Origin: Spirochaetia bacterium | GTDB taxonomy: Bacteria; Spirochaetota; Spirochaetia; CADAEX01 | Length of the DNA stretch: 64,000 bases | NCBI GenBank assembly: GCA_963662795.1 | Contig: OY759746.1 | Span: 2,080,001-2,144,000, forward strand | Direction of reading: 5' to 3' | In this document: positions 1 through 64,000 of the stretch, one piece after another | How positions within the stretch are numbered: the stretch's first letter is position 1 | How the letters are laid out: every line of letters starts with the position of its first letter | Notes under the pieces: model-generated | Databases searched by the model: none | Told to the model about the DNA's origin: nothing | What the model saw: only the letters and a program-made list of their open reading frames with translations | Program-made: the position numbers and the translations under genes

Positions 1-2
1 TA

Positions 3-302
3 AGTCAAGATAAAATTGGTGGAAAAAAAATGAATGAAGAGAGCATTACGAAATTTTTTATGGAGTTTACAGAAAAATTGTTAATTTGGGGTTCTGATGA
101 AGTTATTAAAAATTATACTCGATATAAAGCAAAAATGCTCTCTACATCTACTGAAAAAAATGAAAAAGGAGATGTTTCATCTCTTTTTATCTTAGAAGAA
201 TTATTACTAGCAATTAGAAAAGATACAGGGCATAAAAATAAAAATATGAAGACTGGTGATATTTTGAGATTATTTATTAATGATATTGATGAATATATAT
301 AA
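3..302 (+). CDS. Hypothetical cassette protein, 3' part (frame open from window start)
   Basis: ORF 30..302; same frame has no stop back to position 3; followed by attC unit. Confidence 0.7.
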   Translation, partial: SQDKIGGKKMNEESITKFFMEFTEKLLIWGSDEVIKNYTRYKAKMLSTSTEKNEKGDVSSLFILEELLLAIRKDTGHKNKNMKTGDILRLFINDIDEYI

Positions 303-426
303 TAAAATATGGATGAATTGTTTTTAAAAAGTAAAATATCGATTTAATAATAGTTTTGTATATAGGGGTAAAAGTCCAGCCTTGGCTTCCAGCCGTGCGG
401 CCTGGACAAGAAGTGGGGGCACTGGT

Positions 427-618
427 GGATAACAGCGATTATTTCGCTGCGCTCCCTGTGGTCGCTTGGGCTCCTGCCAGTTGAGCTGGCAGATCGCCAT
501 ATTTTGCTTTCATAAAACCTGAACAACATGTGTTTTATGCTCTTCAAGTTTGTAAAAACTAAATAAATGTATTTTAGAGTTTAGCCACAAAACATCGAAT
601 AATCGCGGGACGTTATAG
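427..618 (+). repeat. Outer attC-like site 1, family A
   Basis: GGATAAC-AGCGATTATTTCG...CGAATAATCGCGGGAC-GTTATAG; full unit with flanking hairpins ~374-670. Confidence 0.9.
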
Positions 619-705
619 GCAATACCTCCGCGAAGAGGCGATCGCCCGGACCTCCGGCCCACGGGCGAGGATATGTAGGCAAAGAAAAAGTGCAAGGGAA
701 AACTC

Positions 706-1149
706 ATGGACGAATTAATAATTCGAAAACTTGAAGAGAAAGATTTAGAAGAATTATCACTTCTTTATAAACAGTTCTGGAATGAAGAATCGAATATTGA
801 AAAGATTAAGGTAAAATACCAAGAGATAAAGAATAATCCAAATTATATAATTTTATCAGCAGTTATTAATGGGAAAATTGTTGGTTCAATTTATGGTGTT
901 ATGTGTGAAGAATTATATGGATCATGCAGCCCTTTTCTTGTTATGGAAGATTTGATTGTTGATAAAAAAGTAAGAAGAAAAGGAATAGGCAAAGCATTAC
1001 TTGAAAAACTTGAAAACATAGGAAAAGCGAAGAGATGCAGCCAGATAATATTTATTACAGAAACAAACAGAGTTGATGCAGTTTCCTTTTATGAAAAAAT
1101 GGGTTTTAACTCAAAAACACATACTGGCTTTAAAAAACAATTGAATTAG
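706..1149 (+). CDS. GNAT family N-acetyltransferase
   Basis: Motif A LIVDKKVRRKGIGKALL and AVSFYEKMGF. Confidence 0.9.
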   Translation: MDELIIRKLEEKDLEELSLLYKQFWNEESNIEKIKVKYQEIKNNPNYIILSAVINGKIVGSIYGVMCEELYGSCSPFLVMEDLIVDKKVRRKGIGKALLEKLENIGKAKRCSQIIFITETNRVDAVSFYEKMGFNSKTHTGFKKQLN

Positions 1150-1188
1150 ATAATGGACAAAGGTAGAAAAAGGTATTATATTGTAAAA

Positions 1189-1204
1189 GTACGCTAAGGC
1201 GTAC
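1189..1204 (+). promoter_or_regulatory. Palindromic operator candidate of the YefM-YoeB module
   Basis: GTACGC-TAAG-GCGTAC just upstream of the antitoxin RBS. Confidence 0.55.
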
Positions 1205-1214
1205 GGAGGGGATT

Positions 1215-1457
1215 ATGGGTGCAATAAATATAACAAATGCAAGGAAAGATTTATATAATATAGTCAAAGCAGTGAATGATTCACATGAGCCAGTGATAAT
1301 TACTGGAAAAAACTCATCTGCAGTAATTGTAGGAGAGAGTGACTGGAGGAATATAGAGGAAACACTTTATCTTGTATCAATACCTGGAATGAGACAGTCA
1401 ATTCTTGATGGAATGAAAGAACCAATAGGAAAATTATCCGAAAAATTAGATTGGTAA
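1215..1457 (+). CDS. yefM: Phd/YefM family antitoxin
   Basis: N-terminal NITNARKDLYNIVKAV...PVIIT; overlaps toxin gene. Confidence 0.9.
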   Translation: MGAINITNARKDLYNIVKAVNDSHEPVIITGKNSSAVIVGESDWRNIEETLYLVSIPGMRQSILDGMKEPIGKLSEKLDW

Positions 1458-1720
1458 TTATGTACAAAGTCTTATTTACCAAGCAAGCACAGAAAGATGC
1501 AAAAAAGCTCTCATCATCGAATTTAAAAAAACAGGCACAAGAGATACTTGAGATATTAAAAGAAAACCCTTTTAAAGAATACCCACCCTATGAAAGATTG
1601 ATTGGGGATTTAACAGGAGCTTTTTCAAGACGAATAAATATCCAGCATAGAATAGTGTATCAGGTGTATGAGGAAGAAAAAATAGTAAAAGTAATCAGGA
1701 TGTGGACACACTACGAGTAA
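1451..1720 (+). CDS. yoeB: Txe/YoeB family toxin (start may be 1460)
   Basis: PPYERLIGDLTGAFSRRINIQHRIVY...WTHYE. Confidence 0.92.
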   Translation: MVIMYKVLFTKQAQKDAKKLSSSNLKKQAQEILEILKENPFKEYPPYERLIGDLTGAFSRRINIQHRIVYQVYEEEKIVKVIRMWTHYE

Positions 1721-1788
1721 TTAATAAGAAAAGAAGACGCCCAGCCCTTGGCGGTGCCGTGCGGGCTGGAAGACGCGGAGGTACATGC

Positions 1789-1980
1789 CTATAACAGCGA
1801 TTATTTCGCTGCGCTCCCTGTGGTCGCTTGGGCTCCTGCCAGTTGAGCTGGCAGATCGCCATATTTTGTTTTCATAAAACCGGAACAACATGTGTTTTAT
1901 GCTCTTCAAGTTTGTAAAAACCAAATAAAAGTATTTTAGAGTTTAGTCATAAAACATCGAATAATCGCGAGACGTTATAT
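1789..1980 (+). repeat. Outer attC-like site 2, family A
   Basis: CTATAAC...GTTATAT; unit ~1740-2033. Confidence 0.9.
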
Positions 1981-2075
1981 GCAATACCTCCGCGAAGAGG
2001 AAACCGCCCGGACCTCCGGCCAACGGGCGAAGATGCTTTTTAAAAAATTACTAAAAGACAAAAGAAGGAGATATT

Positions 2076-3740
2076 ATGAAAAATTTAGCTTCTTTTTCGA
2101 TGATTCACCAAAGAGTTTTAGCAATAAAAGAACAACAAGAATTGGAAAACATCGGACAAGCCTTTGATAGATTAGCGATGAGGGTAATTCTTAGGATTAA
2201 TGATGATGATATTGAGGAATCAATAACAGACGGCTCGAATGATTGTGGTATTGATGGAGTTTTTATTGAAGAAAAAACAATACACATTTTTAATTGTAAA
2301 TATGCATATGATATAGAACAAACTGTAAAAAATTTCCCGGGAGTAGAAATTGATAAAATTATTTCAACTATGAATCTGATATTATCTTCTAATCTATCAA
2401 GAGATTCAGTAAATGATGCCTTATGGGATAAGTATATAGAAATTAAAGAAATGTTTTTATGTGGAAGTGCAAATAAAATAGTTATTCATCTTGTATCAAA
2501 TAAAGAAAAACCGATCCATCATGATAAACAGAAATTAGAAACTGCATTATCGAGATATAAAATAATCGAGTATAAATACTATGACCTAGAAACAATGGTT
2601 ACTATCCTTCTTTCTTCTAAAGAAGAGAAAATCGATTCATCACTATTATTATTGGATGATCAACATTTTGATAAGTCCGATGGTGTTTTAAAAACAGTCA
2701 TTGGTGTTGTTACTGCTGAAGATTATTTAAAAATGCTTTTAGATAATAATGATAAAAATAAATTGATGGAAGGAGCATTTAATGACAATGTTAGACTTTA
2801 TAGACCAAAACATTCGGTGAATAAAGCAATAATAAAATCAGCCCTTTCTGATTTAAATTATCAGTTTTTCTATTTAAATAATGGAGTTACAATATTGTGC
2901 GAAGAATGTAATTATGTTCCACACGTTCGTAATCAGACGATAAGTATTAAAAATATGCAAATAATAAATGGAGGGCAAACAACACATTCATTATTTGAAG
3001 CTTATAAAAAAAACCCTGAGAAAGTTCGTAGCATAGATATTCTTGTGAGAATCTGTATAGCTAAAAAAGATTCAGATTTAACAGATATGATAAGTGAAAG
3101 CACAAATAATCAGATCCCGATAGCCTCACGTGATTTAAAAGCAAATGATATTATACAAAAAATGTTACAAGATGAATTTGAAGCAATTGGATATTTTTAT
3201 GAAAGGAAAAGTAACCAATATACAGAAGTCGATTATAAAAGAGTTTTAAATAATGAACTTTTAGCACAATTATATCTTGCATATGAATTAAACCAACCAG
3301 CAGAAGCTAAAAATAATAAAAATCAAATATTTAGTAGTTTGTACGAAAGTATTTTTGATGAAGAAAAAATATCTGCTAAAAAATTATTAAGTATATATAA
3401 TGTTTATCTACCATTAGCAAAAATAAAACAAGAAATACAAAAAAAGAAAAGGAAAAAAGAATTAGAAAATGAAAAAGATGCTTTTCACTCTAGAGCTATA
3501 TTCCATATTCTATATGGTGTGAAAATAATATTAAAAAATGAAGAAAAGGATATAAATAATAAAAATGATACTGAATATGCAATAAGTAAAAGCATTGATT
3601 ATATTAGAGAGATTGTAGAAAGTGAAATGGACAAAAGAAAAGAATTATATACACATGATAAACTTTTTAAAGAAATTGCTACGAATAGAATTGTTGCAGA
3701 GCATTTTGCAAGTAAATATCCAGGAAGAAGTTGTTTTTAG
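2076..3740 (+). CDS. AIPR family (abortive infection phage resistance) protein
   Basis: N-terminal DGSNDCGIDG, then NVRLY, FFYLNNGVTI, QIINGGQTT, TNNQ motifs. Confidence 0.88.
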   Translation: MKNLASFSMIHQRVLAIKEQQELENIGQAFDRLAMRVILRINDDDIEESITDGSNDCGIDGVFIEEKTIHIFNCKYAYDIEQTVKNFPGVEIDKIISTMNLILSSNLSRDSVNDALWDKYIEIKEMFLCGSANKIVIHLVSNKEKPIHHDKQKLETALSRYKIIEYKYYDLETMVTILLSSKEEKIDSSLLLLDDQHFDKSDGVLKTVIGVVTAEDYLKMLLDNNDKNKLMEGAFNDNVRLYRPKHSVNKAIIKSALSDLNYQFFYLNNGVTILCEECNYVPHVRNQTISIKNMQIINGGQTTHSLFEAYKKNPEKVRSIDILVRICIAKKDSDLTDMISESTNNQIPIASRDLKANDIIQKMLQDEFEAIGYFYERKSNQYTEVDYKRVLNNELLAQLYLAYELNQPAEAKNNKNQIFSSLYESIFDEEKISAKKLLSIYNVYLPLAKIKQEIQKKKRKKELENEKDAFHSRAIFHILYGVKIILKNEEKDINNKNDTEYAISKSIDYIREIVESEMDKRKELYTHDKLFKEIATNRIVAEHFASKYPGRSCF

Positions 3741-3794
3741 AAAAGTCCAGCCTTGGCGTTGCCGTGCGGCTTGGACAAGACGCGGAGGTACTGC

Positions 3795-3965
3795 ATATAA
3801 CATAGGATAAAGCGCTTCGCTCGGAGTACCTCGCTTGGCCTACGGCACACATCGTAGGTTTGATCTGCAACTTTTAAAAACAATAAGTTTTGGATAAAAA
3901 ATATTGTAACTTTGAAATACTAATTCTTTGCCTACGATGCGTCGCTTATCCTCGGGACGTTATAG
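3795..3965 (+). repeat. Outer attC-like site 3, family B
   Basis: ATATAAC-ATAGGATAAAGCG...CGCTTATCCTCGGGAC-GTTATAG; unit ~3745-4017. Confidence 0.88.
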
Positions 3966-4381
3966 GCAATACCTCCGCGAAGAGGAGATCGCCCGGACCT
4001 CCGGCCCACGGGCGAGAGAGTTTGAAAAATTGGATTTGTTTTGAAACAAAACATATTAAGGCAAATAATAAATGGATAAAAATATAGAGATTGAAGCGGA
4101 TAGAAGTATTCAAATAAGTAAAAAAGCCATATTTAAAGCAGAGAATAATTTTAAGATTAAAATACATGATAATGTTGTAGTTGAAGATTTTGTAGAAATA
4201 ATCGCAGATAAATCAGATTGTGAAATAAAAGATTCATTTATTGGAGAAGGATGTAGAGTAAGAAATAGTGTTGTCGAAAAAGTAATGGCTTTACCTGGAA
4301 GCCAGATACTTGAAACAACCATTAAGGTAGATGAAAAGAACAGGCAAACTGGGCTGTACTGACAATAGTGGACACGAATAT

Positions 4382-5245
4382 TTAAGCTGTCCTCTTTTGA
4401 TTTGAAAACCATAGCTCCGCATATCGTGCGGGGGCAATGTTTCCGAGTCCCGAATGCCTACGAATCCGGTTATAAAATACTTCGATATATTCTTGGATTG
4501 CCGCCTTCGCTTCTGCTCTTGTGGCAAATCTTCGATGATAAACAAGTTCCCTCTTGAGGAATCCCCAGAAGCTTTCAGTCGGAGCGTTATCATAACAGTT
4601 ACCTCGGCGTGACATCGATGCCCTCATTCCGGCTGATTGTACCGCCTTTTGATATGACAACGCACAATATTGACTTCCACGATCTGAATGATGAATACAC
4701 CCCGGTTTCGGTTTCCGATAATACAGAGCCTTTCTAAAGGCTTCGTGCACCAGCTCCTTGGTCATCCGATCTCCCATTGCATGTCCGATGATTTCACGTG
4801 ATCCGAAATCTTTGACACCTGCGAGGTAGAGCCATCCCTCACCGGTAGAAATATAGGTAATGTCGGTTCCATACACGACTCCTGGTTCCATTACGCTGAA
4901 GTCCTGCTCCAAAAGATTTGGCGCGACCGGAAGATTATGGTTAGAATTGGTGGTTGCGATAAACTTCTTATTCTGTATGCATTTGATCCCCATTTCCTTG
5001 CGAAGTCGGGCAATTTTATCACGCCCTATAATTACACCATTGTCTGCCAGTTCACTCTGTATACGACGAGGACCATAGGTCTTGCGACTGAACTCATGCA
5101 CAGCCCTGACAAGAGGTTTTATTTTTTCATCATTATTTTTCCGAGCTGACGGAGACCGACGCAGCCAGGCATAGAAACCACTTCTGGATACCGTGAGAAC
5201 TCGTGCCATCAGTTTTACTGGATAATTTGACCGCTCTTTTTTCAT
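4382..5245 (-). CDS. IS3 family transposase OrfB (DDE)
   Basis: TDITYI, HHSDRGSQY, GNCYDNAPTESF motifs. Confidence 0.95.
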   Translation of the reverse strand: MKKERSNYPVKLMARVLTVSRSGFYAWLRRSPSARKNNDEKIKPLVRAVHEFSRKTYGPRRIQSELADNGVIIGRDKIARLRKEMGIKCIQNKKFIATTNSNHNLPVAPNLLEQDFSVMEPGVVYGTDITYISTGEGWLYLAGVKDFGSREIIGHAMGDRMTKELVHEAFRKALYYRKPKPGCIHHSDRGSQYCALSYQKAVQSAGMRASMSRRGNCYDNAPTESFWGFLKRELVYHRRFATRAEAKAAIQEYIEVFYNRIRRHSGLGNIAPARYAELWFSNQKRTA

Positions 5246-5550
5246 GAACGCGTACCGGGCAGCGATTCCTTGGCAAAGTACGCGGTGGCTTTTTTTAAGA
5301 TTTCCCGCTCCATACGGGCTTCTGCCAATTCCTTTCTTAATCGATTATTTTCAGCAATTAGCTCAGCGTTGGATCGCTCACCGGGTAATGCTGGTATCTT
5401 TCCTAACTTTGCAATTGCCAGCCAGTTCCCGATAGTACCCTTTGGGATCATTAATTGCCTGGCGGCTTCCTCACGCGAGAGCCCTTGTTCGATAACCATT
5501 TTTACGGCCTCGGCTTTCAGTTCTTCACTGTAAGACCTGTTCTCTTTCAT
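5242..5550 (-). CDS. IS3 family transposase OrfA (HTH)
   Basis: YSEELKAEAVKMV...EREILKKATAYFAK. Confidence 0.93.
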   Translation of the reverse strand: MKENRSYSEELKAEAVKMVIEQGLSREEAARQLMIPKGTIGNWLAIAKLGKIPALPGERSNAELIAENNRLRKELAEARMEREILKKATAYFAKESLPGTRS

Positions 5551-6205
5551 CGCTACCTTTCCTCTGGTTAGCTTAACATACCGTGTCCATCAAAGTCAGT
5601 ATAGTTCAAACTGGTTACAAGTATTTAATAGTGTTAAAGCCTGGATTAAATTATGATGAGAATAATTTTGCTTTTACAAGAGGAGCTGTAATTAAGAGAA
5701 TAAATGAGTTAAATCTAAATATGCCAATAGAAATACCAGTGGACATTGCCTTATTGAAAAGGAAGAATATTTTAAAATAAAAGAGAAAAACAAAAGAGAA
5801 ATAAAAATTTATAAAGAAGTAGAAGGAAAATATTTTATAATCAATTCCCAGTACTCTCATTCAGAAGCTTATGAGCAGTTTTATAATCCTGAGTATTTTA
5901 ACAAATACGAATACCTTGAAGATATAAATATACATGAATTAAAAGTTGCTGAAAATGAAATAATAATTGATCTAAAACAAATAAGAAAAGAAGAAGGAAG
6001 AAAGGATGTCGATGTTCAAAGAAAAATAAATGATATATTTTCTAAGTGTGTGAATTATAGAAAAATGATTTTTGTGATTGAAGAAAAAAAGATTCTAGTA
6101 GTTGAGTCGTAAACAATATAAGCAGAAGTATAAGAAAAGAAGCCTTGAAAAAGAAAGCCAGCCCTTGGCGGTGCCGTGCGGGCTGGAAGACGCGGAGGTA
6201 CATGC

Positions 6206-6378
6206 CTATAACAGAGGATAATTCGCTACGCTCGGAGTACCTCGCTTGGCCTGCGGCATATTTTACTATCATTTAAACCAGTCAATTTGAATATTATTTT
6301 TTTTAAGTATAGAAAACAGACAAAAAAAATATATAAAGTTTGTGCCGTAAAACATCGCTTATCCTCGGGACGTTATCT
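6206..6378 (+). repeat. Outer attC-like site 4, family B
   Basis: CTATAAC...GTTATCT; unit ~6158-6424. Confidence 0.88.
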
Positions 6379-6586
6379 GCAAAATCGCCCAAAGAGAATG
6401 AGCGTGCCGTCTTGGCACGCAAGATAATAATGATATATATTAATTTAACTTATTGGAGGATAATGTGGAAAAAATAAAGATTAAACAAGGGAAAGGGCCT
6501 GATTTTATTAAGTACTTTATTCCTATCCTTGAGGTTTTAAAATCACTTGGAGGTTCTGGAACACCTTCAGAAGTAATAGATTTAAT

Positions 6587-7861
6587 CATAGGTGTCCAAA
6601 ACAAGGACTATTAATTGCCTGAAATCCCAACTATAATGAATTAAGCTTGGACGGCTAATTCTTTACAGGAAAAGGAAATCAGGCAATGAGTTACAATAAT
6701 ACCATTTTAAAACAAATTCTACAAATAATTCCGAGACATGAATTTGAAAAATCTGTAAAAAAACATAAAGGGGACTTTGCTTCCAAAGGTTTTACCTGTT
6801 GGCAGCATTTTGTCTCCATGCTCTTTGCACAACTTTCAGGACAGACCGGGTTAAGAGGCATTGAAAACTCTTTTGAATCAATCAGTAACCACCTTTATCA
6901 TATGGGTGTAAAAAAGGTAAAACGCTCTACATTATCTTACGCAAATAATAATAGAAGCTGTGAAGTTTATGAAAATGTTTTCACTGATCTTCTTGATAAG
7001 ATATTATCCATGAAGAGAGCGCATAAACATAAATTTAAAAATCCTCTTTACAGTGTTGATGCATCAACTATTGACTTGTGTTTAAATCTCTTTCCATGGG
7101 CAAATTTCAGAAAATATAAAGGCGGAATAAAACTTAATGTAAAACTTGACCATAGTGGATATATTCCAGCTTTTGTATCAGTTACAACTGCAAAAACACA
7201 TGAAGTCAATTCCTTGAAAAAAATGGCTTTCAACAAAGGCGATGTCATCACGTTTGATCGTGGTTATACTGACTTTAAATTATTCGCAAATTATTGTAAT
7301 ACCGGTATTTATTTTGTTACCAGGTTAAAAAAGAATGCTGATTATAAAATTGTCCAGAGAAAAGATACCTCCTCCTTTAAAAATATTACATCTGATCAGA
7401 TCATAGAAATGAAAGGATTTTACACCAGTAAAAAATGCCCGTTAAAATTAAGACGAATCAGAAGCAGAGATCCTGAAACCGGTAAATATATTGTAATTCT
7501 TACCAATAATTTCCTTTGGTCTCCAACAACAATTGCTGCTGTTTACAAAGACAGATGGCAGATTGAAATATTTTTTAAAACTATCAAACAGAACCTCAAG
7601 ATCAAGAAATTCTTTGGTACTTCCAGAAATGCTGTAATGACACAAATCTGGATTGCCCTAATTGCTTTTCTGTTACTTCAGTTCCTTAAAATGTTTTCAT
7701 GTAGAAAATGGACTCATTTTTCACTGATGAAATTGATTCCTGTAATACTGACATCAAGAAAAGATATCTGGACTGTTCTCAATAAACCGCCATCAGAACA
7801 GACTAGAAAAAGTAGTTTCAATCTTCAACTGGAGCTGTTATGATTGTTTTGGACACCTATG
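6587..7861 (+). mobile_element. IS4 family element (1275 bp), 9-bp target duplication AGATTTAAT
   Basis: Perfect 18-bp TIR CATAGGTGTCCAAAACAA; second copy at 43351-44625. Confidence 0.94.
6686..7843 (+). CDS. IS4 family transposase
   Basis: VDASTID, FDRGY, YKDRWQIEIFFK (YREK motif). Confidence 0.95.
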   Translation: MSYNNTILKQILQIIPRHEFEKSVKKHKGDFASKGFTCWQHFVSMLFAQLSGQTGLRGIENSFESISNHLYHMGVKKVKRSTLSYANNNRSCEVYENVFTDLLDKILSMKRAHKHKFKNPLYSVDASTIDLCLNLFPWANFRKYKGGIKLNVKLDHSGYIPAFVSVTTAKTHEVNSLKKMAFNKGDVITFDRGYTDFKLFANYCNTGIYFVTRLKKNADYKIVQRKDTSSFKNITSDQIIEMKGFYTSKKCPLKLRRIRSRDPETGKYIVILTNNFLWSPTTIAAVYKDRWQIEIFFKTIKQNLKIKKFFGTSRNAVMTQIWIALIAFLLLQFLKMFSCRKWTHFSLMKLIPVILTSRKDIWTVLNKPPSEQTRKSSFNLQLELL

Positions 7862-8715
7862 AGATTTAATAATAGATAAATATTCAATATCAGAAAAAGA
7901 ATTGGAGAAGAAGAATAAAAATGGCGGATTAACTGTTAAGAATAGAATTGCTTGGGCTAGATTTTATCTTGTAAAAGGCGGTGTCCTAGATTCGTCAAAA
8001 AAAGGAATATGGTTAATAAAAGATAATAGCTTTGAATTAAAGAATGAAGAAGAAGCACATACTTTTTTTAAAAAAGTACATGAAAAATACGAGAAAAAAA
8101 CTATTAGTGATAAACAAATAAAACTTGATATTGATGAAGAAATTGAAGAAAAAGTAAGTGATGAAGATTATAAAGAAGAAATGTTAAAGATATTAAAGAA
8201 TTTAACACCTTCAGGTTTTGAAAATATATGTAAAAGATTACTACGTGAATCAGGATTTACACAGGTAGTTGTTACCGGTCAATCAGGGGATGGTGGAATA
8301 GATGGTTATGGAGTGTTAGAAATAAATCCTTTAATGAGCTTTAAAGTATTATTTCAATCCAAACGCTATAAAGATGTAGTAAGCACAGATAAGGTAAGAG
8401 ATTTTAGAGGATCAATGGCTGGAAGAGCAGATAAAGGAATAATAATAACAACTGGCCGATTTACTCAAGATGCTAAAAATGAAGCAGTTCGAGATGGAGT
8501 TCCTCCAATAGAATTGGTAGATGGAGAAAAACTTGTAAACATGTTCGAAAAATTAGAGTTGGGAATAACTTCAAGAACTGTTTATGATATAGATTATACT
8601 TTTTTTGATGAATATAAATAGTGTGATTAATAATTTTAAAAATTATTGAGTTTAATAAATAAGAAAATTGCCTTCGCCATCCATGGCTTAGGCAATTAAG
8701 AATGGGCGATTCAGC

Positions 8716-8907
8716 AGATAACAGCGATTATTTCGCTGCGCTCCCTATGGTCGCTTGGGCTCCTGCCAGTTGAGCTGGCAGATCGCCATATTTTGTTTTC
8801 ATAAAACCGGAACAACATGTGTTTTATACTCTTCAAGTTTGTAAAAACCAAATAAAAGTATTTTAGAGGTTAGTCACAAAACATCGAATAATCGCGAGAC
8901 GTTATAC
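8716..8907 (+). repeat. Outer attC-like site 5, family A
   Basis: AGATAAC...GTTATAC; unit ~8666-8982. Confidence 0.9.
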
Positions 8908-9065
8908 GAAAAACCGCGCCAAGAGACTATAATTTCGCCCCGGGGAAACGGGGGAAAAGCCCGGCGTCCTGCCGGGCTTAAGAAATTGCGAAAAATATTA
9001 TTAAAAAGACTGGAAAAATAATAACTTGTCAGATGTGAAAATAATTGTGAAAATAATAAGAAAAA

Positions 9066-9100
9066 TTGACTTTAATTCATATGTGTATTATAATACACAT
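9066..9100 (+). promoter_or_regulatory. Sigma70-type promoter with overlapping palindromic operator for vapBC
   Basis: TTGACT-17nt-TATAAT; palindrome ATGTGTATTATAATACACAT over the -10. Confidence 0.75.
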
Positions 9101-9113
9101 ATAGAGGTGTATT

Positions 9114-9317
9114 ATGAGAACAAATGTTGTATTGGATGACAATTTAATAGAAGAAGCTTTTAAATATGCTGACAGCATTCGGACAAAGAAAGACTTAATA
9201 GAAGTAGCGCTTAAAGAATTCGTAAAGAATAGAAAAATGAAGAATTTGCGCGATTTAAAAGGTAAAATTAAATTTGCAGATGGATATGATTATAAGAAAA
9301 TGAGAGCAGGCGAATGA
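9114..9317 (+). CDS. vapB: VapB antitoxin
   Basis: MRTNVVLDDNL RHH-type N-terminus; overlaps PIN toxin. Confidence 0.9.
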   Translation: MRTNVVLDDNLIEEAFKYADSIRTKKDLIEVALKEFVKNRKMKNLRDLKGKIKFADGYDYKKMRAGE

Positions 9318-9724
9318 TTTTAGTAGATACATCAGTCTTGATTGATTATTTAAAAGGAATTGATAATAAATCAGCAAAAGCATTAGATGAAATACTTGAA
9401 AATGGAATGCCTTATGGAATTAATGATTTTATTTACCAGGAAATATTACAGGGTTCAAGAACAGTAGAAGAATTTCAGAAGCTAAAGGAATACCTTGAAA
9501 CAATAACCTTTTATTCGCTCAATTATGGAAAAGAATCATTTGAAAAAGCAGCATATTTAAATTTTATATGCAAAAGAGCTGGAGTAACAATAAGAAGTAC
9601 AATAGATTTATTGATAGCTGAAACAGCAATCGAAAATGACTTATTTCTTCTGCATAATGATAAAGATTTTAATAACATGAGTAAGATAATTCCAGAACTT
9701 AAAATATATGAATCAAGAAAATGA
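9314..9724 (+). CDS. vapC: VapC PIN-domain toxin
   Basis: ILVDTSVLID...EILQG...TIDLLIA...HNDKDF. Confidence 0.93.
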   Translation: MILVDTSVLIDYLKGIDNKSAKALDEILENGMPYGINDFIYQEILQGSRTVEEFQKLKEYLETITFYSLNYGKESFEKAAYLNFICKRAGVTIRSTIDLLIAETAIENDLFLLHNDKDFNNMSKIIPELKIYESRK

Positions 9725-9873
9725 ATATTGAATTCATGCATTTTATAAAACCAAAAATATTAAAAAACCTAATTGTAAAAAAGAAAAAAGGAATAGAAAA
9801 GAATTTACCGCTTTCGCACGTCCTGTGCTCAAGCGAAGAGGGGCGAAATTAGGAGAAGAAGGCGCGGTTCATC

Positions 9874-10027
9874 GTATAACAGCGAATGACCGGTTCCGGC
9901 TGTTTCTAAGGAAACAGCCTCCACCCAAATTGCCGAAATAATACATGTTAAGAATAATGGAATAGAGTATAAACTTTTGGAGTGAAAAACACCATCGGCA
10001 ACTTCGGTCATTCGCGGGACGTTATCC
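9874..10027 (+). repeat. Outer attC-like site 6, family C
   Basis: GTATAAC-AGCGAATGACCG...CGGTCATTCGCGGGAC-GTTATCC; unit ~9809-10080. Confidence 0.88.
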
Positions 10028-10116
10028 ACAATATCATCGCAAGAGAACACCGCCCGGACCTCCGGCCAACGGGCGAAGAAAATAGAATCTGCTGTTTAAT
10101 ATACTTTATACAGAAC

Positions 10117-10150
10117 ATATATAGTTTTCTAGTTATTTAATAGGTTAGGC
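10117..10150 (+). other. Cassette-internal attI-like landing site (carrier 1)
   Basis: ATATATAGTTTTCTAGTTATTTAATAG-GTTAGGC; conserved in 6 cassettes, sequence diverges exactly after GTT. Confidence 0.7.
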
Positions 10151-10189
10151 GGACGCCTACACTGAGGCGCTTTTTAGTAGGAGTATAAA

Positions 10190-10777
10190 ATGAAAAAAAT
10201 ATTATTTGTTCTGTTTTTTGGATTTTTTACAAGCTTAATATTTGCTGCTCCATTTGGTTTAAAAATGGGTATGACAATAGAAGAAATTGAAAAAGAATAT
10301 GAAGAAGAACCAACATTCATAGAAAATGATATTTATTTGACAAAACCTATAAAAAGTCATCCTCTTTTTAAGTTTTATGCTGTATATGTAAATGAAAAAA
10401 CTGGTTTGTATCAAATCAGGGCTATTTCTTCAACTATTACGACAAATAAATATGGAGCAGAACTTCAAAGTGCTTTTAATACTGTAAAAGATAGAATCGC
10501 AAAAACTTATGGTAAGCCTGAAATTGTAAACAAAGTAGACCCGAACATATCAGAGTTTAATAAAAAGGATGAATTTTGGTTTATGACTTTAAAAGAAGGT
10601 TCCAGAATTCTTTCTGCTGTTTGGGATGAAAAAATAATATTAATCGATGATTTAGATACAGTAGCATTAGATTGTGTAGCTGATAACGGATATTTAGACG
10701 GAACAGCACATTTAACTCTGTATTACTATTTTAAAAATACAGGTAGTGTTGAAGATGAACAAGATGCAGTTTTTTAA
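10190..10777 (+). CDS. Hypothetical exported protein
   Basis: Signal-peptide-like N-terminus MKKILFVLFFGFFTSLIFA; RBS AGGAG. Confidence 0.75.
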   Translation: MKKILFVLFFGFFTSLIFAAPFGLKMGMTIEEIEKEYEEEPTFIENDIYLTKPIKSHPLFKFYAVYVNEKTGLYQIRAISSTITTNKYGAELQSAFNTVKDRIAKTYGKPEIVNKVDPNISEFNKKDEFWFMTLKEGSRILSAVWDEKIILIDDLDTVALDCVADNGYLDGTAHLTLYYYFKNTGSVEDEQDAVF

Positions 10778-10831
10778 TAGTGTAATTGCAATTATTGAAT
10801 TATCTGTTTACTATAGTTTTGGAATTTTATA

Positions 10832-13804
10832 ATGAAGTTTAGTGTTTTTGCCATTATAGCAATATTTACTATTTTTACAATTTTTTACATAAAAAGGCAA
10901 AAAAAACTATCTAAAGAACTTGAAGTAAAAATACATGAATTCCAAGAGCAAATAAACATTTTCTTCACAGAATATTTTGAATTACGAAAGCAATTTGTTT
11001 CCGAATCAGAAAAAAATAACTTTGCTGAAAAATGGCAAAAATTATATTTGGAAATACAAAAGTATCACATTTCAAAGAAGTTGAGTGCATTTGCGGAAAT
11101 AGAGCAATTTAAGGAAACCTATAAAAATCTTCATAGATATATTTCTGAATCAAATGCAGAAATCAAGCGAAAAGAAGAAATAAAACTTCTTTCACTGCAA
11201 ATATCAGATTTTTTTGCTGAATTGTTTGAAATTATAAATCAATATGTTTCTCATTCTGTAGATATTCAATTTACACAAAAATGGAATGAACTTTCACAAA
11301 AAACTGAAAAATCTAATATTCATAAAGATGACGATGCATTTGCAGAAATTGATCGATTTAAAACTGTTTATAAATCTCTTCATGATTACTTTGCTACTGC
11401 AAATGAAAAATACATTCAAAATGAATCGATGAAATATAACGATTTGTTTTCAAGTATAGATGGAAAAACTTTGGACGAGCAACAGAGAACTGCCGTTATT
11501 ACAGATGAAGATAGAATTCTTGTGCTTGCAGGTGCGGGTAGCGGAAAAACGCTTACAATTTCTGCTAAAGTAAAATATTTATGCGAAGTAAAAAATATAA
11601 ATCCAAAAGACATTCTTCTTATTTCATTTACAAAAAAATCTGCACAGGAAATGACAGAACGAATTCAAAATAAGCTAGGAATTCAGGCCGAAGCGACTAC
11701 TTTTCATAAAATTGGTCTTAATATAATCAAAAATTCTGATGGGCAACGACCAGAAATATCGGATGAGAATGTACTGAATCAATTTGTTCATAACTTTTTT
11801 GAAAGCGATATTTTAAATCATCCAGACTTAATAAAAGCCTTAACTGAATATTTCACTTACTTCCTTGAAATCCCCAACAATATGGAAGATTATTCTTCTC
11901 TTGGCGAATTGTATGAAGAAGAAAAAACAACCGACCTAGAAACATTAAAATCAAAATACGATCGGGAAAAATATATTCGTGAAACAGGTGCAGAAAAAGC
12001 TAAAGCTTATACTACTTTAAACAATGAGAAAGTAAAAAGTCTTGAAGAAACAAAGATTGCAAACTTTCTTTTTATGCACGGCATAAATTACGAATATGAA
12101 AAAATCTACCCCTTTGACAGCGCTGACCCGTTAAGAAAAACCTACCGTCCTGATTTTTATCTTACAGATTATGATATTTATTTAGAGCATTTTGGAATAT
12201 CAAAAGATTTTACCGTTCCGTGGCTTTCTCCTGTAGAAGAAAAAAAATATTTAGACGGAATTCAATGGAAGCGAGCATTTCATCAAGAAAATGAAACTAA
12301 ACTGATTGAAACTTATTCCTATTACAGTTATGAGGGTATACTTCTAAAAAAACTTGAAGAACTATTACTTACAAGTGGTGTTGAATTTAAATCTCGTGAT
12401 TTTACGGATATTTTCAATACTGTCTATGCAAGCAAGAGCAACAAATACTTTTCTGAATTTATAAAATTGTGCTGCACTTTTATCACGCTTTTTAAGTCAA
12501 ATAATTATAAAAATGAAGAAATTGAAAATCTAAAGCAGAAATATATTTTTGAAGAAACAAATGAATTCCTTCGGGATCGAACAAAACTTTTTCTTGATAT
12601 AATAAAAATCATTTTAACGGAATATCAGAATTATCTTTCTTCAAACAATGCAATTGATTTTTCAGATATGATAAATAATGCGACTGATAAAGTGATTTCG
12701 GGTTGTGAAATTCCTTTCTATAAATATGTTATTGTAGATGAATATCAGGACATCTCAAAGTCTAGATTTAATTTCTTAAAAGCAATAGCAGAAAGAATTA
12801 ATGCAAAAATATTCTGTGTTGGCGATGATTGGCAATCCATTTATCGATTTGCAGGAAGCGATATTTCCTTGTTTACTGATTTTGAAAAATATTTCGGATA
12901 TACAAAGATTCTTAAAATAGAAAAAACTTACAGAAATTCTCAAAATATTATAGATGAAGCATCTCGTTTTATTTTGAAGAATCCGCTTCAACTCAAAAAA
13001 GATTTACGCTCTGACAAAAGTTTAGATTACCCGTTTGTGTTTTGGGGATTTGATGACGAGCCGAAACAGGCATTACAATATGCAATTAAAAAAATTGTTT
13101 CAGAATTTGGAATAAAATCTTCCATTTTACTTTTGGGAAGAACCAATTATGATATTGAAATTGCAAAAAAGTCTGGACTTTTCAGAAGTGTTTATAAAAA
13201 CAGGAAAGAGCAGTTGGAATATATTCCAATTCATGAATTACGAATTGATTTTCTTTCAATCCATAAGTCAAAAGGCTTGGAAGCAGATAATGTTATTCTT
13301 CTGAACTTCAAGAATGATAAGCTTGGATTTCCGAACCAGATTGCAGATGATAAGGTATTAAATCTTGTCCTTACAAATGCCGATGATTTTAAGTTTGCAG
13401 AAGAACGCCGCCTTTTTTATGTCGCAATAACCCGAACAAAAAACAGAACTTTCATTCTTGCAGATAACAAAAATCCTTCCCCATTTTTTAAAGAGTTTTC
13501 TGAATCAAACTCAGTTTGTTTTGTATCAATCAAGAAAAATACAAACGAAAATCAGACAAACTGTCCGTTCTGCAAAACAGGAAATCTTTTGAAAGTTGAA
13601 CACGAAGGAAAATATTTTGTAGGTTGTTCAAATTTTCCGAAATGTAAATATACTTTGCACGATGCAACAATTCTTTTGAATCCAAAAAAATGTCCTTCTT
13701 GTGGTGGATTTCTGATAAAACGAAAAGGTAAGAAAGGACATTGGTTCAGTGGTTGCACGAATTATCCGTATTGTGAATATACGGAACAAATAAAAAGAGA
13801 ATAA
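10832..13804 (+). CDS. UvrD/Rep (helicase IV-like) helicase with N-terminal TM segment, inserted PD-(D/E)xK-like domain and C-terminal topoisomerase-type C4 zinc ribbons
   Basis: AGAGSGKT, VDEYQD, VGDDWQSIYRF, HKSKGLE, EERRLFYVAITR; YRPDFYL...YLEHFG; CPFC...CSNFPKC and CPSC...CTNYPYC. Confidence 0.88.
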   Translation: MKFSVFAIIAIFTIFTIFYIKRQKKLSKELEVKIHEFQEQINIFFTEYFELRKQFVSESEKNNFAEKWQKLYLEIQKYHISKKLSAFAEIEQFKETYKNLHRYISESNAEIKRKEEIKLLSLQISDFFAELFEIINQYVSHSVDIQFTQKWNELSQKTEKSNIHKDDDAFAEIDRFKTVYKSLHDYFATANEKYIQNESMKYNDLFSSIDGKTLDEQQRTAVITDEDRILVLAGAGSGKTLTISAKVKYLCEVKNINPKDILLISFTKKSAQEMTERIQNKLGIQAEATTFHKIGLNIIKNSDGQRPEISDENVLNQFVHNFFESDILNHPDLIKALTEYFTYFLEIPNNMEDYSSLGELYEEEKTTDLETLKSKYDREKYIRETGAEKAKAYTTLNNEKVKSLEETKIANFLFMHGINYEYEKIYPFDSADPLRKTYRPDFYLTDYDIYLEHFGISKDFTVPWLSPVEEKKYLDGIQWKRAFHQENETKLIETYSYYSYEGILLKKLEELLLTSGVEFKSRDFTDIFNTVYASKSNKYFSEFIKLCCTFITLFKSNNYKNEEIENLKQKYIFEETNEFLRDRTKLFLDIIKIILTEYQNYLSSNNAIDFSDMINNATDKVISGCEIPFYKYVIVDEYQDISKSRFNFLKAIAERINAKIFCVGDDWQSIYRFAGSDISLFTDFEKYFGYTKILKIEKTYRNSQNIIDEASRFILKNPLQLKKDLRSDKSLDYPFVFWGFDDEPKQALQYAIKKIVSEFGIKSSILLLGRTNYDIEIAKKSGLFRSVYKNRKEQLEYIPIHELRIDFLSIHKSKGLEADNVILLNFKNDKLGFPNQIADDKVLNLVLTNADDFKFAEERRLFYVAITRTKNRTFILADNKNPSPFFKEFSESNSVCFVSIKKNTNENQTNCPFCKTGNLLKVEHEGKYFVGCSNFPKCKYTLHDATILLNPKKCPSCGGFLIKRKGKKGHWFSGCTNYPYCEYTEQIKRE

Positions 13805-13810
13805 GAAAAC

Positions 13811-13924
13811 GCTTAACAACTGCTTCAAGCTGATTCGGCTATGTCACGATTCTTGCTAGTCGTCGCTACTCATCTCGGTAAGAATTGCGCCATATACGCC
13901 TCGCAGGTTAAGCAAATATTATAA
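13811..13924 (+). repeat. Inner canonical attC (R' mutated to ATT)
   Basis: GCTTAAC-AACTGC-TTCAAGC...GGTTAA-GCAAAT-ATTATAA; R'' matches GTTAGGC at 10144 with one mismatch. Confidence 0.78.
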
Positions 13925-13997
13925 AACAAAAATAGAAACGGGGGAAGTCCGGCCTTGGCGTTGCCGTGCGGCCTGGACAAGAAGCGATGATACTGGT

Positions 13998-14166
13998 GGA
14001 TAACAGAGGATAATGCGCTTCGCTCCCTTTGGTCGCTTGGCCTGCGGCACACATCGTAGTGTTTGAACTACAACATTTATTAACAACGAGTTTTGAAAAA
14101 TATTATATAGCTTTGGAATATTCATTCTTGGACTACGATGCGTCGCTTATCCTCAGGACGTTATCC
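13998..14166 (+). repeat. Outer attC-like site 7, family B
   Basis: GGATAAC...GTTATCC; unit ~13947-14219. Confidence 0.88.
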
Positions 14167-14280
14167 ACAATATCATCGCAAGATGACACCGCCCGGACCT
14201 CCGGCCAACGGGCGAAGAGTAGAAAAAGACATAATGGTTAACCAATTAAACCGATACATTCAAAGAAAGCAGAGGAATAT

Positions 14281-14628
14281 ATGAAAAAAGAAATTGTTAA
14301 AACACAAAAAGGAGAAATAACAGTTTACAGCGATATTGAAGTACCAATATCAGATGCATCAGATTTTCTTGATCTGCTTGCAAATACTAGTACTAAAACA
14401 ATATCACTGGATAAAGAATATTTAGATAATAGATTTTATGAATTAAGCTCTGGTCTAGCAGGAGAAATACTTCAGAAAGTATCAAATTATAGAAGAAGCG
14501 TGATAATTATAGGAGATTTTATCAATATCAATAAAAAGAGTTTAAAAGACTTTATATATGAAAGCAATAAAACAGGGCAGGTTGTATTTGCCAAAGACTT
14601 GGAAGAAGGAATCATTTTGCTGAAGTAA
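14281..14628 (+). CDS. DUF4180-like protein
   Basis: FYELSSGLAGEILQKVSNY...SLKDFIYESN signature. Confidence 0.82.
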   Translation: MKKEIVKTQKGEITVYSDIEVPISDASDFLDLLANTSTKTISLDKEYLDNRFYELSSGLAGEILQKVSNYRRSVIIIGDFININKKSLKDFIYESNKTGQVVFAKDLEEGIILLK

Positions 14629-15060
14629 TTGGAAAAAAGAGGAAAGATTTTGAAGAAAGATTTAATAGCCGCATGTGGAATTAATTGCTCATTATGTACA
14701 GGCTATCAAAGAGAAAAGAATAAATGCGAAGGTTGCAGGAGTGTTGGCAATAAACCAAAGAATTGCTTGAATTGCATAGTAGTAAATTGTAACAAGAGAG
14801 AAGGGAAGGAAGATTTTTGCTTTTCATGCGATACTTATCCATGCCAGAAAATTAAAAAGCTTGCAAAGCGTTATAGTATGCGGTATGGAGTAGATATTTA
14901 TAAAAATCTTGAAAGAATTAAAGCCAAAGGAATAAAGGTATTTGTTGAAGAAGAAAATGAAAAATGGAAATGTATAAAGTGCAAAGCTTTATTATGTATG
15001 CATAGCAAAAATTGTTTAAAATGTGGTGAAGTAAATCCATATTATATTGGAACTTTATAA
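14629..15060 (+). CDS. DUF3795-like Cys-rich protein
   Basis: IAACGINCSLC...CEGCR...FCFSCDTYPC. Confidence 0.8.
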   Translation: MEKRGKILKKDLIAACGINCSLCTGYQREKNKCEGCRSVGNKPKNCLNCIVVNCNKREGKEDFCFSCDTYPCQKIKKLAKRYSMRYGVDIYKNLERIKAKGIKVFVEEENEKWKCIKCKALLCMHSKNCLKCGEVNPYYIGTL

Positions 15061-15084
15061 TAGGTCTTTAAAAAGGATAAAGTA

Positions 15085-15495
15085 ATGATTTACCATATAG
15101 TACCGGAAAAAGAGTATTTGAAATTAGCTGCAAAAGAGAAATATATCCCAAATAATTTCAATGATTTCGGATTTGTACATTGTGCTTTTAAAGTTTCGGT
15201 TTTATCAGTTGCAGATGACTATTATTCAAAAGTAAAGGATAAGCTTATTCTTTTGAAAATAAACCCTGAGAAATTAAAGTCAGATGTAAAATATGAGGAA
15301 GCAACTCCGGAAGAAGGTTTAGGTAAAGAGCATTTAAATACTTCAAATGTTTTTCCACACGTATATGGGCCAGTAGATAATGATGCAGTTGAAGGAGTAG
15401 GCGAATTGGGGAAGAAAGAGGGAAAATATAGCTGGCCAGTTAAATTCATTCCTTTTGCAGAATATTTGGAAACAAATAAGAAGATAAAAGATTAG
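15085..15495 (+). CDS. DUF952-like protein
   Basis: MIYHI...GFVHC...FPHVYGP. Confidence 0.82.
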   Translation: MIYHIVPEKEYLKLAAKEKYIPNNFNDFGFVHCAFKVSVLSVADDYYSKVKDKLILLKINPEKLKSDVKYEEATPEEGLGKEHLNTSNVFPHVYGPVDNDAVEGVGELGKKEGKYSWPVKFIPFAEYLETNKKIKD

Positions 15496-15545
15496 TCCGG
15501 CCTTGGCATTGCCGTGCGGCCTGGACAAGAAGCGATGATACTGGT

Positions 15546-15737
15546 GGATAACAGCGATTATTTCGCTGCGCTCCCTGTGGTCGCTTGGGCTCCTGCCAGT
15601 TGAGCTGGCAGATCGCCATATTTTGTTTTCATAAAACCGGAATGACATGTGTTTTATGCTCTTCAAGTTTGTAAAAACCAAATAAAAGTATTTTAGAGTT
15701 TAGTCACAAAACATCGAATAATCGCGAGACGTTATCC
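15546..15737 (+). repeat. Outer attC-like site 8, family A
   Basis: GGATAAC...GTTATCC; unit ~15495-15789. Confidence 0.9.
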
Positions 15738-15830
15738 ACAATATCATCGCAAGAGAACGCCGCCCGGACCTCCGGCCAACGAGCGAAGATAGGAAATATA
15801 TTAACTTCAAAATTAAGGAACAAATAATTA

Positions 15831-16514
15831 ATGATTACATTCAATGTTTTCGCAAGAGTTTTTAAAATTAAAAGTGGAAATAATATTGGCACTGCTTTTG
15901 CAATTGATTATAGAAAAAAACAATATCTCATAACCGCTTTTCATATAATTTGTAATCCTGCAGAAATAAATTATGTTGAGTTGCAGTATAAAAATGGGTG
16001 GAAAGTTATTGAAGTTGATATTACTGGATTCGGAGACGAAGAAAATGATGTAATTGTTTTGTCCCCTAAGAAGCAAATAGCACCTGAATGGGAATTGCCT
16101 TTATCAAAAGGGAGAATGGTTATAGGCCAAGATGTATATTTTTTAGGATTTCCATATAATATGACATCTGAGGTAAATGATGAAGAATGGCATTTACCAT
16201 ACCCATTAGTTAAGAAAGCTTGTTTATCTGGGAGTATTGATAATAATAAAAAAAGAATATGGTTACTTGACGGGATTAATAATCCGGGGTTTTCAGGTGG
16301 TCCAGTTGTTTTTCACCCTGTAAATTCAAATAATAGTACAGAATTATACATAATGGGATTAATTAGTGGGTTTAGATTTAATGAAGAAAAAATAATACAT
16401 AATGGATATGAAATTGATTCTTACGTAAAAGCAAATACTGGAATTATTTATGCTATATCAGCATCTAATATTCTAGAAATAATTGAAAAAAATGAAAATG
16501 GGTTTAAATTATAG
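15831..16514 (+). CDS. Trypsin-like serine protease
   Basis: Triad motifs GTAF..LITAFH, ENDVIVL, NNPGFSGGPV. Confidence 0.85.
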   Translation: MITFNVFARVFKIKSGNNIGTAFAIDYRKKQYLITAFHIICNPAEINYVELQYKNGWKVIEVDITGFGDEENDVIVLSPKKQIAPEWELPLSKGRMVIGQDVYFLGFPYNMTSEVNDEEWHLPYPLVKKACLSGSIDNNKKRIWLLDGINNPGFSGGPVVFHPVNSNNSTELYIMGLISGFRFNEEKIIHNGYEIDSYVKANTGIIYAISASNILEIIEKNENGFKL

Positions 16515-16570
16515 TAATACTTAAAAAGAATATTTCTTTTACTTTAAATATTATAAAATATAGAGGTTGT

Positions 16571-17185
16571 ATGATAGATATTTTAAAAGAAGCAATAAAT
16601 AAAATACCAGAGCATTATTATAAATTATATAATCCACGTAAATCAAAAGGCCAACTAGTTGATTATTCTAATGAATATGTTTTTCCTGAAAGAAATTATT
16701 GTACAAATTTATATCATCAATTATTAAATATTATAAATGATACAAATCTCGACATAGGAGAGATGTTTTTTCTTGATGAAGAAATATACAAAAAATATTC
16801 AGGTACATACATTAACGATAAAAGTTTTACAAAAACAAAAAATAGTTTAAAATTCTCTAAACAAGGGTTACGGCCAGATTTAGTCTTACATAAATCTCAG
16901 CAATCAAGAGAGAAAGAGGATCAAAAATTAATAATTGAGTGTAAAACTACTAACAATCTTTTAAAATCAGAATTTTTCAGAGATTTCTTTAAATTAAATA
17001 TTTATAAATCCCAACTGAATTTTCAAAATACAGTATATATTATTGTGAATATGAACAAAGAAATAATTAATAAATATCTAGACGAATATTTAAAAAAATA
17101 TTGGAATATTAAAGAGAATGCTATTTATTTATTGATAAAAGAAAGTTATGGAAGTGAAATAATTGAAATAAAGGTTGAGTACTAA
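16571..17185 (+). CDS. Putative PD-(D/E)xK nuclease-fold protein
   Basis: ERNYC..LYH, RPDLVLH...LIIECK, DFFKL. Confidence 0.6.
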   Translation: MIDILKEAINKIPEHYYKLYNPRKSKGQLVDYSNEYVFPERNYCTNLYHQLLNIINDTNLDIGEMFFLDEEIYKKYSGTYINDKSFTKTKNSLKFSKQGLRPDLVLHKSQQSREKEDQKLIIECKTTNNLLKSEFFRDFFKLNIYKSQLNFQNTVYIIVNMNKEIINKYLDEYLKKYWNIKENAIYLLIKESYGSEIIEIKVEY

Positions 17186-17275
17186 TTTATACAGGCAATT
17201 TTTATATAATTTAATAAACATTAGTCCGGCCTTGGCGTTGCCGTGCGGCCCTGGACAAGAAGCGATGATACTGGT

Positions 17276-17449
17276 GGATAACAGCGGTTGAAGCACTACG
17301 CTCGGATTACCTCGCTTGGCCTTCGGCAAACATCGTAGGATTTGAACTACAACTTTTAGAAACATTAAGTTTTTGAAAGACAATAAATAAAAGCATTGAG
17401 TATTCTATTCTTGGTCTACGATGCTTCGCTTAACCGCGGGACGTTATCC
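17276..17449 (+). repeat. Outer attC-like site 9, family D
   Basis: GGATAAC-AGCGGTTGAAGC...GCTTAACCGCGGGAC-GTTATCC; unit ~17224-17501. Confidence 0.88.
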
Positions 17450-17537
17450 ACAATATCATCGCAAGAGACCATCGCCCGGACCTCCGGCCAACGGGCGAAG
17501 AAAATGTGATCATTTGTAAATATATTTATACATAGAA

Positions 17538-17571
17538 ATATATAGTTTTCTAGTTATTTAATATGTTATAT
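17538..17571 (+). other. Cassette-internal attI-like landing site (carrier 2)
   Basis: ATATATAGTTTTCTAGTTATTTAATAT-GTTATAT. Confidence 0.72.
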
Positions 17572-17658
17572 TTAACTCAATTTGAAAAGGAGAGGAAATC
17601 ATAATTATCATATCTAATTGATTTGGGTGTGTTATAATATATCTATTAATAAAAGGAG

Positions 17659-18735
17659 ATGTTTATGAGTGATAATAAGAAATTCCCAAAAGAATTAGAG
17701 ATTCCAAAACCCCCAGAGCGATATAATAAAAATATAAAAGTGAAAATTAGTAAAGATGATGTTGCAAATGTAAATTTATTTATGATGGCATGTGATTGTG
17801 ATGAATATAAAAGTTCGAATAGAAGTGAATATGAAAAATCAGATATTAGAAGAATGTGTCGTCATATCGCAAAATTATATAAGAAAAAAATTAGAACTGA
17901 TAAAATAGATTCAATTAAAACAATGATGATAGAATCTGGTGAAGGGATTAAACCCTCTATAATTTATTTAGAATCAGAAGAATTGGGATATAGTATATGT
18001 ATCGCATTCCAAATAGGATTACCTTGGATAGATGTTTATGCAAAGAATATAAATGGAATTTATAAAAAGCATGTATATAATTATTCAAACAAAGAATGGC
18101 AAGGTAAAATTTCTTATAATAAAGAACTAATAGATGCTTTAGAGTCTTTTATTTTAGAGAATATTCAAGATAATTCAAATGCTAAAGCAAATGAAAAAAA
18201 GAATGGAGAAGAAAGAAATTACCATCAATATGTAGAAATACCAGAACTTAGTGAAGAATATAATAAAGATATCATAGTAAAAGAAGATAATAAGAAATAT
18301 AAATTGAACTTGTTTAAAATGGAATGCTCTTGCAAGGAATTTGATAAGAAAAAACATTATAGGTTAGGTGATTCAAGGAGAATGTGTTTTCATTTAAGAC
18401 GAGAATTTTGGAATACAACAGAGTTTAAGAAATTAAACAAACTCGAGCAAACTCTTATAAAGAATAATTATGGTAATAAAGATAATCTATTTATTTTTGA
18501 ATTAAAAAATGATTTAAGTTTTGCCATTTCATATGATGATGATAGAGAAGAATATTCAAGTTGGTATAATGTAATAGCCAGAAAGAATAATGGGCAATAT
18601 ATCTGTTATGCTTATAATCCTTATAGTAAACGATGGGCAAAAGACAAAAATCCAGAATTATACAAAGAAGAAATTGAGAATTTAGTAAATAGTATTGATA
18701 TTTTCGCTCAGAAAGATATAGACGAAGAATATTAA
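17659..18735 (+). CDS. Protein with two tandem SWIM-like zinc-finger domains
   Basis: Internal duplication NLFMMACDC...RRMCRH and NLFKMECSC...RRMCFH (CxC...CxH). Confidence 0.7.
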   Translation: MFMSDNKKFPKELEIPKPPERYNKNIKVKISKDDVANVNLFMMACDCDEYKSSNRSEYEKSDIRRMCRHIAKLYKKKIRTDKIDSIKTMMIESGEGIKPSIIYLESEELGYSICIAFQIGLPWIDVYAKNINGIYKKHVYNYSNKEWQGKISYNKELIDALESFILENIQDNSNAKANEKKNGEERNYHQYVEIPELSEEYNKDIIVKEDNKKYKLNLFKMECSCKEFDKKKHYRLGDSRRMCFHLRREFWNTTEFKKLNKLEQTLIKNNYGNKDNLFIFELKNDLSFAISYDDDREEYSSWYNVIARKNNGQYICYAYNPYSKRWAKDKNPELYKEEIENLVNSIDIFAQKDIDEEY

Positions 18736-18741
18736 GAGTAA

Positions 18742-18880
18742 ATATAACAAGAGATTTGGAGTAGTCAAAATTTATTGACACGATTCTGGCTAAAGACGTT
18801 CGGGCAATGGCCCTCACTCCAGAATCGCGCCAATTCCGCGAAGACGCGGACCAATTTTGCTACTCAAATCGTCGTTATAA
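18742..18880 (+). repeat. Inner canonical attC
   Basis: ATATAAC-AAGAGATTTGGAGTAG...CTACTCAAATCGTC-GTTATAA; R'' complementary to GTTATAT at 17565. Confidence 0.85.
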
Positions 18881-18949
18881 AAATAGAAACGGGGGAAGTC
18901 CGGCCTTGGCGTTGCCGTGCGGCCTTGGACAAGAAGCGATGATACTGGT

Positions 18950-19141
18950 GGATAACAGCGATTATTTCGCTGCGCTCCCTTTTGGTCGCTTGGGCTCCTG
19001 CCAGTTGAGCTGGCAGAGCGCCATATTTTGTTTTTATAAAACCAGAACAACATGTGTTCTATGCTTTTTATGTTTGAAAAATCAAATAAATGTATTTTAG
19101 AGTTTAACCACAAAACATCGAATAATCGCGAGACGTTATCG
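18950..19141 (+). repeat. Outer attC-like site 10, family A
   Basis: GGATAAC...GTTATCG; unit ~18898-19194. Confidence 0.9.
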
Positions 19142-19236
19142 GCAATGGCTGGGCGAAGAGAACACCGCCCGGACCTCCGGCCCACGGGCGAAGAAAATAT
19201 TAAAACCAAAACAATTATTAAATTAAAGGAAGTAGA

Positions 19237-19638
19237 ATGATGATTAAGAATTATTATTATTTTGTAGTAGGAATACTTTCAATACTTTTTGCGATTACAC
19301 ATGCACTAAATGGACAAGCTGTAATTTTACCTTCTCTAGAAATTGAATTAATAAGCATAGAAATAAGAACAATATTCTTTTATGTGTGGCATATAATATC
19401 AGCTGAAAACATGTTATTTGGAATTTCTTTTTTAATTATGGCATTTTATAAGAAATTGGAAAAAGTTAGATTTACAGCATTTGTTATAGCTGCTTTAATG
19501 GTTTTTCGCTGGGTTATAATATTTTATGGAACTTTTATGTATAATCGCCAAGGACTCAGGAATATAACAATCGATACTGTTGCAATTATAATATTTACAG
19601 CCCTCATTATTTTAGGAACAAGGGTTAAGGATAAGTAA
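19237..19638 (+). CDS. Hypothetical membrane protein (about 4 TM)
   Basis: Four hydrophobic stretches. Confidence 0.72.
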   Translation: MMIKNYYYFVVGILSILFAITHALNGQAVILPSLEIELISIEIRTIFFYVWHIISAENMLFGISFLIMAFYKKLEKVRFTAFVIAALMVFRWVIIFYGTFMYNRQGLRNITIDTVAIIIFTALIILGTRVKDK

Positions 19639-19714
19639 AACTTTATAAACTTGAAAAATATGAGTTGAAATAAAATAGAACTGCCTTTATGCTTATGGCA
19701 GAACAGAGGATAAA

Positions 19715-20266
19715 ATGAATACAGCATTGGTAATAATTGATGTTCAAAATGATTATTTTCCCGGCGGAAGAAAAGAACTAAAAGGAAGTCTTGAAGCTTT
19801 AGAAAACATTCAAAAAGTTATTAACAATTGCAGAGAAAAACATTATAAAATCATCTTTATCAAACATATAGCAGTTAAACCAAATGCAACATTTTTTATA
19901 AATGGAACATCTGGAATTGAAATACATAAAGGAATAGAGCCCGAAGAAAATGATGAGATCATAATAAAAAATTATCCTAATAGTTTTCGGGAGACAGATT
20001 TAAAAGAATATTTAAATAGAAATCAGATCACAGATTTAGTTTTTACCGGCATGATGACTCATATGTGCGTAGATACAACAGTCAGGGTAGCTTTTGATTT
20101 AGGATATAGCAGTATTTTAATTTCAGATTGCTGTGCGACATTAGATTTATCATATGAAAATGAAATGATTGAAGCTAAAGAAGTTCAAAATGCATTTCTT
20201 GCAGCTTTGAATGGAACTTTTTGTAAAATAATAACAACAGAAGATTTTATAAAAGAAAAACAATAA
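19715..20266 (+). CDS. Isochorismatase-like cysteine hydrolase
   Basis: ALVIIDVQNDYF, K..PNSF, GMMTHMCVDTT. Confidence 0.93.
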   Translation: MNTALVIIDVQNDYFPGGRKELKGSLEALENIQKVINNCREKHYKIIFIKHIAVKPNATFFINGTSGIEIHKGIEPEENDEIIIKNYPNSFRETDLKEYLNRNQITDLVFTGMMTHMCVDTTVRVAFDLGYSSILISDCCATLDLSYENEMIEAKEVQNAFLAALNGTFCKIITTEDFIKEKQ

Positions 20267-20350
20267 ACTCTGGTATAACAAAGTACTTGGAATAGAAGAA
20301 GTCCGGCCTTGGCGGTGCCGTGCGGCCTGGACAAGACGCCCAGCCACAGC

Positions 20351-20504
20351 CGATAACAGCGAATGACCGGTTCCGGCTGTTTCTAAGGAAACAGCCTCCA
20401 CCCAAATTGCCGAAATAATACATGTTAAGAATAATGGAATAGAGTATAAACTTTTGGAGTGAAAAACACCATCGGCAACTTCGGTTATTCGCGGGACGTT
20501 ATTT
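20351..20504 (+). repeat. Outer attC-like site 11, family C
   Basis: CGATAAC...GTTATTT; unit ~20301-20557. Confidence 0.88.
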
Positions 20505-20725
20505 GCAATACCTTCGCGAAGAGAAAATCGCCCGGGCCCCTGGCCGACGGGCGAGGATGTGCAGGATAATAATGGTATATGTTGAATAGATACTTTAGGT
20601 GTGTGAAAACAGGTATTATCTAAATAAATACATAAAAGGCTTCTGATAGTTTAATGTGTTACCTGTTGATATAAACCAAAAAATGAACTATATTTAATAA
20701 TATAATGGTTCATTTGGAGGTTTAT

Positions 20726-20980
20726 ATGAAATCTATTACCATACATGGAATTGATAATGAACTAGATAAGAAAATTGCAGAAAAGTCTGTAGAATTTGGG
20801 TTAAGCCAGAACCGAACAGTTAAGCATATCCTGAAAAGTTCATTATTTACTGATAAAAAAGTTTCTAAAAAGGATTCCTTTGCTGAGTTATTTGGTAAAT
20901 GGTCAACAAAAGAGAAAGAAGAATTTGATAAAAAAATCAGTGATTTTGAAGTAATAAATGAAATGGACTGGAAAAAATGA
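20726..20980 (+). CDS. RHH-type antitoxin of VapC (start after GGAGG)
   Basis: MKSITIHGID...; overlaps PIN toxin; paralog at 42276. Confidence 0.8.
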   Translation: MKSITIHGIDNELDKKIAEKSVEFGLSQNRTVKHILKSSLFTDKKVSKKDSFAELFGKWSTKEKEEFDKKISDFEVINEMDWKK

Positions 20981-21375
20981 CCAAGATATTACTTGATACA
21001 AATGCTTATAGTGAGTTTATGTCCGGAAACAAGTTGGTATTTGAATATATTATAGAAGCAGAAATAATCTATGTATCAACCATAATGATCGGAGAACTGT
21101 TTGCAGGTTTTCAGGGCGGGAGAAAATATACAGAAAATAAAGAAGATTTTAAGAAATTCATCAGCAAAGATGGAATAAAAATATTGAATGTTACAATTGA
21201 AACATCAGAAATATTTGGAGAAATCAAGGCGGAACTAAGTAAAAAAGGAAAAATGATACCATTAAATGATATTTGGATTGCTGCTCATACAATAGAAACA
21301 GGTTCAAAATTAATCACATATGATTCACACTTTAAACAGATAAATGCTTTAAGAATTTGGGAAGAATATAAATAG
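20977..21375 (+). CDS. vapC: VapC PIN-domain toxin
   Basis: ILLDTNAY...GEL...PLNDIWIAA...TYDSHF. Confidence 0.93.
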   Translation: MTKILLDTNAYSEFMSGNKLVFEYIIEAEIIYVSTIMIGELFAGFQGGRKYTENKEDFKKFISKDGIKILNVTIETSEIFGEIKAELSKKGKMIPLNDIWIAAHTIETGSKLITYDSHFKQINALRIWEEYK

Positions 21376-21506
21376 GGAAATTGTCCAATTACTGCTTCAA
21401 TAGAGTCAACACTTTGCTTTTTATAGGTTAAGAAAGTATTAAAAAGAAAAGGAAGTCCAGACCTTGGCTCCGCCCTAACGGCCTGGACAAGACGCGAAGG
21501 TACTGC

Positions 21507-21679
21507 AAATAACAGAGGATAATTCGCTACGCTCGGAGTACCTCGCTTGGCCTTCGGCATATTTTGCTATCATTAAAACAGTTCATATTATGTTTTTACT
21601 CTATTTAAATATATTTCTTAAAAACTATCCTGTTGAAAAAGGTTTTAGCAAAACATCGCTTATCCTCAGGACGTTATTT
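21507..21679 (+). repeat. Outer attC-like site 12, family B
   Basis: AAATAAC...GTTATTT; unit ~21455-21732. Confidence 0.88.
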
Positions 21680-21916
21680 GCAATACCTTCGCGAAGAGAA
21701 AATCGCCCGGGCCCCTGGCCGACGGGCGAGGAATACAGTGTAAAGGATTAGAGAATGTTTGAAATCAGGAAGTTTTATAAAGAAAAAGATCTTAATGATT
21801 TACTATTTGTAATTCAGGAATCATTTTTAACTGTCGCTAAAGATTTTAATCTGACAAAAGAAAATGCTCCAACAAATCCGGCATTTATAACAATGGATAA
21901 ATTAAAAGAATCAATT

Positions 21917-22946
21917 GATGGCCAGAAATTCCTAGCGCAATAAACTAATATTGTGACAGGAGTTTTAAGTGAGTTACAAAAGAATGAATCTCAATGAAAG
22001 AATGGCCATTTTTCAGATGATTTACACCAAAAGATTAAAGCTATCACAAATAGCAAGTAATCTTGGCCGAAGAGCTTCAAGTATTACAAGAGAAATAAAA
22101 CGCGGTACTGATGAAGGATATTACAATCCTTTAATTGCAGAGTATGAGCATTTAAGGCAAAGAAAAAATCAGAGCCCCAAATTAAAAATAGACAACAAGT
22201 CATGGCAGCTTATAAAACCCAAACTCCAACTCCGGTGGTCCCCACAGCAAATTGCCAAATGGCTGGAAATAAATTATCCTTCAGATAAAGTGAGTGATAA
22301 AACAATTTATAACTATGTCCATTTCCACATGAGGGGAGAGCTTAAAAAACTAGCGCTTAAAGATTTAAGGCTCAAGGGAAAGAAAAGAAAGAGTGCAAAT
22401 AAGGACGAAAAACGGGGTAAATTAAAAGATATTACCCTTATAGACGAAAGGCCTGCTGAAATTAACTCACGGAAAGTTCCAGGACACTGGGAAGGAGATC
22501 TTCTCATTGGAAAGGACCATAAATCAGCAATCTGCGTAATAGTTGAACGTAAAACTAGGTTTATCCAGCTTGATCTGTTAAAAACATATGATGCAAATAC
22601 AGTAAGAAAAACAATAGAGAAAAGGTTTAAGAAGATATCTCCTCTTCTAAGAAAATCTCTGACTCTTGATCAGGGTAAAGAGAACAGTGAGTTCAAAAAA
22701 CTCAAAGAAAATCTTAATATTGATGTATACTTTTGCCATCCGGCATCTCCCTGGGAAAAGGGAACATGTGAAAACACAAATGGCTTGATTCGTGATATGC
22801 TTGATGAAGTAGATGATTTCAGAAAGCTTTCGCAGTATGATGTATCACGAGTAGCAAGGCTATTGAATGAGAGGCCAAGAAAAACTCTTGACTTCATAAC
22901 ACCTAAAGAAGCTATTGCCAATTTGCGCTAGGAATTTCTGTGCACA
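21917..22946 (+). mobile_element. IS30 family element (1030 bp), 3-bp target duplication ATT
   Basis: IR core CAGAAATTCCTAGCGCAA at both ends; ends defined by comparison with copy at 39443-40472. Confidence 0.9.
21969..22931 (+). CDS. IS30 family transposase
   Basis: WSPQQIA, GHWEGDL, TLDQGKE, PWEKGTCENTNGLIR. Confidence 0.95.
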   Translation: MSYKRMNLNERMAIFQMIYTKRLKLSQIASNLGRRASSITREIKRGTDEGYYNPLIAEYEHLRQRKNQSPKLKIDNKSWQLIKPKLQLRWSPQQIAKWLEINYPSDKVSDKTIYNYVHFHMRGELKKLALKDLRLKGKKRKSANKDEKRGKLKDITLIDERPAEINSRKVPGHWEGDLLIGKDHKSAICVIVERKTRFIQLDLLKTYDANTVRKTIEKRFKKISPLLRKSLTLDQGKENSEFKKLKENLNIDVYFCHPASPWEKGTCENTNGLIRDMLDEVDDFRKLSQYDVSRVARLLNERPRKTLDFITPKEAIANLR

Positions 22947-23294
22947 ATTAAAAATAATTTAGATTTTTATATTTTAGCAGAAAGCAATAGAATAATAGGC
23001 TGCATAGGAATACAACCAGGAAAAAAAAGAAAAAGAATATTATATTGAGAGATTGGTAGTTCTTCCTGAATATAGACATTTTGGATATGGCAAAAAGCTA
23101 CTTGATAAAGCATTTAATGAGATAAGAGAAAGAAAAGCAAGATATGTAAGTATAGGTATAATTAATGAAAATACAGTATTAAAAAGATGGTATCTTCAAA
23201 ATGGATTCATAGAATACGAAACGAAAAAATATGATCATCTACCTTTTACAGTGTGTTTGCTGGGTATGGATTTAGAAAAAGAAAAGAAATATAA

Positions 23295-23684
23295 ATGAAG
23301 ATTGCAGAAAAACTAAAAGAAAAATCTAAAAAAATAAAAACCCAGCTTTTAACAGTTTATTATGCATATAAAAATCCGGAAATAAAGCTTTTGCCGAGAA
23401 TTATTATTGGGATTGCGATAGCTTATGCATTAAGTCCAATAGATATAATTCCAGATTTTATTCCTGTAATAGGGTATTTAGATGATTTAATAATAATTCC
23501 TGCATTACTTAGTTTAGCAATAAAAATGATTCCAAAAGAAATAATGGAAGAATCAAGGAAAAGAGCAGAGGATGGATCAATAAAACTAAAACATAATTGG
23601 ACGCTCGCAGTAATATTTATTTTAATATGGATTTATTTGATAGTTATAATTACTAAAATATTGCTAAAATTTATAAATCGTTAA
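23295..23684 (+). CDS. YkvA/DUF1232 membrane protein
   Basis: YALSPIDIIPDFIPVIGYLDD. Confidence 0.9.
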   Translation: MKIAEKLKEKSKKIKTQLLTVYYAYKNPEIKLLPRIIIGIAIAYALSPIDIIPDFIPVIGYLDDLIIIPALLSLAIKMIPKEIMEESRKRAEDGSIKLKHNWTLAVIFILIWIYLIVIITKILLKFINR

Positions 23685-23752
23685 TAAGAAAGGATAAAAA
23701 GTCCAGACCTTGCCTCCGGCCTATCGGTCAGGACAAGACGCGAAGGTACTGC

Positions 23753-23945
23753 AAATAACAGCGATTATTTCGCTGCGCTCCCGATGGTCGCTTGGGCTCC
23801 TGCCAGATGAGCTGGCAGATCGCCATATTTTGTTTTAATAAAACTGGAACAACATGTATTCTATGCTTTTTAAGTTTGAAAAAATTTAAATAAAAGTATT
23901 TTAGAGTTTAGCCACAAAACATCGCATAATCGCGAGACGTTATAA
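23753..23945 (+). repeat. Outer attC-like site 13, family A
   Basis: AAATAAC...GTTATAA; unit ~23701-23997. Confidence 0.9.
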
Positions 23946-24095
23946 GCAATGTTCCCGCAAGAGGAAATCGCCCGGACCTCCGGCCGACGGGCGAGGAAAT
24001 AAAAATTGCTGTATGATATAATTTATGTACGAGATAAATAATTTTCTTATCATCTTATTGTACTACTGACGCCTTCGGCGTAAAAGAGATAAAAA

Positions 24096-25034
24096 ATGAA
24101 TATTAAATTAAGTGAAAAATTCCATAGGGTTATAATTTCATCTCCAAACTTGTTAACTAAGAAGTATAAATACAAAAATGTCTTTCAATTACTACCACCA
24201 AATAAAAAATGGTATAGAACAGATTTTGTTCAAATTAATTATCCGTTAATATTAGAATTTAATAGCTCTTTTCAAAGAGAATATAATTATAAAAATGAAG
24301 TAAATACAAAGAAAAAAGCTGCTCTTGATTTAATTAATGAGTTTGATACTAGTACATTTAACTTTAAAAAAGAGTTGATCTATTTATTGACAGTATTTAG
24401 TTTTTGCTTTTTTCAGGATAATATCAATCTTGGCAAACATAATCGCGCTTGGTATGGGGAAAAATATTTTATTTCTGATTTTCAAACGCGAAACATTGAT
24501 CAAGTAACCAAAGATGAAATTTATAAGTGTTTTGACGAAAACAAACTGATGGGTTATGAAATTAAATTTCCAATGATTATTGGAGATTTGTTGGATCAAT
24601 ATTTTCTGTTTTCTGGTGAAATACTAGATGTTACTCGTAGAGCAATATTATTGTTCTATAAGTCATTTGAAATAGCACCCTATTCATATAGTATGAGCCT
24701 TGTATCAATGATTTCTGCTATTGAGGCGATTATTCGATTTGAAAATAGTGATATTGAAAATGAAATTTGTAAAGAATGTAAAAATATCAAATATAGAATT
24801 ACAAAACAGTTTAATGATTTCCTAATTAAATATTCAGGTGAAAACAATAAAAGGAAAAAAAAGAAATATATTAACTATCTATATGATTTGCGTAGTAAAG
24901 TTGTACATAATGGGTTTTTGTTTTATACCGATTACTCATTTGATTCAGAAGATAATCTTCTTGATATTAGACTAGAAAACATAAGGTATTTTTTAATACA
25001 TTGTTTTATGAATTGGATTATCTTAAAAGAATAG
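24096..25034 (+). CDS. HEPN-domain protein (ApeA-like C-terminus)
   Basis: SAIEAI...CKEC...LYDLRSKVVHNG (RxxxxH). Confidence 0.72.
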   Translation: MNIKLSEKFHRVIISSPNLLTKKYKYKNVFQLLPPNKKWYRTDFVQINYPLILEFNSSFQREYNYKNEVNTKKKAALDLINEFDTSTFNFKKELIYLLTVFSFCFFQDNINLGKHNRAWYGEKYFISDFQTRNIDQVTKDEIYKCFDENKLMGYEIKFPMIIGDLLDQYFLFSGEILDVTRRAILLFYKSFEIAPYSYSMSLVSMISAIEAIIRFENSDIENEICKECKNIKYRITKQFNDFLIKYSGENNKRKKKKYINYLYDLRSKVVHNGFLFYTDYSFDSEDNLLDIRLENIRYFLIHCFMNWIILKE

Positions 25035-25129
25035 TCGAACAACTTGTACAGGTAGAGTAATTGTCTGACAATTAAAGAAGTCCGGCCTTGGCTCCGCCGT
25101 ACGGCCTGGACAAGAAGCGGGAACACTGC

Positions 25130-25284
25130 TTATAACAGCGAATGGCCGGTTTCGGCTGTTTCTGAAAAAACCAGCCTCAACCCAAATTGCCGGAATAAAT
25201 AGTGGTACAGATTGATGAATACAAAATAAGCTTAAAGGGTAACAAATAACAACGGCAACTTCGGTCATTCGCGGGACGTTATAG
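25130..25284 (+). repeat. Outer attC-like site 14, family C
   Basis: TTATAAC...GTTATAG; unit ~25080-25337. Confidence 0.88.
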
Positions 25285-25388
25285 GCAATACCTCCGCGAA
25301 GAGAAGATCGCCCGGACCTCCGGTCAACGGGCGAGGAAGTATCTTTTTATGATAACTGATAATTGATAATGTAAATAAAGATAATATT

Positions 25389-26090
25389 ATGACAAGAACA
25401 GAAAGACTTTTAGAAATCATAGAAATATTAAGGCGAAGCAAATTTGCTGTGACTGCAAATGAACTTTCCAAAAGATTTGAAATAAGCATTAGATCAATAT
25501 ACCGTGATATTTCAATATTGCAGTCACAAGGTGTTCCAATTGAAGGTGGAACTGGTGTAGGTTATATATTACGTAAAGGATATACCTTACCACCATTAAT
25601 GTTTACTATTGATGAAATAGAGGCACTTATCCTTGGCATAAAATGGGTCTCAGTTTCAACAGATGAAAGCTTATCAATGGCTTCAAAAAACGCCTTAATG
25701 AAAATTAGTACTGTTATCCCTAAAGCTTTAAAAAGTAAATATACAACTACCAGTATTTTAATTAATAATAGATATAAGCCAGTAATTGATAATCAACTAA
25801 TTACTATTATCCGTACTGCAATTAAAGAAAACTGGAAGATACAAATTCAATATAAAAATCACCAAGCTATACAAAGTATTCGTACCATTTGGCCAATTGC
25901 AATCGGGTTTTTTGAAAATGCTCAAATAATAGCTGGTTGGTGTGAAAAAAGATCGGCTTTTAGGCATTTTAGAACAGATAGAATTATCAAATGTGTATTA
26001 ATAAAAGAAAAATATCCCATACCTCAAAAAATGCTATTTGCAAAGTGGAAAGAAAGCGAAAAAATAATACTCGATGATATTGAAATATAA
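25389..26090 (+). CDS. YafY-like HTH-WYL transcriptional regulator
   Basis: MTRTERL..., SIRSIYRDI HTH, LPPLMFT, GWCEKRSAFRHFRTDRI. Confidence 0.92.
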   Translation: MTRTERLLEIIEILRRSKFAVTANELSKRFEISIRSIYRDISILQSQGVPIEGGTGVGYILRKGYTLPPLMFTIDEIEALILGIKWVSVSTDESLSMASKNALMKISTVIPKALKSKYTTTSILINNRYKPVIDNQLITIIRTAIKENWKIQIQYKNHQAIQSIRTIWPIAIGFFENAQIIAGWCEKRSAFRHFRTDRIIKCVLIKEKYPIPQKMLFAKWKESEKIILDDIEI

Positions 26091-26178
26091 TGGTTACTGA
26101 CAAAAACTGACATGTTTCCTTGTTAATATTAATATTAAACAGAGTTGTGTATAAAATATTAGTAAAAGGAGCAGTGCT

Positions 26179-27138
26179 ATGAACAAAATGAAAGCATCAG
26201 TAATCAGAAGATTTGGAGGAGAGAATGAATTAGTAATTGATTATTTACCTATACCAATCATTGATGATAATCAAGTGCTTATTAAATTAGAGTATGCTGG
26301 AGTAGGGGCATGGGACATTTTTGAGCGAGAAGGTGGATATTCAAAAATGCTTGGAATTATACCATCATTCCCTTATATTTTGGGTTCTGAAGGAGCTGGG
26401 ACTGTCATAGAAGTTGGAAAAAATGTGACTAGATTTAAAACCGAAGATAAAGTTTCAGCCGCAGGATTTCTTAATCCCAAAGGTGGTTTTTATGCGGAAT
26501 ATGTTGCAGTAGATGAAGAAGTAGTTTCAAGAATTCCCATTGGTTATAACTTTTGTGAGGCAAGTGTTATATTGGGAGTAGGAATAACTGCATTAAGAGG
26601 ATTAACTGATGTTTTAAAAATAAAAGCAAATGAAAATATTTGTATAGTTGGAGCAAGTGGTGGGATAGGACACATAGCAGTTCAACTAGCAAAAGGTATG
26701 GGTGCAAATATCTGTGCGATTGTGTCCGGAAATGATGGAATTGAATTAGTAAAAAAATACGGTATTGAAATAATTATTGAAAGACAAGAGAGCGATTTAA
26801 TTAATAAAATAAAAAAAATGGGATTTAAATATTTTGATAAAATTCTGCTAACTGCTGGTGGTAATGTGTCTGATAAAATATGTCAAATGGTAGAACCCGG
26901 TGGGTTGGTAGGTTTTCCATCAGGAGTATTTCCAGAACCACAAGAAGGAAAAGATATAATTATTGAAAAATACAATGGAGAACCAGATAGAGATATAATT
27001 AATAGAATAATAAAATTGGTAGAAAAAAATCAAATAAAACCAAATATTCATCGTATTTTTCAATTAAATGAAGCATCGACAGCACATCAATTTATAAAAA
27101 ATCATTACTTGGGAAAAATTGCATTGAAAATATATTGA
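26179..27138 (+). CDS. NADP-dependent (quinone) oxidoreductase, MDR superfamily
   Basis: PYILGSEGAG, GFYAEY, GASGGIG, GKIAL. Confidence 0.9.
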   Translation: MNKMKASVIRRFGGENELVIDYLPIPIIDDNQVLIKLEYAGVGAWDIFEREGGYSKMLGIIPSFPYILGSEGAGTVIEVGKNVTRFKTEDKVSAAGFLNPKGGFYAEYVAVDEEVVSRIPIGYNFCEASVILGVGITALRGLTDVLKIKANENICIVGASGGIGHIAVQLAKGMGANICAIVSGNDGIELVKKYGIEIIIERQESDLINKIKKMGFKYFDKILLTAGGNVSDKICQMVEPGGLVGFPSGVFPEPQEGKDIIIEKYNGEPDRDIINRIIKLVEKNQIKPNIHRIFQLNEASTAHQFIKNHYLGKIALKIY

Positions 27139-27241
27139 TTTTTTTAAAAATAAAAAATAGCTATCAATTAAATTCAATTGTTTAAAGAAAGTTCAGCCCT
27201 TGGCGTTGCCGTGCGGGCTGAACAAGACGCGGAGGTACTGC

Positions 27242-27395
27242 CTATAACAGCGAATGACCGGTTCCGGCTGTTTCTAAGGAAACAGCCTCCACCCAAATTG
27301 CCGAAATAATACATGTTAAGAATAATGGAATAGAGTATAAACTTTTGGAGTGAAAAACACCATCGGCAACTTCGGTCATTCGCGAGACGTTATAC
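27242..27395 (+). repeat. Outer attC-like site 15, family C
   Basis: CTATAAC...GTTATAC; unit ~27191-27471. Confidence 0.88.
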
Positions 27396-27562
27396 GAAAA
27401 ATCGCGCCAAGAGGCTATAATTTCGCCCCTAGGAAACAGGGGAAAAGCCCGGCGTCCTGCCGGGCTTAAGAAATGATTTTACAGATATTACACATTAAAA
27501 GTATTGAAAAAATAATAAAAAGTGTGTATAATAAAAGAAAGTAATACACATGGAGAAGAAAT

Positions 27563-27757
27563 ATGCGTACAAATATTGTAATTGATGACATTTTAATGAA
27601 TGAAGCTATAGCATTATCTGGAAATAAAACAAAGAAAGAAACAGTAGAAGAAGCTTTGAAAATATTGATTCAATTTAAGAATCAATCATCAATAAGATCA
27701 TTTAGGGGAAAATTAAAATGGGAAGGTGATCTTGAGAAAATGAGAAAAGACACATGA
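27563..27757 (+). CDS. vapB: VapB antitoxin
   Basis: MRTNIVIDD...WEGDLEKMR. Confidence 0.9.
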   Translation: MRTNIVIDDILMNEAIALSGNKTKKETVEEALKILIQFKNQSSIRSFRGKLKWEGDLEKMRKDT

Positions 27758-28146
27758 TTGTAGCAGATACATCTGTATGGATTGATTATTTCAATGGAGT
27801 CATTGCAGAACATACAGATAGACTTGATTCGGACTTGGAATCGAATAGAATAATCATTGGAGATTTGATAATTGCAGAATTGCTACAGGGTTTTAAAACA
27901 GATAAAGAATATAATTCTGCAAAGAAATTGATTGAAAACCTGGAGTATAGAGATTTTATAGGGAAGGAAATAGCAATAAAAACAGCAGATAATTATAGGT
28001 ATCTTAGGAAAAAAGGGATAACAGTAAGAAAAACAATAGATGTAATAATAGCTACGTTTTGTATAGAGAATAATTATCAGCTTATTCATAATGATAGAGA
28101 TTTTGATGCATTGGAGAAGTATCTAGGTCTTAAAGTAAGAAAATAA
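27754..28146 (+). CDS. vapC: VapC PIN-domain toxin
   Basis: IVADTSVWID...ELLQG...TIDVIIA...HNDRDF. Confidence 0.93.
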   Translation: MIVADTSVWIDYFNGVIAEHTDRLDSDLESNRIIIGDLIIAELLQGFKTDKEYNSAKKLIENLEYRDFIGKEIAIKTADNYRYLRKKGITVRKTIDVIIATFCIENNYQLIHNDRDFDALEKYLGLKVRK

Positions 28147-28262
28147 AAAAGAAAAAAATATTAATAATATTTAACTAAAGATACCTTGAAAAGACCCACT
28201 TTCGCACGTCCTGTGCTCAAGCGAAGAGGGGCGAAATTAGGAGGAAGACGGCGCGGTTCATC

Positions 28263-28417
28263 GTATAACAGCGAATGGCCGGTTTCGGCTGTTTCTGAAG
28301 AAACCAGCCTCAACCCAAATTGCCGGAATAAATAGTGGTACAAATTGATGATTACAAAATAAGCTTGAAGGGTAACAAATAACAGCGGCAACTTCGGTCA
28401 TTCGCGGGACGTTATAA
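28263..28417 (+). repeat. Outer attC-like site 16, family C
   Basis: GTATAAC...GTTATAA; unit ~28197-28469. Confidence 0.88.
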
Positions 28418-28562
28418 GCAATGTTCCCGCAAGAGGAGATCGCCCGGACCTCCGGCCGACGGGCGAGGACATGCAATTTAATGATTATAATTTTAAATAT
28501 AAAACACTACAAATAAAAATAGTTAATAATGAATATTTTATCGCAAATGTATTGAGATAATC

Positions 28563-29792
28563 ATGAATGACATTAAGTACAAGTATGCTTTAGATGAACA
28601 AAATAATGTAATATCAATATCAAGTATTAATGCAGTTAATTTTAAAAATAATTATATTTGCCCTTCGTGTAATAAAAAGCTAAGGCCCAGAATAGGGAAT
28701 ATTAGAGTACATCATTTTTATCATCCACATAAAAATGATGTATATTCCTGTAGTATTGAAAGTTACTTACATACGATTTCCAAAAAACTACTTTATGAAA
28801 AATTAATAAAATTATTTAATGAAAAAAAATCATATATTGTAAATATTTATAATAAAATTATTGTTTTTGACACAAGCGGCAAAGTTATTAAAACAGAAAT
28901 TAGTAAGGAAAAATCACCTTATGATATTTTAAATAATTCTGTAAAAATATATTTAGAAAAAGTAATTGGAGAATACAAGCCTGATATATTGATTGAATAT
29001 GTAAATATAGAACCACTTTTTCTTGAGATAAAAGTCACGCATAAAAGTTCGATCAAAAAGATAATTAATAATAGAATTATAGAAATAAATATAACTGAAG
29101 AAGCAGATATAAGACGAATACTTAACCACTTAGATGAAAATAAAGACGAATTAATAAATTTTGATAAATATCGTAAAATAATTGAAAAATATATTAGTAC
29201 TGTTTCTGAAATACCTAAGCAAAATGTTACTGAAGAAATAAAAAAGCAAGTAATTAAAATTGAGAGAAAAATCACTTATTCTGAAAAAAAAGAAATATTA
29301 ACTAAAATATGTGAGGATTTTAATAAACATGCTTTAGTACTGTCTGTAAAGTATGTTTTTGATAAAATACTTGGCGGGAATTACAGAGAACGTATTACAA
29401 CAATATTTTTAAGCGATTTTTATAGCAGTATAAAAATTATTGAAAAAGATGCAATATACTGTGAATTAGCAAATATCGATAATAAGAAATTAATTATTGG
29501 TTTTAGTGATTTAAATAAAGAAGTATATAAGAATAATTTATATGTAATACTATATGAAAAAAATACTTTTTATCAAATACTAGATAGTGTAAATGTTATG
29601 AAAAATAATGTTGTTATTGATTTTAACAATTTTAATGATAATTACATTTTTAAAATATCATGCTTTATGCCTAAAGGGCATTATTCATCAATAATTAAAG
29701 AGTTCAAGTATAGTGAATTTATAAAACTTATAAACAAAAATGAAATAGAATTAATAAATATTGAATGCATACGCAAACTACAAAATATATAA
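28563..29792 (+). CDS. CoiA-like zinc-finger + PD-(D/E)xK nuclease protein
   Basis: YICPSC...HHFYH...ESYLH; YKPDILI...FLEIKVTH. Confidence 0.72.
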   Translation: MNDIKYKYALDEQNNVISISSINAVNFKNNYICPSCNKKLRPRIGNIRVHHFYHPHKNDVYSCSIESYLHTISKKLLYEKLIKLFNEKKSYIVNIYNKIIVFDTSGKVIKTEISKEKSPYDILNNSVKIYLEKVIGEYKPDILIEYVNIEPLFLEIKVTHKSSIKKIINNRIIEINITEEADIRRILNHLDENKDELINFDKYRKIIEKYISTVSEIPKQNVTEEIKKQVIKIERKITYSEKKEILTKICEDFNKHALVLSVKYVFDKILGGNYRERITTIFLSDFYSSIKIIEKDAIYCELANIDNKKLIIGFSDLNKEVYKNNLYVILYEKNTFYQILDSVNVMKNNVVIDFNNFNDNYIFKISCFMPKGHYSSIIKEFKYSEFIKLINKNEIELINIECIRKLQNI

Positions 29793-29884
29793 AAGGTTAT
29801 ATAGAGCGAGTAATTACTTGATAGTAGTTGGAGTCCAGCCTTGGCTTCCAGCCGTGCGGCCTGGACAAGAAGCGGGAACACAGC

Positions 29885-30038
29885 TTATAACAGCGAATGG
29901 CCGGTTCCGGCTGTTTCTAAGGAAGCAGCCTCCACCCAAATTGCCGAAATAATAAATGTTAAGAATAATGGAATAGAGTATAAACTTTTGAAGTAAAAGA
30001 CACCATCGGCAACTTCGGTCATTAGCGGGACGTTATCC
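29885..30038 (+). repeat. Outer attC-like site 17, family C
   Basis: TTATAAC...GTTATCC; unit ~29833-30090. Confidence 0.88.
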
Positions 30039-30127
30039 ACAATATCATCGCAAGAGGAAATCGCCCGGACCTCCGGCCAACGGGCGAAGAAAATAGAATC
30101 TGCTGTATATTATACTTTAGACATAAC

Positions 30128-30161
30128 ATATATAGTTTACTAGTTATTTAATATATTAGGT
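30128..30161 (+). other. Cassette-internal attI-like landing site (carrier 3; core mutated to ATT)
   Basis: ATATATAGTTTACTAGTTATTTAATAT-ATTAGGT. Confidence 0.65.
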
Positions 30162-30183
30162 TCACTTAAAATAAATAAAGCTG

Positions 30184-31179
30184 GTGGTTATGAAAGCGAG
30201 ATATCAACAGGTATTAGATAAAAGTAAAGCGGCATTATTATCCGCAATTGAGCTTTATAATAAGCCACAGTATCTATATCGTGAAGAATCTTTTGCAATA
30301 TTATGTATAAATGCATATGAATTACTTTTTAAAGCAAAATGGCTTCATCTTCATAATAATAAATTAAACAGCCTATATACTTATGAATATAGAATTACAA
30401 AGAGTGGAAAAAAGTCAAAGAAAAAAACAATAAAAACAACAAGAAGCAATAATCCATTAACCCGCGAAATTAGTTATCTAGCAAATAAACTAATCGAACA
30501 GAAATTTTTAAATGGTATATTATGGGCTAATGTTCAATTACTTTTAGAAATTAGAGATTGTTCAATTCATTATTACAATAAAAATAATGCTTTATTACTA
30601 AAATTACATCAGGTTGCTTTAGCTTCAGTTAAAAATTTTGGAATTTTATTAAGAAACTGGTTTCCTGATGAATTGTCTGATTTTTCTACATCAATATTGC
30701 CAATTGCAATTATGGATAATGTACAGGAGAGTGATATTATTAGTTTAGAAAAAGATGAAGTACAAATAATACAGTTTATCCAAGCATATGAAGAAACCTT
30801 CAATGATGAAGAATCAGAATTTTCAATTTCACTTTCATTATCGTTAAACCTAAAAAAAGCAAAACCTGGTGAAGCCGTGATAGTAAGAATTGGAAATACA
30901 TCAGATATTAAATTACCAACAGTTAGGCTTTCAGATGAGCAAATTAGAGAGAGATATCCAATAACATATAATGAATTGAGTCGGAAATTAAGGTTAAGAT
31001 ATAGTGATTTTAAAATGGACTCTAAGTATCATGAATTGAGAAAGGCAATAACCAATAATAAAAAGTATTGTTATATTAGAGAGCTAGATCCAGGAAATGA
31101 AAAAACTCAAAAAAAACAATTCTATAGTAATGCAATAATTGAATATTTTGACCAAAATTATGAAAAAAAAGGAATCTAA
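30184..31179 (+). CDS. DUF3644-like (HEPN-related) protein
   Basis: KSKAALLSAIELYNKP...REESFAIL..NAYELLFKA; EIRDCSIH. Confidence 0.75.
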   Translation: MVMKARYQQVLDKSKAALLSAIELYNKPQYLYREESFAILCINAYELLFKAKWLHLHNNKLNSLYTYEYRITKSGKKSKKKTIKTTRSNNPLTREISYLANKLIEQKFLNGILWANVQLLLEIRDCSIHYYNKNNALLLKLHQVALASVKNFGILLRNWFPDELSDFSTSILPIAIMDNVQESDIISLEKDEVQIIQFIQAYEETFNDEESEFSISLSLSLNLKKAKPGEAVIVRIGNTSDIKLPTVRLSDEQIRERYPITYNELSRKLRLRYSDFKMDSKYHELRKAITNNKKYCYIRELDPGNEKTQKKQFYSNAIIEYFDQNYEKKGI

Positions 31180-31229
31180 TAACCTTTCACTGCGTTTGGG
31201 CGCAATTACAGGTTAAGCGAATGTTAAAA
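31174..31229 (+). repeat. Degenerate/shortened inner attC
   Basis: ATCTAAT...CAGGTTAAGCGAAT-GTTAAAA; right arm resembles the 13811 site. Confidence 0.6.
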
Positions 31230-31304
31230 AAAATAAAAATAGAAACGGGGGAAGTCCGGCCTTGGCGTTGCCGTGCGGCCTGGACAAGAAGCGATGATAC
31301 TAGT

Positions 31305-31476
31305 GGATAACAGAGGATACTGCGCTACGCTCGGAGTACCTCGCTTGGCCTGCGGCACACATCGTAGATTTTGAACTAAAACATCTATAAACAACAAATT
31401 TTTGAAGAAAAATACTGCAACCTTGAAATATTAACTCTTAGGCTACGATGCGTCGCTTATCCTCAGGACGTTATCC
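31305..31476 (+). repeat. Outer attC-like site 18, family B
   Basis: GGATAAC...GTTATCC; unit ~31254-31528. Confidence 0.88.
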
Positions 31477-31565
31477 ACAATATCATCGCAAGAGAACGCC
31501 GCCCGGACCTCCGGCCAACGGGCGAAGAAAATAGAATTTGCTGTATAATATACTTTATACATATC

Positions 31566-31599
31566 ATATATGGTTTTCTAGTTATTTAATATGTTATGT
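31566..31599 (+). other. Cassette-internal attI-like landing site (carrier 4)
   Basis: ATATATGGTTTTCTAGTTATTTAATAT-GTTATGT. Confidence 0.72.
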
Positions 31600-31626
31600 T
31601 TCAAAAAAGTTGGAGGTTAATAATTA

Positions 31627-33801
31627 ATGAGTACTTTAATTATTGATTTATCTCAATTTCCAGAAAGATTCAAAGAAAATAGTAGAAAAATTACAATCAC
31701 CAATAATGTTAATTTTATCTTTGGTAAAAATGGGACAGGAAAGACTACTATTTCAAATGTGATTTCAGATAATTTCTCAAGCAAATATGATATACATGTT
31801 TTTAATGGATTTGATGGAGTCGTTGGCGAGAATTATAGATTAGATGCAGTTTCATTAGGAACGATAAATGCAACAATTCAAAATGAAATTAATACAATTA
31901 CTGAAGAAATAAAAGTGATTTCAAGTAATATTGAAAAACCAATAGATAAAAAAGAAAACCTATTTACGAAATATGAGAAATCAAGAAATGTTTGTGATAA
32001 GCAAAAAAAAGAGCTTGAAGATTTCTATACCAATTCCGCGAGAGAAATTAAAAATAAGAAATGTGAAAACATTAATATAGCTGTCACTTCGTATAATAAA
32101 GACAAACTTAAGAATGAAATTAATTTAGCAAAAGGACTCACCTCTAGTGAAGAAACAGAATATAGAGCTACGATAAAGGCCGAAGAAAAAAAAGAACCAG
32201 AAAATGTTAAATTCCCTGTAATTAATTTAAATGAAATACTTGAGAATACAAATAGTATTCTCAGAAAATATGTGTCGAGCCAGCAAATAATTGAAGAGAT
32301 AGATAATAATATTGATAAACAAAACTTTGCAAAAGAAGGGATGAGAATCCATAGCCGAGATTCTGCAGAAAAATGTGCATTTTGTGGAAATATTATTGAT
32401 GAGAATAGATGGAAACTTCTTGGTAATTATTTTAATGATGAAGTAAAGAAATATGAAAAAGAGATAGATGATTATATCAATCTAATGAATCAGAAGTTAT
32501 TAAAAATCACTGATCTTAAAGAAACAAATCCAGATCATTTTTATGTAAGTTTTCAAAATCAAATTAATAAAATAAATACCCAGATTCGAGATTTAAAAGA
32601 AAAATACAAAGACTTCATTACTTTAATGGTTCAAAATCTAAAAGAAAAAAAGAAAAATCTTTTTAGTACTGATAAAGAAATATCATATATTATTCCAAGT
32701 GATTTTTCTGAAATACAAACTAATTATGATGATATTCTAAGAGAAAATAACACTTTTTCAAAACAACTCAGTGAAGAACAAGAAAAAGCAAGAACTGCCT
32801 TACGTTTATTCGAAATAAAAAAACTATCAGACGAATTTAAATATACTGAAAAACTAATTAAATATAATCATTCTTTAGAGTTAGAAGATAAAGCTAGAGA
32901 TAATTTGAATTCTGAAAAAGAATTATTAGAATCAAAAAAGAATAAGGTCAATGAGTTGTTATTGCAAACTAAGGATGAGCGTATAATCGCTGAACGTATT
33001 AATAAAAAATTACGAAATATGGGAGTTTCATCATTTTCTCTTGAATTAGTCGTAGATGATGACAAAGATCAAAAGGGGCAATATAAAATCAAAGGCTATA
33101 ATGGCAATATTCGTTCAATAATTGAACTTAGTAAAGGCGAGAAAAATATAATAGCTTTTTTATACTTTATTCTTTCTCTTGAAGAACTCAAGACAGAGGA
33201 AAAACCAAAAATAATAGTATTAGATGATCCAATGACTAGCAATGATGATACGATGCAATATCTTATGATTGGAGAAGCCCAAAGACTTTATCATGGAATA
33301 TCTGGGGAGAACTTCTTTATTAATCTAACTCATAATTGTCATTTTTATCTCAATATAAGGCCCAATACAACTCGTAAATATAAAATTAATGGTGATGATG
33401 TTAGTTATTATGAAAAATATGGCAATTATCATCTTTATTCTGATGGAAAACAAACGACATTTTATAAAATCATGAAAGGGAAAAAGGATTTCAAGACAAA
33501 CTATGAAATGTTATGGATTGAATTACAATTCCTTTATGATTCTAATGAACCAAATCTTATGCTTAATGTTTGTAGGAAAATATGTGAAACATATATGTCA
33601 TTTACAAAGCTAGGTATAGAACATTTTTATGGTGAGAATACAAATGCTAAAAAATTATTTGATGTAAATCAACATTCTATTGATGATATGGATGCAGAAC
33701 AGAATGGAAGAACAAAGGAAGAAATACGTGATATTTTAAAAGTATTATTTGAACAAAATAATGCACTTCAGCATTTTGAGAATTATTTTCATAGTGTTTA
33801 A
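31627..33801 (+). CDS. RloC-like AAA_13 ABC ATPase (zinc hook, putative C-terminal HEPN/anticodon nuclease)
   Basis: GKNGTGKT, central CAFC hook, LSKGEK, VLDDPMTS, LTHN, NVCRKICE...NQHS. Confidence 0.78.
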   Translation: MSTLIIDLSQFPERFKENSRKITITNNVNFIFGKNGTGKTTISNVISDNFSSKYDIHVFNGFDGVVGENYRLDAVSLGTINATIQNEINTITEEIKVISSNIEKPIDKKENLFTKYEKSRNVCDKQKKELEDFYTNSAREIKNKKCENINIAVTSYNKDKLKNEINLAKGLTSSEETEYRATIKAEEKKEPENVKFPVINLNEILENTNSILRKYVSSQQIIEEIDNNIDKQNFAKEGMRIHSRDSAEKCAFCGNIIDENRWKLLGNYFNDEVKKYEKEIDDYINLMNQKLLKITDLKETNPDHFYVSFQNQINKINTQIRDLKEKYKDFITLMVQNLKEKKKNLFSTDKEISYIIPSDFSEIQTNYDDILRENNTFSKQLSEEQEKARTALRLFEIKKLSDEFKYTEKLIKYNHSLELEDKARDNLNSEKELLESKKNKVNELLLQTKDERIIAERINKKLRNMGVSSFSLELVVDDDKDQKGQYKIKGYNGNIRSIIELSKGEKNIIAFLYFILSLEELKTEEKPKIIVLDDPMTSNDDTMQYLMIGEAQRLYHGISGENFFINLTHNCHFYLNIRPNTTRKYKINGDDVSYYEKYGNYHLYSDGKQTTFYKIMKGKKDFKTNYEMLWIELQFLYDSNEPNLMLNVCRKICETYMSFTKLGIEHFYGENTNAKKLFDVNQHSIDDMDAEQNGRTKEEIRDILKVLFEQNNALQHFENYFHSV

Positions 33802-33824
33802 ATACGATTATAAAACAAGATGAA

Positions 33825-33900
33825 ACATAACAATCATTTGGAGTTGACGCCTTCTCGGCGCTGCGCTTCTACGATGGCGCAACTCAAATGGGCGTTATAA
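33825..33900 (+). repeat. Inner canonical attC (76 bp)
   Basis: ACATAAC-AATCAT-TTGGAGTTG...CAACTCAA-ATGGGC-GTTATAA; TGAAACATAAC is the exact reverse complement of GTTATGTTTCA at 31593. Confidence 0.88.
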
Positions 33901-33970
33901 AAAATAGAAACGGGAGAAGTCCGGCCTTGGCGTTGCCGTGCGGCCTTGGACAAGAAGCGATGATACTGGT

Positions 33971-34142
33971 GGATAACAGAGGATACTGCGCTACGCTCGG
34001 AGTACCTCGCTTGGCCTACGGCATATTTTGCTATCATCAAAAATGAATAGTAAAAGTTAAACTTTTTTCAAAATTAACAAAGTAGACATAAATGTTTTAG
34101 AGTATGAACCGCAAAACATCGCGTATCCTCAGGACGTTATCC
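33971..34142 (+). repeat. Outer attC-like site 19, family B
   Basis: GGATAAC...GTTATCC; unit ~33919-34195. Confidence 0.88.
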
Positions 34143-34256
34143 ACAATATCATCGCAAGATGACACCGCCCGGACCTCCGGCCAACGGGCGAAGAGTAGAA
34201 AAAGACATAATGGTTAACCAATTAAACCGATACATTCAAAGAAAGCAGAGGAATAT

Positions 34257-34604
34257 ATGAAAAAAGAAATTGTTAAAACACAAAAAGGAGAAATAACAGT
34301 TTACAGCGATATTGAAGTACCAATATCAGATGCATCAGATTTTCTTGATCTGCTTGCAAATACAAATACTAAAACAATATCACTGGATAAAGAATATTTA
34401 GATAATAGATTTTATGAATTAAGCTCTGGTCTAGCAGGAGAAATACTTCAGAAAGTATCAAATTATAGAAGAAGCGTGATAATTATAGGAGATTTTATCA
34501 ATATCAATAAAAAGAGTTTAAAAGACTTTATATATGAAAGCAATAAAACAGGGCAGGTTGTATTTGCCAAAGACTTGGAAGAAGGAATCATTTTGCTGAA
34601 GTAA
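34257..34604 (+). CDS. DUF4180-like protein (copy 2)
   Basis: One aa difference from 14281..14628. Confidence 0.82.
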   Translation: MKKEIVKTQKGEITVYSDIEVPISDASDFLDLLANTNTKTISLDKEYLDNRFYELSSGLAGEILQKVSNYRRSVIIIGDFININKKSLKDFIYESNKTGQVVFAKDLEEGIILLK

Positions 34605-35036
34605 TTGGAAAAAAGAGGAAAGATTTTGAAGAAAGATTTAATAGCTGCATGTGGAATTAATTGCTCATTATGTACAGGCTATCAAAGAGAAAAGAATAAA
34701 TGCGAAGGTTGCAGGAGTGTTGGCAATAAACCAAAGAATTGCTTGAATTGCATAGTAGTAAATTGTAACAAGAGAGAAGGGAAGGAAGATTTTTGCTTTT
34801 CATGCGATACTTATCCATGCCAGAAAATTAAAAGGCTTGCAAATCGTTATAGTATGCGGTATGGAGTAGATATTTATAAAAATCTTGAAAGAATTAAAGC
34901 CAAAGGAATAAAGGTATTTGTTGAAGAAGAAAATGAAAAATGGAAATGTATAAAGTGCAAAGCTTTATTATGTATGCATAGCAAAAATTGTTTAAAATGT
35001 GGTGAAGTAAATCCATATTATATTGGAACTTTATAA
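34605..35036 (+). CDS. DUF3795-like protein (copy 2)
   Basis: Two aa differences from 14629..15060. Confidence 0.8.
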   Translation: MEKRGKILKKDLIAACGINCSLCTGYQREKNKCEGCRSVGNKPKNCLNCIVVNCNKREGKEDFCFSCDTYPCQKIKRLANRYSMRYGVDIYKNLERIKAKGIKVFVEEENEKWKCIKCKALLCMHSKNCLKCGEVNPYYIGTL

Positions 35037-35060
35037 TAGGTCTTTAAAAAGGATAAAGTA

Positions 35061-35471
35061 ATGATTTACCATATAGTACCGGAAAAAGAGTATTTGAAAT
35101 TAGCTGCAAAAGAGAAATATATCCCAAATAATTTCAATGATTTCGGATTTGTACATTGTGCTTTTAAAGTTTCGGTTTTATCAGTTGCAGATGACTATTA
35201 TTCAAAAGTAAAGGATAAGCTTATTCTTTTGAAAATAAACCCTGAGAAATTAAAGTCAGATGTAAAATATGAGGAAGCAACTCCGGAAGAAGGTTTAGGT
35301 AAAGAGCATTTAAATACTTCAAATGTTTTTCCACACGTATATGGGCCAGTAGATAATGATGCAGTTGAAGGAGTAGGCGAATTGGGGAAGAAAGAGGGAA
35401 AATATAGCTGGCCAGTTAAATTCATTCCTTTTGCAGAATATTTGGAAACAAATAAGAAGATAAAAGATTAG
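35061..35471 (+). CDS. DUF952-like protein (copy 2)
   Basis: Protein identical to 15085..15495. Confidence 0.82.
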   Translation: MIYHIVPEKEYLKLAAKEKYIPNNFNDFGFVHCAFKVSVLSVADDYYSKVKDKLILLKINPEKLKSDVKYEEATPEEGLGKEHLNTSNVFPHVYGPVDNDAVEGVGELGKKEGKYSWPVKFIPFAEYLETNKKIKD

Positions 35472-35521
35472 TCCGGCCTTGGCATTGCCGTGCGGCCTGG
35501 ACAAGAAGCGATGATACTGGT

Positions 35522-35693
35522 GGATAACAGCGGTTCAAGCGCTGCGCTCGGAGTACCTCGCTTGGGCTTCGCCACATTTTACTTTTATTTAATCCAGGAA
35601 ACATCTATTTTATAGTTTTCAAGTTTAGCAATACGTTTAAATGGGTTTTTAAGTTTTTACCGTAAAACGTCGCTTAACCGCAGGACGTTATCC
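35522..35693 (+). repeat. Outer attC-like site 20, family D
   Basis: GGATAAC-AGCGGTTCAAGC...GCTTAACCGCAGGAC-GTTATCC; unit ~35471-35738. Confidence 0.88.
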
Positions 35694-35781
35694 ACAATGC
35701 CCCGCCAAGAGAAGCGCGTGCCGTCCTGGCACGCAAGAATATAGAAAACAATTATTAAAAATGTAAGAAAGAGGAATTAAA

Positions 35782-36273
35782 ATGAAAACATTAAATGACT
35801 ATATAGAAGAATATAAGGATCAACTTGAAAAAGGCGATATACAAAAAGCCTATAGATCAATCATGGATTTCATGATGAGTCTAAGAATATATTTTGAAAA
35901 AAAATATAGTGAATATTATATTTCCGGAAGTATTTATTATGGGTATATGGATATGACATATTTTTCATTCACTCCGGAAGTATTAAAAGAAAAAAAGTTA
36001 AAAATAGCAATTGTTTTTATCCATGAGAGTGTAAGTTTTGAAGTCTGGCTTTCAGGATATAATAAAAGTATTCAGGATAAATACTGGAAGTATTTTAAAG
36101 AAAAGAAATTGAAAAAATACCATGTACCAGAAGATATAAAAGGAAAGGATTCTATAGTTGAATATAAAATAAAAGAAAAAGCTGATTTTAATGATTTAAA
36201 CAAGTTAACAAGTAAAATAGAGAAAGAAATACTTTTATTTATTGAAGATATAACAGCTTATCTTGAAAATTAG
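35782..36273 (+). CDS. Conserved hypothetical protein
   Basis: RBS GAGG; motif YYGYMDMTYFSFTP...FEVWLSG. Confidence 0.75.
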   Translation: MKTLNDYIEEYKDQLEKGDIQKAYRSIMDFMMSLRIYFEKKYSEYYISGSIYYGYMDMTYFSFTPEVLKEKKLKIAIVFIHESVSFEVWLSGYNKSIQDKYWKYFKEKKLKKYHVPEDIKGKDSIVEYKIKEKADFNDLNKLTSKIEKEILLFIEDITAYLEN

Positions 36274-36340
36274 AAATGTTTAAAGAAAACTTGATTTATA
36301 GTATAAACATAGTATATACTATAAATAGAGGTTAATTTAT

Positions 36341-36577
36341 ATGGAAACTGTTATAAAAAAATGGGGAAATAGCCTGGGAATAAGAATCCCAAGCCTTATA
36401 GCTAAGGATTTATCTCTTAAAGAAGGATCTTTTGTTGAAATTGAAGATGAGAGAGGAAGGATAGTAATAAAACCCAAGAAAAAGAATGATTTGAAGGAAA
36501 TGCTTAAAAATATCAGTGATAATAACCTCCATGGCGAATTTGAAACAGAAAGTCCTGTAGGAAATGAGGCATGGTAA
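36341..36577 (+). CDS. mazE: MazE/AbrB antitoxin
   Basis: KKWGNSLGIRIP...VGNEAW. Confidence 0.93.
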   Translation: METVIKKWGNSLGIRIPSLIAKDLSLKEGSFVEIEDERGRIVIKPKKKNDLKEMLKNISDNNLHGEFETESPVGNEAW

Positions 36578-36915
36578 AGAAAGATTATGTACCAGAAAGG
36601 GGTGATATAATCTGGTTAAACTTTACCCCGCAATCAGGACACGAGCAGATGGGAAAAAGACCAGCGATAGTAATATCTCCTAAAGAATACAATGAAAAGG
36701 TAGGACTTGGAATATTTTGTCCCATAACCAGTAAAGAGAAAGGCTATCCATTTGAGGTGAAGATAAAAAGTAAGAAAATAGATGGAGTAGTATTATCAGA
36801 TCAGGTAAAAAGTCTTGACTGGAAGACTAGAGATGCAGAGTTTATAGTAAAAGCGAGTAAAGAAGAGATCAAAGAAGTAATAGATAAGATAAGTGTTTTA
36901 ATACTTGAAGAATAG
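36571..36915 (+). CDS. mazF: MazF/PemK endoribonuclease toxin
   Basis: PERGDIIWLNFTPQSGHEQMGKRPA...CPITS..KGYPFEV...DQVKSLDW. Confidence 0.95.
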   Translation: MVKKDYVPERGDIIWLNFTPQSGHEQMGKRPAIVISPKEYNEKVGLGIFCPITSKEKGYPFEVKIKSKKIDGVVLSDQVKSLDWKTRDAEFIVKASKEEIKEVIDKISVLILEE

Positions 36916-36970
36916 GAAAAGGAGAATCAAGCTGCCGTCCATGGCAGCTTGATTAAGGCGGGGCACTGGT

Positions 36971-37140
36971 GGATAACAGAGGATAATGCGCTTCGCTCCC
37001 TTTGGTCGCTTGGGCTTCGCCACACATCGTAGGTTTTGAACAACAACTTTTTGAAACTACACTTTTGAAAGAAAAATAATACAACTGTTAGAAAATTATA
37101 CTTGTTCGACGATGCGTCGCTTATCCTCGGGACGTTAGCA
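36971..37140 (+). repeat. Outer attC-like site 21, family B
   Basis: GGATAAC...GTTAGCA; unit ~36925-37192. Confidence 0.88.
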
Positions 37141-37257
37141 GCAATACGTCCCCAAGAGGACACCACCCGGACCTCCGGCCAACGGGCGAGGATAGGTGGT
37201 AAGAATATTTTATCTAAAAACAATTGAAATTAAATAAAATTATTAATGGTAGCAACT

Positions 37258-37969
37258 ATGAAAATATTAACATGGAATTGTAATATGGCATTTCGAAGAA
37301 AGTATGAAATCTTACTAGATTTACAACCGGATATTGCAGTTATACAAGAATGTGAAAATAATAGTATTTTAGATAAAATTAAAAATGAAATAAATTATTC
37401 AGATATATTATGATATGGGGAAAATAAAAGTAAAGGATTATGTATTCTGACTTTTAATAAATACTACATAAAAAATAATTTTCAAAATGAAGAATTTCAA
37501 TATATCCTTCCAGTCAGAATTGAAAATAAAACATCTTCAATAATTTTATTAGCAGTATGGACACAATTTGTAAATAGAAATATTTATAAAAGTTATGTAG
37601 TCCAAGCTACAAGAGCATTTCTATATTATAAAAAATTATTAGAAGAGGAAAATATTTTTATAATTGGAGATTTTAACAGTAATTCTATCTGGGATAATGA
37701 ATCTCCTAAAGAATACACACACTCTCAAATGGTAGATTTTTTAAAACAACAGGACATTGTAAGTGTTTATCATTATTTAAAAAAAGAAAATCACGGAAAT
37801 GAGAATACCCACATTATTTTTTCAAAAAAATATAAAAAAGACATATCATATTGACTATTGCTTTTGTAAAATATCAAAAATGAATAGAATTAAAGAATTC
37901 AAAATTGGGAAATACAATGATTATATTGCGAAAAGTGATCATATGCCTTTGTTTATTGAGATAGAATAA
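37258..37969 (+). pseudogene. Endonuclease/exonuclease/phosphatase (EEP) family gene with nonsense and frameshift lesions (absent from ORF track)
   Basis: MKILTWNCN...IQEC, in-frame TGA 37411-37413, IGDFNSN, then shifted-frame YHIDYCF...SDHMPL. Confidence 0.82.
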
Positions 37970-37979
37970 AAATTAAATA

Positions 37980-38014
37980 TTGACAATTCTTATAAAGTAC
38001 AATATATTGTACAA
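37980..38014 (+). promoter_or_regulatory. Promoter/operator of yefM-yoeB
   Basis: TTGACA followed by palindrome GTACAATATATTGTAC over the -10. Confidence 0.7.
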
Positions 38015-38028
38015 TAAGGAGAAAAACA

Positions 38029-38286
38029 ATGGATGCAGTATCATATTCGGATTTAAGACAAAATCTGAAATCCTATTTAGACAGGGTTTTCCATGATCAT
38101 GATCCAATGATCATAACAAGAAAAAATAATGAAAACCTCGTATTGCTTTCAATTTCAGAATATAATAGCCTTATCGAAACAAGCTACTTATTAAGTAATG
38201 AGTCTAATGCGATGCATCTTAAAAAATCAATTGATCAGCTGAATTCAGGAAAAGTAGAAGAAAAGGTATTATTGGCAGATGAATAA
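38029..38286 (+). CDS. yefM: Phd/YefM antitoxin
   Basis: SYSDLRQNLKSYLD.V..DHDPMIITR...YNSLIETSYLL. Confidence 0.93.
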   Translation: MDAVSYSDLRQNLKSYLDRVFHDHDPMIITRKNNENLVLLSISEYNSLIETSYLLSNESNAMHLKKSIDQLNSGKVEEKVLLADE

Positions 38287-38539
38287 GCTGTTCACTGATG
38301 AGGCATGGAAAGACTATTTATATTGGTTTGAAAATGATAAGAAGCAGTTAAAAAAAATTAATGATCTTATAAAAGCAATTGAAAGATCTCCATTTGATGG
38401 ATTAGGTAAACCGGAATCATTAAAATTTAATCTTAAAGGTTTTTGGTCAAGAAGAATTGATCATGAGCATAGAATAGTGTATCAGGTAGAAGGTACACAG
38501 CTTAGAATAGTATCTTTAAGATATCATTACGAAAAATAA
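38279..38539 (+). CDS. yoeB: Txe/YoeB toxin
   Basis: AWKDYLYW...GLGKPESLK...WSRRIDHEHRIVY...RYHY. Confidence 0.95.
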   Translation: MNKLFTDEAWKDYLYWFENDKKQLKKINDLIKAIERSPFDGLGKPESLKFNLKGFWSRRIDHEHRIVYQVEGTQLRIVSLRYHYEK

Positions 38540-38643
38540 AAAACAGTTAAAATAATTTTAAGGAAAACAATAAAGGTGGAGAGAATAGAAGAAGTCCGGC
38601 CTTGGCGTTGCCGTGCGGCCTGGACAAGAAGGGGACGTACAGC

Positions 38644-38835
38644 TGCTAACAGCGATTATTTCGCTGCACTCCCTGTGGTCGCTTGGGCTCCTGCCAGTTG
38701 AGCTGGCAGATCGCCATATTTTGTTTTCATAAAACCGGAACAACATGTGCTTTGTGCTCTTCAAGTTTGTAAAAACCAAATAAAAGTATTTTAGAGTTTA
38801 GTCACAAAACATCGAATAATCGCGAGACGTTATCC
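38644..38835 (+). repeat. Outer attC-like site 22, family A
   Basis: TGCTAAC...GTTATCC; unit ~38594-38887. Confidence 0.9.
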
Positions 38836-38924
38836 ACAATGCCCCCACAAGATGCGATCGCCCGGACCTCCGGCCGACGGGCGAGGATATACAGTATAAA
38901 TAATATATGTTAGCTTGATGTTTC

Positions 38925-39245
38925 GTGCAGGAGAAAAAAATGAAGAATCGAAAGATATTTATCAGTATGTTAATCAGCATTTTAATATGCACCTTATTAG
39001 TTTTAAAGTATCTAATTCAAGTAACTTTATTTCTTTTCCCTTTATGCTCAGCAGTATTTGGTATCGGACAGGAAGCATGTTCTGTTGGAATTATTGGTGG
39101 TGCAGATGGGCCGACAACAGTGTTTTTATCATCACCATATAGATATATATTTCTTATGCCAGCCCTTGAGTTTCTTGGAATAATTTTCATTTTGATTACA
39201 TTATTACAATGTCATAGTAAATTTAAAAAAAATGTCCCTGAATAG
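38925..39245 (+). CDS. Small membrane protein carrying a GIIGGADGPT motif (start may be 38940)
   Basis: Hydrophobic segments flanking SVGIIGGADGPTTVFL. Confidence 0.7.
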   Translation: MQEKKMKNRKIFISMLISILICTLLVLKYLIQVTLFLFPLCSAVFGIGQEACSVGIIGGADGPTTVFLSSPYRYIFLMPALEFLGIIFILITLLQCHSKFKKNVPE

Positions 39246-39442
39246 TTTTCAGTTCATCAGTAGAATATTGCTAGTATGGTATGAATAGAATATGGATAGC
39301 CATTGAAAGAAAGTCATTTTTATAAAAATGGGGATGATATAATGAAAAAGGTATTATTTGCTATTGTATTTACTTTTTGTCTTTTTGCAGTGCATGGAGA
39401 TAGTAAAATAATGGATATTGAGAATATTCCGATACAAGTTAA

Positions 39443-40472
39443 TGTGCACAGAAATTCCTAGCGCAAATTGGCAATAGCTTCTTTAGGTGTTATGAAGTCA
39501 AGAGTTTTTCTTGGCCTCTCATTCAATAGCCTTGCTACTCGTGATACATCATACTGCGAAAGCTTTCTGAAATCATCTACTTCATCAAGCATATCACGAA
39601 TCAAGCCATTTGTGTTTTCACATGTTCCCTTTTCCCAGGGAGATGCCGGATGGCAAAAGTATACATCAATATTAAGATTTTCTTTGAGTTTTTTGAACTC
39701 ACTGTTCTCTTTACCCTGATCAAGAGTCAGAGATTTTCTTAGAAGAGGAGATATCTTCTTAAACCTTTTCTCTATTGTTTTTCTTACTGTATTTGCATCA
39801 TATGTTTTTAACAGATCAAGCTGGATAAACCTAGTTTTACGTTCAACTATTACGCAGATTGCTGATTTATGGTCCTTTCCAATGAGAAGATCTCCTTCCC
39901 AGTGTCCTGGAACTTTCCGTGAGTTAATTTCAGCAGGCCTTTCGTCTATAAGGGTAATATCTTTTAATTTACCCCGTTTTTCGTCCTTATTTGCACTCTT
40001 TCTTTTCTTTCCTTTGAGTCTTAAATCTTTAAGCGCTAGTTTTTTAAGCTCTCCCCTCATGTGGAAATGGACATAGTTATAAATTGTTTTATCACTCACT
40101 TTATCTGAAGGATAATTTATTTCCAGCCATTTGGCAATTTGCTGTGGGGACCACCGGAGTTGGAGTTTGGGTTTTATAAGCTGCCATGACTTGTTGTCTA
40201 TTTTTAATTTGGGGCTCTGATTTTTTCTTTGCCTTAAATGCTCATACTCTGCAATTAAAGGATTGTAATATCCTTCATCAGTACCGCGTTTTATTTCTCT
40301 TGTAATACTTGAAGCTCTTCGGCCAAGATTACTTGCTATTTGTGATAGCTTTAATCTTTTGGTGTAAATCATCTGAAAAATGGCCATTCTTTCATTGAGA
40401 TTCATTCTTTTGTAACTCACTTAAAACTCCTGTCACAATATTAGTTTATTGCGCTAGGAATTTCTGGCCGTC
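39443..40472 (-). mobile_element. IS30 family element copy 2, 3-bp target duplication TAA
   Basis: Near-identical inverted copy of 21917-22946. Confidence 0.9.
39458..40420 (-). CDS. IS30 family transposase
   Basis: Protein identical to 21969..22931. Confidence 0.95.
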   Translation of the reverse strand: MSYKRMNLNERMAIFQMIYTKRLKLSQIASNLGRRASSITREIKRGTDEGYYNPLIAEYEHLRQRKNQSPKLKIDNKSWQLIKPKLQLRWSPQQIAKWLEINYPSDKVSDKTIYNYVHFHMRGELKKLALKDLRLKGKKRKSANKDEKRGKLKDITLIDERPAEINSRKVPGHWEGDLLIGKDHKSAICVIVERKTRFIQLDLLKTYDANTVRKTIEKRFKKISPLLRKSLTLDQGKENSEFKKLKENLNIDVYFCHPASPWEKGTCENTNGLIRDMLDEVDDFRKLSQYDVSRVARLLNERPRKTLDFITPKEAIANLR

Positions 40473-40853
40473 TAATGATATATTTTCAGGACAAGGATTT
40501 ACATTGAAATTAGATAACAATAGATATTTCGTATTACGAGAATATTATGGTTCTGGAGTCGATGTTGCCTGTAGAATTTTGTACGATGTTAATCTTGTTT
40601 CAGATTATCAAATAGATTTTGATAAAATCAATCATATGTCAAGTAAGCAGAATGTTGAAGATGATAAATTTATTTTACGGATAGAAAATGATGAGGTGGA
40701 ACTTTTCATTAATGGTTTACAGATTGAAATTGTAAATAAAATTGAATTAGTAAATACCCTAAAATGTATAAATAAATCTTACTAATAAACACTGGTAAGG
40801 AAGTCCGGCCTTGGCTCCGCCGTACGGCTAGGACAAGAAGTGGGGGCACTGGT

Positions 40854-41024
40854 GGATAACAGAGGATAATGCGCTTCGCTCCCTTTGGTCGCTTGGGCTT
40901 TGCCACACATCGTAGGTTTTAAACTACACCTTCTATAAAAAACAAGTTGTAGAAGAGAAATATTGCAACTTCTAAATATTCATTCTTGGTCTACGATGCG
41001 TCGCTTATCCTCGGGACGTTATGC
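40854..41024 (+). repeat. Outer attC-like site 23, family B
   Basis: GGATAAC...GTTATGC; unit ~40803-41077. Confidence 0.88.
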
Positions 41025-41156
41025 TCAATACCAGCCGCAAGAAGAGATCGCCCGGACCTCCGGCCAACGGGCGAAGATGAAGAATAATAAATAAGAATTA
41101 TATTGATTCAAATTAGTACAATATTATAGCATTAGATATATAATTAACGAGGGTCA

Positions 41157-41822
41157 ATGAACAAAATAACAGAAGATAAAATTATTGATAAAATCAAAAA
41201 ATTATTAGCCTTAAGTGAATCACCTAATGAAGAAGAGGCAGCTTCGGCTCTGATTAAAGTTAAAATGCTTTTAATAAAATATGGATTAGAACTTGAAGAT
41301 ATAGATCAAAATAAAAGTAAAATAATAGAAAAAAGTGTTTTAAAAAAAGAAAAAATTGCAGAATGGCAGGTTTCTTTAATTTCATGCATAACAAAAATAA
41401 CATTCACTGAAGCATTATTACAATCTGGAAAGGAAAAAGAAAAAATAATAATAATTGGAAAAAAAGTAAATGTAATAACAGCAAAAAATCTTTTTGAATA
41501 TTTGAATACAGCAATTGTAAAAACAAGTAAAAAATACAGAATTGTTGTTAACGATCTAGATAGTTTTAGAATGGGAATGATAGATAAAATAAAGGAAAGG
41601 TTGTATCAGAATTCTATAAATGATATTTCCCCCTATGAAAAGAAAATAGTTGTTAAAATCATGGAAGAAACAGTGAAAGAAAATGAAGAATATAGAAACA
41701 ATAAATATGGGAGAATGAATAATAGAATAGCAGATAAGGGCGTTGATCCTAATTCATACGGTCTTGGAAAAATAGTTGGAAATAAAATATCATTGGATAA
41801 ACAAATATCAAATGATCAATGA
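41157..41822 (+). CDS. DUF2786-domain protein
   Basis: KIIDKIKKLLALSESPNEEEAASAL.K...L.KYGL. Confidence 0.82.
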   Translation: MNKITEDKIIDKIKKLLALSESPNEEEAASALIKVKMLLIKYGLELEDIDQNKSKIIEKSVLKKEKIAEWQVSLISCITKITFTEALLQSGKEKEKIIIIGKKVNVITAKNLFEYLNTAIVKTSKKYRIVVNDLDSFRMGMIDKIKERLYQNSINDISPYEKKIVVKIMEETVKENEEYRNNKYGRMNNRIADKGVDPNSYGLGKIVGNKISLDKQISNDQ

Positions 41823-41889
41823 TTTAAGAAAAAAGAAGTCCGGCCTTGGCGTTGCCGTGCGGCCTGGACAAGAAGCGGCTGGTACTGGA

Positions 41890-42060
41890 GCATAACAGAG
41901 GATAATGCGCTACGCTCCCTATGGTCGCTTGGGCTTCGCCACACATCGTAGGTTTTGAACTACAACTTCTATAAACAATTAGTTTTGGAAGAAAAATATT
42001 GCAACTTTTAGATATTAATACTTTGGCTACAATGCGTCGCTTATCCTCAGGACGTTATTT
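41890..42060 (+). repeat. Outer attC-like site 24, family B
   Basis: GCATAAC...GTTATTT; unit ~41838-42113. Confidence 0.88.
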
Positions 42061-42275
42061 GCAATACCTTCGCGAAGAGAAAATCGCCCGGGCCCCTGGC
42101 CGACGGGCGAGGATTTGCAGTAAAATATGTTTTAGGCGGATGCTTTTGACGTGCAAGAACAGATATTATCTAAATAAATACATAAAAGTCTTCTGATAGT
42201 TTGATGTGTTACTTGTTGAAATAAACCAAAAAATGAACTATATTTGATAAATAATGGTTCATTTAGGAGTTTTAT

Positions 42276-42530
42276 ATGAAATCTATTACCATACATGGAA
42301 TTGATAATGATCTCGATAAGAAAATTGCAGAAAAGTCTGTCGAATTTGGTTTAAGCCAGAACCGAACAGTTAAGTATATCCTGCAAAATTCATTAATTAC
42401 TGATAAAAAAGCTTCTAAAAAGGACTCCTATGCTGAATTATTTGGTAAATGGTCAACAAAAGAGAAAGAAGAGTTTGATAAAAAAATCAGTGATTTTGAA
42501 GTAATAAATGAAATGGACTGGAAAAAATGA
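42276..42530 (+). CDS. Antitoxin (paralog of 20726)
   Basis: Few aa differences from 20726..20980. Confidence 0.8.
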   Translation: MKSITIHGIDNDLDKKIAEKSVEFGLSQNRTVKYILQNSLITDKKASKKDSYAELFGKWSTKEKEEFDKKISDFEVINEMDWKK

Positions 42531-42925
42531 CCAAGATACTACTTGATACAAATGCCTATAGTGAGTTTATGTCCGGAAATAAGTTGGTATTTGAATATAT
42601 TATAGAAGCAGAAATAATCTATGTATCAACCATTATGATCGGTGAACTATTCGCAGGTTTTCAAGGTGGAAAAAAGTATACACAAAATAAAGAAGATTTT
42701 AAGAAATTCATCAGCAAAGATGGAATAAAAATATTGAATGTCACAATTGAAACATCAGAAATATTTGGAGAAATCAAGGCGGAACTAAGTAAAAAAGGAA
42801 AAATGATACCATTAAATGATATTTGGATTGCTGCTCATGCAATAGAAACAGGTTCAAAATTAATCACATACGATTCACACTTTAAACAGATAAATGGTTT
42901 GAGAATTTGGGAAGAATATAGATAG
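42527..42925 (+). CDS. vapC: VapC PIN-domain toxin (paralog of 20977)
   Basis: PIN motifs; few aa differences. Confidence 0.93.
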   Translation: MTKILLDTNAYSEFMSGNKLVFEYIIEAEIIYVSTIMIGELFAGFQGGKKYTQNKEDFKKFISKDGIKILNVTIETSEIFGEIKAELSKKGKMIPLNDIWIAAHAIETGSKLITYDSHFKQINGLRIWEEYR

Positions 42926-43047
42926 GTAAATTGTCCAATTACTGATTCAACTCTTTGCTTTTTACAGGTTAAGTAAGTATTAAAAAGAAAAGGAAGTCCA
43001 GCCCTTGGCTCCGCCCTAACGGTCTGGACAAGACGCGAAGGTACTGC

Positions 43048-43239
43048 AAATAACAGCGATTATTTCGCTGCGCTCCCGATGGTCGCTTGGGCTCCTGCCA
43101 GTTGAGCTGGCAGATCGCCATATTTTGTTTTCATAAAACCGGAACAACATGTGCTTTGTGCTCTTCAAGTTTGTAAAAACCAAATAAAAGTATTTTAGAG
43201 TTTAGTCACAAAACATCGAATAATCACGAGACGTTATAA
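43048..43239 (+). repeat. Outer attC-like site 25, family A
   Basis: AAATAAC...GTTATAA; unit ~42996-43291. Confidence 0.9.
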
Positions 43240-43316
43240 GCAATGTTCCCGCAAGAGAAAACCGCCCGGACCTCCGGCCGACGGGCGAGGAAAGCATAAT
43301 CTGCTTTATACATAAA

Positions 43317-43350
43317 ATCTATTGTTTTCTAGTTATTTAATATGTTATAC
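43317..43350 (+). other. Cassette-internal attI-like landing site (carrier 5), IS4 immediately downstream
   Basis: ATCTATTGTTTTCTAGTTATTTAATAT-GTTATAC. Confidence 0.7.
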
Positions 43351-44625
43351 CATAGGTGACTAAAACAATCATAACAGCTCCAGTTGAATATTAAAACTAC
43401 TTTTTCTAGTCTGTTCTGATGGCGGTTTATTGAGAACAGTCCAGATATCTTTTCTTGATGTCAGTATTACAGGAATCAATTTCATCAGTGAAAAATGAGT
43501 CCATTTTCTACATGAAAACATTTTAAGGAACTGAAGTAACAGAAAAGCAATTAGGGCAATCCAGATTTGTGTCATTACAGCATTTCTGGAAGTACCAAAG
43601 AATTTCTTGATCTTGAGGTTCTGTTTGATAGTTTTAAAAAATATTTCAATCTGCCATCTGTCTTTGTAAACAGCAGCAATTGTTGTTGGAGACCAAAGGA
43701 AATTATTGGTAAGAATTACAATATATTTACCGGTTTCAGGATCTCTGCTTCTGATTCGTCTTAATTTTAACGGGCATTTTTTACTGGTGTAAAATCCTTT
43801 CATTTCTATGATCTGATCAGATGTAATATTTTTAAAGGAGGAGGTATCTTTTCTCTGGACAATTTTATAATCAGCATTCTTTTTTAACCTGGTAACAAAA
43901 TAAATACCGGTATTACAATAATTTGCGAATAATTTAAAGTCAGTATAACCACGATCAAACGTGATGACATCGCCTTTGTTGAAAGCCATTTTTTTCAAGG
44001 AATTGACTTCATGTGTTTTTGCAGTTGTAACTGATACAAAAGCTGGAATATATCCACTATGGTCAAGTTTTACATTAAGTTTTATTCCGCCTTTATATTT
44101 TCTGAAATTTGCCCATGGAAAGAGATTTAAACACAAGTCAATAGTTGATGCATCAACACTGTAAAGAGGATTTTTAAATTTATGTTTATGCGCTCTCTTC
44201 ATGGATAATATCTTATCAAGAAGATCAGTGAAAACATTTTCATAAACTTCACAGCTTCTATTATTATTTGCGTAAGATAATGTAGAGCGTTTTACCTTTT
44301 TTACACCCATATGATAAAGGTGGTTACTGATTGATTCAAAAGAGTTTTCAATGCCTCTTAACCCGGTCTGTCCTGAAAGTTGTGCAAAGAGCATGGAGAC
44401 AAAATGCTGCCAACAGGTAAAACCTTTGGAAGCGAAGTCGCCATTATGCTTTTTTACAGATTTTTCAAATTCATGTCTCGGAATTATTTGTAGAATTTGT
44501 TTTAAAATGGTATTATTGTAACTCATTGCCTGATTTCCTTTTCCTGTAAAGAATTAGCCGTCCAAGCTTAATTCATTATAGTTGGGATTTCAGGCAATTA
44601 ATAGTCCTTGTTTTGGACACCTATG
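43351..44625 (-). mobile_element. IS4 family element copy 2 (one TIR mutated, no target duplication)
   Basis: CATAGGTGACTAAAACAA ... TTGTTTTGGACACCTATG; flanks ATGTTATAC / ATCTAATAT differ. Confidence 0.92.
43369..44526 (-). CDS. IS4 family transposase
   Basis: Two aa differences from 6686..7843. Confidence 0.95.
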   Translation of the reverse strand: MSYNNTILKQILQIIPRHEFEKSVKKHNGDFASKGFTCWQHFVSMLFAQLSGQTGLRGIENSFESISNHLYHMGVKKVKRSTLSYANNNRSCEVYENVFTDLLDKILSMKRAHKHKFKNPLYSVDASTIDLCLNLFPWANFRKYKGGIKLNVKLDHSGYIPAFVSVTTAKTHEVNSLKKMAFNKGDVITFDRGYTDFKLFANYCNTGIYFVTRLKKNADYKIVQRKDTSSFKNITSDQIIEMKGFYTSKKCPLKLRRIRSRDPETGKYIVILTNNFLWSPTTIAAVYKDRWQIEIFFKTIKQNLKIKKFFGTSRNAVMTQIWIALIAFLLLQFLKMFSCRKWTHFSLMKLIPVILTSRKDIWTVLNKPPSEQTRKSSFNIQLELL

Positions 44626-44632
44626 ATCTAAT

Positions 44633-45280
44633 ATGAGATATCAATTATACAACGAAATTAAAGTAGAAACATTGAATAAAGATAATAAATATTTTTATAA
44701 AGGAATATTGGAATTAAAATATATTTTATTTATAGATTACATGAATGAAATTAATAAATTATTATTAGATGATACTAATAATTTTGATGAAAAACCAAGA
44801 TATAAAGTAATAAGCATAAAAAAAACTATTAATATTTTGAAGAAAGATTCTTATAGGAAAATATTTATCATAGAAATTAATAAACAAAATATAGTAATTG
44901 ATAATTTTGGAACAATAAATAAAGATGAAGAAATCCAAGAAATAGTAAAAGAAAAATATATTGCAGAAAAAATGCGTATTTATGATAAAATATTAGAAAC
45001 ATGGAATCTATTAGAATCAAAATATAATTTAAAAATATATAAAGAGTTTAGAAATAAAGTCATTGCACATAATCAGCTTAAAACTGTGAATGGGGTAAAA
45101 GATGGATTTGAATATAACATAAAAGAGTTTGAAAATCTTGAGGAAATACATGAAATAACTAAAATATTAATAATAGATCTTAATTCTTTAATAAATGGAG
45201 AATTGAATGTTATTATAGCAGTAGAAAATGAGCAAAAGAAAATGGCTGAAGCAATATTTAAAACAATAAATAACGTATAA
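44633..45280 (+). CDS. Putative HEPN (AbiU2-like) protein, possibly 5'-truncated by the IS
   Basis: IYKEFRNKVIAHNQ motif; stop codon lies in the inner attC R'' box. Confidence 0.55.
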   Translation: MRYQLYNEIKVETLNKDNKYFYKGILELKYILFIDYMNEINKLLLDDTNNFDEKPRYKVISIKKTINILKKDSYRKIFIIEINKQNIVIDNFGTINKDEEIQEIVKEKYIAEKMRIYDKILETWNLLESKYNLKIYKEFRNKVIAHNQLKTVNGVKDGFEYNIKEFENLEEIHEITKILIIDLNSLINGELNVIIAVENEQKKMAEAIFKTINNV

Positions 45281-45380
45281 CAAACGCATGCAACTGACAA
45301 TTTTTTTCTCATAGTTTTTGAATACTCAAAAACTATGACAACTATTCGAGACAAAATTACAGCTGATGCGGTCGTTATAA
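45275..45380 (+). repeat. Inner canonical attC
   Basis: GTATAAC-AAACGC-ATGCAACTG...CAGCTGAT-GCGGTC-GTTATAA. Confidence 0.82.
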
Positions 45381-45450
45381 AATTAAAAAAAGAAAGAAGT
45401 CCAGCCTTGGCTCCGCCGTGCGGCTTGGACAAGAAGCGGCTGGTACTGGA

Positions 45451-45624
45451 GCATAACAGAGGATAATTCGCTGCGCTCGGATTACCTCGCTTGGCCTGCG
45501 GCATATTTTACTATCATATAAATGATAATAATTGATAATTATCCTTTTTATATTTTGTTAATCAAACACAAGAGATTTCTATAGTTCGAGCCGTAAAACA
45601 TCGCTTATCCTCAGGACGTTCTCC
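45451..45624 (+). repeat. Outer attC-like site 26, family B
   Basis: GCATAAC...GTTCTCC; unit ~45399-45676. Confidence 0.87.
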
Positions 45625-45866
45625 GAAATACCGCCCCAAGATGCGATCGCCCGGACCTCCGGCCCACGGGCGAGGGAAGACGGGCAAACAATTGTGTCTA
45701 ATTTTAAATCAAAAGTATCTTATCAGCATTAAAGGATTAGAATAATTAATCTAATGTAAAGAATGCTAAATAAATCTCAATAAATTATATTGAAATTAAA
45801 AAGATGTATTGTATATTAAGAGTTTTAAGTGTATACTGTTGAGTGTATACTTAAAGAGGTTGAATT

Positions 45867-46112
45867 ATGGAAATAAGCACAAAAGAGCTCAGAATAAAAC
45901 CTGGTAGAATTATTGAAAAAGTCTCACATGGACAGGAAGTTGTGGTAACTTTTAGAGGAAAAGCATTAGCTAGAATAGTTCCTATGGCTAATCATAACAA
46001 AAGTATTGACGAGAAAGAAAAAGAAGAACTTTTTGGATTATGGAAAAACCATAAAGATATTGAGAATGTTGATAATTATGTAAGAAAGATGAGAAAAGGA
46101 AGAGAATTTTGA
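45867..46112 (+). CDS. Phd/YefM family antitoxin
   Basis: ISTKELR....IIEKV..GQEVVVTFRGKALARIVP. Confidence 0.88.
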   Translation: MEISTKELRIKPGRIIEKVSHGQEVVVTFRGKALARIVPMANHNKSIDEKEKEELFGLWKNHKDIENVDNYVRKMRKGREF

Positions 46113-46486
46113 TAATCGATACAGATGTTATAATATGGTATCTAAGAGGAAATGAAAAAGCAAAAGAATTAATATATAAAAATATACCATTTAAAATGTC
46201 AGTAATAACTTATATGGAAATTGTGCAGGGGATGAAAGATAAAAAAGAATTATTGATATTTCAGAAACATATAAGAAAATGGGATGTTGAAATAATACAA
46301 ATAGATACTGAAATATCTTCAAGAGCAATGTTTTTTGTAGAAGATTATTTTTTAAGTCATTCAATGGAATTATCAGATGCATTAATTGCAGCGACAGGAA
46401 TACAGACAAAAGATGTTATATTAACAGCAAATGATAAACATTATAAATTTATCCCTAACATACAACTGGAAAAGTTTAAACCTTAG
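46109..46486 (+). CDS. vapC: VapC PIN-domain toxin
   Basis: IIDTDVIIW...MEIVQG...SDALIAAT...TANDKHY. Confidence 0.92.
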   Translation: MIIDTDVIIWYLRGNEKAKELIYKNIPFKMSVITYMEIVQGMKDKKELLIFQKHIRKWDVEIIQIDTEISSRAMFFVEDYFLSHSMELSDALIAATGIQTKDVILTANDKHYKFIPNIQLEKFKP

Positions 46487-46539
46487 AACGCCCAAGCCTT
46501 GGCGGTGCCGTGCGGCTTGGAAGAGAGGGGCGGTACTTC

Positions 46540-46710
46540 CGAGAACAGAGGATAAAGCGCTTCGCTCCCTCTGGTCGCTTGGGCTTCGCCACACATCGTA
46601 GGTTTTGAACTACAACATTTATAAACAACAAGTGTTGGAAGAAGAATATTGCAGCTTTGAAATATTCATTCTTAGGCTACGATGCGTCGCTTATCCTCGG
46701 GACGTTATGC
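46540..46710 (+). repeat. Outer attC-like site 27, family B
   Basis: CGAGAAC...GTTATGC; unit ~46491-46784. Confidence 0.87.
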
Positions 46711-46926
46711 GAAAGACTGGCCGAAGAGGAATAGGCTGGGGCGGGGGAGAGGAAGACGCCGCCGCACATCGTGTGCGGCGAAGAAAAAGCTCATAAACTG
46801 TGATTTTTATAAGCTGTAAGTCTATTTTTATGAATTACCATTATTCAAACGAAAAATAAATATAAATATCATTTAAAGCAGTTCCTTTCGTATCATTTGA
46901 TTATGGATTGGGCAAATGATAAAATA

Positions 46927-46955
46927 TTGACAAAAAGCATACAATGTAATATATT
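46927..46955 (+). promoter_or_regulatory. Sigma70-type promoter of BrnT-like TA module
   Basis: TTGACA-17nt-TATATT, 7 nt before ATG. Confidence 0.7.
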
Positions 46956-46962
46956 AACTTAA

Positions 46963-47238
46963 ATGAATATTATCTGGGATAAAGGGAAAAATAAAACTCT
47001 TAAGCTTGATAGAAACTTGTCTTTTGAAATATTTGCGGATTTGATTCTGGATAAAAAATATCTTGATATTCTGGAGAATCCCTCTAGAAAAAATCAGATG
47101 ATATTTATAGTTGAATATAAAGAATATATACATGTTGTACCGTTTATTATTGATGATGAAGATAATATTGTATTAAAAACAGTATTTCCAAGCAGAAAAT
47201 TCCATAAAATCTATGGAGGGAATAAAAATGAAAGCTAA
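46963..47238 (+). CDS. BrnT-like toxin
   Basis: WDKGKNKTLKLDRNLSFE...VVPF...LKTVFPSRK. Confidence 0.8.
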   Translation: MNIIWDKGKNKTLKLDRNLSFEIFADLILDKKYLDILENPSRKNQMIFIVEYKEYIHVVPFIIDDEDNIVLKTVFPSRKFHKIYGGNKNES

Positions 47239-47530
47239 ACTGGATAGTTTTGAAAAAGAAATAGAAAATAATGCAGAAAACTATATAGGCATCAGTAAGG
47301 GAAAAATGAGTAAAATTACTTCAATAATTGATGAGGCAAGGAAGACGAAGAATATAAATATAAGAATATCTGAGTATGACCTTGAGAAGTTAAGAGAAAA
47401 ATCAGCAGTTGAAGGATTACCTTACCAGACGCTTTTATCCAGTATTATACATAAATATGTCTCTGATCAGCTTGTGGAAGAAAAAGATATAATTAAATCA
47501 ATACAATTACTGAGGTTTGAAAACACTTAA
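47228..47530 (+). CDS. CopG/RHH-type antitoxin
   Basis: KNINIRISEYDL..LREKS..EGLPYQTLLSSIIHKY; start after GGAGG. Confidence 0.8.
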   Translation: MKAKLDSFEKEIENNAENYIGISKGKMSKITSIIDEARKTKNINIRISEYDLEKLREKSAVEGLPYQTLLSSIIHKYVSDQLVEEKDIIKSIQLLRFENT

Positions 47531-47692
47531 TATTAAAATACAAAGTGCTTGATTCTAAGGTTGTCAGTAAAGTTATTTAAAAATATATCTACCTGGGTGG
47601 AATATATCTGATTAGTGTAATATTCACCGTCTCACACATCCCTGTGTTCGACGAAGACCGCCCCCAGCCTATTCCTCTTCGGCCAGCCCATC

Positions 47693-47846
47693 GCATAACA
47701 GCGAATGGCCGGTTTCGGCTGTTTCTGAAAAAACCAGCCTCAACTCAAATTGCCGGAAAAATAGTGGTACAGATTGATGAATATAAAATAAGCTTGAAAG
47801 GTAACAAATAACAGCGGCAACTTCGGTCATTCGCGGGACGTTATAC
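47693..47846 (+). repeat. Outer attC-like site 28, family C
   Basis: GCATAAC...GTTATAC; unit ~47628-47899. Confidence 0.88.
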
Positions 47847-47979
47847 GTAATGGCCAGGCAAGAGAAAACCGCCCGGACCTCCGGCCGACGGGCGAGGATA
47901 TAGTATTTAAATGAGTTTATAAGTTATATAAAGATAAAAGTTGTAATATAAGTGCAATTTATTAAAAAGGTGGATTAAT

Positions 47980-50389
47980 TTGAAACGTTGGATATTAATA
48001 ATTATTTTATATTTATCAAATAATTATATTTTTGCTCAGTTATCAGATGTAGAAATAAAAAGTATTGATGATTTCGTAGAAAAAGCTACAGTTGAAGAGT
48101 CAATTGGACAGTTATTTATGACAGGATTACCAACTGATGTGGCACAATATCTACATGATGGGGTTGTTGAGGAATTAATAAAAGAAATAGGCATAGGATG
48201 GATTCAATTAAATACATATAACTATTATTGGAATAAGAAAATAAATCCAACAGAAGATGATCTTTTTTCTGCTGTTAAATCATTTTATAATTATATTCAG
48301 TCTTTTTCAAAAGGTGATAATATTAATCTTCCAATCGGATTTGCAGCTAATTTTGAAGGTGAAAGAATATCTTCAATTAGAGATTTAATTACTCAAGTAC
48401 CAGAAGCATTAACAGTATCAATAAGCAATTGTAATGAAATGGCTGAAAAAGCTGGTTGTTTAACTGGGCATGTTTTAAAACAAGTTGGTGTTCATTTGCT
48501 CCTTGGACCTGTTCTTGATATTGATTCTATTCCAAAAAAAGAATATGTAACGACAATACAGAATAGATCATTTGGTGGATCACCTGTTATTGTAGCGAAT
48601 GCAGCGTCTCAGTATCTAGCTGGAATGAAAAAAAATGGTGTTTTAGCAATTGGAAAACATTACCCAGGACATGGTGGCGTTTTGGAGGACTCTCATAATT
48701 CTAAAATGCCAGAGTCAAATATTAGTATCGATAATTTTAACAATTCACTTTATCCATATAGAGTTCTACAGGAAAGTTTAGATGGAGTTATGACGGCACA
48801 CGTTGCTGTTAATTTTTTAAAACCAAGCGAAAATAAAATAATTACATTTTCTCCCCTTTTTGTTGATAAACTCCTTCGAGCAAACAAAGAAATTGATTTT
48901 GATGGAATAAAGATAGAAGGATTAGCGTATGACGATAAAGTTGCAATTACTGATGATCTTTCTGATATGGGAACTATTCGTAAGTATATTAAGGATAACA
49001 ATATTTCTTGGTTAAATGTTTTAATTCAAGCATTCGAAAGTGGTCATGACATGTTTCTTTTTTCATCAATAGAAAGAAATAGTGGAACTAGTTTATTTTC
49101 TAATTATGGTGATTTTACGATAGAACAATTAAAAAACTTAATTATTAATTTTACTCAATATATCAACTCTGATCAAGAAAATGTAAAAAGATTTAAAATA
49201 TCTTTAAGAAGAGTAATGATGTTAAAGGCAAAAATTGCTAAAGCAAAAAATCAAAACATAAATGAGTTTTTATTAGGAAATATTGATAGATGGGTTCTCA
49301 CCATTGGGGATAAAAAAACATTAAATACTATACCAATTAATAGTGAAAGTATAAATTCTGAAGTATTAGCAAAAAGTATTTTAGATACAAGTGCTGTTTT
49401 AATTAATAAAAAAACTAATTTTATAATAAATGATGATAATCCTATGAGTTTTTATAGCAACTAGTGGAGTTAGTACTTTTAAACATATGCTAGAAACGAG
49501 ATTTACTAATTTAAAAGTAATAGAAATGGATATTATTAAAACTCCTGAAAAATATAAACAAATATTAAAAGAATTATTGATATCATTGCAAACATCAACA
49601 AAAGTGTTTATTTCACTAGCTACTGTTGATGATGCTAAACTGATTCAAGCTGCTTGTAATTATTCAGATAAACTTACTCACGATAAACTAATAGTTCTAT
49701 TGCATAATACTCCAACATTATTGGATAATACTATTTTACATAAATTAACTATATTAGGTACTTGTTCTTATCATCGTCAATCATTTTATACAGATATTGA
49801 TCTAATACTAGGTAAAATTGTACCTAAAAGTATAAACAATTTGACTATTAGTATCGGTGATAATGGATCTTTTTATAACAGTCAAATGAATGAAACTAAT
49901 TTTACGTTAGCTCAAGGTTATTCAATAATTCCTTTTTATGCTACTAATTTAGAAAAAGAATTAACTCAGAAAAATAATGAAAAACAGGATGTAATATATA
50001 AGCTTATTCTAATAATTATAATCTTAATAATCATGATAACATCTTTATGTATATTTTATAAAACAAAATCGAGAATAACAGATAAATATAGCAATTCAAA
50101 AATTAAAGAATACTTTCTAAAACATTTAGGTAAAAATATTTTATCAATTGGAATTTTCATTTTTATCATTGTATTAATATTTTATTTATCATTAGGAATT
50201 TATTCGATAAATGGTGATCCTAGACTTTATCGTATATATACAGAAAATATTCCAAAAATTATAATATTTATAGAAAAACCATTATATACAATAATTGGTA
50301 TCAGCATTATTTGCATTTTTATTTATTTCATTGCGATTATATTTTTATATTCAAAAGAGATTAGAAATATATTTAAACGCGATGAATAG
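47980..50389 (+). pseudogene. Exported GH3 (NagZ-like beta-hexosaminidase) gene with C-terminal TM region, split by a +1 frameshift near 49449-49453 (ORFs 47980..49464 and 49487..50389)
   Basis: IGQLFM, LGPVLD, NRSFG, KHYPGHG..EDSH, VMTAH, ITDDL; removing one T from the T5 run fuses the two ORFs. Confidence 0.75.
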
Positions 50390-50480
50390 ATTTACCAACT
50401 AGAATAAATGCTGGTAATTGATTGTTTTTAGTCCAGCCTTGGCTCCGCCGTACGGCTTGGACAAGAAGCCTGGCCACTAC

Positions 50481-50651
50481 GTATAACAGAGGATAAAGCG
50501 CTACGCTCGGAGTACCTCGCTTGACCTGCGGCACACATCGTAGGATTTGAACTTCAACATCTAGAAACAACCAGTTTTGAAAGAATAATAAAACAGCTTT
50601 GAATATCAATGCTTATCTTACGATGCGTCGCTTATCCTCAGGACGTTATGT
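50481..50651 (+). repeat. Outer attC-like site 29, family B
   Basis: GTATAAC...GTTATGT; unit ~50431-50704. Confidence 0.88.
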
Positions 50652-50749
50652 GCAATGAGCCCGACAAGAAAAAGACGCCCGGACCTCCGGCCGACGGGCG
50701 AAGAGGTTAACTAAATTAAGGATTTTTACAGTATAATTAATTCTGATAT

Positions 50750-51508
50750 ATGAAAGTGAGGTGGCAAATGCCAGATAAAATTTTTCAGGAAATTTCAACT
50801 ATTGAGATAAAGAGGATGATTGCAGAGTCAGAATCGCTATCACAAATAGATCATCCATATTTAAAAGGAAAAATTAGAGAAATTGGGATAGGGAAACTGT
50901 TAAAGAGATTTCTCCCCCCTGAATTCAAAATTGGTACAGGAAAGATTCATGATTGTCATGGGAAATCATCCTCTGAAACTGATTTAATAATCTTTAATCC
51001 ATCATTTCTACCACCGCTGATGTTTAATGAAGAAATTGGGATTTATCCATTAGAATCAGCTTTTTACTCAATTGAAATAAAAAGCAAAAGTACTACTACA
51101 AAAGAAAGTTTAAAGAAAACTATACTTAATATTAGAAGATTACGTGAATTAACATTCTTGAATAATTATGGAAATCATCCAATTAAAACATATCCAGTTT
51201 CTGCATTCTTCTCGTATGGGAGTAATAATAATATTGATGTGTTAAAAATACTTAAAGATAATGATGATAAATTTAATTCCGCGCCTTTATTGAATCCAAT
51301 TTGTATTGTAGGTAAAGGATATTGGTTTTTCTCGAAATGGAAAGGAAAAAGTGAATGGATTAAGATATTACCAAATGATGATTATTATGAAGTATCAGGA
51401 TTTATTGGTGGTATTGTTAATACTCTAATTGGCAATAATCATCCTCTTTATGGCTATTATATTTTAGATCCACTTGAAGATACTTTACATGAAATATATT
51501 CAGTATAA
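50750..51508 (+). CDS. DUF6602-like restriction-endonuclease-fold protein (NucC-related motif order)
   Basis: KGKIRE..., FLP..F.IGTG.I.D....S.ETDLII, YPLES...IEIKS. Confidence 0.68.
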   Translation: MKVRWQMPDKIFQEISTIEIKRMIAESESLSQIDHPYLKGKIREIGIGKLLKRFLPPEFKIGTGKIHDCHGKSSSETDLIIFNPSFLPPLMFNEEIGIYPLESAFYSIEIKSKSTTTKESLKKTILNIRRLRELTFLNNYGNHPIKTYPVSAFFSYGSNNNIDVLKILKDNDDKFNSAPLLNPICIVGKGYWFFSKWKGKSEWIKILPNDDYYEVSGFIGGIVNTLIGNNHPLYGYYILDPLEDTLHEIYSV

Positions 51509-51575
51509 TAATTTAATGAATTATGAAGAATCCAGACCTAACTCCGTTGAACGGTCTGGATGTCGGGCTCAAAGC

Positions 51576-51767
51576 ACATAACAGCGATTATTTCGCTGCG
51601 CTCCCTATGGTCGCTTGGGCTCCTGCCAGTTGAGCTGGCAGATCGCCATATTTTGTTTTCATAAAATCGGAACAGCATGTGTTTTATGCTTTTCAGATTT
51701 GATAAAACCAAAAAACCGTATTTTAGAGTTTAATCACAAAACATCGAATAATCGCGAGACGTTATAC
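51576..51767 (+). repeat. Outer attC-like site 30, family A
   Basis: ACATAAC...GTTATAC; unit ~51530-51817. Confidence 0.9.
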
Positions 51768-51922
51768 GCAAAAAGCTAGCGAAGAAGGAGAATGAGCTCG
51801 GGCGTCCTGCCCGAGCAATAATTAATTGTAACTTAAAGTATAGATAATACCTGTTGAAACTGTCTTTTGAAACAAAATAACAGCCTCTTGACATGGTATA
51901 TAAAAGGTATAATAATTATATC

Positions 51923-52189
51923 ATGAATAGCTTTGAATACGATGAAGAAAAGAGTAAAACCAATTCAAAAAAACACGGAATTGACTTCATCGAAGCACAG
52001 AAATTATGGGAAGATCCTGAATTACTTGAAATTCCAGCCAAAACTCAGGACGAGGTGAGATTTTTAGTAATAGGCAAAATTGAGGAAAAGTATTGGTCTG
52101 GAATTATAACCTATAGAAATGAAAACATCAGGATTATATCTGTTAGAAGATCAAGAGATGAGGAGATAGAGCTATATGAAAGCTTCTGA
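51923..52189 (+). CDS. BrnT family toxin
   Basis: FEYDEEKSKTNSKKHGIDF...IRIISVRRSR. Confidence 0.9.
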   Translation: MNSFEYDEEKSKTNSKKHGIDFIEAQKLWEDPELLEIPAKTQDEVRFLVIGKIEEKYWSGIITYRNENIRIISVRRSRDEEIELYESF

Positions 52190-52415
52190 ATTTGATAAAA
52201 AGTTTGAAGGTGGCGAAAGCATAATAAAAGATTTAGATATTAAGAAAGGAAAAAGACTTTTACAGGAACAAAGAAGAGTAAATGTTGATATTCCAGAGTG
52301 GATGATAAAATCACTAGATAAGGAAGCAGGTCGACTTGGAGTAACAAGACAGTCCATAATTAAAGTATGGCTTGCTGAAAGACTTGAAGGAAAAAATCAT
52401 AGAAAGACAGGCTAA
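52176..52415 (+). CDS. BrnA/CopG family antitoxin
   Basis: MKASEFDKKFE...RVNVDIPEWMIKSLDKEA..LGVTRQSIIKVWL. Confidence 0.88.
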   Translation: MKASEFDKKFEGGESIIKDLDIKKGKRLLQEQRRVNVDIPEWMIKSLDKEAGRLGVTRQSIIKVWLAERLEGKNHRKTG

Positions 52416-52490
52416 CTGTTTATGAATTATTGAATAGTTGAAAAGCTTTGAAAATAATAATAAGCCTATTTTTTCAGGGAATTAAAGAAA

Positions 52491-52886
52491 ATGTCTGGAG
52501 AGAAAGATTTAGAAAAACTACTAAGAAATATGTCACCAGTACTGAATGAAGGTGAGTTTATTTTTATTACTTTACCAGGAAAATATGAAGATTATTTATA
52601 TTTAGAGCCAATAGGTTCATTTAAGGAAAAAGAAGGATTGACACTAATAATTTCCAAAGAGAAAGCAATAGAAAACAATATAGAAGTTAAAGATCTTTTT
52701 AAATATATAACACTGAATGTGCATTCAAGCCTGAATGCAGTTGGTCTTACAGCAGCCGTTGCTTCAAAATTGTCTTTAAATGGTATTAGTGCAAATGTAA
52801 TAGCTGCATATTATCACGATCATATTTTCATACAGACTCAATATGCAGAAAAGGCATTAAGCTTATTACTGGAATTAACAGAGTAA
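52491..52886 (+). CDS. ACT-domain protein (DUF2241-like)
   Basis: MSGEKDL..LL..MSP...ITLNVHSSLNAVGLTA...NVIAAYYHDHIF. Confidence 0.88.
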   Translation: MSGEKDLEKLLRNMSPVLNEGEFIFITLPGKYEDYLYLEPIGSFKEKEGLTLIISKEKAIENNIEVKDLFKYITLNVHSSLNAVGLTAAVASKLSLNGISANVIAAYYHDHIFIQTQYAEKALSLLLELTE

Positions 52887-52941
52887 AAGAATATAGTCAA
52901 GTTCGCCGTCCATGGCTCACTTGAGGACGCGAGCTTTCAGC

Positions 52942-53114
52942 GTATAACAGCGGTTCAAGCGCTTCGCTCGGAGTACCTCGCTTGGCCTTCCGGCAAACAT
53001 CGTAGTGTTTAAGCTACAACTTTTAGAGACAACACGTTATGAAAGAAAATAATAACACCTTTGTGTTTTATAATCTTGGCCTACGATGCTTCGCTTAACC
53101 GCGGGACGTTATAA
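52942..53114 (+). repeat. Outer attC-like site 31, family D
   Basis: GTATAAC...GTTATAA; downstream hairpin split by an IS. Confidence 0.88.
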
Positions 53115-53201
53115 GCAATGTTCCCGCAAGAGAAAACCGCCCGGACCTCCGGACGCCCTATGTGTCAACATAGTTGAAGCACCAATATGGAGGTTTCAAT
53201 T

Positions 53202-53684
53202 ATGAGATACAGTTTAGGATTTAAAGAATAAACAGTAAGAAAAGTACTCGAATCAGATGGAAAATCCGCTCATGTGATAGCAATTGAATCTGGAGTCTCT
53301 GATCAGACATTACGGAACTGGTTGAATAAAGCAAAAGAAGGTACACTTGATAGTCTGAATACTGTAAGTAGTGCCGGTCGGTCACCTCGAGAAAAATTGA
53401 ATCTGGTTATAGAATCCGGTTCTGTTAAAAATGAGGATCAGGGGAAATGGCTTCGTGAAAAAGGTCTGCACACTGAACATATCACTCAATATAAACAGGA
53501 ACTGCGAGACATGGTAGAAGATAAAGGTCACAAAGAAAAACAGAAAATCAAAAATCTCCAGAAAGAAAATAAACGACTGCAAAAAGAGCTGAATAAAAAA
53601 GAAAAAGCTCTTGCTGAAATGGCTGCACTCTATACTCTTAAAAAAAAAGCAGAAGCTCTTTGGGGGGACGAAGAGGACGACTGA
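53202..53684 (+). pseudogene. IS3-like OrfA with premature stop at codon 10
   Basis: GGAGG, then ATG AGA TAC...GAA TAA, in frame with ORF 53274..53684; A9G slippery site near 53640. Confidence 0.78.
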
Positions 53685-54736
53685 TTCCGATGGATATGCG
53701 GCAGGAAGCAGTTAAATTGATAAAAGAAGCATCTGCTGCAGGAGCCCGAATTCATAAAGCTTGTGAAGCTCTTGAAATTTCAACCAGCACTTTTGAAAGA
53801 TGGCGACGTGGTAATCTTTCTGATAATCGCAAGGACTGTTCAAAAGTAGTGGCCAGAAAATTATCAAAAGAAGAAGAGGCCAAAATTATCGAAATTAGTT
53901 GCAGCATTGAATATAAGGATGATAATCCATACAAAATTCATGCATCTCTTCTTAGTAAAGGCATTTATATTGCCAGTGTTAGCTCCTTTTATAGAGTATT
54001 AAAGAAAAACAGACTTATTCATCATCGAGGAAACACGAGGCCTGGGACAAGTCATAATAAGCCACCAGAAAGAGTCGCAGCTGGACCTAATCAGGTTTGG
54101 TGCTGGGATATAACCTGGTTGCCAACAAATGTCAGAGGCCTCTTCTACTACGCATATGTCATCATTGATATCTGGGATAGAAGCATCGTCAAATGGGCTA
54201 TTCATGATAGAGAGGATGATTCTCTATCAGAAGAACTTTTTGATGCCGCCCTGAAGGAAAACAACTATGCTGATGTCTTTGTTCATTCTGATAATGGAAA
54301 TCCCATGAAAGGTATCTCATTACTGGCTCTATTCTATGATCTTGGTATTTGTAATAGTTATTCCAGGCCAAGAGTCAGTGATGACAATCCATTCATTGAA
54401 TCATGGTTTAAAACCTTAAAATATCATGTTTCGTATCCTGGCAAGTTCAAAATACTTTCAGAGGCAAGAACATGGTTTTCGACATTTGTTGATTTCTATA
54501 ATACCAGTCATAGTCACTCAGGAATAAACTTTATTACACCCATACAGATGAGAAATGGCGAATACAAAGAGATCGCGACAAAACGAAATAAAACTATGAT
54601 GAAGGCATACAAAAAGAATCCTTTGAGATGGAGTAAACATGTTAAAATGCTGCCCAAAGAGCATGTTGTATACTTGAATCCATCTGCTGATACTATGATT
54701 AAGAGTAAGTCTCAAAAAGGGGCTACCGCCGCTTAA
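53660..54736 (+). CDS. IS3-like transposase OrfB (DDE)
   Basis: PNQVWCWDITWL, HSDNG, SRPRVSDDNPFIESWFKTLKY. Confidence 0.92.
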   Translation: MGGRRGRLIPMDMRQEAVKLIKEASAAGARIHKACEALEISTSTFERWRRGNLSDNRKDCSKVVARKLSKEEEAKIIEISCSIEYKDDNPYKIHASLLSKGIYIASVSSFYRVLKKNRLIHHRGNTRPGTSHNKPPERVAAGPNQVWCWDITWLPTNVRGLFYYAYVIIDIWDRSIVKWAIHDREDDSLSEELFDAALKENNYADVFVHSDNGNPMKGISLLALFYDLGICNSYSRPRVSDDNPFIESWFKTLKYHVSYPGKFKILSEARTWFSTFVDFYNTSHSHSGINFITPIQMRNGEYKEIATKRNKTMMKAYKKNPLRWSKHVKMLPKEHVVYLNPSADTMIKSKSQKGATAA

Positions 54737-54910
54737 TTATTTCAAAGATCATTCTTCATCTATGTTGACATATTCCGGACGACGGGCGAAGATATGAAGT
54801 CTAATAATATATGTTATGTATAATTAGATAATGAAATGATATTATGAAAATTCTTTCATTTATTAAAAAATTATGAGAGAATGACTAAAATCAGTTAAGG
54901 AAATAATGTA

Positions 54911-55579
54911 ATGGATATAATAAGGTTTATTATTGATGGTTTTATCTCGATTTTAATATCAATTTTATTACTTATTATTGGTTTGATATTTGTCCCAAAT
55001 AATATTTCAATTAGAGTTTTAAAATTTTTAAAACCAAGTATAATTGAAAAAATAAATGAGTCATATAAAAAATTTATCAGCGTATTGACTAATCTATATA
55101 TAAATAAAGAATTAATTGTATTGGATGGTGAATTAGATGACTTTAATAAAGATACAAAGTTTTTTCTAATACAAAATGAAAAAATAGAAAAAAATATTTA
55201 TGTTATTGATTTGTGTAAAGATATGCTTGCTATGCTGGGTTATGTTGTTCCTAGAACAATAGGTGGAAATGGATATGATGTTTATGAACAATCACTAGAG
55301 TATCTATATTATTATTCAAATATAATAGAACCGATAGTACAGGATAGAAATTTTGAACATAATTTCCAAGATAAGATAATGGAATTGAGAAATTATTATG
55401 AAGAAATAATATCCCAAAACGATGTTAAAATAAGACAAACAACAATAGACATGAGAGATTATTTTATTAAACCAATTTTGAAATATTTGGACAATGAAAA
55501 AGAAAAAATGCAAAATATATATAGTGATAATAAAGAAAAATTAGTTGACCTAGTGAAAGATAAATATGAAAAACTCTAA
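54911..55579 (+). CDS. Hypothetical protein with N-terminal TM helix
   Basis: GFISILISILLLIIGLIFV; overlaps next gene. Confidence 0.72.
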   Translation: MDIIRFIIDGFISILISILLLIIGLIFVPNNISIRVLKFLKPSIIEKINESYKKFISVLTNLYINKELIVLDGELDDFNKDTKFFLIQNEKIEKNIYVIDLCKDMLAMLGYVVPRTIGGNGYDVYEQSLEYLYYYSNIIEPIVQDRNFEHNFQDKIMELRNYYEEIISQNDVKIRQTTIDMRDYFIKPILKYLDNEKEKMQNIYSDNKEKLVDLVKDKYEKL

Positions 55580-55910
55580 AGAAGTTATTAGTAATATAAT
55601 TCAAAGAATAAAGAAGGAAATATCTGATATAGAATCTGTTTATGAAATACGGCTTTTTGGAAGTCAGGTTAATGAATACACAACTTTTTCAGATATAGAT
55701 ATATATATTTTATGTGAGAATAATAATTATTATGAAGAAATATTAGAAAAAATATCAAAAATAATTAATGAAGAAAAAATATTAATACACCCCATAATAA
55801 AAGATATCAATGATAAAATTATAGATGAAAATAGATATTTTAAAAAAAATATAATAGAAAAATCTATCTTGATATATAGGAAAAAATGTACAGGTGAAGC
55901 AATTACCTGA
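55566..55910 (+). CDS. Minimal nucleotidyltransferase (MNT, pol-beta family)
   Basis: IRLFGSQV....FSDIDIYIL (GS...DxD). Confidence 0.82.
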   Translation: MKNSKEVISNIIQRIKKEISDIESVYEIRLFGSQVNEYTTFSDIDIYILCENNNYYEEILEKISKIINEEKILIHPIIKDINDKIIDENRYFKKNIIEKSILIYRKKCTGEAIT

Positions 55911-55971
55911 CAAAAGAAAAAGTCCAGCCTTGGCTCCGCCGTACGGCTTGGACAAGAAGCGGGAACACTGC

Positions 55972-56163
55972 TTATAACAGCGATTATTTCGCTGCGCTCC
56001 CGATGGTCGCTTGGGCTCCTGCCAGTTCAACTGGCAGATCGCCATATTTTGTTTTCATAAAACTGGAACAACATGTATTTTATGCTTTTCGAGTTTTAAA
56101 AAACTAAATAAAAGTATTTTAGAGTTTAGCCACAAAACATCGAATAATCGCGAGACGTTATAC
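55972..56163 (+). repeat. Outer attC-like site 32, family A
   Basis: TTATAAC...GTTATAC; unit ~55922-56281. Confidence 0.9.
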
Positions 56164-56441
56164 GAAAAACCGCTTTGCAGTTATTTTTATTTGTTATAAA
56201 ATAAAAAATGAAACAATTCTTTATTAATTACGCCCCCTCCCCCCAGGAACCAAGAAAGCCCGGCGTCCTGCCGGTCTTAAGCTATAATTAGATTTTATTG
56301 AAAATAAAGTGTTAAATTGTTAAATAAATATAAAAGATGTTTTGGTGTTAAAATAATAAAAGAATTAAAAATAAATAATGAATTGAATAATATTGTAAAG
56401 GAATTAGAAAATTAAGCATTAAAAAAATAAGGATAGGTTAG

Positions 56442-56915
56442 ATGAGTATTGAAAGTGTAAAAGAATATTTCAGACAATTGAATATTGAGAATAGAGTTCT
56501 TGAATTTGAAGTATCAAGTGCAACAGTAGAACTTGCTGCACAAGCCTTGAAATGTGAACCAAAAAGAATAGCTAAGACATTATCTTTTAAAGTAGATGAA
56601 AAATGCATTTTAATAGTTACAGCAGGCGATGCAAAAATAGATAATTCCAAATACAAAATGATGTTTAAAAAAAAAGCTAAAATGTTAACCTCCGAAGAAG
56701 TTGAAACATTTACAGGTCATCCAGTAGGAGGTGTTTGTCCGTTTGCAGTAAAAGATGAAGTAATAATTTATCTTGATGAATCTTTAAAAAGATTTAAAAC
56801 TGTTTTTCCAGCCTGCGGAAGCAGTAATAGTGCAATAGAGCTTACATTAAATGAACTTGAAAAATACTCAAATGCAGATTCGTGGATAGATGTATGTAAA
56901 GATTGGAATATGTAA
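56442..56915 (+). CDS. YbaK/EbsC family aminoacyl-tRNA deacylase
   Basis: SSATVELAA...IAKTL...GHPVGGVCPF...PACGS. Confidence 0.92.
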   Translation: MSIESVKEYFRQLNIENRVLEFEVSSATVELAAQALKCEPKRIAKTLSFKVDEKCILIVTAGDAKIDNSKYKMMFKKKAKMLTSEEVETFTGHPVGGVCPFAVKDEVIIYLDESLKRFKTVFPACGSSNSAIELTLNELEKYSNADSWIDVCKDWNM

Positions 56916-57027
56916 TAAAAGGAATGAAAGCAGAAGAGGAGATTTCGCCTTCGCACGTCCTGTGCTATGGCGAGGATGGGGGGAGCGTAATTAGGATCGA
57001 ACTGATTAGTGTAAAGCGCGGTTCATC

Positions 57028-57181
57028 GTATAACAGCGAATGGCCGGTTGAGGCTGTTTCTGAAAAACCAGCCTCAACCCAAATTGCCGGAATAAATAGT
57101 GGTACAGATTGTTGAATACAAAATAAGCTTGAAAGGTAACAAATGACAGCGGCAACTTCGGTCATTCGCGGGACGTTATAC
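57028..57181 (+). repeat. Outer attC-like site 33, family C
   Basis: GTATAAC...GTTATAC; unit ~56945-57233. Confidence 0.88.
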
Positions 57182-57372
57182 GTAATGGCCAGGCAAGAGA
57201 AAATCGCCCGGACCTCCGGCCGACGGGCGAGGATATGCAATATTGTAATATTTGCTATGTGTTATTATGAAGAAAAATAGTTTCAAAACGTACCTTATTG
57301 GTTCATAAAATAGAAAATGAACTATAAAAGTACAATTGACAAAAATAGAACCGATAAGGTACAATATAGATC

Positions 57373-58008
57373 ATGAATGTAATAGCAGTAATTGCGGATA
57401 TAGTAGATTCAAAACATATTATTGATAGGAGGAGTTTTCAGCTCGATTTGGAAAAGAAATTAAACATAATTAATAAAAAATCGGCTAAAAGTATATTATC
57501 TCCTTATACAATTACAATAGGTGATGAATTTCAAGTTCTATATAATTCAACAGAAACTCTTTTCGATGATATATGGGATATTATTGAAAGTATCTTTCCA
57601 TATAAATTGAGGGTTTCTATAGGATATGATAAAATATTAACCCGAACTAATAAGGAACGAGCAATAGGTATGGACGGACCAGCTTTTCATTACGCTCGAG
57701 ATGGATTAGAACGGCTAAAGAAACAAAAAAGAACAGTGATTCAAGTATTTAGTGCTGAGATACCTTCAATCGAATTAATAAATACAAGTTTGTTATTAGT
57801 CTTTGATCAGGTGGAAAAGTGGAAAGAAAATACACTAAAAATATTTGTAAACATGTTGAGAAAAGAAGATATGCAAACTATTGCAAAAAATATTGCTATT
57901 TCAGAGAGAGCCGTATATAAGAGCATAAAAGCAAATAATTTAAAAACAATAAAAGATCTAATTGAAGTGATCAAGAACCATATTAAAATAGGGATAGAAA
58001 TGTTATGA
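57373..58008 (+). CDS. SatD family protein
   Basis: AVIADIVDSK...ITIGDEFQ...MDGPAFHYAR, C-terminal HTH. Confidence 0.85.
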   Translation: MNVIAVIADIVDSKHIIDRRSFQLDLEKKLNIINKKSAKSILSPYTITIGDEFQVLYNSTETLFDDIWDIIESIFPYKLRVSIGYDKILTRTNKERAIGMDGPAFHYARDGLERLKKQKRTVIQVFSAEIPSIELINTSLLLVFDQVEKWKENTLKIFVNMLRKEDMQTIAKNIAISERAVYKSIKANNLKTIKDLIEVIKNHIKIGIEML

Positions 58009-58775
58009 ACAGTGTATATTTTTATACATTAATAATTATCATGTCAGCAAGATGTATATTCCAAAATATTGAAAAACCAGTGTCTTTTAAAAAAAGCATA
58101 TTTATACTTTTCGTAGAAGTAATTTTGGTAGTCCCATTATGGTCTTCAAGAATTATATTTTTACTTCTATTTTTGGTCGCTCTAAATGGAGTTATACTCT
58201 GGTTAGAAAATACAAAGCTTAATATTCATTTATCGCGGTTTTTAAGTTTTACTATTTTCACTGTTTTTTTGGCATCAATAACTGGTAATAATTTGATTAT
58301 TCACAATTTTAGCCCGATTGCTATAAAATTATTTCAAAAGCTTAGTGAAAATAATCTAATACTAAATTTTGTTAATAATTTTGGATCTGAAAAAATATTT
58401 ATTTATTTATCAGGGCTGTTAATTATTACAAATGAAGTAAATAATTTTGTACGCTATATTCTATACTTATTGAGAGTCGAGCCAAATGGAAGTGGGGATT
58501 CTAGTCAGCAAAATGAATATGTTAAGCAAGAAAAAAATGAAGAGCTGAAACGTGGAAAAATTATAGGTATTATAGAACGAATATTAATATTTGTTTTTAC
58601 TCTATCAAACAACTTTGCTGCAATTGGATTTATTCTTGCAGCAAAAGGTTTTACGCGATTCAAAGAATTGGATAATCGTAATTTCGCAGAATATGTATTA
58701 ATAGGTACTCTTTTATCTACTTCAATTTCAATTTTAACAGGACTATTATTTAGTAGATTATTATTGCACATATAA
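58005..58775 (+). CDS. Membrane protein, usual SatD partner (DUF3307-like C-terminus)
   Basis: GKIIGIIER...IGFILAAKGFTRF...AEYVLIGTLLS. Confidence 0.78.
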   Translation: MNSVYFYTLIIIMSARCIFQNIEKPVSFKKSIFILFVEVILVVPLWSSRIIFLLLFLVALNGVILWLENTKLNIHLSRFLSFTIFTVFLASITGNNLIIHNFSPIAIKLFQKLSENNLILNFVNNFGSEKIFIYLSGLLIITNEVNNFVRYILYLLRVEPNGSGDSSQQNEYVKQEKNEELKRGKIIGIIERILIFVFTLSNNFAAIGFILAAKGFTRFKELDNRNFAEYVLIGTLLSTSISILTGLLFSRLLLHI

Positions 58776-58877
58776 ACATTTTATAAATAGTGACAATTGG
58801 GGCAATTATCTAACATTCGACATTTTAGTCCAGCCTTGGCTCCGCCGTGCGGCCTGGACAAGAAGCCTGGCCACTAC

Positions 58878-59069
58878 GTATAACAGCGATTATTTCGCTG
58901 CGCTCCCTGTGGTCGCTTGGGCTCCTGCCAGTTGAGCTGGCAGATCGCCATATTTTGTTTTCATAAAACCGGAACAACATGTGTTTTATGCTCTTCAAGT
59001 TTGTAAAAACCAAATAAAAGTATTTTAGAGTTTAGTCACAAAACATCGAATAATCGCGAGACGTTATCC
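58878..59069 (+). repeat. Outer attC-like site 34, family A
   Basis: GTATAAC...GTTATCC; unit ~58828-59120. Confidence 0.9.
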
Positions 59070-59251
59070 ACAATGCCCCCACAAGAGAAACCGCCCGGAC
59101 CTCCGGCCGACGGGCGAAGAAAAAAAGTACAATGTAAAAAAGTTCTGTATTAACCAGCCTGCTACCAAATTATATATTCTAAAATATTTTTCCATAAAAA
59201 ATCTTGATTAGCAATATAAAATAAGACTCCAGCATTGATATAATAAATGTA

Positions 59252-59280
59252 TTGACAAAAGGCACACTATAAAGTATATT
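59252..59280 (+). promoter_or_regulatory. Sigma70-type promoter of BrnT-like TA module
   Basis: TTGACA-17nt-TATATT, 6 nt before ATG. Confidence 0.7.
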
Positions 59281-59286
59281 CATTTT

Positions 59287-59574
59287 ATGACCTTTAATTG
59301 GAATGAAGAGAAAAATTTATTATTAAAACAAACTAGAGATATTTCCTTTGAAGAAATAGTTTTATGTATATCTGAAGGAAAAGTTGTTACTGTATTAGAA
59401 AATACAAAAAAGGAAAAATATTCAAATCAAAAGTTGTATCTTATATCATACAAGAATTATATTTATGTGGTTCCATTTGTAGTAAATGAAAAAGAAAATG
59501 AAATATTTTTAAAAACTATATATCCGAGCAGGGAATATACAAAGAAATATCATCCTGATGGAGGAAGAAAATGA
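59287..59574 (+). CDS. BrnT-like toxin
   Basis: FNWNEEKN..LK..RDISFEE...VVPFV...FLKTIYPSR. Confidence 0.82.
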   Translation: MTFNWNEEKNLLLKQTRDISFEEIVLCISEGKVVTVLENTKKEKYSNQKLYLISYKNYIYVVPFVVNEKENEIFLKTIYPSREYTKKYHPDGGRK

Positions 59575-59867
59575 AAGAAAGCAATATGTTTAAACCAATA
59601 GATGAAGAAGAGAAAGATCTAATAGAATCAATTGAGAAAGGTGAATGGAAAACAGCAAAAGACGCAGAAAAATATAAAAAACAAGCGGTTGAATATGCAG
59701 AATCGACCCTGAAGAAAGATAAAAGAATGAATATTCGGATATCTGAGAGAGATTTAAAAAACTTAAAAGTAAAGGCACTAGAAGAAGGGTTGCCATATCA
59801 GACTTTAGTATCAATGGTTTTACACAAATATGTATCAGGGAAATATGAGGAAAAATTAGCAACTTGA
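59571..59867 (+). CDS. CopG/RHH-type antitoxin
   Basis: KDKRMNIRISERDL..LKVKALEEGLPYQTLVSMVLHKY. Confidence 0.82.
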   Translation: MKESNMFKPIDEEEKDLIESIEKGEWKTAKDAEKYKKQAVEYAESTLKKDKRMNIRISERDLKNLKVKALEEGLPYQTLVSMVLHKYVSGKYEEKLAT

Positions 59868-59956
59868 TATAATATGCAAGTAAAATATTAATCAGGTAAA
59901 GAAGTCCGGCCTTGGCTTCCAGCCGTGCGGCCTGGACAAGAAGTGGGGGCACTGGT

Positions 59957-60126
59957 GGATAACAGCGGGTAAGAAGCTACGCTCCCTTCGGTCGCTTGGG
60001 CTTCGCCATATTTTGCTTTCAAACAACAAGATGAATTATTGTTATGTCTTTTCAATCTAATTAATTTAGACAAATAAGTAATATAGTTTTAGCCGCAAAA
60101 CATCTTTTACCCGCTGGACGTTATAT
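59957..60126 (+). repeat. Outer attC-like site 35, family E
   Basis: GGATAAC-AGCGGGTAAGAAG...CTTTTACCCGCTGGAC-GTTATAT; unit ~59904-60224. Confidence 0.87.
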
Positions 60127-60894
60127 GCAATACCGCTTAACTGTTTATGGATTGAGATGAATAGTTTTCAATTGTGCAAACATTCCCATGCCCAAGAAAA
60201 GCCCGGCGTCCTGCCGGGCTTAAGAAAAAAGGACGGTTTAAAAAATAGATTATACTATTTTAATAAAATACTATTTAAAAATAGATAATAGAAATAAAAA
60301 CGCAAAAAAAGTAAACCTGAAAAACCTTTTAAAAAAGGTTGTAGCTGAATAAAAAGATCAAATATTTTAAAGCAAATATACTTTTACAAATATAACCAAT
60401 AAATTGTATTTGACAAAAATTGAAATTAATTAAGAACGGGCAAAAAAGACTGATTTTTAAGTTTAAATTTGTAAATATTGTAACTTATTATGGATTGATT
60501 TCAAAAAGGAAAAAATACTCTTAGATATTTATTATTTTAGTTTTGATACTTAATCTTAAAAGAAAAAAGAAGAATTACAGGCCAACAATTAAGAATTGTT
60601 TTGTAGTTAAAGTGCTAGCAGCTTTAGACTGAAGGAAAAAATATGCAAAATCGTGATCGTAAAATGCAAGCAAAGCAATAGATTTTCAGAGAAAAATAGA
60701 TATGAAGAAATGACAATATTTTTAAAATACAATTAAAAAATATTACTATATCCAGAGTACTGTAAATAAAAACTATAAAGAAAACGTCCGAATAGGGGAA
60801 TTCACCCCGTTTACGCCGTCCTGGCTTCAACGGGAAGAGGGCATGGGAAAAAAAGGCAAAAAGACTGTAAAAGAATTGCGGTACTGCACATAAC
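60120..60894 (+). other. ORF-less cassette
   Basis: Complementary ends present; no + strand ORF of 60 aa or more. Confidence 0.8.
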
Positions 60895-61059
60895 AGCGGT
60901 TCAAGCGTTTCGCTCGGAGTACCTCGCTTGGCCTACGGCAAACATCGTAGGGTATTTACTACTCCTGTTGGGAACAACACTGTTCAAGAGAGAGAAAGTT
61001 TATCTTAATGTTAAATAATCTTTATCTACGATGCTTCGCTTAACCGCGGGACGTTATAT
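60888..61059 (+). repeat. Outer attC-like site 36, family D
   Basis: ACATAAC...GTTATAT; unit ~60806-61110. Confidence 0.88.
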
Positions 61060-61147
61060 GCAATACGACCCCAAGAGAAATCGCCCGGACCTCCGGCCCA
61101 CGGGCGAAGAAAAGATGATTTACTGTATAATACACTCTATATATAAA

Positions 61148-61181
61148 ATATATAGTTTTCTAGTTATTTAATATGTTATCT
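61148..61181 (+). other. Cassette-internal attI-like landing site (carrier 6)
   Basis: ATATATAGTTTTCTAGTTATTTAATAT-GTTATCT. Confidence 0.72.
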
Positions 61182-61233
61182 TCACAACATCATATGCAAG
61201 CCTTGTACATGAGAGCTTTATAGTGTACAATAT

Positions 61234-62370
61234 ATGTGCAAATATGTACATGACGGTGGTGAAATGAATAATAAACCCAATAATGGATTACCTTTACTCC
61301 CTCCAAAAGAAAAATTAGAAAATATTACAGTGTTACGAAAAGCAATAAAAGCTAATACAGAATTGGCAAAACTGAATGGGTATTGCTCTACAATCCCCAA
61401 TGAAAACATTTTGTTGAATGCAATAATACTAAATGAAGCAAAAACCAGCTCAGAAATAGAGAATATAATCACTACTCATGATGAAATTTACAAAGCATTA
61501 CTAAAAAAAGACGGAAAATATGATCCTGAAACGAAAGAAGTATTAAATTATAGAGAAGCAATATGGCAGGGTTATAATTTAATAACAGAGACTAATATTC
61601 TAACTACAAATACAATTGTTAGAATTCAAGAAACGCTGGAAAAAAATAAGGCTGGAATAAGAAAATTACCTGGAACGAAATTAATGAATGATCAAACCGG
61701 TGAAGTAATATATACACCTCCAGATGATGAGAAAATTATAAGAGATTTATTAAGAAATCTTGAAGAATACATCAATATTGATGATGAGATAGATCCGCTA
61801 ATAAAACTTGCAATAATTCATTATCAGTTTGAATCTATACATCCTTTTTATGATGGAAACGGCAGAACTGGAAGAATTATTAATGTTTTATACCTTGTAT
61901 TAAAGGGATTGTTGAAATCTCCAATACTTTATTTGAGTAGTTATATAATAAAAAACAAAGGAAATTATTATAATTATCTGCAGAAAGTAAGAAATGAAAA
62001 TGACTGGGAAAGCTGGGTAATGTTTATGTTGGAGGCTGTAGAAAAAACTTCATTAGAAACATTAAGTACTGTAAAAGCAATTAGAGATTTGATGGAAGAA
62101 ACAATTGAATATTGCAGAGAAAAAATGTCAAAATCAAGTTATTCAAAAGAATTAATTGAATTGCTTTTTGTTCAACCTTATACAAAAATTGATTTTCTGG
62201 TGAATAACAATATTGCTGAAAGAAGAACTGCAAGTAAATATTTATCGCAGCTGGAAGAACTTGGAGTGTTAGAATCATTTAAATCCTGGAAAGAAAAAAT
62301 ATATATAAATAAAAAATTATATAAACTATTAAGAGGATCAGAAGATAACAAAAAATTGGAGCAGATTTGA
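61234..62370 (+). CDS. Fic family protein (start may be 61264)
   Basis: EAKTSSEIEN, HYQFESIHPFYDGNGRTGR. Confidence 0.93.
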   Translation: MCKYVHDGGEMNNKPNNGLPLLPPKEKLENITVLRKAIKANTELAKLNGYCSTIPNENILLNAIILNEAKTSSEIENIITTHDEIYKALLKKDGKYDPETKEVLNYREAIWQGYNLITETNILTTNTIVRIQETLEKNKAGIRKLPGTKLMNDQTGEVIYTPPDDEKIIRDLLRNLEEYINIDDEIDPLIKLAIIHYQFESIHPFYDGNGRTGRIINVLYLVLKGLLKSPILYLSSYIIKNKGNYYNYLQKVRNENDWESWVMFMLEAVEKTSLETLSTVKAIRDLMEETIEYCREKMSKSSYSKELIELLFVQPYTKIDFLVNNNIAERRTASKYLSQLEELGVLESFKSWKEKIYINKKLYKLLRGSEDNKKLEQI

Positions 62371-62448
62371 TTTTTGTCATGTAAATTGCGAAAGCAATTT
62401 ACATGACAACCCTGCGGGACAATCGAGCAGCTCAATTTGGCGTTAGCT
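62343..62448 (+). repeat. Inner canonical attC
   Basis: AGATAAC-AAAAAA-TTGGAGC...GCTCAA-TTTGGC-GTTAGCT; GAAGATAAC is the reverse complement of GTTATCTTC at 61175. Confidence 0.85.
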
Positions 62449-62526
62449 ATACTGGAATATTTAGAAAAGAGGAAAAGTCCGGCCTTGGCGGTGCCGTGCG
62501 GCCTGGACAAGAAGGGGTCGTACTGT

Positions 62527-62698
62527 ATATAACAGAGGATAATTCGCTACGCTCGGAGTACCTCGCTTGGGCTTCGCCATATTTTGCTTTCAAACAAACA
62601 GAAGAATATTATTTTTATTCTTTTCAAGTTTTAAAAAAAAGACAAATGAGAATTATAGTTTTAGATGCAAAACATCTTTTACCCGCGGAACGTTCTCC
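62527..62698 (+). repeat. Outer attC-like site 37, chimeric family B left arm / family E right arm
   Basis: ATATAAC-AGAGGATAATTCG...CTTTTACCCGCGGAAC-GTTCTCC; unit ~62477-62748. Confidence 0.82.
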
Positions 62699-62860
62699 GA
62701 AATACCGCCCTAAGAGAACATCGCCCGGACCTTCGGCCGACGGGCGAGAGAATTGTATAAAAAAATATACACATAAAATATTAGTTTTTAAAAAGATCAA
62801 ACATGACTTGTTAAACAAATAATGTTATAATTTAAGTACTTTATAGCCAAGAAGGTATTT

Positions 62861-63496
62861 ATGGAAGTCGATCCTTTGAGCTGGAAAAAATACATTCCCG
62901 AAGATGTTTCTGAAAAATATGAAATACATGATTATAAACATGCAGCAGCTATACTCTTTAATGAATTTAAACAGCAGTTTGATGAAATAATACACGTTCT
63001 GAGACAATTTTATTTAACAAGGGAAGATATAACAGCACGTGGAGGAAATGAAAGCACTATTCCTAAAAAATTTTCTGAGATATTAAGACCTATGGGTTGG
63101 GAGGAAAAACAGCTTCATGCAAAGCTTATTGTTGATGAGCGGGAAATAAGCCATGATACTCATTGGGTAGATTACATAAAAGGGAGAATAGCCTTTGATC
63201 TTGAATGGAATTCGAAGGATCAAACCTATGATAGAGATTTATACGCATTTAAATCTTTTTTTGATTATGATAAAATTAGTTTAGCAATATTAGTGACAAG
63301 AAGTACGGATTTGAATCCATATTTTGAAGGATTAGGTACTTATATTGATGAAAATGGCAAATCAAGAAAATATAAGGACAAATATGGGGCAAGTACAACA
63401 CAAATGGGAAAATTAATACCGAGGATTGAATCAGGTAGAAATGGTGGTTGTCCTATTCTTGTATTTGGTATAACCAGAAAAGTAATAAAGGATTAA
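62861..63496 (+). CDS. BglII/BstYI-like type II restriction endonuclease
   Basis: RGGNES..., THWVDYIKGRIAFDLEWNSKD..YDRDL, GGCPILVFGI. Confidence 0.8.
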   Translation: MEVDPLSWKKYIPEDVSEKYEIHDYKHAAAILFNEFKQQFDEIIHVLRQFYLTREDITARGGNESTIPKKFSEILRPMGWEEKQLHAKLIVDEREISHDTHWVDYIKGRIAFDLEWNSKDQTYDRDLYAFKSFFDYDKISLAILVTRSTDLNPYFEGLGTYIDENGKSRKYKDKYGASTTQMGKLIPRIESGRNGGCPILVFGITRKVIKD

Positions 63497-63498
63497 TC

Positions 63499-64000
63499 GT
63501 GATAGATAAGTATGATTCAATTGTTGATTTTAAAGAAAAACTTTCAGATAGAAAATTTTATACAATTTTGGCTGATCCTCCATGGCAATTTCAGAATAGA
63601 ACTGGAAAAATGGCTCCAGAACATAAACGATTAAATAGATATTCGACAATGGATTTACAAGAAATAAAATCTCTTCCAGTTAATGAAATATCTATGGATA
63701 CAGCACATTTATATTTGTGGGTTCCTAATGCTTTAATGCCAAATGGCCTTGAAGTATTACGAGCGTGGGGGTTTGAATATAAATCTAATCTAATCTGGTA
63801 TAAAATTAGAAAGGATGGTGGTCCTGATAGAAGGGGAGTAGGGTTTTATTTTAGAAATGTTACTGAAATGATTCTTTTCGGAGTTAAAGGAAAAAAGGTG
63901 CGAACACTTGATCCAGGAAGAAGCCAAGAAAATATAATTGTCTCACAAAAACGTGAGCATAGCAGAAAACCAGATGAACAATATTCATTAATTGAATCTT
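63499..64000 (+). CDS. MT-A70 family adenine methyltransferase (runs off window)
   Basis: GTG start; TILADPPWQF...HLYLWVPNAL...GVGFYFRNVTE...REHSRKP. Confidence 0.88.
   Translation, partial: MIDKYDSIVDFKEKLSDRKFYTILADPPWQFQNRTGKMAPEHKRLNRYSTMDLQEIKSLPVNEISMDTAHLYLWVPNALMPNGLEVLRAWGFEYKSNLIWYKIRKDGGPDRRGVGFYFRNVTEMILFGVKGKKVRTLDPGRSQENIIVSQKREHSRKPDEQYSLIES

Follow-up and report, generated by a model that had tools for sequence, protein, structure and literature searches.

The window, by which we mean the whole 64,000-nt stretch of Spirochaetia bacterium DNA that was analysed (GCA_963662795.1, contig OY759746.1, positions 2,080,001-2,144,000, forward strand), lies in a gene-capture array of 331 kb with 186 attC-like sites and 185 cassettes that continues past both window ends. 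In the window itself, 37 attC-like sites were mapped, without exception on the + strand, and between them lie 36 complete cassettes (Table 1). All sites of the array are in direct orientation. The two boxes of a site are separated by 133-181 nt, and both the 37 window sites and the full set of 186 fold with R''(...AAC)/R'(GTT...) pairing, an L''/L' stem, whose pairing was checked, and an unpaired spacer. One core class has a one-base bulge in L'', and an Rfam search gave no match. Cassettes have a median length of 1363 nt and a maximum of 5864 nt, the GC content of the array is 31.3% versus 41.7% and 40.2% in its flanks, and its intergenic sequences are repetitive. Genes in the window cassettes are mostly on the + strand, and cassette cargo includes toxin-antitoxin and defence-type genes; the transposases of the window are insertions within cassettes. 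GC skew indicates that the leading strand is templated by the bottom strand.

The first cassette of the array, which has its own matching half, begins 150 nt past the stop codon of a recombinase gene. The product scores 214.5 bits with a XerA-type model, and its match to the integron-integrase model TIGR02249 (NCBIfam) reaches 200 bits in two pieces, below the cut-off of 265. Between those pieces it lacks ~41 residues of model positions 173-229, a gap also visible when the protein is aligned to two true IntI proteins. This Xer-like recombinase does not have the IntI insertion, so that the array cannot be called a classical integron, a point missed by an earlier reading made from the sequence only. 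The genome also has a separate IntI-like gene with a frameshift, at a distance of 1.4 Mb from the array. The nearest recombinase relatives outside the spirochaetes are from Bacteroidota (37-49% identical), and a promoter-like stretch near the recombinase, judged by eye only, is common to a 79%-identical relative.

Table 1. Junctions in the window, each consisting of the 3' arm half of one cassette, the hairpin core (AAC to GTT) and the 5' arm half of the next cassette.
Junction	Span	Strand	AAC	GTT	Remark
1	414-631	+	433	612	cut-off first cassette to cassette 612-1795
2	1776-1993	+	1795	1974	
3	3782-3978	+	3801	3959	
4	6193-6391	+	6212	6372	5' half: first example of sequence-only reading
5	8703-8920	+	8722	8901	3' half 8703-8722 pairs with 6372-6391
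6	9861-10040	+	9880	10021	extra 12-nt paired block in cassette class
7	13985-14179	+	14004	14160	
8	15533-15750	+	15552	15731	
9	17263-17462	+	17282	17443	
10	18937-19154	+	18956	19135	
11	20338-20517	+	20357	20498	
12	21494-21692	+	21513	21673	
13	23740-23958	+	23759	23939	
14	25117-25297	+	25136	25278	
15	27229-27408	+	27248	27389	folded circular and in array for cassette 25278-27248
16	28250-28430	+	28269	28411	
17	29872-30051	+	29891	30032	
18	31292-31489	+	31311	31470	
19	33958-34155	+	33977	34136	
20	35509-35706	+	35528	35687	
21	36958-37153	+	36977	37134	5' half: second example
22	38631-38848	+	38650	38829	
23	40841-41037	+	40860	41018	
24	41877-42073	+	41896	42054	
25	43035-43252	+	43054	43233	opens sole cassette with non-matching ends
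26	45438-45637	+	45457	45618 (GTTCT)	
27	46527-46723	+	46546 (GAGAAC)	46704	
28	47680-47859	+	47699	47840	
29	50468-50664	+	50487	50645	5' half: third example
30	51563-51780	+	51582	51761	
31	52929-53127	+	52948	53108	
32	55959-56176	+	55978	56157	5' half stops after 17 nt
33	57015-57194	+	57034	57175	
34	58865-59082	+	58884	59063	
35	59944-60139	+	59963	60120	
36	60875-61072	+	60894	61053	
37	62514-62711	+	62533	62692 (GTTCT)	

Alignment of cassette ends bore out the central claim of the sequence-only reading, that cassettes in this array carry inverted ends ("barcodes") of about 20 nt: in 35 of the 36 complete window cassettes the 5' end, once reverse-complemented, matches the sequence that runs up to and includes the cassette's own ...AAC box, cassette 43233-45457 being the sole failure. 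The three examples that had been quoted (6372/8722, 37134/38650 and 50645/51582) were found in place, with the 3' half ending at the second number. The number of different sequences had been underestimated at about 18, as there are 22 distinct 5' 21-mers among the 37 window ends, 35 of which do continue with AAGA after the stem. When possible partners were ranked, the own partner came first in 29 of the 36 window cassettes; in six it was outranked only by near-identical barcodes and took second or third place. For the whole array we calculated DNA duplex energies over the 19 nt beyond the constant GTTAT/ATAAC, with a threshold of -12 kcal/mol or better. This was reached by the own ends of 171 of 185 cassettes, by the halves flanking one in-array site in 48 of 186, and by 9.5% of all other, non-cognate pairings. 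In the comparison with shuffled ends that had been proposed, own ends averaged -15.7 kcal/mol, whereas 2000 shuffles of the partners gave a mean of -7.06 (sd 0.23) and reached -8.00 at best. Two of the 14 cassettes that fail the threshold are in the window, namely 43233-45457 (-6.8 kcal/mol) and 56157-57034 (-11.6 kcal/mol), whose 5' half ends early, after 17 nt.

The anatomy of the stem was determined on 63 distinct end pairs, with the G of GTT numbered as position 1. The stem is 20 bp long and pairing ends at position 21. Positions 6-9 and 12-20 vary and co-vary, each with three to four Watson-Crick pair types, and are paired in 58-63 of the 63 pairs. Position 11, in contrast, is mispaired and never Watson-Crick in all 63, and in 62 of them the coding strand shows A.C and the bottom strand, correspondingly, T.G. 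The internal loop of 1-3 nt described previously is thus really this fixed mispair, sometimes joined by another mismatch, at position 10, or by a bulge of one base, and on the bottom strand the stem folds as a continuous 20-bp helix with a single T.G wobble. The outer half of the stem is GC-rich, conserved GC-rich hairpins flank it on both sides, and in the cassette class at junction 6 the third paired block lies further out.

The mispair extends well beyond this genome. In 80 loci retrieved with the recombinase, a search for 15-nt GTT...AAC inverted ends with one position left free yielded 76 matches when that position was 11, 72 of them A/G, and 5, 2, 4, 3 and 3 matches when it was 9, 10, 12, 13 or 14, respectively. 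The 72 cassettes sit in 24 relatives' loci from Spirochaetia and Bacteroidota and have ends of 15-19 nt. These loci share with our array the position-11 A.C / G.T mispair, but their pairing spans ~15 nt, whereas the array here has a 20-bp stem with a GC-rich outer half and has AAGA and conserved hairpins alongside.

On balance, we think it probable that the two barcodes of a cassette together form a long outer arm for the recombinase, one that only excision as a circle makes whole. This would be the R arm of the folded site at which the cassette recombines. Since crossover takes place at G|TT, the 3' half of the arm would lie beyond the crossover, at the same cassette's 5' end, so that a whole arm would exist only where the ends of a cassette are joined, as in the circle, or where neighbours share a barcode class. 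The arm would be long in this Xer-like family, ~15 bp in the relatives and 20 bp here, and free in sequence. The arm length of tyrosine recombinases is ~11 bp; the recombinase here would need a duplex arm of at least ~11 bp. The fixed T.G wobble of the bottom strand sits at base pair 11, so that it is separated from the cut by one helical turn. Strand choice in classical attC sites relies on extrahelical bases read by IntI; the sites here carry a different mark, the wobble, which by analogy may tell the recombinase which strand is folded. These roles of arm and wobble in recombination are ones we infer from sequence.

Folding of the junctions is consistent with such an arm. The bottom strand folds more stably than the top strand in 174 of 185 cassettes (DNA parameters), and joining the ends in a circle stabilises the bottom-strand junction, relative to its in-array form, by a median of 13.2 kcal/mol. 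The earlier proposal that the stem forms in the circle and mostly cannot form in the array holds in part: the gain is at least 5 kcal/mol in 127 of 185 cassettes, but 51 gain nothing, and the 48 in-array sites with a strong stem can form it because barcode classes are shared, often by neighbours. A full site in the circle and weakened sites in the array would favour capture over loss, which would fit the very large, stable array.

The sharing of barcodes also limits the idea that every cassette has its own. Ends do match within a cassette, but the variable part of the arm falls into only 39 classes among 185 cassettes, the commonest of which includes 39 cassettes whose genes are mostly unrelated, and adjacent cassettes are of the same class 45 times versus 14.9 expected. 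As classes are common to many unrelated genes, the barcode is no gene identifier. Its behaviour during cassette movement was examined in 43 homologous pairs of cassette bodies at non-syntenic places in the array, which are not independent as some derive from one gene family. In these pairs barcodes always move with the gene and hairpin cores are frequently swapped. Identity of the downstream core is 90% or higher in 15 pairs, 80-89% in 4 and <80% in 24; for the upstream core, one of the 43 pairs attains 90% or more. Exchange boundaries lie at GTT or at AAC+2-4. The identical cassette copies of pairs 39/154 and 117/135 lose identity directly after GTT on both sides, whereas in the 24 pairs with <80% downstream core it stops at ...AAC+2-4, which therefore marks a second exchange point. 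This point is not explained by a strictly bottom-strand, R'-only reaction. A bolder reading, which we regard as rather doubtful, is that bodies and cores are independently exchangeable modules: the Xer-like enzyme, unlike IntI, may perform both pairs of strand exchanges between two folded sites, or use either strand, and so swap cores without genes, and the wobbled 20-bp arm would act as a one-way valve for capture by yielding a full-strength site solely where the two ends of the same cassette meet.

The same inventory bears on a different origin of the inverted ends, also suggested by the sequence-only reading, as a footprint of cassette genesis in which genes were put into pre-existing shells, each with half an arm and a hairpin on either side, and the pairing was merely inherited. 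Such shells would fit with the commonest barcode class surrounding 39 of 185 cassettes although there are only 43 homologous body pairs array-wide. Several cassettes with unrelated genes also have the same arm, a 5' hairpin that is conserved in 157 of 185, likewise conserved 3' ends and, in a subset (5' ends 10021, 17443, 30032, 31470 and 61053), a further ~70-nt leader. However, without selection 39 classes would not have stayed Watson-Crick at 58-63 of 63 pairs per column, nor would position 11 have stayed mispaired in all 63, and the mispair persists in relatives from Bacteroidota with ~40% recombinase identity. We hence consider mere inheritance unlikely as the explanation; a shell origin can nonetheless be compatible with a split recombinase arm.

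We give little credence to the possibility that the ends pair over long range inside the single-stranded array, placing a perfect outer arm beside each flanking core and so creating full sites for excision. The two halves of a cassette are on the same strand, 0.5-5.9 kb apart, and an all-paired fold would alternate gene-body and core stems. Moreover, the non-syntenic homologous pairs indicate that cassettes do leave array sites and, consequently, that the weakened sites still work. Yet a leading-strand template is seldom single-stranded over kilobases, and no limit on cassette length is evident. An RNA structure, in which the 5' and 3' untranslated ends of a cassette transcript would pair for processing or stability, is very improbable. 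Although most genes are on the + strand and GC-rich hairpins stand on both sides of the stem, the A.C mispair of the coding strand breaks an RNA helix and the wobble is on the antisense strand; the top strand is the less stable fold, the stem begins exactly at the crossover base, and ends also match where a cassette has its longest reading frame on the - strand. Transposon-like terminal inverted repeats, or a by-product of cassette duplication and chance, can practically be dismissed: GTT...AAC inverted ends resemble a small transposon and many cassettes are duplicated, but the ends adjoin hairpin cores that are conserved, the array is strictly co-oriented and starts beside a tyrosine recombinase, the result holds on distinct end pairs alone, no shuffle of the partners approached the observed value, and the transposases of the window lie within cassettes.

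Among known systems, Xer/dif modules (pdif) have 28-bp double-stranded sites with two inverted 11-bp arms in alternating orientation. The sites here are hairpin-forming, have 133-181 nt between boxes and are all in direct orientation, and we therefore rejected this assignment. The array has more in common with the rAID-1 clusters of gut Bacteroidales, which, in the available text of the preprint describing them, are defined by a 5' XerD-like recombinase >44% identical to that of Bacteroides fragilis and by co-directional downstream genes with GC <=41% and repetitive intergenic sequences (10.1101/471110). Our array has the GC content, co-direction and intergenic repeats, and the likeness is drawn from these and the Bacteroidota-related recombinase; it is considerably larger, with 331 kb and 186 sites versus up to ~16 kb and 31 genes. 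That same text describes no site structure, end pairing or mispair (10.1101/471110), and a site design with private matching ends appears to be undescribed in print. If the bolder reading of independently exchangeable bodies and cores is true, single-strand cassette recombination would have an ancient, separate branch in spirochaetes, Bacteroidota and their phages that exists alongside integrons.

The resemblance to integrons is nonetheless extensive. Like sedentary chromosomal integrons, the array has co-oriented single- or few-gene cassettes with folded ...AAC / GTT... sites, and it shares with classical integrons the inner L stem, the unpaired spacer, the favoured bottom-strand fold, the type of cargo, a putative crossover at G|TT and a putative docking site beside the recombinase gene. 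The bottom strand is reported to be the leading-strand template in the largest chromosomal integrons (PMC5371416), with which our array agrees, and whole classical attC sites measure 57-141 bp (PMC5027507, PMC5371416), a range that the sites here, with 133-181 nt between the boxes, exceed. The 20-bp outer arm with its fixed T.G wobble and the frequent exchange of cores independently of genes are unlike classical integrons. True IntI arrays of the same phylum resemble ours in that the variable R-box part goes with the cassette, whose own ...AAC box it matches; the fixed mispair was looked for in four of them (G205, G065, G215 and G264) and found in none. The survey of other arrays that the sequence-only reading had called for upheld its view that classical pairing is largely limited to R''/R' in 50 cassettes from G205, G065 and G215, where 7-8 nt pair and own ends give -4.64 versus -4.12 kcal/mol for other ends. 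It did not do so in the five cassettes of G264, where 11-12 nt pair, and the Xer-like relatives reach 15-19 nt. The extension is thus a matter of degree, and part of it is not special to the Xer-like family.

In this analysis, we took each of the 36 complete cassettes in the window and checked its 5' end, read from the G of its GTT, against the reverse-complemented sequence that runs up to the next ...AAC; the two match in 35, as the sequence-only reading had claimed. The own partner ranked first in 29 cassettes, second or third behind near-identical ends in six, and failed in one. The exception, at window 43233-45457, carries a minus-strand DDE transposase gene of the same family as one in the cassette at 6372-8722, and its chimeric ends probably reflect rearrangement by that insertion sequence. 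For the whole array, pairing was measured as duplex energy over the 19 nt beyond the constant GTTAT/ATAAC, with a threshold of -12 kcal/mol or better, which was reached by the own ends of 171 of 185 cassettes, versus 48 of the 186 pairs of halves flanking the same in-array site and 9.5% of all other end pairings. Own ends averaged -15.7 kcal/mol, versus -7.06 kcal/mol (sd 0.23) in 2000 partner shuffles. The matching of cassette ends is real and strongly non-random; however, describing these end sequences, or barcodes, as private to each cassette overstated the case. Adjacent cassettes have a barcode class in common 45 times, versus 14.9 expected (sd 3.4, maximum 30, 2000 shuffles). Transposon ends, chance and an RNA helix were each considered as the source of the matching ends and rejected.

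The window (32% GC) is occupied by one co-oriented array, which extends over 331 kb and, after removal of one false site, comprises 186 sites, amounting to 8.4% of the 3.93-Mb genome. To our knowledge, it ranks among the largest cassette arrays. Its GC content is 31.3%, versus 40-42% in its flanks. All 37 hairpin-forming sites mapped in the window lie on the plus strand, measure 141-180 nt (C of AAC to G of GTT) and fall into three or four classes of core, the hairpin region between those two motifs. Each site consists, in order, of a left box (...ATAAC), one unpaired A, L'', a long loop region, L', five unpaired residues (GNGAC) and a right box (GTTAT...), so that sites flanked by cassette ends have the layout of classical attC. 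The inner arm of these sites may resemble Xer binding arms. No Rfam family matched the window at gathering thresholds. Cumulative GC skew has its minimum at 1.38 Mb and its maximum at 3.42 Mb, which makes the bottom strand of the array the leading-strand template, an orientation that Loot et al. 2017 (PMC5371416) give for the largest chromosomal integrons.

A column analysis restricted to distinct end pairs (63 used out of 71 distinct combinations) revealed the anatomy of the stem, whose positions are counted from the G of GTT. Positions 1-3 are the invariant GTT and positions 4-5 are nearly invariant, whereas positions 6-9 and 12-20 are variable, with three or four types of Watson-Crick pair per column, and yet are paired in 58-63 of the 63. 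Position 10 is A throughout; it is paired in 46 end pairs and set against T in the reverse complement in 17. At position 11 the 5' end is also always A, is never paired (0/63) and faces a G in the reverse complement in 62 of the 63, that is, an A.C mispair on the coding strand and a T.G wobble on the bottom strand. Pairing is lost at position 21 (20/63). Instead of the 1-3 nt internal loop first described, the stem therefore has one fixed mispair, at times joined by a neighboring mismatch or a one-base bulge.

Other conserved elements adjoin the stem. The AAGA noted after the 5' half recurs in 170 of 185 cassettes, and AAGA precedes the 3' half in 161. About 10 nt past the 5' arm is a conserved GC-rich hairpin (e.g., window 640-668), found by pattern in 157 of 185 cassettes, with 159 copies, all of them on the forward strand. 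A second conserved hairpin is located at the 3' cassette end, ahead of the 3' arm; since the search pattern for its main class undercounts (10 and 16 of 185), fold-based counts were used. Minor cassette classes have other hairpin stems with a GTCC loop common to both ends. In one minor class a third block, of 12 nt and farther out, is paired as well. Cassettes with unrelated genes have in common an AT-rich leader of ~70 nt, placed after the 5' hairpin, that has the look of a shared promoter or operator.

Folding with DNA parameters bore out the expectation that the extended stem belongs mainly to the excised circle. The circular junction (own 3' end, core and own 5' end) was more stable on the bottom strand than the in-array junction by a median of 13.2 kcal/mol, with a gain of at least 5 kcal/mol in 127 of 185 cassettes and no gain in 51. 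The bottom strand out-folded the top strand in most junctions, both circular (174 of 185) and in-array (153 of 185), and an example bottom-strand fold has an unbroken outer helix of ~20 bp, wobble included. Only when joined do the bottom-strand ends form this 20-bp extension of the R box, in which sequence is free and the pairing and one wobble are kept.

The array begins beside a co-oriented tyrosine recombinase of 339 aa, for which the XerA type is the highest-scoring family (214.5 bits; cut-off 220). Against the integron-integrase model it scored 200 bits (cut-off 265), in a match split in two by a gap of ~41 residues, and alignment with two true IntI from the same phylum showed that the integron-specific insertion is absent from both this recombinase and its 54%-identical relative. 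Among solved structures, the closest to it in sequence are IntI4 (2A3V) and a Xer-like protein from an archaeon (4A8E). The earlier structural reading was right in outline, but the array is no classical integron: it is an integron-like system with a Xer-like recombinase. A probable docking site was placed 150 nt past the recombinase stop codon because the matching half of the first cassette begins there. The pre-crossover sequence and a promoter-like stretch upstream of this site were also recognized by eye in the 79%-identical relative (locus L006). Directly past the stop codon is a small attC-like hairpin. Elsewhere in the genome, 1.4 Mb from the array and adjoining insertion-sequence genes, is a frameshifted IntI-like gene that matches the integron-integrase model in two frames (175.8 and 195.7 bits).

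The mispair is not confined to this genome. Spirochaetia metagenome bins hold the nearest relatives of the recombinase (79% and 54% identity); at ~37-49% come many Bacteroidota, one Calditrichota and one candidate-phylum genome. In the 54% relative, all cassettes have own-end pairing of 15-17 nt with A against G at position 11. As a generic energy-based inverted-end scan of the relatives' 80 loci was mostly noise, we instead scanned them for exactly matching 15-nt GTT...AAC inverted ends with one free position. Freeing position 11 gave 76 matches (72 A/G, 2 G/A, 1 T/T and 1 C/C, the two G/A being apparently reversed arrays), whereas freeing positions 9, 10, 12, 13 and 14 gave 5, 2, 4, 3 and 3, respectively. 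The 72 A/G matches are spread over 24 loci with cores of ~110-185 nt, and their ends are 15 nt (45), 16 nt (3), 17 nt (17), 18 nt (4) or 19 nt (3) long. Therefore, the mispair is a hallmark of this recombinase's family, the longest arm among the loci examined being that of the present array.

For comparison, a search of 301 genomes of the same phylum, the present one included, found 29 with an integrase above the family cut-off. In three IntI arrays (L098, L101 and L102 in genomes G205, G065 and G215; integrase > 490 bits), sites are ~65 bp, own-end pairing ends after 7-8 nt, and beyond GTT own ends scored -4.64 versus -4.12 kcal/mol for other ends (50 cassettes). These support the view that classical pairing is limited to R''/R'. 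A fourth, L108 (G264:C16:287800-291413; integrase 375 bits), does not, as all five of its cassettes pair over 11-12 nt with no mispair; extension past the 7-bp box thus exists in real integrons. A simple site finder failed to recognize the arrays beside the IntI genes of G210, G258 and G108, and the control does not include them. A 15-20 bp arm with a fixed wobble was absent from the IntI arrays examined. The IntI cassettes of L098, L101 and L102 open with a short GC-rich hairpin just past the R' box. A full-text literature search found no account of extended end pairing or the mispair, although the supplement of a preprint on the rAID-1 gene clusters of gut Bacteroidales (10.1101/471110) may show motifs; the accessible portion of PMC8138268 holds nothing relevant to either.

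Self-comparison of cassette interiors, at thresholds of 85% identity and 80% of length, identified 43 homologous pairs, dispersed without synteny and, as some are from one gene family, non-independent. In all 43, the two members have the same barcode at either end. Downstream core identity is at least 90% in 15 pairs, 80-89% in 4 and < 80% in 24, and upstream core identity is at least 90% in one and 85-88% in three. In pairs 39/154 and 117/135, identity runs from GTT through the gene, AAC and core up to the next GTT and is then lost, which places a crossover at or beside G|TT, as in integrons. In pairs 40/161, 46/102 and 163/175, whose interiors are 100% identical, identity is lost 2-4 nt past AAC, and in pair 13/92 the upstream core moves along with the gene. 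Therefore, there are two exchange points, one per core end. This pattern could result from top-strand recombination, from folded sites undergoing another pair of strand exchanges, or from homologous recombination in the conserved 3' modules. Two displaced, inverted fragments, made up of a 3' module, core and start of a 5' arm, lie outside the array; no 5' half that matches them is present within 8 kb.

Integrons are the textbook example of recombination that acts on single-stranded DNA in folded form, and what defines their integrase is an extra domain for reading flipped-out bases. The arms of tyrosine-recombinase sites are ~11-13 bp, and the 20-bp arm may be the outer binding arm for one recombinase monomer. 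The wobble, one turn from the cut, might mark the recombinogenic strand in place of the extrahelical bases that IntI, according to Nivina et al. 2016 (PMC5027507), recognizes through the domain absent from the array recombinase. Potentially, the free circle would present a full site and the array weakened ones, favoring capture and retention. The simplest form of that idea is, however, at odds with cassettes having plainly left array sites, with a quarter of array sites being able to form the stem, and with cores being swapped at the second exchange point. Heading this array is a recombinase without the extra domain of IntI, and the structural code of the sites is a different one: a long arm, private to the cassette, that holds a fixed wobble. 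This leads to clear, testable predictions on strand and partner choice. Such arrays may also escape programs that are tuned to IntI and classical attC. In addition, the array is a natural source of orthogonal hairpin sites, and its independent core swapping touches on a long-standing open problem, the assembly of cassettes and their sites.

Coordinates of the array and associated features (G000, the Spirochaetia bacterium genome; C1, its contig)
Feature	Reference	Positions	Strand
Window	G000:C1	2080001-2144000	
Cassette array	G000:C1	1848874-2179988	
Small attC-like hairpin	G000:C1	1847802-1847951	
Frameshifted IntI-like gene	G000:C1	412371-413302	
Displaced array fragments	G000:C1	2344559-2344718; 2489626-2489784	minus
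Transposase gene	Window	4382-5245	minus
Transposase gene	Window	6686-7843	plus
Transposase gene	Window	21969-22931	plus
Transposase gene	Window	39458-40420	minus
Transposase gene (in cassette 43233-45457)	Window	43369-44526	minus
Transposase gene	Window	53660-54736	plus
AT-rich leader copies	Window	10080-10150; 17500-17572; 30090-30160; 31530-31600; 61110-61180	

The cassettes have one to four genes each, mostly on the plus strand, and the first of the array has a PIN-type toxin gene. Family matches were obtained for 17 of 20 cassette proteins tested, including a GNAT acetyltransferase, AIPR, an Mrr-type nuclease, a UvrD-type helicase with zinc ribbons, an AbiU2-like HEPN protein, an AAA_13 ATPase, Fic, DUF3644, a CoiA-like protein, an alcohol dehydrogenase and a family-3 glycosidase. 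Six of the tested proteins are transposases (rve and DDE_Tnp_1 types) of elements inserted inside cassettes. Sediment metagenome contigs (X4) carry several cassettes of window 31500-37450 at ~90-99% identity. Of the words sampled from window 24000-33900, ~5% occur in X5, another sample with the same organism label, and cassette content therefore appears to differ between strains.

Follow-up and report, generated by a model that had tools for sequence, protein, structure and literature searches.

A putative sedentary, integron-like cassette array with lopsided outer sites and nested canonical attC sites in a Spirochaetia chromosome

The stretch of DNA analysed here (the window) comprises 64,000 nt of a Spirochaetia bacterium (OY759746.1, positions 2,080,001-2,144,000; assembly GCA_963662795.1), and window coordinates are used for all sites. 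It is an inner slice of a cassette array that occupies 331 kb (genome positions 1,847,951 to ~2,180,000) of a 3.93-Mb chromosome and consists of at least 181 cassettes, as counted in a genome-wide strict-pattern search. The recurrent elements of this array, referred to below as outer sites, were confined in a genome scan to one strand and one locus; they are long GC-richer palindromes within an AT-rich region. Toxin-antitoxin and defence-type genes (AIPR, AAA_13, UvrD-like, Fic) are abundant among the cargo, and several cassette pairs are 100% identical and sit in different contexts. The first array crossover is located 150 nt past the stop codon of a co-oriented 339-aa tyrosine recombinase (the head recombinase), besides which no intact recombinase was placed at the array locus, and the first cassette begins G|TTATACGAAAAACC, with the matching GGTTCATCGTATAAC at its 3' end.

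The strict pattern used to find outer sites (AAC-A, 4 bp paired, 5 nt, GTT) presupposes a lopsided geometry; it matched 33 times in the window and 181 times in the genome, and four variants raise the window total to 37. In the window, outer sites were also located without reference to pairing, by the R-box plus the UP and DN motifs. They are listed below (coordinates with boxes, strand, family), where a denotes the unpaired nucleotides after AAC and b those before GTT.

427-618, +, outer site 1, family AGCGATTAT, 192 nt; a,b 1,5; folded
1789-1980, +, outer site 2, AGCGATTAT; a,b 1,5
3795-3965 (3799-3961 in the variant list), +, outer site 3, variant TAAC-AT-AGGATAA; delta +4; 1 of 4 paired bases lost
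6206-6378, +, outer site 4, AGAGGATAA; delta +4
8716-8907, +, outer site 5, AGCGATTAT; a,b 1,5
9874-10027, +, outer site 6, AGCGAATGA, 154 nt; unbiased scans; folded
13998-14166, +, outer site 7, AGAGGATAA; unbiased scans
15546-15737, +, outer site 8, AGCGATTAT; unbiased scans
17276-17449, +, outer site 9, AGCGGTTGA; unbiased scans
18950-19141, +, outer site 10, AGCGATTAT; unbiased scans
20351-20504, +, outer site 11, AGCGAATGA; strict pattern and pairing-free search
21507-21679, +, outer site 12, AGAGGATAA; strict pattern and pairing-free search
23753-23945, +, outer site 13, AGCGATTAT, 193 nt; strict pattern and pairing-free search
25130-25284, +, outer site 14, AGCGAATGG; strict pattern and pairing-free search
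27242-27395, +, outer site 15, AGCGAATGA; unbiased scans
28263-28417, +, outer site 16, AGCGAATGG; strict pattern and pairing-free search
29885-30038 (29889-30034 in the variant list), +, outer site 17, AGCGAATGG, 1 mismatch in the 4-bp helix; delta +5
31305-31476, +, outer site 18, AGAGGATAC; strict pattern and pairing-free search
33971-34142, +, outer site 19, AGAGGATAC; unbiased scans
35522-35693, +, outer site 20, AGCGGTTCA; unbiased scans
36971-37140, +, outer site 21, AGAGGATAA; unbiased scans
38644-38835, +, outer site 22, AGCGATTAT; strict pattern and unbiased scan
40854-41024, +, outer site 23, AGAGGATAA; unbiased scans
41890-42060, +, outer site 24, AGAGGATAA; unbiased scans
43048-43239 (43052-43235 in the variant list), +, outer site 25, AGCGATTAT, 1 mismatch in the 4-bp helix; delta +4
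45451-45624, +, outer site 26, AGAGGATAA; strict pattern and pairing-free search
46540-46710, +, outer site 27, AGAGGATAA, R'' = GAGAAC; strict pattern and unbiased scan
47693-47846, +, outer site 28, AGCGAATGG; strict pattern and pairing-free search
50481-50651, +, outer site 29, AGAGGATAA; unbiased scans
51576-51767, +, outer site 30, AGCGATTAT; strict pattern and unbiased scan
52942-53114, +, outer site 31, AGCGGTTCA, the example of the initial annotation; strict pattern and unbiased scan
55972-56163, +, outer site 32, AGCGATTAT; unbiased scans
57028-57181, +, outer site 33, AGCGAATGG; strict pattern and pairing-free search
58878-59069, +, outer site 34, AGCGATTAT; unbiased scans
59957-60126, +, outer site 35, AGCGGGTAA, bulge TGGAC; unbiased scans
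60888-61059, +, outer site 36, AGCGGTTCA; unbiased scans
62527-62698 (62531-62694 in the variant list), +, outer site 37, a chimera with its 5' arm from family AGAGGATAA and its 3' arm from family ..TTTTACCCGCGGAAC, which do not pair

The pairing-free search yielded 32 outer sites in the window, 31 of which had b-a of +4 or +5, and the remaining five were read as (1,5) in an unbiased scan. The non-canonical spacing claimed by the initial annotation, with a central loop of 1 versus 5 unpaired nt, was thus seen in 36 of the 37 sites (the exception being the chimera, with arms from different families): after TAAC come an A and a 4-bp helix leading into the L stem, and five extra bases (RRRAC) precede GTTA. 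An alternative, near-symmetric register paired no more than 4 bp in all 32 of the window sites compared, versus 7-13 bp in the lopsided one. Two further claims, of five outer families and of cores of 154-193 bp, agree with the five L-box families of the window and with AAC-to-GTT lengths of 146-185 nt (154-193 nt with 7-nt boxes); across the whole array the range is 139-187 nt (147-195 nt with boxes). The bulge reads GGGAC in 95, GAGAC in 46, AGGAC in 28 and otherwise in 12 of the 181 sites, and the base after AAC is always A (181/181), which is fixed by the search pattern. Conserved sequence reaches ~55 nt either side of the outer core, and the hairpins that flank it (UP, DN) lie at constant distances.

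Folding of the bottom strand of outer sites 1 and 6 gave an R stem, a 4-nt bulge and a long stem (z = -4.07 and -4.97), and none of 200 shuffles folded as well. The bottom strand is more stable than the top by a mean of 2.43 kcal/mol and is favoured in 151 of 181 outer sites; for attC, a bias of 2.12 is given by Nivina 2016 (PMC5027507). The outer site would be pictured as an imperfect hairpin of 139-187 nt, in which the R stem (TAAC/GTTA) is tied to the L stem by the 4-bp helix, leaving a single A unpaired on the 5' arm but five bases (RRRAC) on the 3' arm; viewed on the bottom strand, a one-sided bulge of 4-5 nt would directly follow AAC.

Of 180 cassettes, 156 begin (first 18 nt past GTT) with sequence complementary to the 18 nt before their own downstream AAC (gapped score of at least 11 of 18); the two flanks of a single site match in this way in 43/181 cases, and random pairs in 8.8%. 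This complementarity of the cassette ends places the crossover, as for integrons, at G|TT or close to it. In the 26 pairs of cassettes that are at least 95% identical, the identity spans the downstream hairpin and ends near its GTT in 11, and ends instead at R'' (AAC +5/6) in 8, which is not predicted by a simple integron model. If strand exchange occurs at or next to G|TT, each cassette would, like those of integrons, carry the hairpin downstream of it. The locus may be viewed as a sedentary, integron-like cassette array, in which the outer sites would be the equivalents of attC.

A second layer is nested within this array. In 26 outer cassettes, ~97 nt past the outer GTT, there is a conserved docking module resembling attI; it closes with GTT, and the sequences diverge from there; one ordinary integron cassette comes next and ends in a short symmetric attC (inner site). 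All 26 modules lie within the array, with none elsewhere in the genome, and no resemblance between them and the attI of the array could be detected. The window contains the following elements of this layer (four well-formed inner sites and a degenerate one).

10082-10146, +, docking module (attI-like), ends GTT; 5' edge approximate
13811-13913, +, inner attC, degenerate: canonical family, shortened L' arm; 65% identity with a canonical attC of G441
17503-17567, +, docking module
18742-18880 (18746-18876 with narrower limits), +, inner canonical attC; a,b 4,3
30093-30157, +, docking module, ends ATT, not GTT
31531-31595, +, docking module
33825-33900 (33829-33896 with narrower limits), +, inner canonical attC; a,b 3,3
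43282-43346, +, docking module
45275-45380 (45279-45376), +, inner canonical attC; a,b 3,3 by visual reading; in the terminal part of the cassette at genome position 2123344
61113-61177, +, docking module
62343-62448 (62347-62444), +, inner canonical attC; a,b 3,3; 75% identity with an IntI-linked attC of G441

The inner sites had been described as about 6/6; box limits differ here, and the four well-formed sites of the window are symmetric either way. Across the 26 nested cassettes of the array, the R'' flank of the inner attC matches the start of its own inner cassette in 11, and these attC are up to 83-85% identical to the attC beside the intact IntI of a same-family genome (G441). Judged by sequence, they are canonical attC sites. 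Outer and inner geometries are distinct (b-a of +4/+5 versus about 0), and no intermediates were seen in the window. The proposal that two SPECIFICITIES are layered in one locus is supported by the 26 docking modules and by the symmetric, G441-like attC at their far end, as far as sequence can tell.

With 24 residues in place of the 66 of IntI4, the IntI/Xer-like head recombinase is devoid of the IntI insertion (I2 helix region); it possesses an extra N-terminal domain of ~70 aa. Its profile scores are below the cut-offs for IntI (TIGR02249, 200 bits against 265; NF040815, 214.5 against 220), XerC (175 of 335), XerD (173 of 330) and XerA. It was placed outside a clade of seven Spirochaetota IntI (100% support) in a tree with an unresolved backbone. 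A search of the genome for recombinases with the IntI insertion located a single one, a pseudogene (frameshifted, with 3 stops) lying 1.4 Mb from the array. Alongside this decay, the 100%-identical cassette pairs in different contexts would point to recent activity of the array independent of IntI. In Spirochaetota, IntI above the cut-off were found in 29 of 301 sampled genomes, each with a cassette array beside the integrase; these carry the insertion (the region that measures ~270 aa in the head recombinase has ~325-336 in them).

Homologues of the head recombinase were identified in a Spirochaetia MAG (locus L010, 54% identity) and in Bacteroidota (40-45%), the latter sharing its N-terminal domain, and the arrays that follow them have an asymmetry of +3 to +5. 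The sites of the L010 array have 1-3 unpaired nt versus 6, and those of Bacteroidota loci L024, L026, L078, L074, L018, L027 and L031 read TAAC-A-stem...stem-NNNAC-GTTA with cassette-specific flanks. A b-a of at least +2 was found in 17 of 22 sites downstream of homologues versus 4 of 14 upstream. As a control, all 16 IntI-linked attC (55-83 nt) of a same-class genome (G284) have a = b. G441 carries an intact IntI beside its own symmetric array of 91-99-nt attC (four of five (2,2), one (2,3)), and its outer-type array is kept apart, 2.2 Mb away, starting beside the genome's best homologue of the head recombinase, which is also insertion-less. This homologue is only 36% identical, has no such N-terminal extension and faces away from the array; one conserved enzyme-site pairing within the family would therefore be hypothetical. 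On this comparative evidence, lopsided geometry characterises the sites that accompany the head-recombinase family and is no local oddity. The divergent integrase envisaged by the initial annotation would correspond to this insertion-less recombinase outside the IntI clade, whose homologues head like arrays. A literature search found no paper on insertion-less, Xer-like recombinases heading attC-like cassette arrays.

The best explanation, to which we assign a probability of about 0.7, would be a sedentary array with lopsided outer sites, an insertion-less head recombinase and a nested, canonical layer made by IntI. Position and co-occurrence suggest that the 339-aa recombinase acts on the outer sites; the inner layer most probably stems from the classical IntI of this lineage, intact in the same-family genome and decayed here. 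It is quite unlikely that the locus is one classical integron, i.e. a CALIN whose outer sites are an attC variant of the now-broken IntI, with the head recombinase as a bystander. Such an origin would fit the IntI pseudogene, the intact IntI in the same family, the varied attC structures that IntI enzymes accept (according to Nivina 2016, PMC5027507), and the AAC/GTT, bottom-strand bias and canonical-looking L box (with its extra base on the same arm) of the outer sites. It is opposed by the arrangement in G441, where the intact IntI accompanies symmetric sites and the distant outer-type array an insertion-less recombinase, by the lack of intermediates in the window, by 100%-identical cassette copies although IntI has decayed, and by arrays of the same geometry after homologues in Bacteroidota, where almost no IntI occur according to the IntegronFinder 2.0 report (bioRxiv 2022.02.28.482270).

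Another unlikely explanation is that the head recombinase recombines the outer sites as well as the inner attC and docking modules, with no second specificity. This could account for its being the only intact recombinase at the locus, for the restriction of all 26 docking modules to the array, and for the GTT/AAC triplets and cassette-specific end complementarity common to both layers; against it stand the 83-85% identity of inner attC to those by the G441 IntI, the separate geometries and the dissimilarity of docking module and array attI. That the outer elements are dispersed palindromic repeats between genes (REP/MITE-like, terminators or insulators), and not recombination sites, is highly improbable: their form as long, GC-richer palindromes amid AT-rich DNA, flanked by UP and DN hairpins at fixed distances, might suggest it, but the elements are limited to one strand and one locus, show cassette-specific end complementarity, bound duplicates at GTT or AAC, adjoin a head recombinase with its junction and follow the same logic in other phyla. 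The two-layer reading is supported by sequence and comparison, and we infer the enzyme assignments.

Like the Vibrio cholerae superintegron (VCR attC), the array is one-stranded, with promoter-poor cassettes and homogeneous imperfect-palindrome sites with AAC/GTT. It also shares with sedentary chromosomal integrons a cassette start complementary to its own inverse core, better folding of the bottom strand, a (putative) integrase gene and attI junction at the head, and toxin-antitoxin/defence-type cargo; unlike in those integrons, the head recombinase is without the IntI insertion, the sites measure 147-195 nt with boxes (versus a quoted 57-141 nt), conserved UP and DN sequence extends ~55 nt on both sides, and the array reaches 331 kb. 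The attC spacer of integrons has 5-6 unpaired bases on each arm (PMC5027507), whereas here it is a 4-bp helix with a one-sided 5-nt bulge. Treponema-type integrons belong to the same phylum and likewise have a cassette array beside the integrase, but theirs is an IntI with the insertion, and their attC are 55-83 nt long and symmetric (16/16). In Xer/dif-type systems (pdif modules of Acinetobacter plasmids), short inverted sites delimit the modules, and the recombinase family is Xer-like. The recombinase here is also Xer-like, yet far under the XerC/XerD cut-offs, and its presumed sites differ from those of Xer/dif modules in being long hairpins of one polarity, whose R-box complementarity is specific to the cassette.

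The host genome is a single contig of 3.93 Mb (the window is G000:C1:2,080,001-2,144,000), in which whole-genome motif counts confined the repeats to one block at approximately 1.85-2.18 Mb, on one strand. A search of the genome with a strict pattern located 181 outer sites, i.e. the long hairpins that end each array cassette, from 1,848,872 to 2,179,988; a 182nd match (1,892,620), 225 nt long and devoid of the family motifs, was dropped as spurious. Within the window, where the G+C content is 28-40% per 2-kb block against 39.7% genome-wide, nearly all long ORFs are carried by the + strand, the gaps between them contain repeat families of 100-300 nt, and an Rfam scan at gathering scores gave no matches.

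There are 37 outer sites in the window (33 of the strict form and 4 variants), with the layout ..ATAAC-A-NNNN-L''....L'-N'N'N'N'-RRRAC-GTTAT..., in which NNNN pairs with N'N'N'N' and one A is left opposite five bases. With a denoting the unpaired nucleotides after AAC and b those before GTT, b-a was +4 or +5 in 31 of the 32 window sites located without any pairing rule, and an unbiased scan covering every AAC...GTT pair gave (1,5) for the other five sites. Altogether, 36 of the 37 have 0-1 unpaired nucleotides on one arm versus 4-5 on the other, and the initial annotation was right in describing the spacing as lopsided (1 versus 5 unpaired). An alternative register giving standard spacing would have spoken against this description; it was looked for, and in all 32 window sites examined near-symmetric registers pair no more than 4 bp, therefore this objection does not hold. 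The sole exception to the lopsided geometry is a chimeric outer site (62527-62698), whose arms come from two different families and are unable to pair; it was probably left behind as a dead site after some illegitimate or homologous event.

The outer sites thus lack the central spacer of about 5-6 unpaired nucleotides per arm, and fall outside the length range of 57-141 nt, that are given for attC in the part of PMC5027507 used here. They measure 139-187 nt from AAC to GTT over the whole array (147-195 nt with boxes), and in the window the previously claimed 154-193 nt (with boxes) and five L-box families were both recovered. In a control genome of the same class, all 16 attC adjoining a bona fide IntI (508 bits) have equal spacers and lengths of 55-83 nt. 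Outer bottom strands, folded using ViennaRNA with DNA parameters, form the R stem, a 4-nt bulge beside a G-T pair and then a long stem; for two of them the z-scores were -4.07 and -4.97, with none of 200 shuffles folding equally well. The bottom strand is the more stable one in 151 of 181 outer sites, by a mean of 2.43 kcal/mol (the same portion of PMC5027507 gives 2.12 for attC). As for the extrahelical bases that attC carry on the bottom-strand L'' arm, one extra base each could be read off on the top 5' arm of families AGCGATTAT-T-TCG, AGAGGATAA-T-GCG and AGCGGTT-C/A-AAGCG, with none within the first 11 bp of family AGCGAATGACCG. A single rule, simple and conserved, sets the outer sites apart from attC.

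The bases that follow GTT vary by cassette; their complement stands before the AAC that closes the same cassette, and not on the other side of the same site. At a gapped score of at least 11/18, such complementarity joins the two ends of 156 of 180 cassettes, versus 43 of 181 for the two flanks of one site and 8.8% of random pairs. This complementarity, extended here to 16-21 nt, is what a single crossover at the GTT/AAC triplet leaves behind in classical integrons: with a crossover at G/TT the start of a cassette matches its own inverse core. The outer cassettes are bounded by AAC...GTT palindromes with the G/TT crossover by which integron cassettes are recognized, at a resolution of about 5 nt. 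Comparison of 46 pairs of homologous cassette bodies revealed that the downstream hairpin is common to both members far more often than the upstream one. Among the 26 cassette pairs with at least 95% identity, several of which come from sets of three or four copies, so that the pairs are not independent of one another, identity spans the downstream hairpin and ends within a few bases of GTT in 11, continues into the next cassette in 2 and ends within the hairpin in 5. In the remaining 8 it ends 5-6 nt past the AAC of the downstream R'' (a box of the 5' arm), and the following core is of another family. Endings at R'' suggest a second exchange point there, or core replacement; these 8 pairs could possibly reflect top-strand exchange or a templated replacement of hairpin cores.

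Outer cores are flanked, at fixed distances, by two conserved GC-rich hairpins that travel with the cassettes:
UP (GTCCGGCC..GGCCTGGAC), starting 55 nt before AAC, parsed in 113 of 181 outer sites
DN (CGCCCGGACCTCCGGCCNACGGGCG), starting 30 nt after GTT, a near-invariant 25-mer in 139 of 181 outer sites

One stem position of UP is G-C in 66 sites, A-T in 27 and A-C in 17, and some changes in UP are compensatory. An example of the two hairpins in the window is at 13950-13990 (UP) and 14190-14220 (DN), and a GGAC motif is common to UP, DN and the 5-nt bulge. Mutual pairing of UP and DN, lengthening the outer hairpin, was considered and rejected: by eye, pairing is limited to the 16-21 nt adjoining AAC/GTT, and UP and DN each look like a hairpin of their own.

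The first cassette of the array, carrying a VapBC-like pair, starts at G/TTATACG..., 150 nt past the stop codon of a co-oriented gene for a 339-aa tyrosine recombinase (the head recombinase), and both of its ends are complementary, so the array head has the attI junction adjoining an integrase gene that is expected of an integron. The enzyme comprises SAM-like and catalytic domains. It scored 200.1 bits on the IntI profile TIGR02249 (cut-off 265), the match being split in two by a gap at profile positions ~172-230, 214.5 bits on NF040815 (XerA, cut-off 220), 175.4 on XerC (cut-off 335) and 173.2 on XerD (cut-off 330). It passes none of the curated XerC, XerD or XerA equivalog cut-offs, and it does not qualify as an IntI, defined by an insertion in the I2 region together with a pass on TIGR02249. 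Among solved structures the best match was IntI4 (132.5 bits), followed by XerA (131.3 bits); the aligned blocks leave 24 residues in the head recombinase versus 66 in IntI4, and therefore the IntI insertion is absent. In a 30-row tree with a poorly supported backbone, seven Spirochaetota IntI form one clade (SH-aLRT 100) and the head recombinase lies outside it, with Spirochaetia homologues; its nearest named relatives are from Spirochaetia MAGs. Residues 1-70 constitute an extra domain, aligning to the N-termini of 585-604-aa Bacteroidota homologues. A weak match of residues 12-44 to Pfam HARP (PF07443; 11.9 bits, E = 0.17) is below the cut-off of 25, and the domain was not assigned to HARP on this basis.

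A genome-wide search for recombinases with the IntI-specific insertion found a single gene covering that region, at 412 kb: a pseudogene, frameshifted, with three in-frame stops, located among IS genes. It is 58.5% identical over 270 aa to the intact IntI of G441, a comparison genome of the same family, and a search of the region from 395 to 430 kb revealed no attC cluster. The divergent integrase postulated in the initial annotation would be the enzyme which lacks the insertion, heads the outer array, stands outside the IntI clade and presumably acts on the outer sites. A second insertion-less tyrosine recombinase, of 297 aa, is encoded at genome positions 2050716-2051606 (- strand), 29 kb upstream of the window and behind a VapBC-like pair. 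It sits in an ordinary cassette on the opposite strand, is 31% identical to the head enzyme of G441 and was treated as cargo, not as the array enzyme.

Homologues of the head recombinase (E <= 1e-60) were found in 19 of 201 genomes of the class sample. One 54%-identical homologue is from a Spirochaetia MAG, where its gene is directly followed by sites of 154-159 nt with 1-3 versus 6 unpaired nucleotides and cassette-specific flanks. Flavobacterium, Prolixibacteraceae and other Bacteroidota, whose homologues are 40-45% identical, have downstream sites of the form TAAC-A-stem...stem-NNNAC-GTTA (120-150 nt), and in Bacteroidota arrays (e.g. loci L078, L024 and L026) the R'' flank of the next site matches the preceding R' flank (R' being a box of the 3' arm). 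Under strict pairing, b-a was at least +2 in 17 of 22 sites downstream of homologues versus 4 of 14 upstream. The outer-type array of G441, with b-a of +4/+5, begins beside its best head-recombinase homologue (36% identical, 267 aa, divergently oriented). From these comparisons, the lopsided geometry appears to be a family trait of the sites that accompany this recombinase family. Bacteroidota are almost without IntI according to the part of bioRxiv 2022.02.28.482270 drawn on here, which makes it unlikely that the Bacteroidota arrays have a classical IntI as their partner.

A second set of sites is nested within some of the outer cassettes. In 26 of them, all within the array and on the + strand, DN is followed by an attI-like docking module of ~65 nt, which ends ..TAGTTATTTAATATGTT about 97 nt past the outer GTT; sequences diverge immediately beyond its final GTT, and there are no copies of it elsewhere in the genome. 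At the 3' end of docked cassettes, just ahead of UP, is the inner site, a short AAC/GTT hairpin with symmetric spacers. Its R'' flank matches the inner cassette's own start at 4-5 of 5 bases in 11 of the 26 docked cassettes; for about half of the modules the ends picked by the automated caller were spurious (AAT/ATT), and the count is limited to the 11 whose flanks match. Six modules lie in the window, together with four well-formed inner attC and one attC with a shortened arm; a convincing hairpin was not found for the sixth. Spacers of the well-formed sites are (3,3), (4,3), (3,3) and (3,3), in line with the symmetry first reported for the inner sites.

The intact IntI of G441 (387.6 bits) is accompanied by a divergent array of 91-99-nt sites, TAAC-aa-TCAGTTGGAG...GCTCAACTGG-gc-GTTA, with which seven inner attC share 56-85% identity. 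The closest are at genome positions 1,984,042 (83%) and 1,967,245 (85%); in the window the values are 75% for 62347 and 56-65% for 13812, 18746, 33829 and 45278. At the sequence level, the comparison with G441 establishes that the inner sites are kin to IntI-linked attC. By symmetric hairpin, own-start match and this kinship, the inner layer consists of canonical attC cassettes. The outer-type array of G441 holds one docking-module copy (88% identity). Compared with the attI of the array itself, with the remainder of the genome and with the attI region of the G441 integron, the module gave no significant match (at most 16 nt). A simple scan detected no sigma-70 promoter or terminator in it, and therefore its TATAAT was not called a promoter. 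Three modules end in ATT, not GTT (window 30093-30157, genome 1887733 and 2064794), and the first of these has the matching 3' flank ..CTAAT; this may reflect decay, or a crossover triplet that changed in both partners.

The array cargo looks defence- or conflict-related, and insertion sequences are present within the array:
2076-3740, AIPR protein (cargo)
10190-13804, UvrD-like helicase with Top1-type zinc ribbons, in a cassette with a docking module
31627-33801, AAA_13 ATPase, in a cassette with a docking module
61234-62370, Fic-domain protein, in a cassette with a docking module
6686-7843 (+) and 43369-44526 (-), 385-aa ORFs of equal length, the one scanned being an IS4-like DDE transposase
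21969-22931 (+) and 39458-40420 (-), 320-aa ORFs, the one scanned being IS30-like (HTH_38 + rve)
53274-54736 (+), IS3-like pair, an insertion sequence

A window example of the near-identical pairs that end at R'' is 14143-15560 and 34119-35540 (99% identity over 300 nt), whose copies are followed by cores of families AGCGATTAT and AGCGGTTCA. A cassette of 480 nt occurs in four copies (genome 1891172, 1953477, 1967590 and 2144386, the last just beyond the window end); with a body of 291 nt, 95-99.7% identical among the copies, it is too short for a typical gene and may be an ORF-less or small-RNA cassette. Public contigs contain some of the array cassettes again, both from activated-sludge metagenomes and from runs labelled as another organism; being assembled, they are no measure of mobility and do not reveal excision circles or deletion junctions. 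Contig joints linking repeated flanks across unknown letters were left out of the evidence, as were parts of the window that these runs and metagenomes do not cover.

Crossover points in the locus form two sets, one nested in the other, and each set has a site geometry and a cassette-specific complementarity of its own, as the initial annotation had proposed in speaking of two layered specificities; an insertion-less recombinase heads the outer array, and the lineage has a classical IntI system with attC of the same family. The roles of the enzymes are deduced from position and co-occurrence. The head recombinase would excise and insert outer cassettes via folded bottom strands, the one-sided bulge beside AAC serving as its asymmetric mark, and IntI would have placed ordinary cassettes at the dock within outer cassettes, which the outer system could then shuffle. 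We tentatively put forward, with a probability of roughly one in three, a joint reading for Spirochaetota and Bacteroidota, in which a family of tyrosine recombinases that never gained I2 recombines folded single strands in the manner of integrons. These enzymes would recognize their sites by a bulge of 4-5 nt (..RAC) that adjoins the cleaved AAC on one side only, instead of by the symmetric unpaired spacer and I2-bound flipped bases. Here this system would be stacked on a classical integron, with IntI filling the attI-like dock and the genes captured by one system being re-packaged and shuffled by the other, while the identity ends at R'' would reflect top-strand exchange as well, with cores as swappable modules.

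Integron finders depend on the IntI insertion. A large reservoir of mobile cassettes in Spirochaetota and Bacteroidota, of which many look defence-like, may go undetected or be wrongly labelled in standard surveys. Integron integrases are held, in the part of Escudero 2020 (PMC7790495) referred to here, to have shifted from double- to single-strand recombination by acquiring the I2 helix; with an array that bears an integron-type signature and is headed by an enzyme without this insertion, the need of I2 for hairpin recombination becomes testable, as does what the spacer geometry encodes and whether two cassette systems feed each other. The literature searched held no description of cassette arrays headed by an insertion-less recombinase, of lopsided geometry or of nested attI-like docks, although supplements could list such arrays as CALINs. 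The arrays usually cited hold roughly 200 cassettes, as stated in the part of bioRxiv 030866 used for comparison; the array described here exceeds them and has the full sequence signature of integron-type exchange.

Follow-up and report, generated by a model that had tools for sequence, protein, structure and literature searches.

A large sedentary cassette array in a Spirochaetia genome contains cassettes within cassettes. Twenty-seven of its approximately 190 cassettes, or about one in seven, carry a common leader whose 3' end is followed by one or more units resembling classical integron cassettes, and comparison of the sequences suggests that this leader end is probably a repeatedly used, attI-like landing site for classical cassettes, carried inside the outer cassettes. 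The array extends over about 330 kb, and the window (the whole 64-kb stretch of DNA that we analysed) falls inside it. A preliminary description of the window had proposed such nesting for six carrier cassettes, and its core observation is confirmed by the anatomy of the carriers, the junction signature, the attC family of the inner sites and the diversity of the cargo.

The boundaries of the outer cassettes are composite sites about 300 nt long, made up in order of hairpin A, an arm, AAC, a fold-back core, GTT, an arm and hairpin B; an Rfam scan of the window matched no family. Adjoining the array is an Xer-like tyrosine recombinase without the IntI-specific insertion, which scored 200.1 bits against TIGR02249 in two stretches, below the cut-off of 265. 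Its residues 234-259 align opposite residues 172-239 of IntI4, and its alignment with a classical IntI has three gaps, about 39 aa in total. The IntI-specific additional domain reportedly marks integron integrases; judged by the family model and by that domain, the array recombinase falls outside the integron integrases. The sole classical intI of the genome is a pseudogene without an array, and its cassette-side flank is interrupted by nested IS elements at about the position that attI occupies in the sister genus.

A search of the window with a 25-mer of the leader, allowing up to three mismatches, returned six matches, compared to none in 100 shuffles. All six cassettes that had been described as sharing a leader do so, and their starts (10021, 17443, 30032, 31470, 43233 and 61053) are precisely the G of the outer R' GTT. 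Their features are listed below by position in the window.

10122, 17543, 30133, 31571, 43322, 61153, + strand: leader matches in the 25-mer search
10021-14159, + strand: carrier cassette 1, arm type A; leader end 10143, junction G 10144
10190-10777 and 10832-13804: cargo ORFs of carrier 1, the second a UvrD/GajB-like helicase with a Zn ribbon
From 13811: inner attC of carrier 1; R' by homology is ATT at 13918
13932-13944: right half A of carrier 1; outer composite site from its head at 13947
17443-19134, + strand: carrier cassette 2, arm type A; junction G 17565
17659-18735: cargo ORF of carrier 2, no family match
18742-18880: inner attC of carrier 2; right half A at 18883, outer head at 18898
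30032-31469, + strand: carrier cassette 3, arm type A; junction ATT at 30155
30184-31179: cargo ORF of carrier 3, DUF3644 / PDC-S19
About 31174-31229: short inner attC of carrier 3; right half A at 31239, outer head at 31254
31470-34135, + strand: carrier cassette 4, arm type A; junction G 31593
31627-33801: cargo ORF of carrier 4, AAA_13 / PDC-S06
33825-33900: inner attC of carrier 4, R''-to-start complement 11 nt; right half A at 33904, outer head at 33919
43233-45617, + strand: carrier cassette 5, 5' and 3' arms of different types; junction G 43344
About 43351-44626: IS copy within the inner cassette of carrier 5, inserted 8 nt past the junction; DDE transposase at 43369-44526, minus strand
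44633-45280: cargo ORF of carrier 5, HEPN AbiU2-like (weak match)
45275-45380: inner attC of carrier 5; A-rich right half, outer head at 45399
61053-62691, + strand: carrier cassette 6, arm type B; junction G 61175
61234-62370: cargo ORF of carrier 6, SoFic-like Fic protein
62343-62448: inner attC of carrier 6, complement 9 nt; right half B at 62451-62474, outer head at 62477

Genome-wide, the leader occurs in 27 copies, which without exception are on the + strand and fall within the array (1.878-2.170 Mb). It is about 60 nt long and lies after hairpin B, the outer 'tail' hairpin, at a distance of 49-67 nt in every copy; a pattern match at 2008566, with ordinary arms and no GTT, was not counted. 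Its 3' end reads ..TAGTTTTCTAGTTATTTAATAT|GTTA. Mean pairwise identity among the copies rises from 0.44 (positions -60 to -41) through 0.65 (-40 to -21) to 0.91 (-20 to -1), is again 0.91 at the GTT, and falls to 0.60 at +3 to +4 and to the background value of 0.33 at +5 to +24. The similarity therefore ends at the GTT, as had been proposed, with background reached five bases on. Departing from the leader ending given in the preliminary description, the leader of carrier 1 ends in TAATAG, and the junction of carrier 3 is ATT; overall, four of the 27 junctions read ATT or TTT instead of GTT. The leader also contains three direct GTT-containing heptamers (GTTTTCT, GTTATTT and GTTAT..), spaced 9 and 11 nt apart, which may be integrase-binding repeats. 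A TATAAT box is present in 17 of the 27 leaders. Because a simple promoter scan called no promoter in the leader, we treat promoter function there as putative.

The leader junctions do not fold stably (z -0.9 and -0.8). We considered whether the leader might itself be a small attC hairpin (AACATAT..ATATGTT), and rejected this, as the AAC occurs in only about 6 of 25 copies and the region is unfolded. The junction is thus the G|TT of a non-hairpin site with cassettes to its right, as in attI. An attI, however, adjoins the intI gene of its platform, whereas all 27 leader junctions are inside cassettes, 30-320 kb from the array recombinase, and none is beside a recombinase gene.

Each window carrier had been described as holding a second, shorter attC unrelated to the outer one. 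Matches to an nhmmer profile at 13813, 18743, 33826, 45276 and 62345, together with a short site at about 31174 recognised by eye and by folding, place the inner attCs within 1-3 nt of the positions first proposed, and they are indeed unrelated to the outer sites. They are, however, related to each other and to a known classical attC family. The profile was used in place of a covariance model and was built from 13 inner attCs, which are among its own matches; at E<=0.01, its 25 matches in the complete genome all fall within the array, 22 being in carriers, and it left 9 of the 27 carriers without a detectable attC. Bottom-strand folding of the inner attCs at 33823-33902 and 62341-62450 gave attC-type hairpins (z -3.7 and -6.2) in which the R boxes and L stems are paired, with bulges, while the inner sites of carriers 1 and 3 fold more weakly (z -0.7 and -1.3). 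RNAalifold returned no consensus structure for a MAFFT alignment of the 13 inner attCs, because the bulges shift the register.

The bases following the junction are frequently the exact reverse complement of the carrier's own inner R''. Such a complement of at least 8 nt was found in 17 of 27 carriers, compared to 66 of 540 controls with shifted starts, and one of at least 9 nt in 13 of 27, compared to 25 of 540; an exact complement of 8 nt or more was absent from the remaining 10 carriers. The three pairs quoted in the preliminary description are complementary exactly over 11, 10 and 9 nt. In carrier 1 the R'' pairs with the post-junction bases, read by eye, at only 6 of 7 positions, and in carrier 3 the complement has 2 mismatches in 10. 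A search of all 190 cassettes for the R''-to-start signature located it at the leader junction of 14 carriers, and the other six matches were of low complexity and at arbitrary offsets. The AAC..GTT stem scanner is noisy (at threshold 22, 48 matches per 100 kb outside the array compared to 110 inside), and was used solely in combination with the R''-to-start test. Internal junctions obeyed the rule in two of the four multi-cassette carriers examined, the start of the second cassette being complementary to the R'' of the second attC over 9 and 8 nt. The inner units have the marks of classical cassettes, namely an attC hairpin with R'' and R', a start complementary to R'', and an attC family that is found beside IntI.

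Beyond the inner attC, the carriers resume a conserved sequence. As proposed, this is seen in four of the six window carriers, which have right half A (ATAGAAACGGGGG). Genome-wide, all nine copies of right half A and all seven copies of type B are in carriers, and neither sequence occurs elsewhere on either strand. The spacing between the last inner GTTA and the conserved right half is not fixed in type B, and amounts to 5, 9 or 20 nt. The carriers span at least five arm types, and in 25 of 27 the 5' arm and the 3' outer arm, read by eye, are of one type, which fits movement of the carrier as one unit. The only sequences that recur among the 27 cargos are IS copies. Three cassettes without a leader also hold an attC of the inner family, one of them with a degenerate R', indicating that the leader is not the sole route of entry; two of the three are duplicates of a single cassette and have a clean junction at ...AGTATAT|GTTAGAAG.

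Regex searches found no empty carrier in the assembled genome, and none was found in a single metagenome scan with an exact 22-mer, which returned three stretches, two of them relevant. These two contigs, L121 and L123, contain filled carriers with the same leader and with cargo that is absent from this genome, and L123 also has the right half. The third stretch, L122, was rejected as a carrier, being AT-rich and unrelated, with terminal repeats of the CCCCAAAA type. A read joint from 31596 to 33900, seen in two contigs each of X4 and X5 and marked 'between: not known', is ambiguous as evidence for an empty site, contigs from other carriers being its simplest explanation and its probable source; joints running from tail to head were put down to the same cause. 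Since the 27 cargos share IS copies alone, and two metagenome contigs add cargo that this genome lacks, the landing site appears to have been used repeatedly.

Three genomes of a sister genus in the same family (G010, G011 and G012) place the inner sites in a wider context. The inner attC profile found 43, 22 and 17 sites, respectively, in the 60 kb beside their classical intI genes, and the IntI of G012 scored 386.6 bits against TIGR02249 (cut-off 265). A homologue of the window Fic cargo, at 54-58% aa identity, was found within a classical array. The inner cassettes had been called foreign; this is overstated, as the inner attCs are up to 90% identical (blastn) to classical attCs of the sister genus, within the same family. 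The leader had no convincing match in the other 19 genomes of the family, bar one homologue in G012, which sits in an outer-type cassette while G012 keeps an intact classical integron with a different attI. A leader-like match in G010, with neither outer motifs nor an attC, was attributed to chance. Across the genome and the 19 relatives, the leader was seen neither scattered outside the array nor riding in classical arrays, two distributions that would speak against the proposal. Both systems coexist in G011, where the 40 kb of outer array that we examined contains no nesting and no inner-type attC. The similarity of the leader to the attI beside the array recombinase was not significant, nor was its similarity to either flank of the intI pseudogene. 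When it was aligned with three classical attI regions and a pseudogene flank, the scores were reached by 43, 488, 444 and 183 of 500 shuffles. The sister-genus attI junctions ..TTGAATATGTAAT|GTTAT and ..AATATTATAT|GTTAT are locally reminiscent of ..TTTAATAT|GTTAT in the leader.

We propose that complete classical cassettes were inserted at the leader G|TT, singly or as mini-arrays of two or more, by recombination between an attI-type site and attC, with the leader end serving as a double-stranded landing site that behaves like attI, and with the now-dead classical IntI and the array recombinase as candidate enzymes. The attCs of these cassettes belong to the family on which the classical integrons of the sister genus, which encode IntI, rely. 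Leader and right half would once have been contiguous; today, the inner cassette or cassettes are followed by a right half specific to the carrier type, and then by the outer site. The carrier would move as one unit bounded by its outer sites, and a classical cassette, once inside, would ride in it and probably gain a promoter. The description of the carriers as attI-bearing platforms thus stands in part: the repeated G/TT insertion signature, the non-folding site and the separate outer recombinase favor it, while the failure to find an empty site in the genome, the dissimilarity of the leader to resident and classical attI sites and the loss of an intact classical IntI from this genome count against it.

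Other explanations would account for some of these observations. One is that a single ancestral cassette was inserted accidentally at a secondary site and spread by duplication, its cargo being varied by attC x attC recombination while the left junction stayed inert. Secondary-site insertion at GTT-type sites is said to be established for IntI1, and a clean insertion into another sequence is present here in two leaderless cassettes, albeit copies of each other. However, an inert left junction would trap the first cassette, which would then be identical in all copies; this is contrary to the diversity of the cargos, which have nothing but IS copies in common. Moreover, 17 of 27 first cassettes start with the complement of their own R'', and identity over the final 20 nt of the leader is 0.91 among carriers of at least five arm types, compared to 0.44 at 40-60 nt upstream, indicating constraint on the site itself. 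We consider a single insertion very unlikely. It is also unlikely, though somewhat less so, that the carriers are a captured Pc-attI module of the genome's own classical integron minus intI, the leader being homologous to the attI of the dead IntI. The state of the classical intI here (a pseudogene, its array gone and its flank cut by IS elements near the expected attI) would suit such a capture, as would the local resemblance of the sister-genus junctions to that of the leader. Yet the leader aligns no better than shuffled sequence with the classical attI regions and the pseudogene flank, and its homologue in G012 is found in an outer-type cassette, beside an intact integron with a different attI.

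Alternatively, the carriers could be snapshots of how all outer cassettes form, with the inner attC and landing site decaying later. Consistent with this, three leaderless cassettes keep an attC of the inner family, one with a degenerate R'; the inner attCs of some carriers are degenerate or undetectable, including the nine without a profile match; and the TATAAT-containing sequence after hairpin B occurs in ordinary cassettes as well. However, in about 160 non-carrier cassettes no remnant of either an inner attC or the leader is seen, and what many non-carriers contain is not a decayed attC but a different conserved element, a hairpin of 25 nt placed 34 nt upstream of the head. Inner-type attCs are likewise missing from the 40 kb of outer-type array in G011, and we regard this explanation as quite unlikely. 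Large, repeat-rich arrays are readily misassembled, but it is extremely improbable that the nesting is an assembly artefact or a chance repeat. Contigs from an independent sediment metagenome run (X1) cover the leader junction (31508-32770, 10 differences) and, further on, the stretch from the inner attC through the right half to the head (33423-33943, 5 differences), the same architecture recurs in the two metagenome contigs, and the leader was found 0 times in shuffles.

Integron cassettes enter at attI and attC sites, and rarely at secondary sites. Like a classical attI, the carriers have a conserved left flank up to G|TT, an insert whose first bases are complementary to its R'' and whose last part is its own attC, further cassettes stacked behind, an unfolded site, and a TATAAT upstream, in the position of Pc. 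Unlike a classical attI, the site is not beside an integrase gene, occurs 27 times, always within a cassette that belongs to another array, and has no detectable similarity to the attI regions of this genome or its relatives. Secondary-site insertion of integron cassettes has reportedly been demonstrated for IntI1; such insertions are sporadic, unique events at loose GTT sites. The carriers resemble them in having a classical cassette at a GTT outside attI and attC, where a functional junction may be re-created after insertion. They differ in that a single conserved sequence of 25-35 nt has been hit 27 times or more, always at the same phosphodiester, with cargos that have only IS copies in common; the site also recurs in the two metagenome contigs.

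Treponema-type integrons contain promoter-bearing, ORF-less cassettes with classical attCs (PMC6557892). An empty carrier would be similar, being ORF-less and promoter-like within a spirochaete array. The cassettes in that study are ordinary ones, however, with no internal landing site or nesting described in its abstract, and the promoter activity of our carriers is presumed from sequence. As outlined in bioRxiv 10.1101/2024.07.02.601686, sedentary chromosomal integrons store anti-phage defence cassettes. The array studied here is similarly very large and has cargo matching defence families, but its recombinase falls below the IntI cut-off, and its classical cassettes are nested rather than directly arrayed. 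We found no account of nested cassettes or of an attI-like site within a cassette in the literature, taken without the supplementary tables of PMC4889954 and PMC8352920.

If our reading is correct, a conserved landing site packaged in a mobile cassette of a second array would represent a new level of modularity, and would join two recombination systems within one genome. It would explain how classical cassettes, which are largely candidate anti-phage defence genes, outlast their integrase, and would provide a promoter within a 330-kb array that is beyond the reach of any single Pc. More tentatively, we can postulate a two-tier cassette economy, possible though doubtful at present, in which a non-IntI array keeps mobile shells that turn classical cassettes into outer units. 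Besides its outer site, each shell would have a dedicated landing site and a leader resembling a promoter, and the sedentary array would re-label imported cassettes with its own recombination sites and retain them once the classical integrase is gone, giving a testable model for part of the long-open origin of host-specific cassettes. The model can be tested directly, with base resolution available for the reconstructed site as well as for the inner attCs and for two candidate recombinases (the array recombinase and classical IntI). The arrangement may show how one cassette system feeds another, and many of the cargos resemble anti-phage defence genes; four of the seven inner cargos in the window match PADLOC families (SoFic, PDC-S06, PDC-S19 and GajB-like).

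The Spirochaetia bacterium genome is a single contig of 3.93 Mb (39.7% GC), and the window falls within an extensive array of repeats that share one orientation. A tail motif, TCCGGCCNACGGGCGA, has 168 copies in the genome, 166 of them within 1,850,172–2,180,028 and all on the + strand. We placed 191 array boundaries, 173 from R''/L'' paired with L'/R' and 18 more by eye on the same R' context, delimiting 190 cassettes (median, 1,468 nt). The composite boundary sites consist, in order, of a G+C-rich head hairpin, an arm of about 20 nt, AAC, a fold-back core of 150–180 nt, GTT, a second arm and a tail hairpin. Pairing joins the arm that follows GTT to the arm preceding AAC at the cassette's other end, and not to the arm within its own site, as would be expected of cassettes that circularise at G|TT.

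Some cassettes of this array, the carriers, hold a leader of about 60 nt that follows the tail hairpin and ends at a G|TT junction, then one or more inner cassettes of classical type (cargo and inner attC), and a right half before the outer site. The preliminary description had recognized six in the window by a common leader, and their starts (10021, 17443, 30032, 31470, 43233 and 61053) proved to be exactly the G positions of outer R'. In the window the leader 25-mer has six matches, compared to none in 100 shuffles. Genome-wide we accepted 27 leader copies, all in the array, on the + strand and 49–67 nt past the tail hairpin, a distribution unlike that of a scattered motif; a 28th pattern match (2008566) was dropped because it has no GTT and has ordinary arms. 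Mean pairwise identity among the 27 copies rises from 0.44 at positions -60 to -41, through 0.65 at -40 to -21, to 0.91 at -20 to -1, is 0.91 at the junction GTT, and falls to 0.60 at +3 to +4 and 0.33 at +5 to +24, so that similarity does stop at GTT, as had been reported. The junction triplet is GTT in 23 of the 27 carriers, ATT in three and TTT in one.

The inner attCs measure from about 56 to 148 nt, have AAC/GTT core sites, and lie downstream of the cargo, with a carrier-specific right half following after 5–20 nt. For two inner attCs of the window the bottom strand gave an attC-shaped fold (z -3.7 and -6.2), and two leader junctions gave no attC-like fold (z -0.9 and -0.8; no centroid structure). 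The claimed complementarity between the inner R'' and the bases after GTT was borne out in part of the set: an exact reverse complement of the bases from the junction G reaches at least 8 nt in 17/27 carriers and at least 9 nt in 13/27, compared to 66/540 and 25/540 for controls with starts shifted by 7–140 nt in the same carriers, but a complement of at least 8 nt is absent in 10/27, and a profile-detectable attC in 9/27. Some of these carriers have short or mutated sites; for example, ATT replaces GTT at 13918, and the site at 31174 is only about 56 nt long. When the 190 cassettes were scanned for an R'' complement within the first 330 nt of the same cassette, it fell at the leader junction in 14 carriers, and the remaining six rows were A/T-rich 7–8-mers at arbitrary offsets. 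Four carriers have two profile-detected inner attCs, and in two of these the complement of the second R'' (9 and 8 nt) likewise opens the second cassette. The conserved right half was also confirmed, with nine copies of motif A (ATAGAAACGGGGG, adjoining the head) and seven of motif B (ACTGGAATATTTAGAAAAGAGGAA), all in carriers and none outside them on either strand of the genome. Right-half type tracks arm type, and in type B the conserved stretch starts 5, 9 or 20 nt past the last GTTA.

The 27 cargos have nothing in common except copies of two IS elements. Inner ORFs in the window encode the following:
990-aa UvrD-type helicase with topoisomerase Zn ribbon, GajB-like matches, with a 195-aa partner
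724-aa AAA_13 protein, PDC-S06 (E 3e-225)
DUF3644 protein, PDC-S19 (E 7e-109)
SoFic-type Fic protein (E 2e-119)
HEPN AbiU2-like protein, weak match
358-aa protein, no family match
This content fits the reported role of sedentary integrons in storing defence genes (bioRxiv 10.1101/2024.07.02.601686).

An inert junction would have trapped its first cassette, which would then be the same everywhere. Different complete cassettes at the same phosphodiester are not the product of such a junction, and we therefore read the leader end as a site used many times; repeated use and the conserved left flank also distinguish it from secondary-site insertion. As judged from sequence, nested, repeated, site-specific insertion of classical cassettes is well supported. 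We further infer attI-type chemistry, an empty state and an adapter function for the leader site, which appears to resemble a classical attI in its crossover at G|TT, its lack of a hairpin, the stacking of cassettes to its right and a promoter-like box upstream. A consensus scan called no promoter at the leader, and the sole feature suggesting promoter function is a TATAAT hexamer, found in 17/27 leaders. The leader site differs from attI in having no homology to known attI, and, not being beside an integrase gene, it falls outside the positional definition. Comparison with the attI beside the array recombinase, which the preliminary description had proposed, gave no significant similarity, nor did comparison with either flank of the intI pseudogene or with three classical attI regions, where the resemblance was local only (..TTGAATATGTAAT|GTTAT against ..TTTAATAT|GTTAT). 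No empty carrier occurs in the assembly, and none was recovered elsewhere. Thus the preliminary observation is confirmed, with small corrections, and of the suggested attI-bearing platform packaged as a cassette the repeated nested insertion stands, while an empty site and attI homology were not found. A joint from 31596 to 33900 in the strain's own contigs, marked 'between: not known', is most simply explained by contigs of other carriers, since these share both flanks.

Full-text literature searches turned up neither nested integron cassettes nor a cassette that carries an attI-like site. A carrier with an empty site would be similar to the ORF-less cassettes with promoters found in Treponema integrons, for which the abstract (PMC6557892) describes no internal landing site.

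Two recombinase genes could be considered as the source of the inner insertions:
1846782–1847801 (L009:2782–3801, a stretch of this genome): array recombinase, a 339-aa tyrosine recombinase directly upstream of the first site and co-oriented with it
412,089–413,302 (L010:2089–3302, another stretch): classical intI pseudogene, best integron-integrase family match in the genome

The best NCBIfam model for the array recombinase is XerA_Arch (214.5 bits, cut-off 220). On the integron-integrase model TIGR02249 it scores 200.1 bits in two stretches, below the cut-off of 265, yet it heads an array of about 190 cassettes; one sister-genus IntI scores 386.6 bits in a single stretch. Its residues 234–259 lie opposite residues 172–239 of VchIntIA (PDB 2a3v), and three gaps against classical IntI, about 39 aa in all, fall in this same region, indicating that most of the IntI-specific insertion is missing from it. 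The nearest named relatives come from Spirochaetia MAGs (79% and 54% identity); the gene of the 54% relative is followed by five long sites of similar kind, and orthologues accompanied by such sites occur in a Spirochaetia MAG (L024) and in the sister-genus genome G011. The pseudogene, the only classical-type integron integrase gene of this genome, is split between two frames by a frameshift, with two TGA and one TAG inside, and is flanked by nested IS elements and an rRNA operon; no attC was found near it. Intact homologues are present in 125/401 sampled genomes of the class, with three sister-genus genomes among the closest (55–59% identity). The inner insertions could have been catalysed by the classical IntI before its decay, or by the array recombinase.

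To trace the inner cassettes, we used an nhmmer profile built from 13 inner attCs (E≤0.01). It detects 25 sites genome-wide, every one in the array and 22 of them within carriers; the only matches outside the array have E values of 0.13 and 0.19. Classical arrays adjoin the sister-genus intI genes, divergent from intI, and here the profile matches number 43, 22 and 17 in the respective 60-kb regions beside intI of the three genomes. By blastn, inner attCs and sister-genus attCs share up to 90% identity over about 103 nt, and the classical array of G012 contains a 54–58% amino acid homologue (tblastx) of the Fic cargo from carrier 61053. Together these results indicate that the inner units, described as canonical and foreign, are ordinary cassettes of the family's classical integron pool and not imports from distant taxa. 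In G011, an orthologue of the array recombinase (46% identity) adjoins an array of outer type whose arm and tail sequences are the same, and the 40 kb examined contains no inner-type attC, indicating that the two systems exist separately elsewhere in the family.

The leader was not found in the sister-genus classical arrays, so it does not appear there as part of the inner cassettes. The only match at up to two mismatches in the other 19 family genomes, in sister-genus genome G010, was a chance match. At up to three mismatches there is one real homologue, followed by GTT and an ORF, with no inner-family attC detected within 1.5 kb downstream:
L163:1395–1530 (G012:C1:~3,306,030–3,306,165): leader homologue after the tail hairpin of an outer-type cassette, 3 mismatches in 25
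Three non-leader cassettes also hold an inner-family attC, so other entry points exist; two of the three are duplicates of each other and show a clean junction, ..AGTATAT|GTTAGAAG.

Independent sediment-metagenome contigs span the 31593 junction, and the 33825 attC with its right half and head, with few differences. The leader occurs on two metagenome contigs (L121 and L123) whose cargo is absent from this genome, and on one of the two, right half A is present as well, together with a homologue of the 33825 attC. Contig L122 (Ga0075163_10134163), AT-rich and flanked at each end by CCCCAAAA/GGGGTTTT repeats, is unrelated and matched the leader 22-mer by chance. Degenerate copies of the outer tail/head hairpins lie inside the inner cargo at L123:125–160 and 2570–2605, adjoining the cargo start and the classical attC, which hints that outer-type hairpins accompany classical attCs in some relatives too.

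A 624-nt ORF-less outer cassette occurs in three copies (1,891,172; 1,953,477; and 2,144,386, the last 386 nt past the window end), each directly upstream of a carrier, and 7/25 carriers are preceded by an outer site of its subfamily (..ACCATCGGCAACTTCGGTCATTCGCG..). A 25-nt hairpin (GTACAGGTAGAGTAATTACCTGACA and variants) precedes the head hairpin by 34–35 nt in 24 cassettes; 23 are non-carriers, mostly with a single arm type, and eight more copies lie outside the array. Outer-site head and mid motifs, together with this hairpin, recur at 450,479–451,600, about 1.4 Mb from the array, where a small satellite group of outer-type cassettes may exist. Multi-copy IS elements interrupt window cassettes, one copy (43351–44626) starting 8 nt after a carrier junction, and a three-gene cassette is duplicated in the window at 99% identity, 20 kb apart. 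The window features are:
25046–25070 and 55888–55912: 25-nt hairpin, also at 22 other places in the array
6686–7843 (+) and 43369–44526 (-): 385-aa DDE_Tnp_1/DUF4372 transposase
4382–5550 (-): IS3-like pair of ORFs, so labelled from ORF sizes only
14143–14442 and 34119–34418: duplicated three-gene cassette, with ORFs 14281–15495 and 34257–35471

Follow-up and report, generated by a model that had tools for sequence, protein, structure and literature searches.

The window analysed here, a stretch of 64 kb, is part of an array of about 331 kb in which co-oriented gene cassettes follow an integron grammar. The genome is assembled as one 3.93-Mb contig without any N, and with 188 complete junctions on this single chromosome contig the array exceeds the more than 19 attC sites that are quoted in PMC4889954 as the criterion for chromosomal arrays. 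Features are given in window coordinates and all lie on the + strand; positions elsewhere in the genome carry the prefix C1. The first cassette begins (..GGAG|TTATACG..) about 140 nt past the stop codon of an intact tyrosine recombinase gene that is co-oriented with the cassettes, which makes this start a candidate attI position, and the barcode at the start of this cassette matches its own end. [quoted passage not shown]

Each junction is tripartite. It opens with the 3' chassis of the upstream cassette (e.g. 15495..15552), which comprises a hairpin (hp1), AAGAAG, a barcode of about 15 nt and ATAAC (R''). The hairpin core of 133–181 nt then runs from AGNG through an L'' box with one extra T, a variable hairpin and L' to GRRAC, and the 5' chassis of the next cassette (e.g. 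15731..15790) comprises GTTAT (R'), the complementary barcode, AAGAG, a variable linker and a second hairpin (hp2). Cassette units were bounded by the G of R' and the C of R''. In total, 186 junctions were parsed as attC-like hairpins: R'' (..AAC) and R' (GTT..) form the base, the R box measures 5 bp and the L boxes complement each other. As 186 of the 188 complete junctions have matching L'' and L' boxes, cores evidently move intact; the one complete case with mismatched L boxes (62531..62692) is a family G core whose 5' end is foreign. When folded, the junction forms an elongated and stable rod (MFE -63 kcal/mol, z -7.1, a stability matched by none of 100 shuffles), in which single bases on the '' arm are unpaired, and the extra T in L'' can be read directly from the sequences. 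A search of the junction hairpins against Rfam gave no match. At 30% distance the cores form 18 clusters, three of which are large families, and they contain AT-rich stretches with promoter-like hexamers (50 sites in a promoter scan versus 40.5 +/- 6.3 in shuffles), whereas no terminators were found in the same scan. In 167 of 185 cassettes, the barcode at the start is the reverse complement of that cassette's own end, and barcodes are complementary across 49 of 186 junctions, compared with 188 of 2000 random pairs (9.4%).

Duplicated cassettes and their cores

A cassette with DUF4180, DUF3795 and DUF952 ORFs (all assigned by Pfam matches) between a 5' and a 3' chassis is present at 14160..15552 and again, with the same ORF content, at 34136..35528. 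The two copies align without gaps and are identical at 1388 of 1393 bases, but they are followed by cores that are only 61% alike: copy 1 by a 178-nt core of family B (15553..15730; AGCGATTATTTCGC... type, named family A in the sequence-only reading), and copy 2 by a 158-nt core of family F (35529..35686), whose nearest relative in the genome is only 78% alike. The upstream cores, of family A (14005..14159, 155 nt) and family D (33978..34135, 158 nt), also differ, being 62% alike. A third copy at C1:2058232, outside the window, is followed by a B core that is 99% alike the core of copy 1, and the core after copy 2 is therefore the odd one out.

A second pair shows the same at a larger distance. 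A cassette with a small ORF and a PIN (VapC-like) ORF at 20498..21513, of which a 100% identical copy with the same core exists at C1:1940549, is followed by a 159-nt family E core (21514..21672), whereas its second lineage at 42054..43054, of which C1:2173702 holds a 99.9% identical copy, precedes a 178-nt family B core (43055..43232). The bodies are identical at 941 of 1017 positions (92.5%), while the cores are 58% alike. For both pairs, the sequence-only reading had described matching bodies with differing cores, and its description is borne out; its label of an antitoxin-VapC cassette is borne out in the second ORF, to which Pfam assigns a PIN domain, but the first ORF had no Pfam match. 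A third example is a rare-barcode cassette at 60120..60894, whose 100% identical twin at C1:2162573 has a core of another family.

In integrons, a cassette carries its own attC, and the I2 domain of the integrase makes recombination of the hairpins workable. Among 16 near-identical duplicate groups in the array, 8 keep their downstream core, 7 have a core of another family and 1 has a core that is only 80% alike, so that the first rule holds for only half of the recent copies and is lost altogether over longer times. In the 8 concordant groups, identity ends inside the GTT of R', the classical crossover boundary. Cassettes of this array thus move as classical units of body and downstream core with crossover in the R' GTT, and as this movement persists, core exchange must be a second process. 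In the other 8 groups, identity stops at R'' or the core is the one that is only 80% alike, and mapping of the switch points showed that identity reaches ATAAC plus AG in all 7 discordant groups; since every core begins with AGNG, the switch point can be placed no finer than within a window of about 10 nt. Of 24 pairs whose bodies are nearly identical, 15 agree in the downstream core and 2 in the upstream core, with a background of 63/598. Tabulating core family against cassette across genomes gave a similar picture: in a genome of the same genus (G014), all 3 shared cassettes, 89–97% identical, bear a core of another family, and in another genome (G011) this holds for one shared cassette while two have the same core.

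Linkage across 126 non-redundant junctions, expressed as a ratio to baseline, locates the loose points. The hp1 loop and the barcode are linked at 5.1x baseline and L'' and the centre within the core at 3.6x, whereas barcode and L'' reach only 1.2x, comparable to the 1.1x of L' and the next barcode at the known crossover R'. On these sequences, the view that cores assort independently of cassette bodies, already put forward in the sequence-only reading, holds.

Misjoining of near-identical 1.4-kb bodies between repeated flanks during assembly could in principle mimic such a pattern, as repeats of 0.6–2.6 kb with 99–100% identity are plentiful in the array and public contigs that cover the region break at every flank. 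Yet the genome is a single contig free of N, the discordance occurs in 7 groups and also in the separately assembled G014 and G011, and random misjoins at flanks of other barcode classes would break the match of barcodes seen in 167 of 185 cassettes, a test that is blind to misjoins among same-barcode flanks. We therefore regard assembly chimerism as highly improbable.

It is also very unlikely that no exchange took place and that bodies with their chassis were repeatedly fitted with cores at cassette genesis, the gene copies being born with different cores. According to a proposal in PMC4889954, large arrays may themselves give rise to cassettes, and the 46 family B cores of the array, many of them 97–100% alike, stand behind unrelated genes and many barcode classes, as such a process would predict. 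However, the identity of the discordant copies extends over both chassis, down to linkers and private SNPs, which marks them as copies of one finished cassette and not as independent constructions, and the three-copy group polarises the change to one copy.

The neighbouring recombinase and possible routes of core exchange

The recombinase beside the array and five aligned relatives share invariant catalytic R, K, H, R, H and Y residues, and 41 residues of IntI1 stand opposite gaps in all of them, i.e. the IntI-specific insertion I2 is absent. The same gap appears against VchIntIA (PDB 2a3v), of which residues 173–238 have only 24 counterparts in the recombinase. At its N-terminus, the protein exceeds IntI1 by about 70 residues; it gives single collinear matches to XerD (1a0p) and an XerC-like protein (4a8e), and scores below the cut-offs of TIGR02249 (200 bits, cut-off 265) and NF040815 (214.5 bits, cut-off 220) and, with 175 and 173 bits, far below those of XerC and XerD. 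Among the best 80 loci, its nearest relatives are from Spirochaetia MAGs (79% and 54%), followed by Bacteroidota, and no Treponema records are among these 80. Near these homologues, 21 attC-like hairpins were found in 341 kb downstream, compared with 3 in 640 kb upstream, and in G011 and G012, too, the arrays are flanked by recombinases without I2. This recombinase, which is conserved next to the array, breaks the second rule, which requires I2. The only canonical intI with I2 in the genome is a pseudogene with a frameshift and stop codons (C1:412371-413302), 1.43 Mb from the array; elsewhere in this bacterial family, in G010-G012, canonical IntI genes are intact, and a canonical IntI of the family might act on the arrays in trans. 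The extrahelical T is retained in the cores although the neighbouring enzyme lacks I2, an observation that speaks against an enzymatic exchange.

We tentatively favour, at somewhat less than an even chance, a recombinase-mediated exchange on the R''/L'' arm of the folded hairpins as the process that swaps the cores. Beside the classical crossover, there would be a second exchange on the opposite hairpin arm, immediately past AAC where R'' borders on L'', by which the core, i.e. the L box with the hairpin tip, would change its partner while both barcoded halves of the R box stay with their cassettes. Two folded hairpins on one strand could exchange both arms completely, so that topologically their tips would be swapped, or a top-strand R'' x R'' recombination could delete the old core together with neighbouring cassettes. 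In classical integrons, I2 reads the extrahelical bases and blocks L-box cleavage and second-strand exchange, according to PMC4792948, and it is the lack of I2 in the array-adjacent recombinase that makes the two-arm route plausible. PMC5027507 gives a frequency of top-strand recombination by classical IntI that is 1000–10000 times lower than that of bottom-strand recombination. The barcode may serve to ensure that the long R-box stem is rebuilt only when the two ends of the same cassette are joined.

The main rival is plain homologous recombination within the flank that cassettes of one barcode have in common, be it a RecA crossover, an unequal exchange, a deletion or a gene conversion; we consider it possible but rather unlikely. 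A crossover in the last 20–45 nt before R'' would join a body to the core of another cassette with the same barcode, and the border would look sharp only because the core families diverge right past AAC AG. The flank common to same-barcode cassettes is, however, seldom as long as the roughly 55 bp that had been assumed: in 1628 pairs of non-homologous same-barcode cassettes, the last 63 nt are identical in 26, the last 37 nt in 253 and the last 23 nt in 1001, the shorter lengths nevertheless offering substrates for such crossovers. Same-barcode cassettes often adjoin, as seen from the 49 of 186 complementary junctions, and pairs that share both the barcode and a near-identical core are depleted (1/34 and 5/210, 9.9% being expected), which fits deletion between long direct repeats. 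Perfect identity of at least 30 nt among same-barcode pairs is found at R'' in 583 of 12344 junction pairs and at the internal conserved block in 103, so that flank recombination could be favoured without any site-specific step. Homology-driven events do occur in the array, such as a 5' barcode of one cassette that was replaced near hp2, a central patch inside otherwise identical cores and the core with mismatched L boxes, and they keep this reading alive.

What argues against it is first of all that homologous recombination in a barcoded flank cannot carry cores between barcode classes, whereas barcode and core are nearly unlinked in comparison with the hp1 loop and the barcode. Among 34 pairs of cores that are at least 99% alike behind non-homologous bodies, 33 differ in their barcode. 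Cassettes c47 and c104 share a private SNP at -9 from AAC, and c164 and c175 one at -5, each absent from the other listed members of the respective barcode class, and such SNPs leave only 5–10 nt for a crossover. The class of c164 and c175 has only one other member, which carries a third core family, and the genome thus holds no possible same-barcode donor. Finally, identity of at least 20 nt is as common at the internal conserved block (841/12344 pairs) as at R'' (704/12344), yet only 1 of 188 junctions is chimeric at that block. Between the two mechanisms named in the sequence-only reading, neither is proven, but the SNPs kept in both copies, the switched cassette without a donor and the spread of cores over all barcode classes favour an exchange on the AAC side.

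Replication could switch templates at the base of the extruded core hairpin, where a polymerase stalled at R'' would resume through the ATAAC-AG microhomology and no recombinase would be needed. This agrees with the stability of the rod, the position of the switch points at the hairpin base and the independence from barcode class. We nevertheless judge it improbable, as a clean replacement takes two switches in register and as the hairpin-less or half-hairpin junctions expected from slippage were not found: the array contains only 3 R''-only and 3 R'-only fragments, some of which adjoin IS elements.

Relation to known integrons

The array is best read as integron-like, with hairpin sites that are swapped independently of the genes that they normally accompany. 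An enzymatic exchange would mean that genes can acquire new attC partners, a point of relevance to the unsolved question of how cassettes arise, and the system would provide the intermediate form sought in the published "chicken-and-egg" discussion of I2 and attC (PMC4792948). If only homologous recombination is at work, the array nonetheless shows clearly how sites, chassis and genes reassort as modules in nature, and it is a warning for tools that derive the origin of cassettes from attC type. A more far-reaching idea, which we consider doubtful, is that I2-less tyrosine recombinases run integron-like arrays in Spirochaetota and Bacteroidota, complete the exchange of folded sites unblocked on the second arm and swap whole attC cores, re-pairing recombination sites with genes. 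The barcode stem and not the core would then define the cassette, and these enzymes would stand between Xer and integron integrases, as a living intermediate or as an alternative solution.

Like the sedentary chromosomal integrons of the Vibrio type, the array has hundreds of co-oriented cassettes, folded attC sites with AAC/GTT core sites and L boxes, units of body and downstream attC, toxin-antitoxin cassettes, and the attC bottom strand on the leading-strand template (compare PMC5371416). It differs in that the neighbouring recombinase lacks the additional domain of IntI and is co-oriented with the cassettes, that the R box is extended by a cassette-specific barcode stem of about 15 bp, that the cores are unlinked from the cassettes, and that they fall into 18 clusters with three large families, whereas PMC4889954 reports large arrays with homogeneous attC. 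The inverted-integrase integrons of Treponema share the spirochaete host, the co-oriented integrase and the several attC types per array; there, however, the attC sites measure 63–132 bp, the integrase is treated as IntI, and the description in PMC3607928 that we draw on mentions neither a barcode nor an exchange of cores.

The second-strand exchange of IntI1 in attI x attI recombination (Escudero et al. 2016, PMC4792948) shows that integron-type recombinases can complete a two-strand exchange, but the attI sites are double-stranded there and L-box exchange of attC is described as extremely rare, and a swap of tips between two folded hairpins, as we infer it here, would go beyond what that work describes. 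By the criterion of the IntI domain, the array would resemble the CALIN elements, clusters of attC sites without an integron integrase, as no such enzyme would adjoin it and the only canonical intI is a distant pseudogene. CALIN, however, have 5 attC sites on average (PMC4889954), compared with the 188 junctions here, and an intact tyrosine recombinase directly precedes the first cassette in an association that is kept in relatives.

Array architecture and barcoded cassette ends

The cassettes of the window (C1:2080001-2144000) belong to one array at C1:1848872-2179988 of the genome contig, which with ~331 kb makes up 8.4% of the genome and contains 188 complete junctions, all on one strand. 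The genome itself is one contig of 3.93 Mb without N, and its GC content of 39.7% contrasts with ~32% in the array (31.9% in the window). A structural parse for AAC...GTT with complementary 8-mers at fixed offsets yielded 195 candidates, of which 186, from C1:1848872 to 2179988, are true junctions; under looser criteria, 2 further complete junctions were recovered, together with 3 fragments with only R'' and 3 with only R', these being the AAC and GTT boxes at the hairpin base. 37 complete junctions lie in the window (35 from the structural parse, 2 from the looser scan), and the median unit length is 1328 nt. The motif hp2, the 5' hairpin of the conserved cassette ends, is found in 161 + strand copies from C1:1850162 to 2180018, and in none on the - strand.

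After the last ORF of a cassette, a GC-rich hairpin (hp1) is followed by AAGAAG, a ~15-nt cassette-specific extension of the R box, here termed barcode, and ATAAC (R''). The core between R'' and R' comprises 133-181 nt, starts with AGNG, forms stems of the inner complementary boxes L'' and L', in which the '' arm has an additional T, and terminates in GRRAC. The 5' side of the next cassette then consists of GTTAT (R'), barcode, AAGAG, a variable linker, hp2, and the next ribosome-binding site. At 30% distance the cores form 18 clusters, the largest being A (59 members), B (46) and C (31).

The cassette ends are barcoded: in 167 of 185 cassettes, the two ends carry reverse-complementary barcodes, one after GTTAT and the other before ATAAC, and the same rule is followed in two genomes of the same family (G011 and G012) and in a MAG with a 54%-identical recombinase. 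There are about 25-35 barcode classes. Across a junction, complementarity was found in 49/186 cases versus 188/2000 random pairs (9.4%), i.e. same-barcode cassettes occur in runs. [quoted passage not shown] In the predicted rod at 15490-15800 (- strand), one arm has a single unpaired base to either side of the R box, one within the L stem and one within the barcode stem, and a barcode irregularity, AAT opposite ACTG, is kept across barcode classes and other genomes. The barcode stem cannot be a second L box for geometrical reasons, as the barcode lies 5' of AAC and the L box 3' of it. Barcodes at start and end clearly mismatch in 9 of 185 cassettes array-wide, in the window at 28411-31311, 43233-45457 and from 61053 onward; some mismatched intervals contain an IS or a junction absent from the first parse.

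IS elements inside cassettes carry two copies of an rve-type transposase gene (320 aa) in opposite orientations at 21969-22931 (+) and 39458-40420 (-), and a DDE_Tnp_1 transposase gene (385 aa) at 43369-44526 (-), with more copies at other array sites. Two large cassettes have products with domains that are frequent in anti-phage systems, namely a 990-aa helicase of UvrD type with a topoisomerase zinc ribbon (10832-13804) and a 724-aa ATPase of AAA_13 type (31627-33801). Sediment-metagenome contigs are ~99% identical to the cassette at 31508-33943 (e.g. 1262 nt with 10 differences and 1 gap), and close relatives of single cassettes therefore exist elsewhere. An Rfam search of 13000-44000 matched 0 families. 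The idea that cores carry terminators and promoters was not supported by a scan of 13900-21800, with 50 promoter-like sites versus 40.5 +/- 6.3 in shuffled sequence and 0 terminators.

Cores and bodies of duplicated cassettes

As described in the sequence-only reading, the cassette encoding DUF4180, DUF3795 and DUF952 is present twice in nearly identical form, at 14160-15552 and 34136-35528 (1388/1393), and the copies differ in their downstream cores (families B and F of the clustering used here, 61% alike) as well as in their upstream cores (62% alike). A third copy at C1:2058232 has a B core that is 99% alike to that of the first copy, and the change thus happened in the copy at 34136. Different cores (E and B) also follow the two PIN cassettes, which start at 20498 and 42054. 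Their bodies, identical at 941/1017 positions, represent two lineages, and for each of these a near-identical cassette with a matching core exists elsewhere (E/E 100%, B/B 98%).

An all-against-all BLAST of cassette interiors with the conserved ends removed revealed 24 near-identical pairs (>=97% identity, >=95% coverage) in 16 groups. Of these pairs, 15/24 agree in the downstream core (>=85% identity) and 2/24 in the upstream core, against a background of 63/598. In terms of groups, 8 are concordant, 7 have different core families, and 1 has cores of the same family that are only 80% alike. The claim that cores vary independently of bodies hence holds among recent copies, and the established view that a cassette moves with its downstream attC, while followed in 8/16 groups, fails in 7/16. 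Among pairs with 85-97% identity, the same downstream core was seen in 3/22, which is background level. In concordant pairs, identity runs through the entire core and stops inside the GTT of R' (e.g. GTTA|G versus GTTA|T), which indicates the classical integron unit and crossover. Classical units with crossover at R' are thus shown for these pairs. In discordant pairs, identity begins at GAC|GTTAT and ends after ATAAC AG.

Core variation was also seen in other genomes: in G014, a genome of the same genus, 3/3 readable shared cassettes (89-97%) differ from this genome in the downstream core family (G versus B, C versus A, F versus A). In G011, which belongs to another genus, one of four shared cassettes keeps family C, one keeps an A-like core and one has another family; the fourth has different barcodes at both ends. 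That the discordant junctions are assembly errors appears very improbable to us. Public reads of this organism (three runs) and of a sediment (one run) exist as short contigs that break off at each repeated flank (e.g. 34165-35514), and none of them bridges a body-core junction; joints running through shared flanks were left out.

Position of the switch

To describe linkage, the probability that two junctions share one marker given that they share another was divided by the baseline, using 126 junctions after removal of duplicates. The ratio was 5.1x between hp1 loop and barcode, 1.2x between barcode and L'', 3.6x between L'' and core centre, 3.0x between centre and L', 1.1x between L' and the next barcode, and 2.1x between barcode and linker, and mutual-information z scores agree with these values. 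Markers are therefore separated at R'' as freely as at R', where the crossover is known to lie, and cores often change at or beside R''. The cores themselves stay whole, with L'' and L' matching in 186/188 complete junctions; the exceptions are 29889-30032, with extra point mismatches, and 62531-62692, a true chimera.

Could homologous recombination in the flanks have swapped the cores? Homology-type changes do occur in the array. The cassette c120 (outside the window) has mismatching 5' and 3' barcodes while those of its G011 homologue match, which points to a switch near hp2. At 62531-62692, the first ~15 nt (L'') of a family G core come from another L-box type and leave L'' and L' unpaired, the sole such chimera among 188 junctions. 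The core at C1:1977476-1977636, which follows cassette c74, and the core after c96 (cassette start C1:2017177) lie outside the window behind 100% identical bodies, and are themselves identical apart from ~45 nt in the centre, at the tip of the hairpin. Of 12344 junction pairs that differ in L type, 841 have an unbroken identical tract of >=20 nt in an internal conserved block and about as many, 704, have one at R'', but for tracts of >=30 nt R'' is ahead (583 versus 103). The ~55-bp flank said to be common to same-barcode cassettes is usually shorter, as non-homologous pairs share the last 23 nt in 1001/1628 cases, 37 nt in 253/1628, and 63 nt in 26/1628.

Flank variants that are private to a duplicate group persist in both its copies: the DUF cassette copies share an hp1 loop variant, c3/c30 a variant of the stem, c47/c104 a T at -9, and c164/c175 a C at -5. 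The only other member of the c164/c175 barcode class, c1, differs at -5 and has a third core family, so that there is no same-class donor in this genome. Near-identical cores behind non-homologous bodies share the barcode in 1/34 pairs at >=99% and in 5/210 at 97-99% identity, where 9.9% are expected; near-identical cores are thus depleted behind the same barcode, although same-barcode cassettes cluster. A SNP 41 nt before R'' (c41 versus c162) was considered as the end of a conversion tract and dismissed, being private to c41. Family B cores are too alike for reciprocal swaps to be traced. On balance, we regard core swapping by homologous recombination in the flanks as unlikely, though a serious competitor. 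Template switching appears considerably less probable, and a re-making of cassettes slightly less probable still.

The array recombinase and a possible second crossover

A tyrosine recombinase gene (339 aa; L001:8782-9801 = C1:1846782-1847801, outside the window) has the orientation of the array and ends ~140 nt ahead of its first cassette. Its profile scores are below the cut-offs (TIGR02249 200 versus 265, NF040815 214.5 versus 220). When the enzyme and five relatives were aligned to IntI1 from an E. coli plasmid, all six were found to lack 41 IntI1 residues in two blocks and to have a ~70-residue N-terminal extension in common, with the catalytic R, K, H, R, H and Y invariant, and the same region is absent in comparison with VchIntIA (2a3v). 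Judged by these alignments, the array-adjacent recombinase lacks I2, the additional domain specific to IntI. Among the best 80 homologues, which belong to Spirochaetia and then mostly Bacteroidota, the closest come from Spirochaetia MAGs (79%, 54%), and strict attC-like hairpins near these 80 number 21 in 341 kb downstream versus 3 in 640 kb upstream, a ~13 times higher density downstream (14 loci with a downstream site, 3 with an upstream site). The G011 array lies ~3.5 kb from a 45%-identical homologue, and in G012, 266 nt separate the start of the array from a recombinase that is likewise of the short type, 34% identical and divergently oriented.

The only canonical intI with the additional domain in this genome (C1:412371-413302, outside the window) is 1.43 Mb from the array and broken by a frameshift and stop codons. 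In the related genomes G010-G012 canonical intI is intact and far from the arrays, and no attC-like sites were found within 20 kb of that of G011. Among the order's 20 genomes, 5 have hp2-type cassettes, 4 have the close homologue of the recombinase, and 3 have a canonical IntI that scores above cut-off.

We tentatively favor, while giving it somewhat less than even chances, that a recombinase exchanges cores by acting on the second arm of the hairpins in their folded state. If a pair of hairpins of the same strand underwent two exchanges with each other, this would convert X1-H1-X2-H2-X3 into X1-H2-X2-H1-X3, and cores would thereby be swapped while the bodies stay put. Alternatively, a top-strand event between two R'' would result in loss of the core and neighboring cassettes. 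According to PMC4792948, attack at the L box is blocked by I2 together with the extrahelical bases, and for classical IntI, top-strand recombination is given as 1000-10000 times rarer than bottom-strand recombination in PMC5027507. In the literature searched, no account was found of cassette-specific R-box extensions (a point on which the attC tables of PMC3607928 and PMC4889954 could be informative), of an exchange of cores, or of arrays with I2-less recombinases.

The GC skew has its minimum at 1.40 Mb and its maximum at 3.43 Mb, and with a skew of +0.13 the array has its top strand as lagging-strand template, like most large chromosomal integrons (PMC5371416); top-strand hairpins should therefore form readily. 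The longest arrays are reported to have homogeneous attC sites (PMC4889954), and the array described here departs from this rule.
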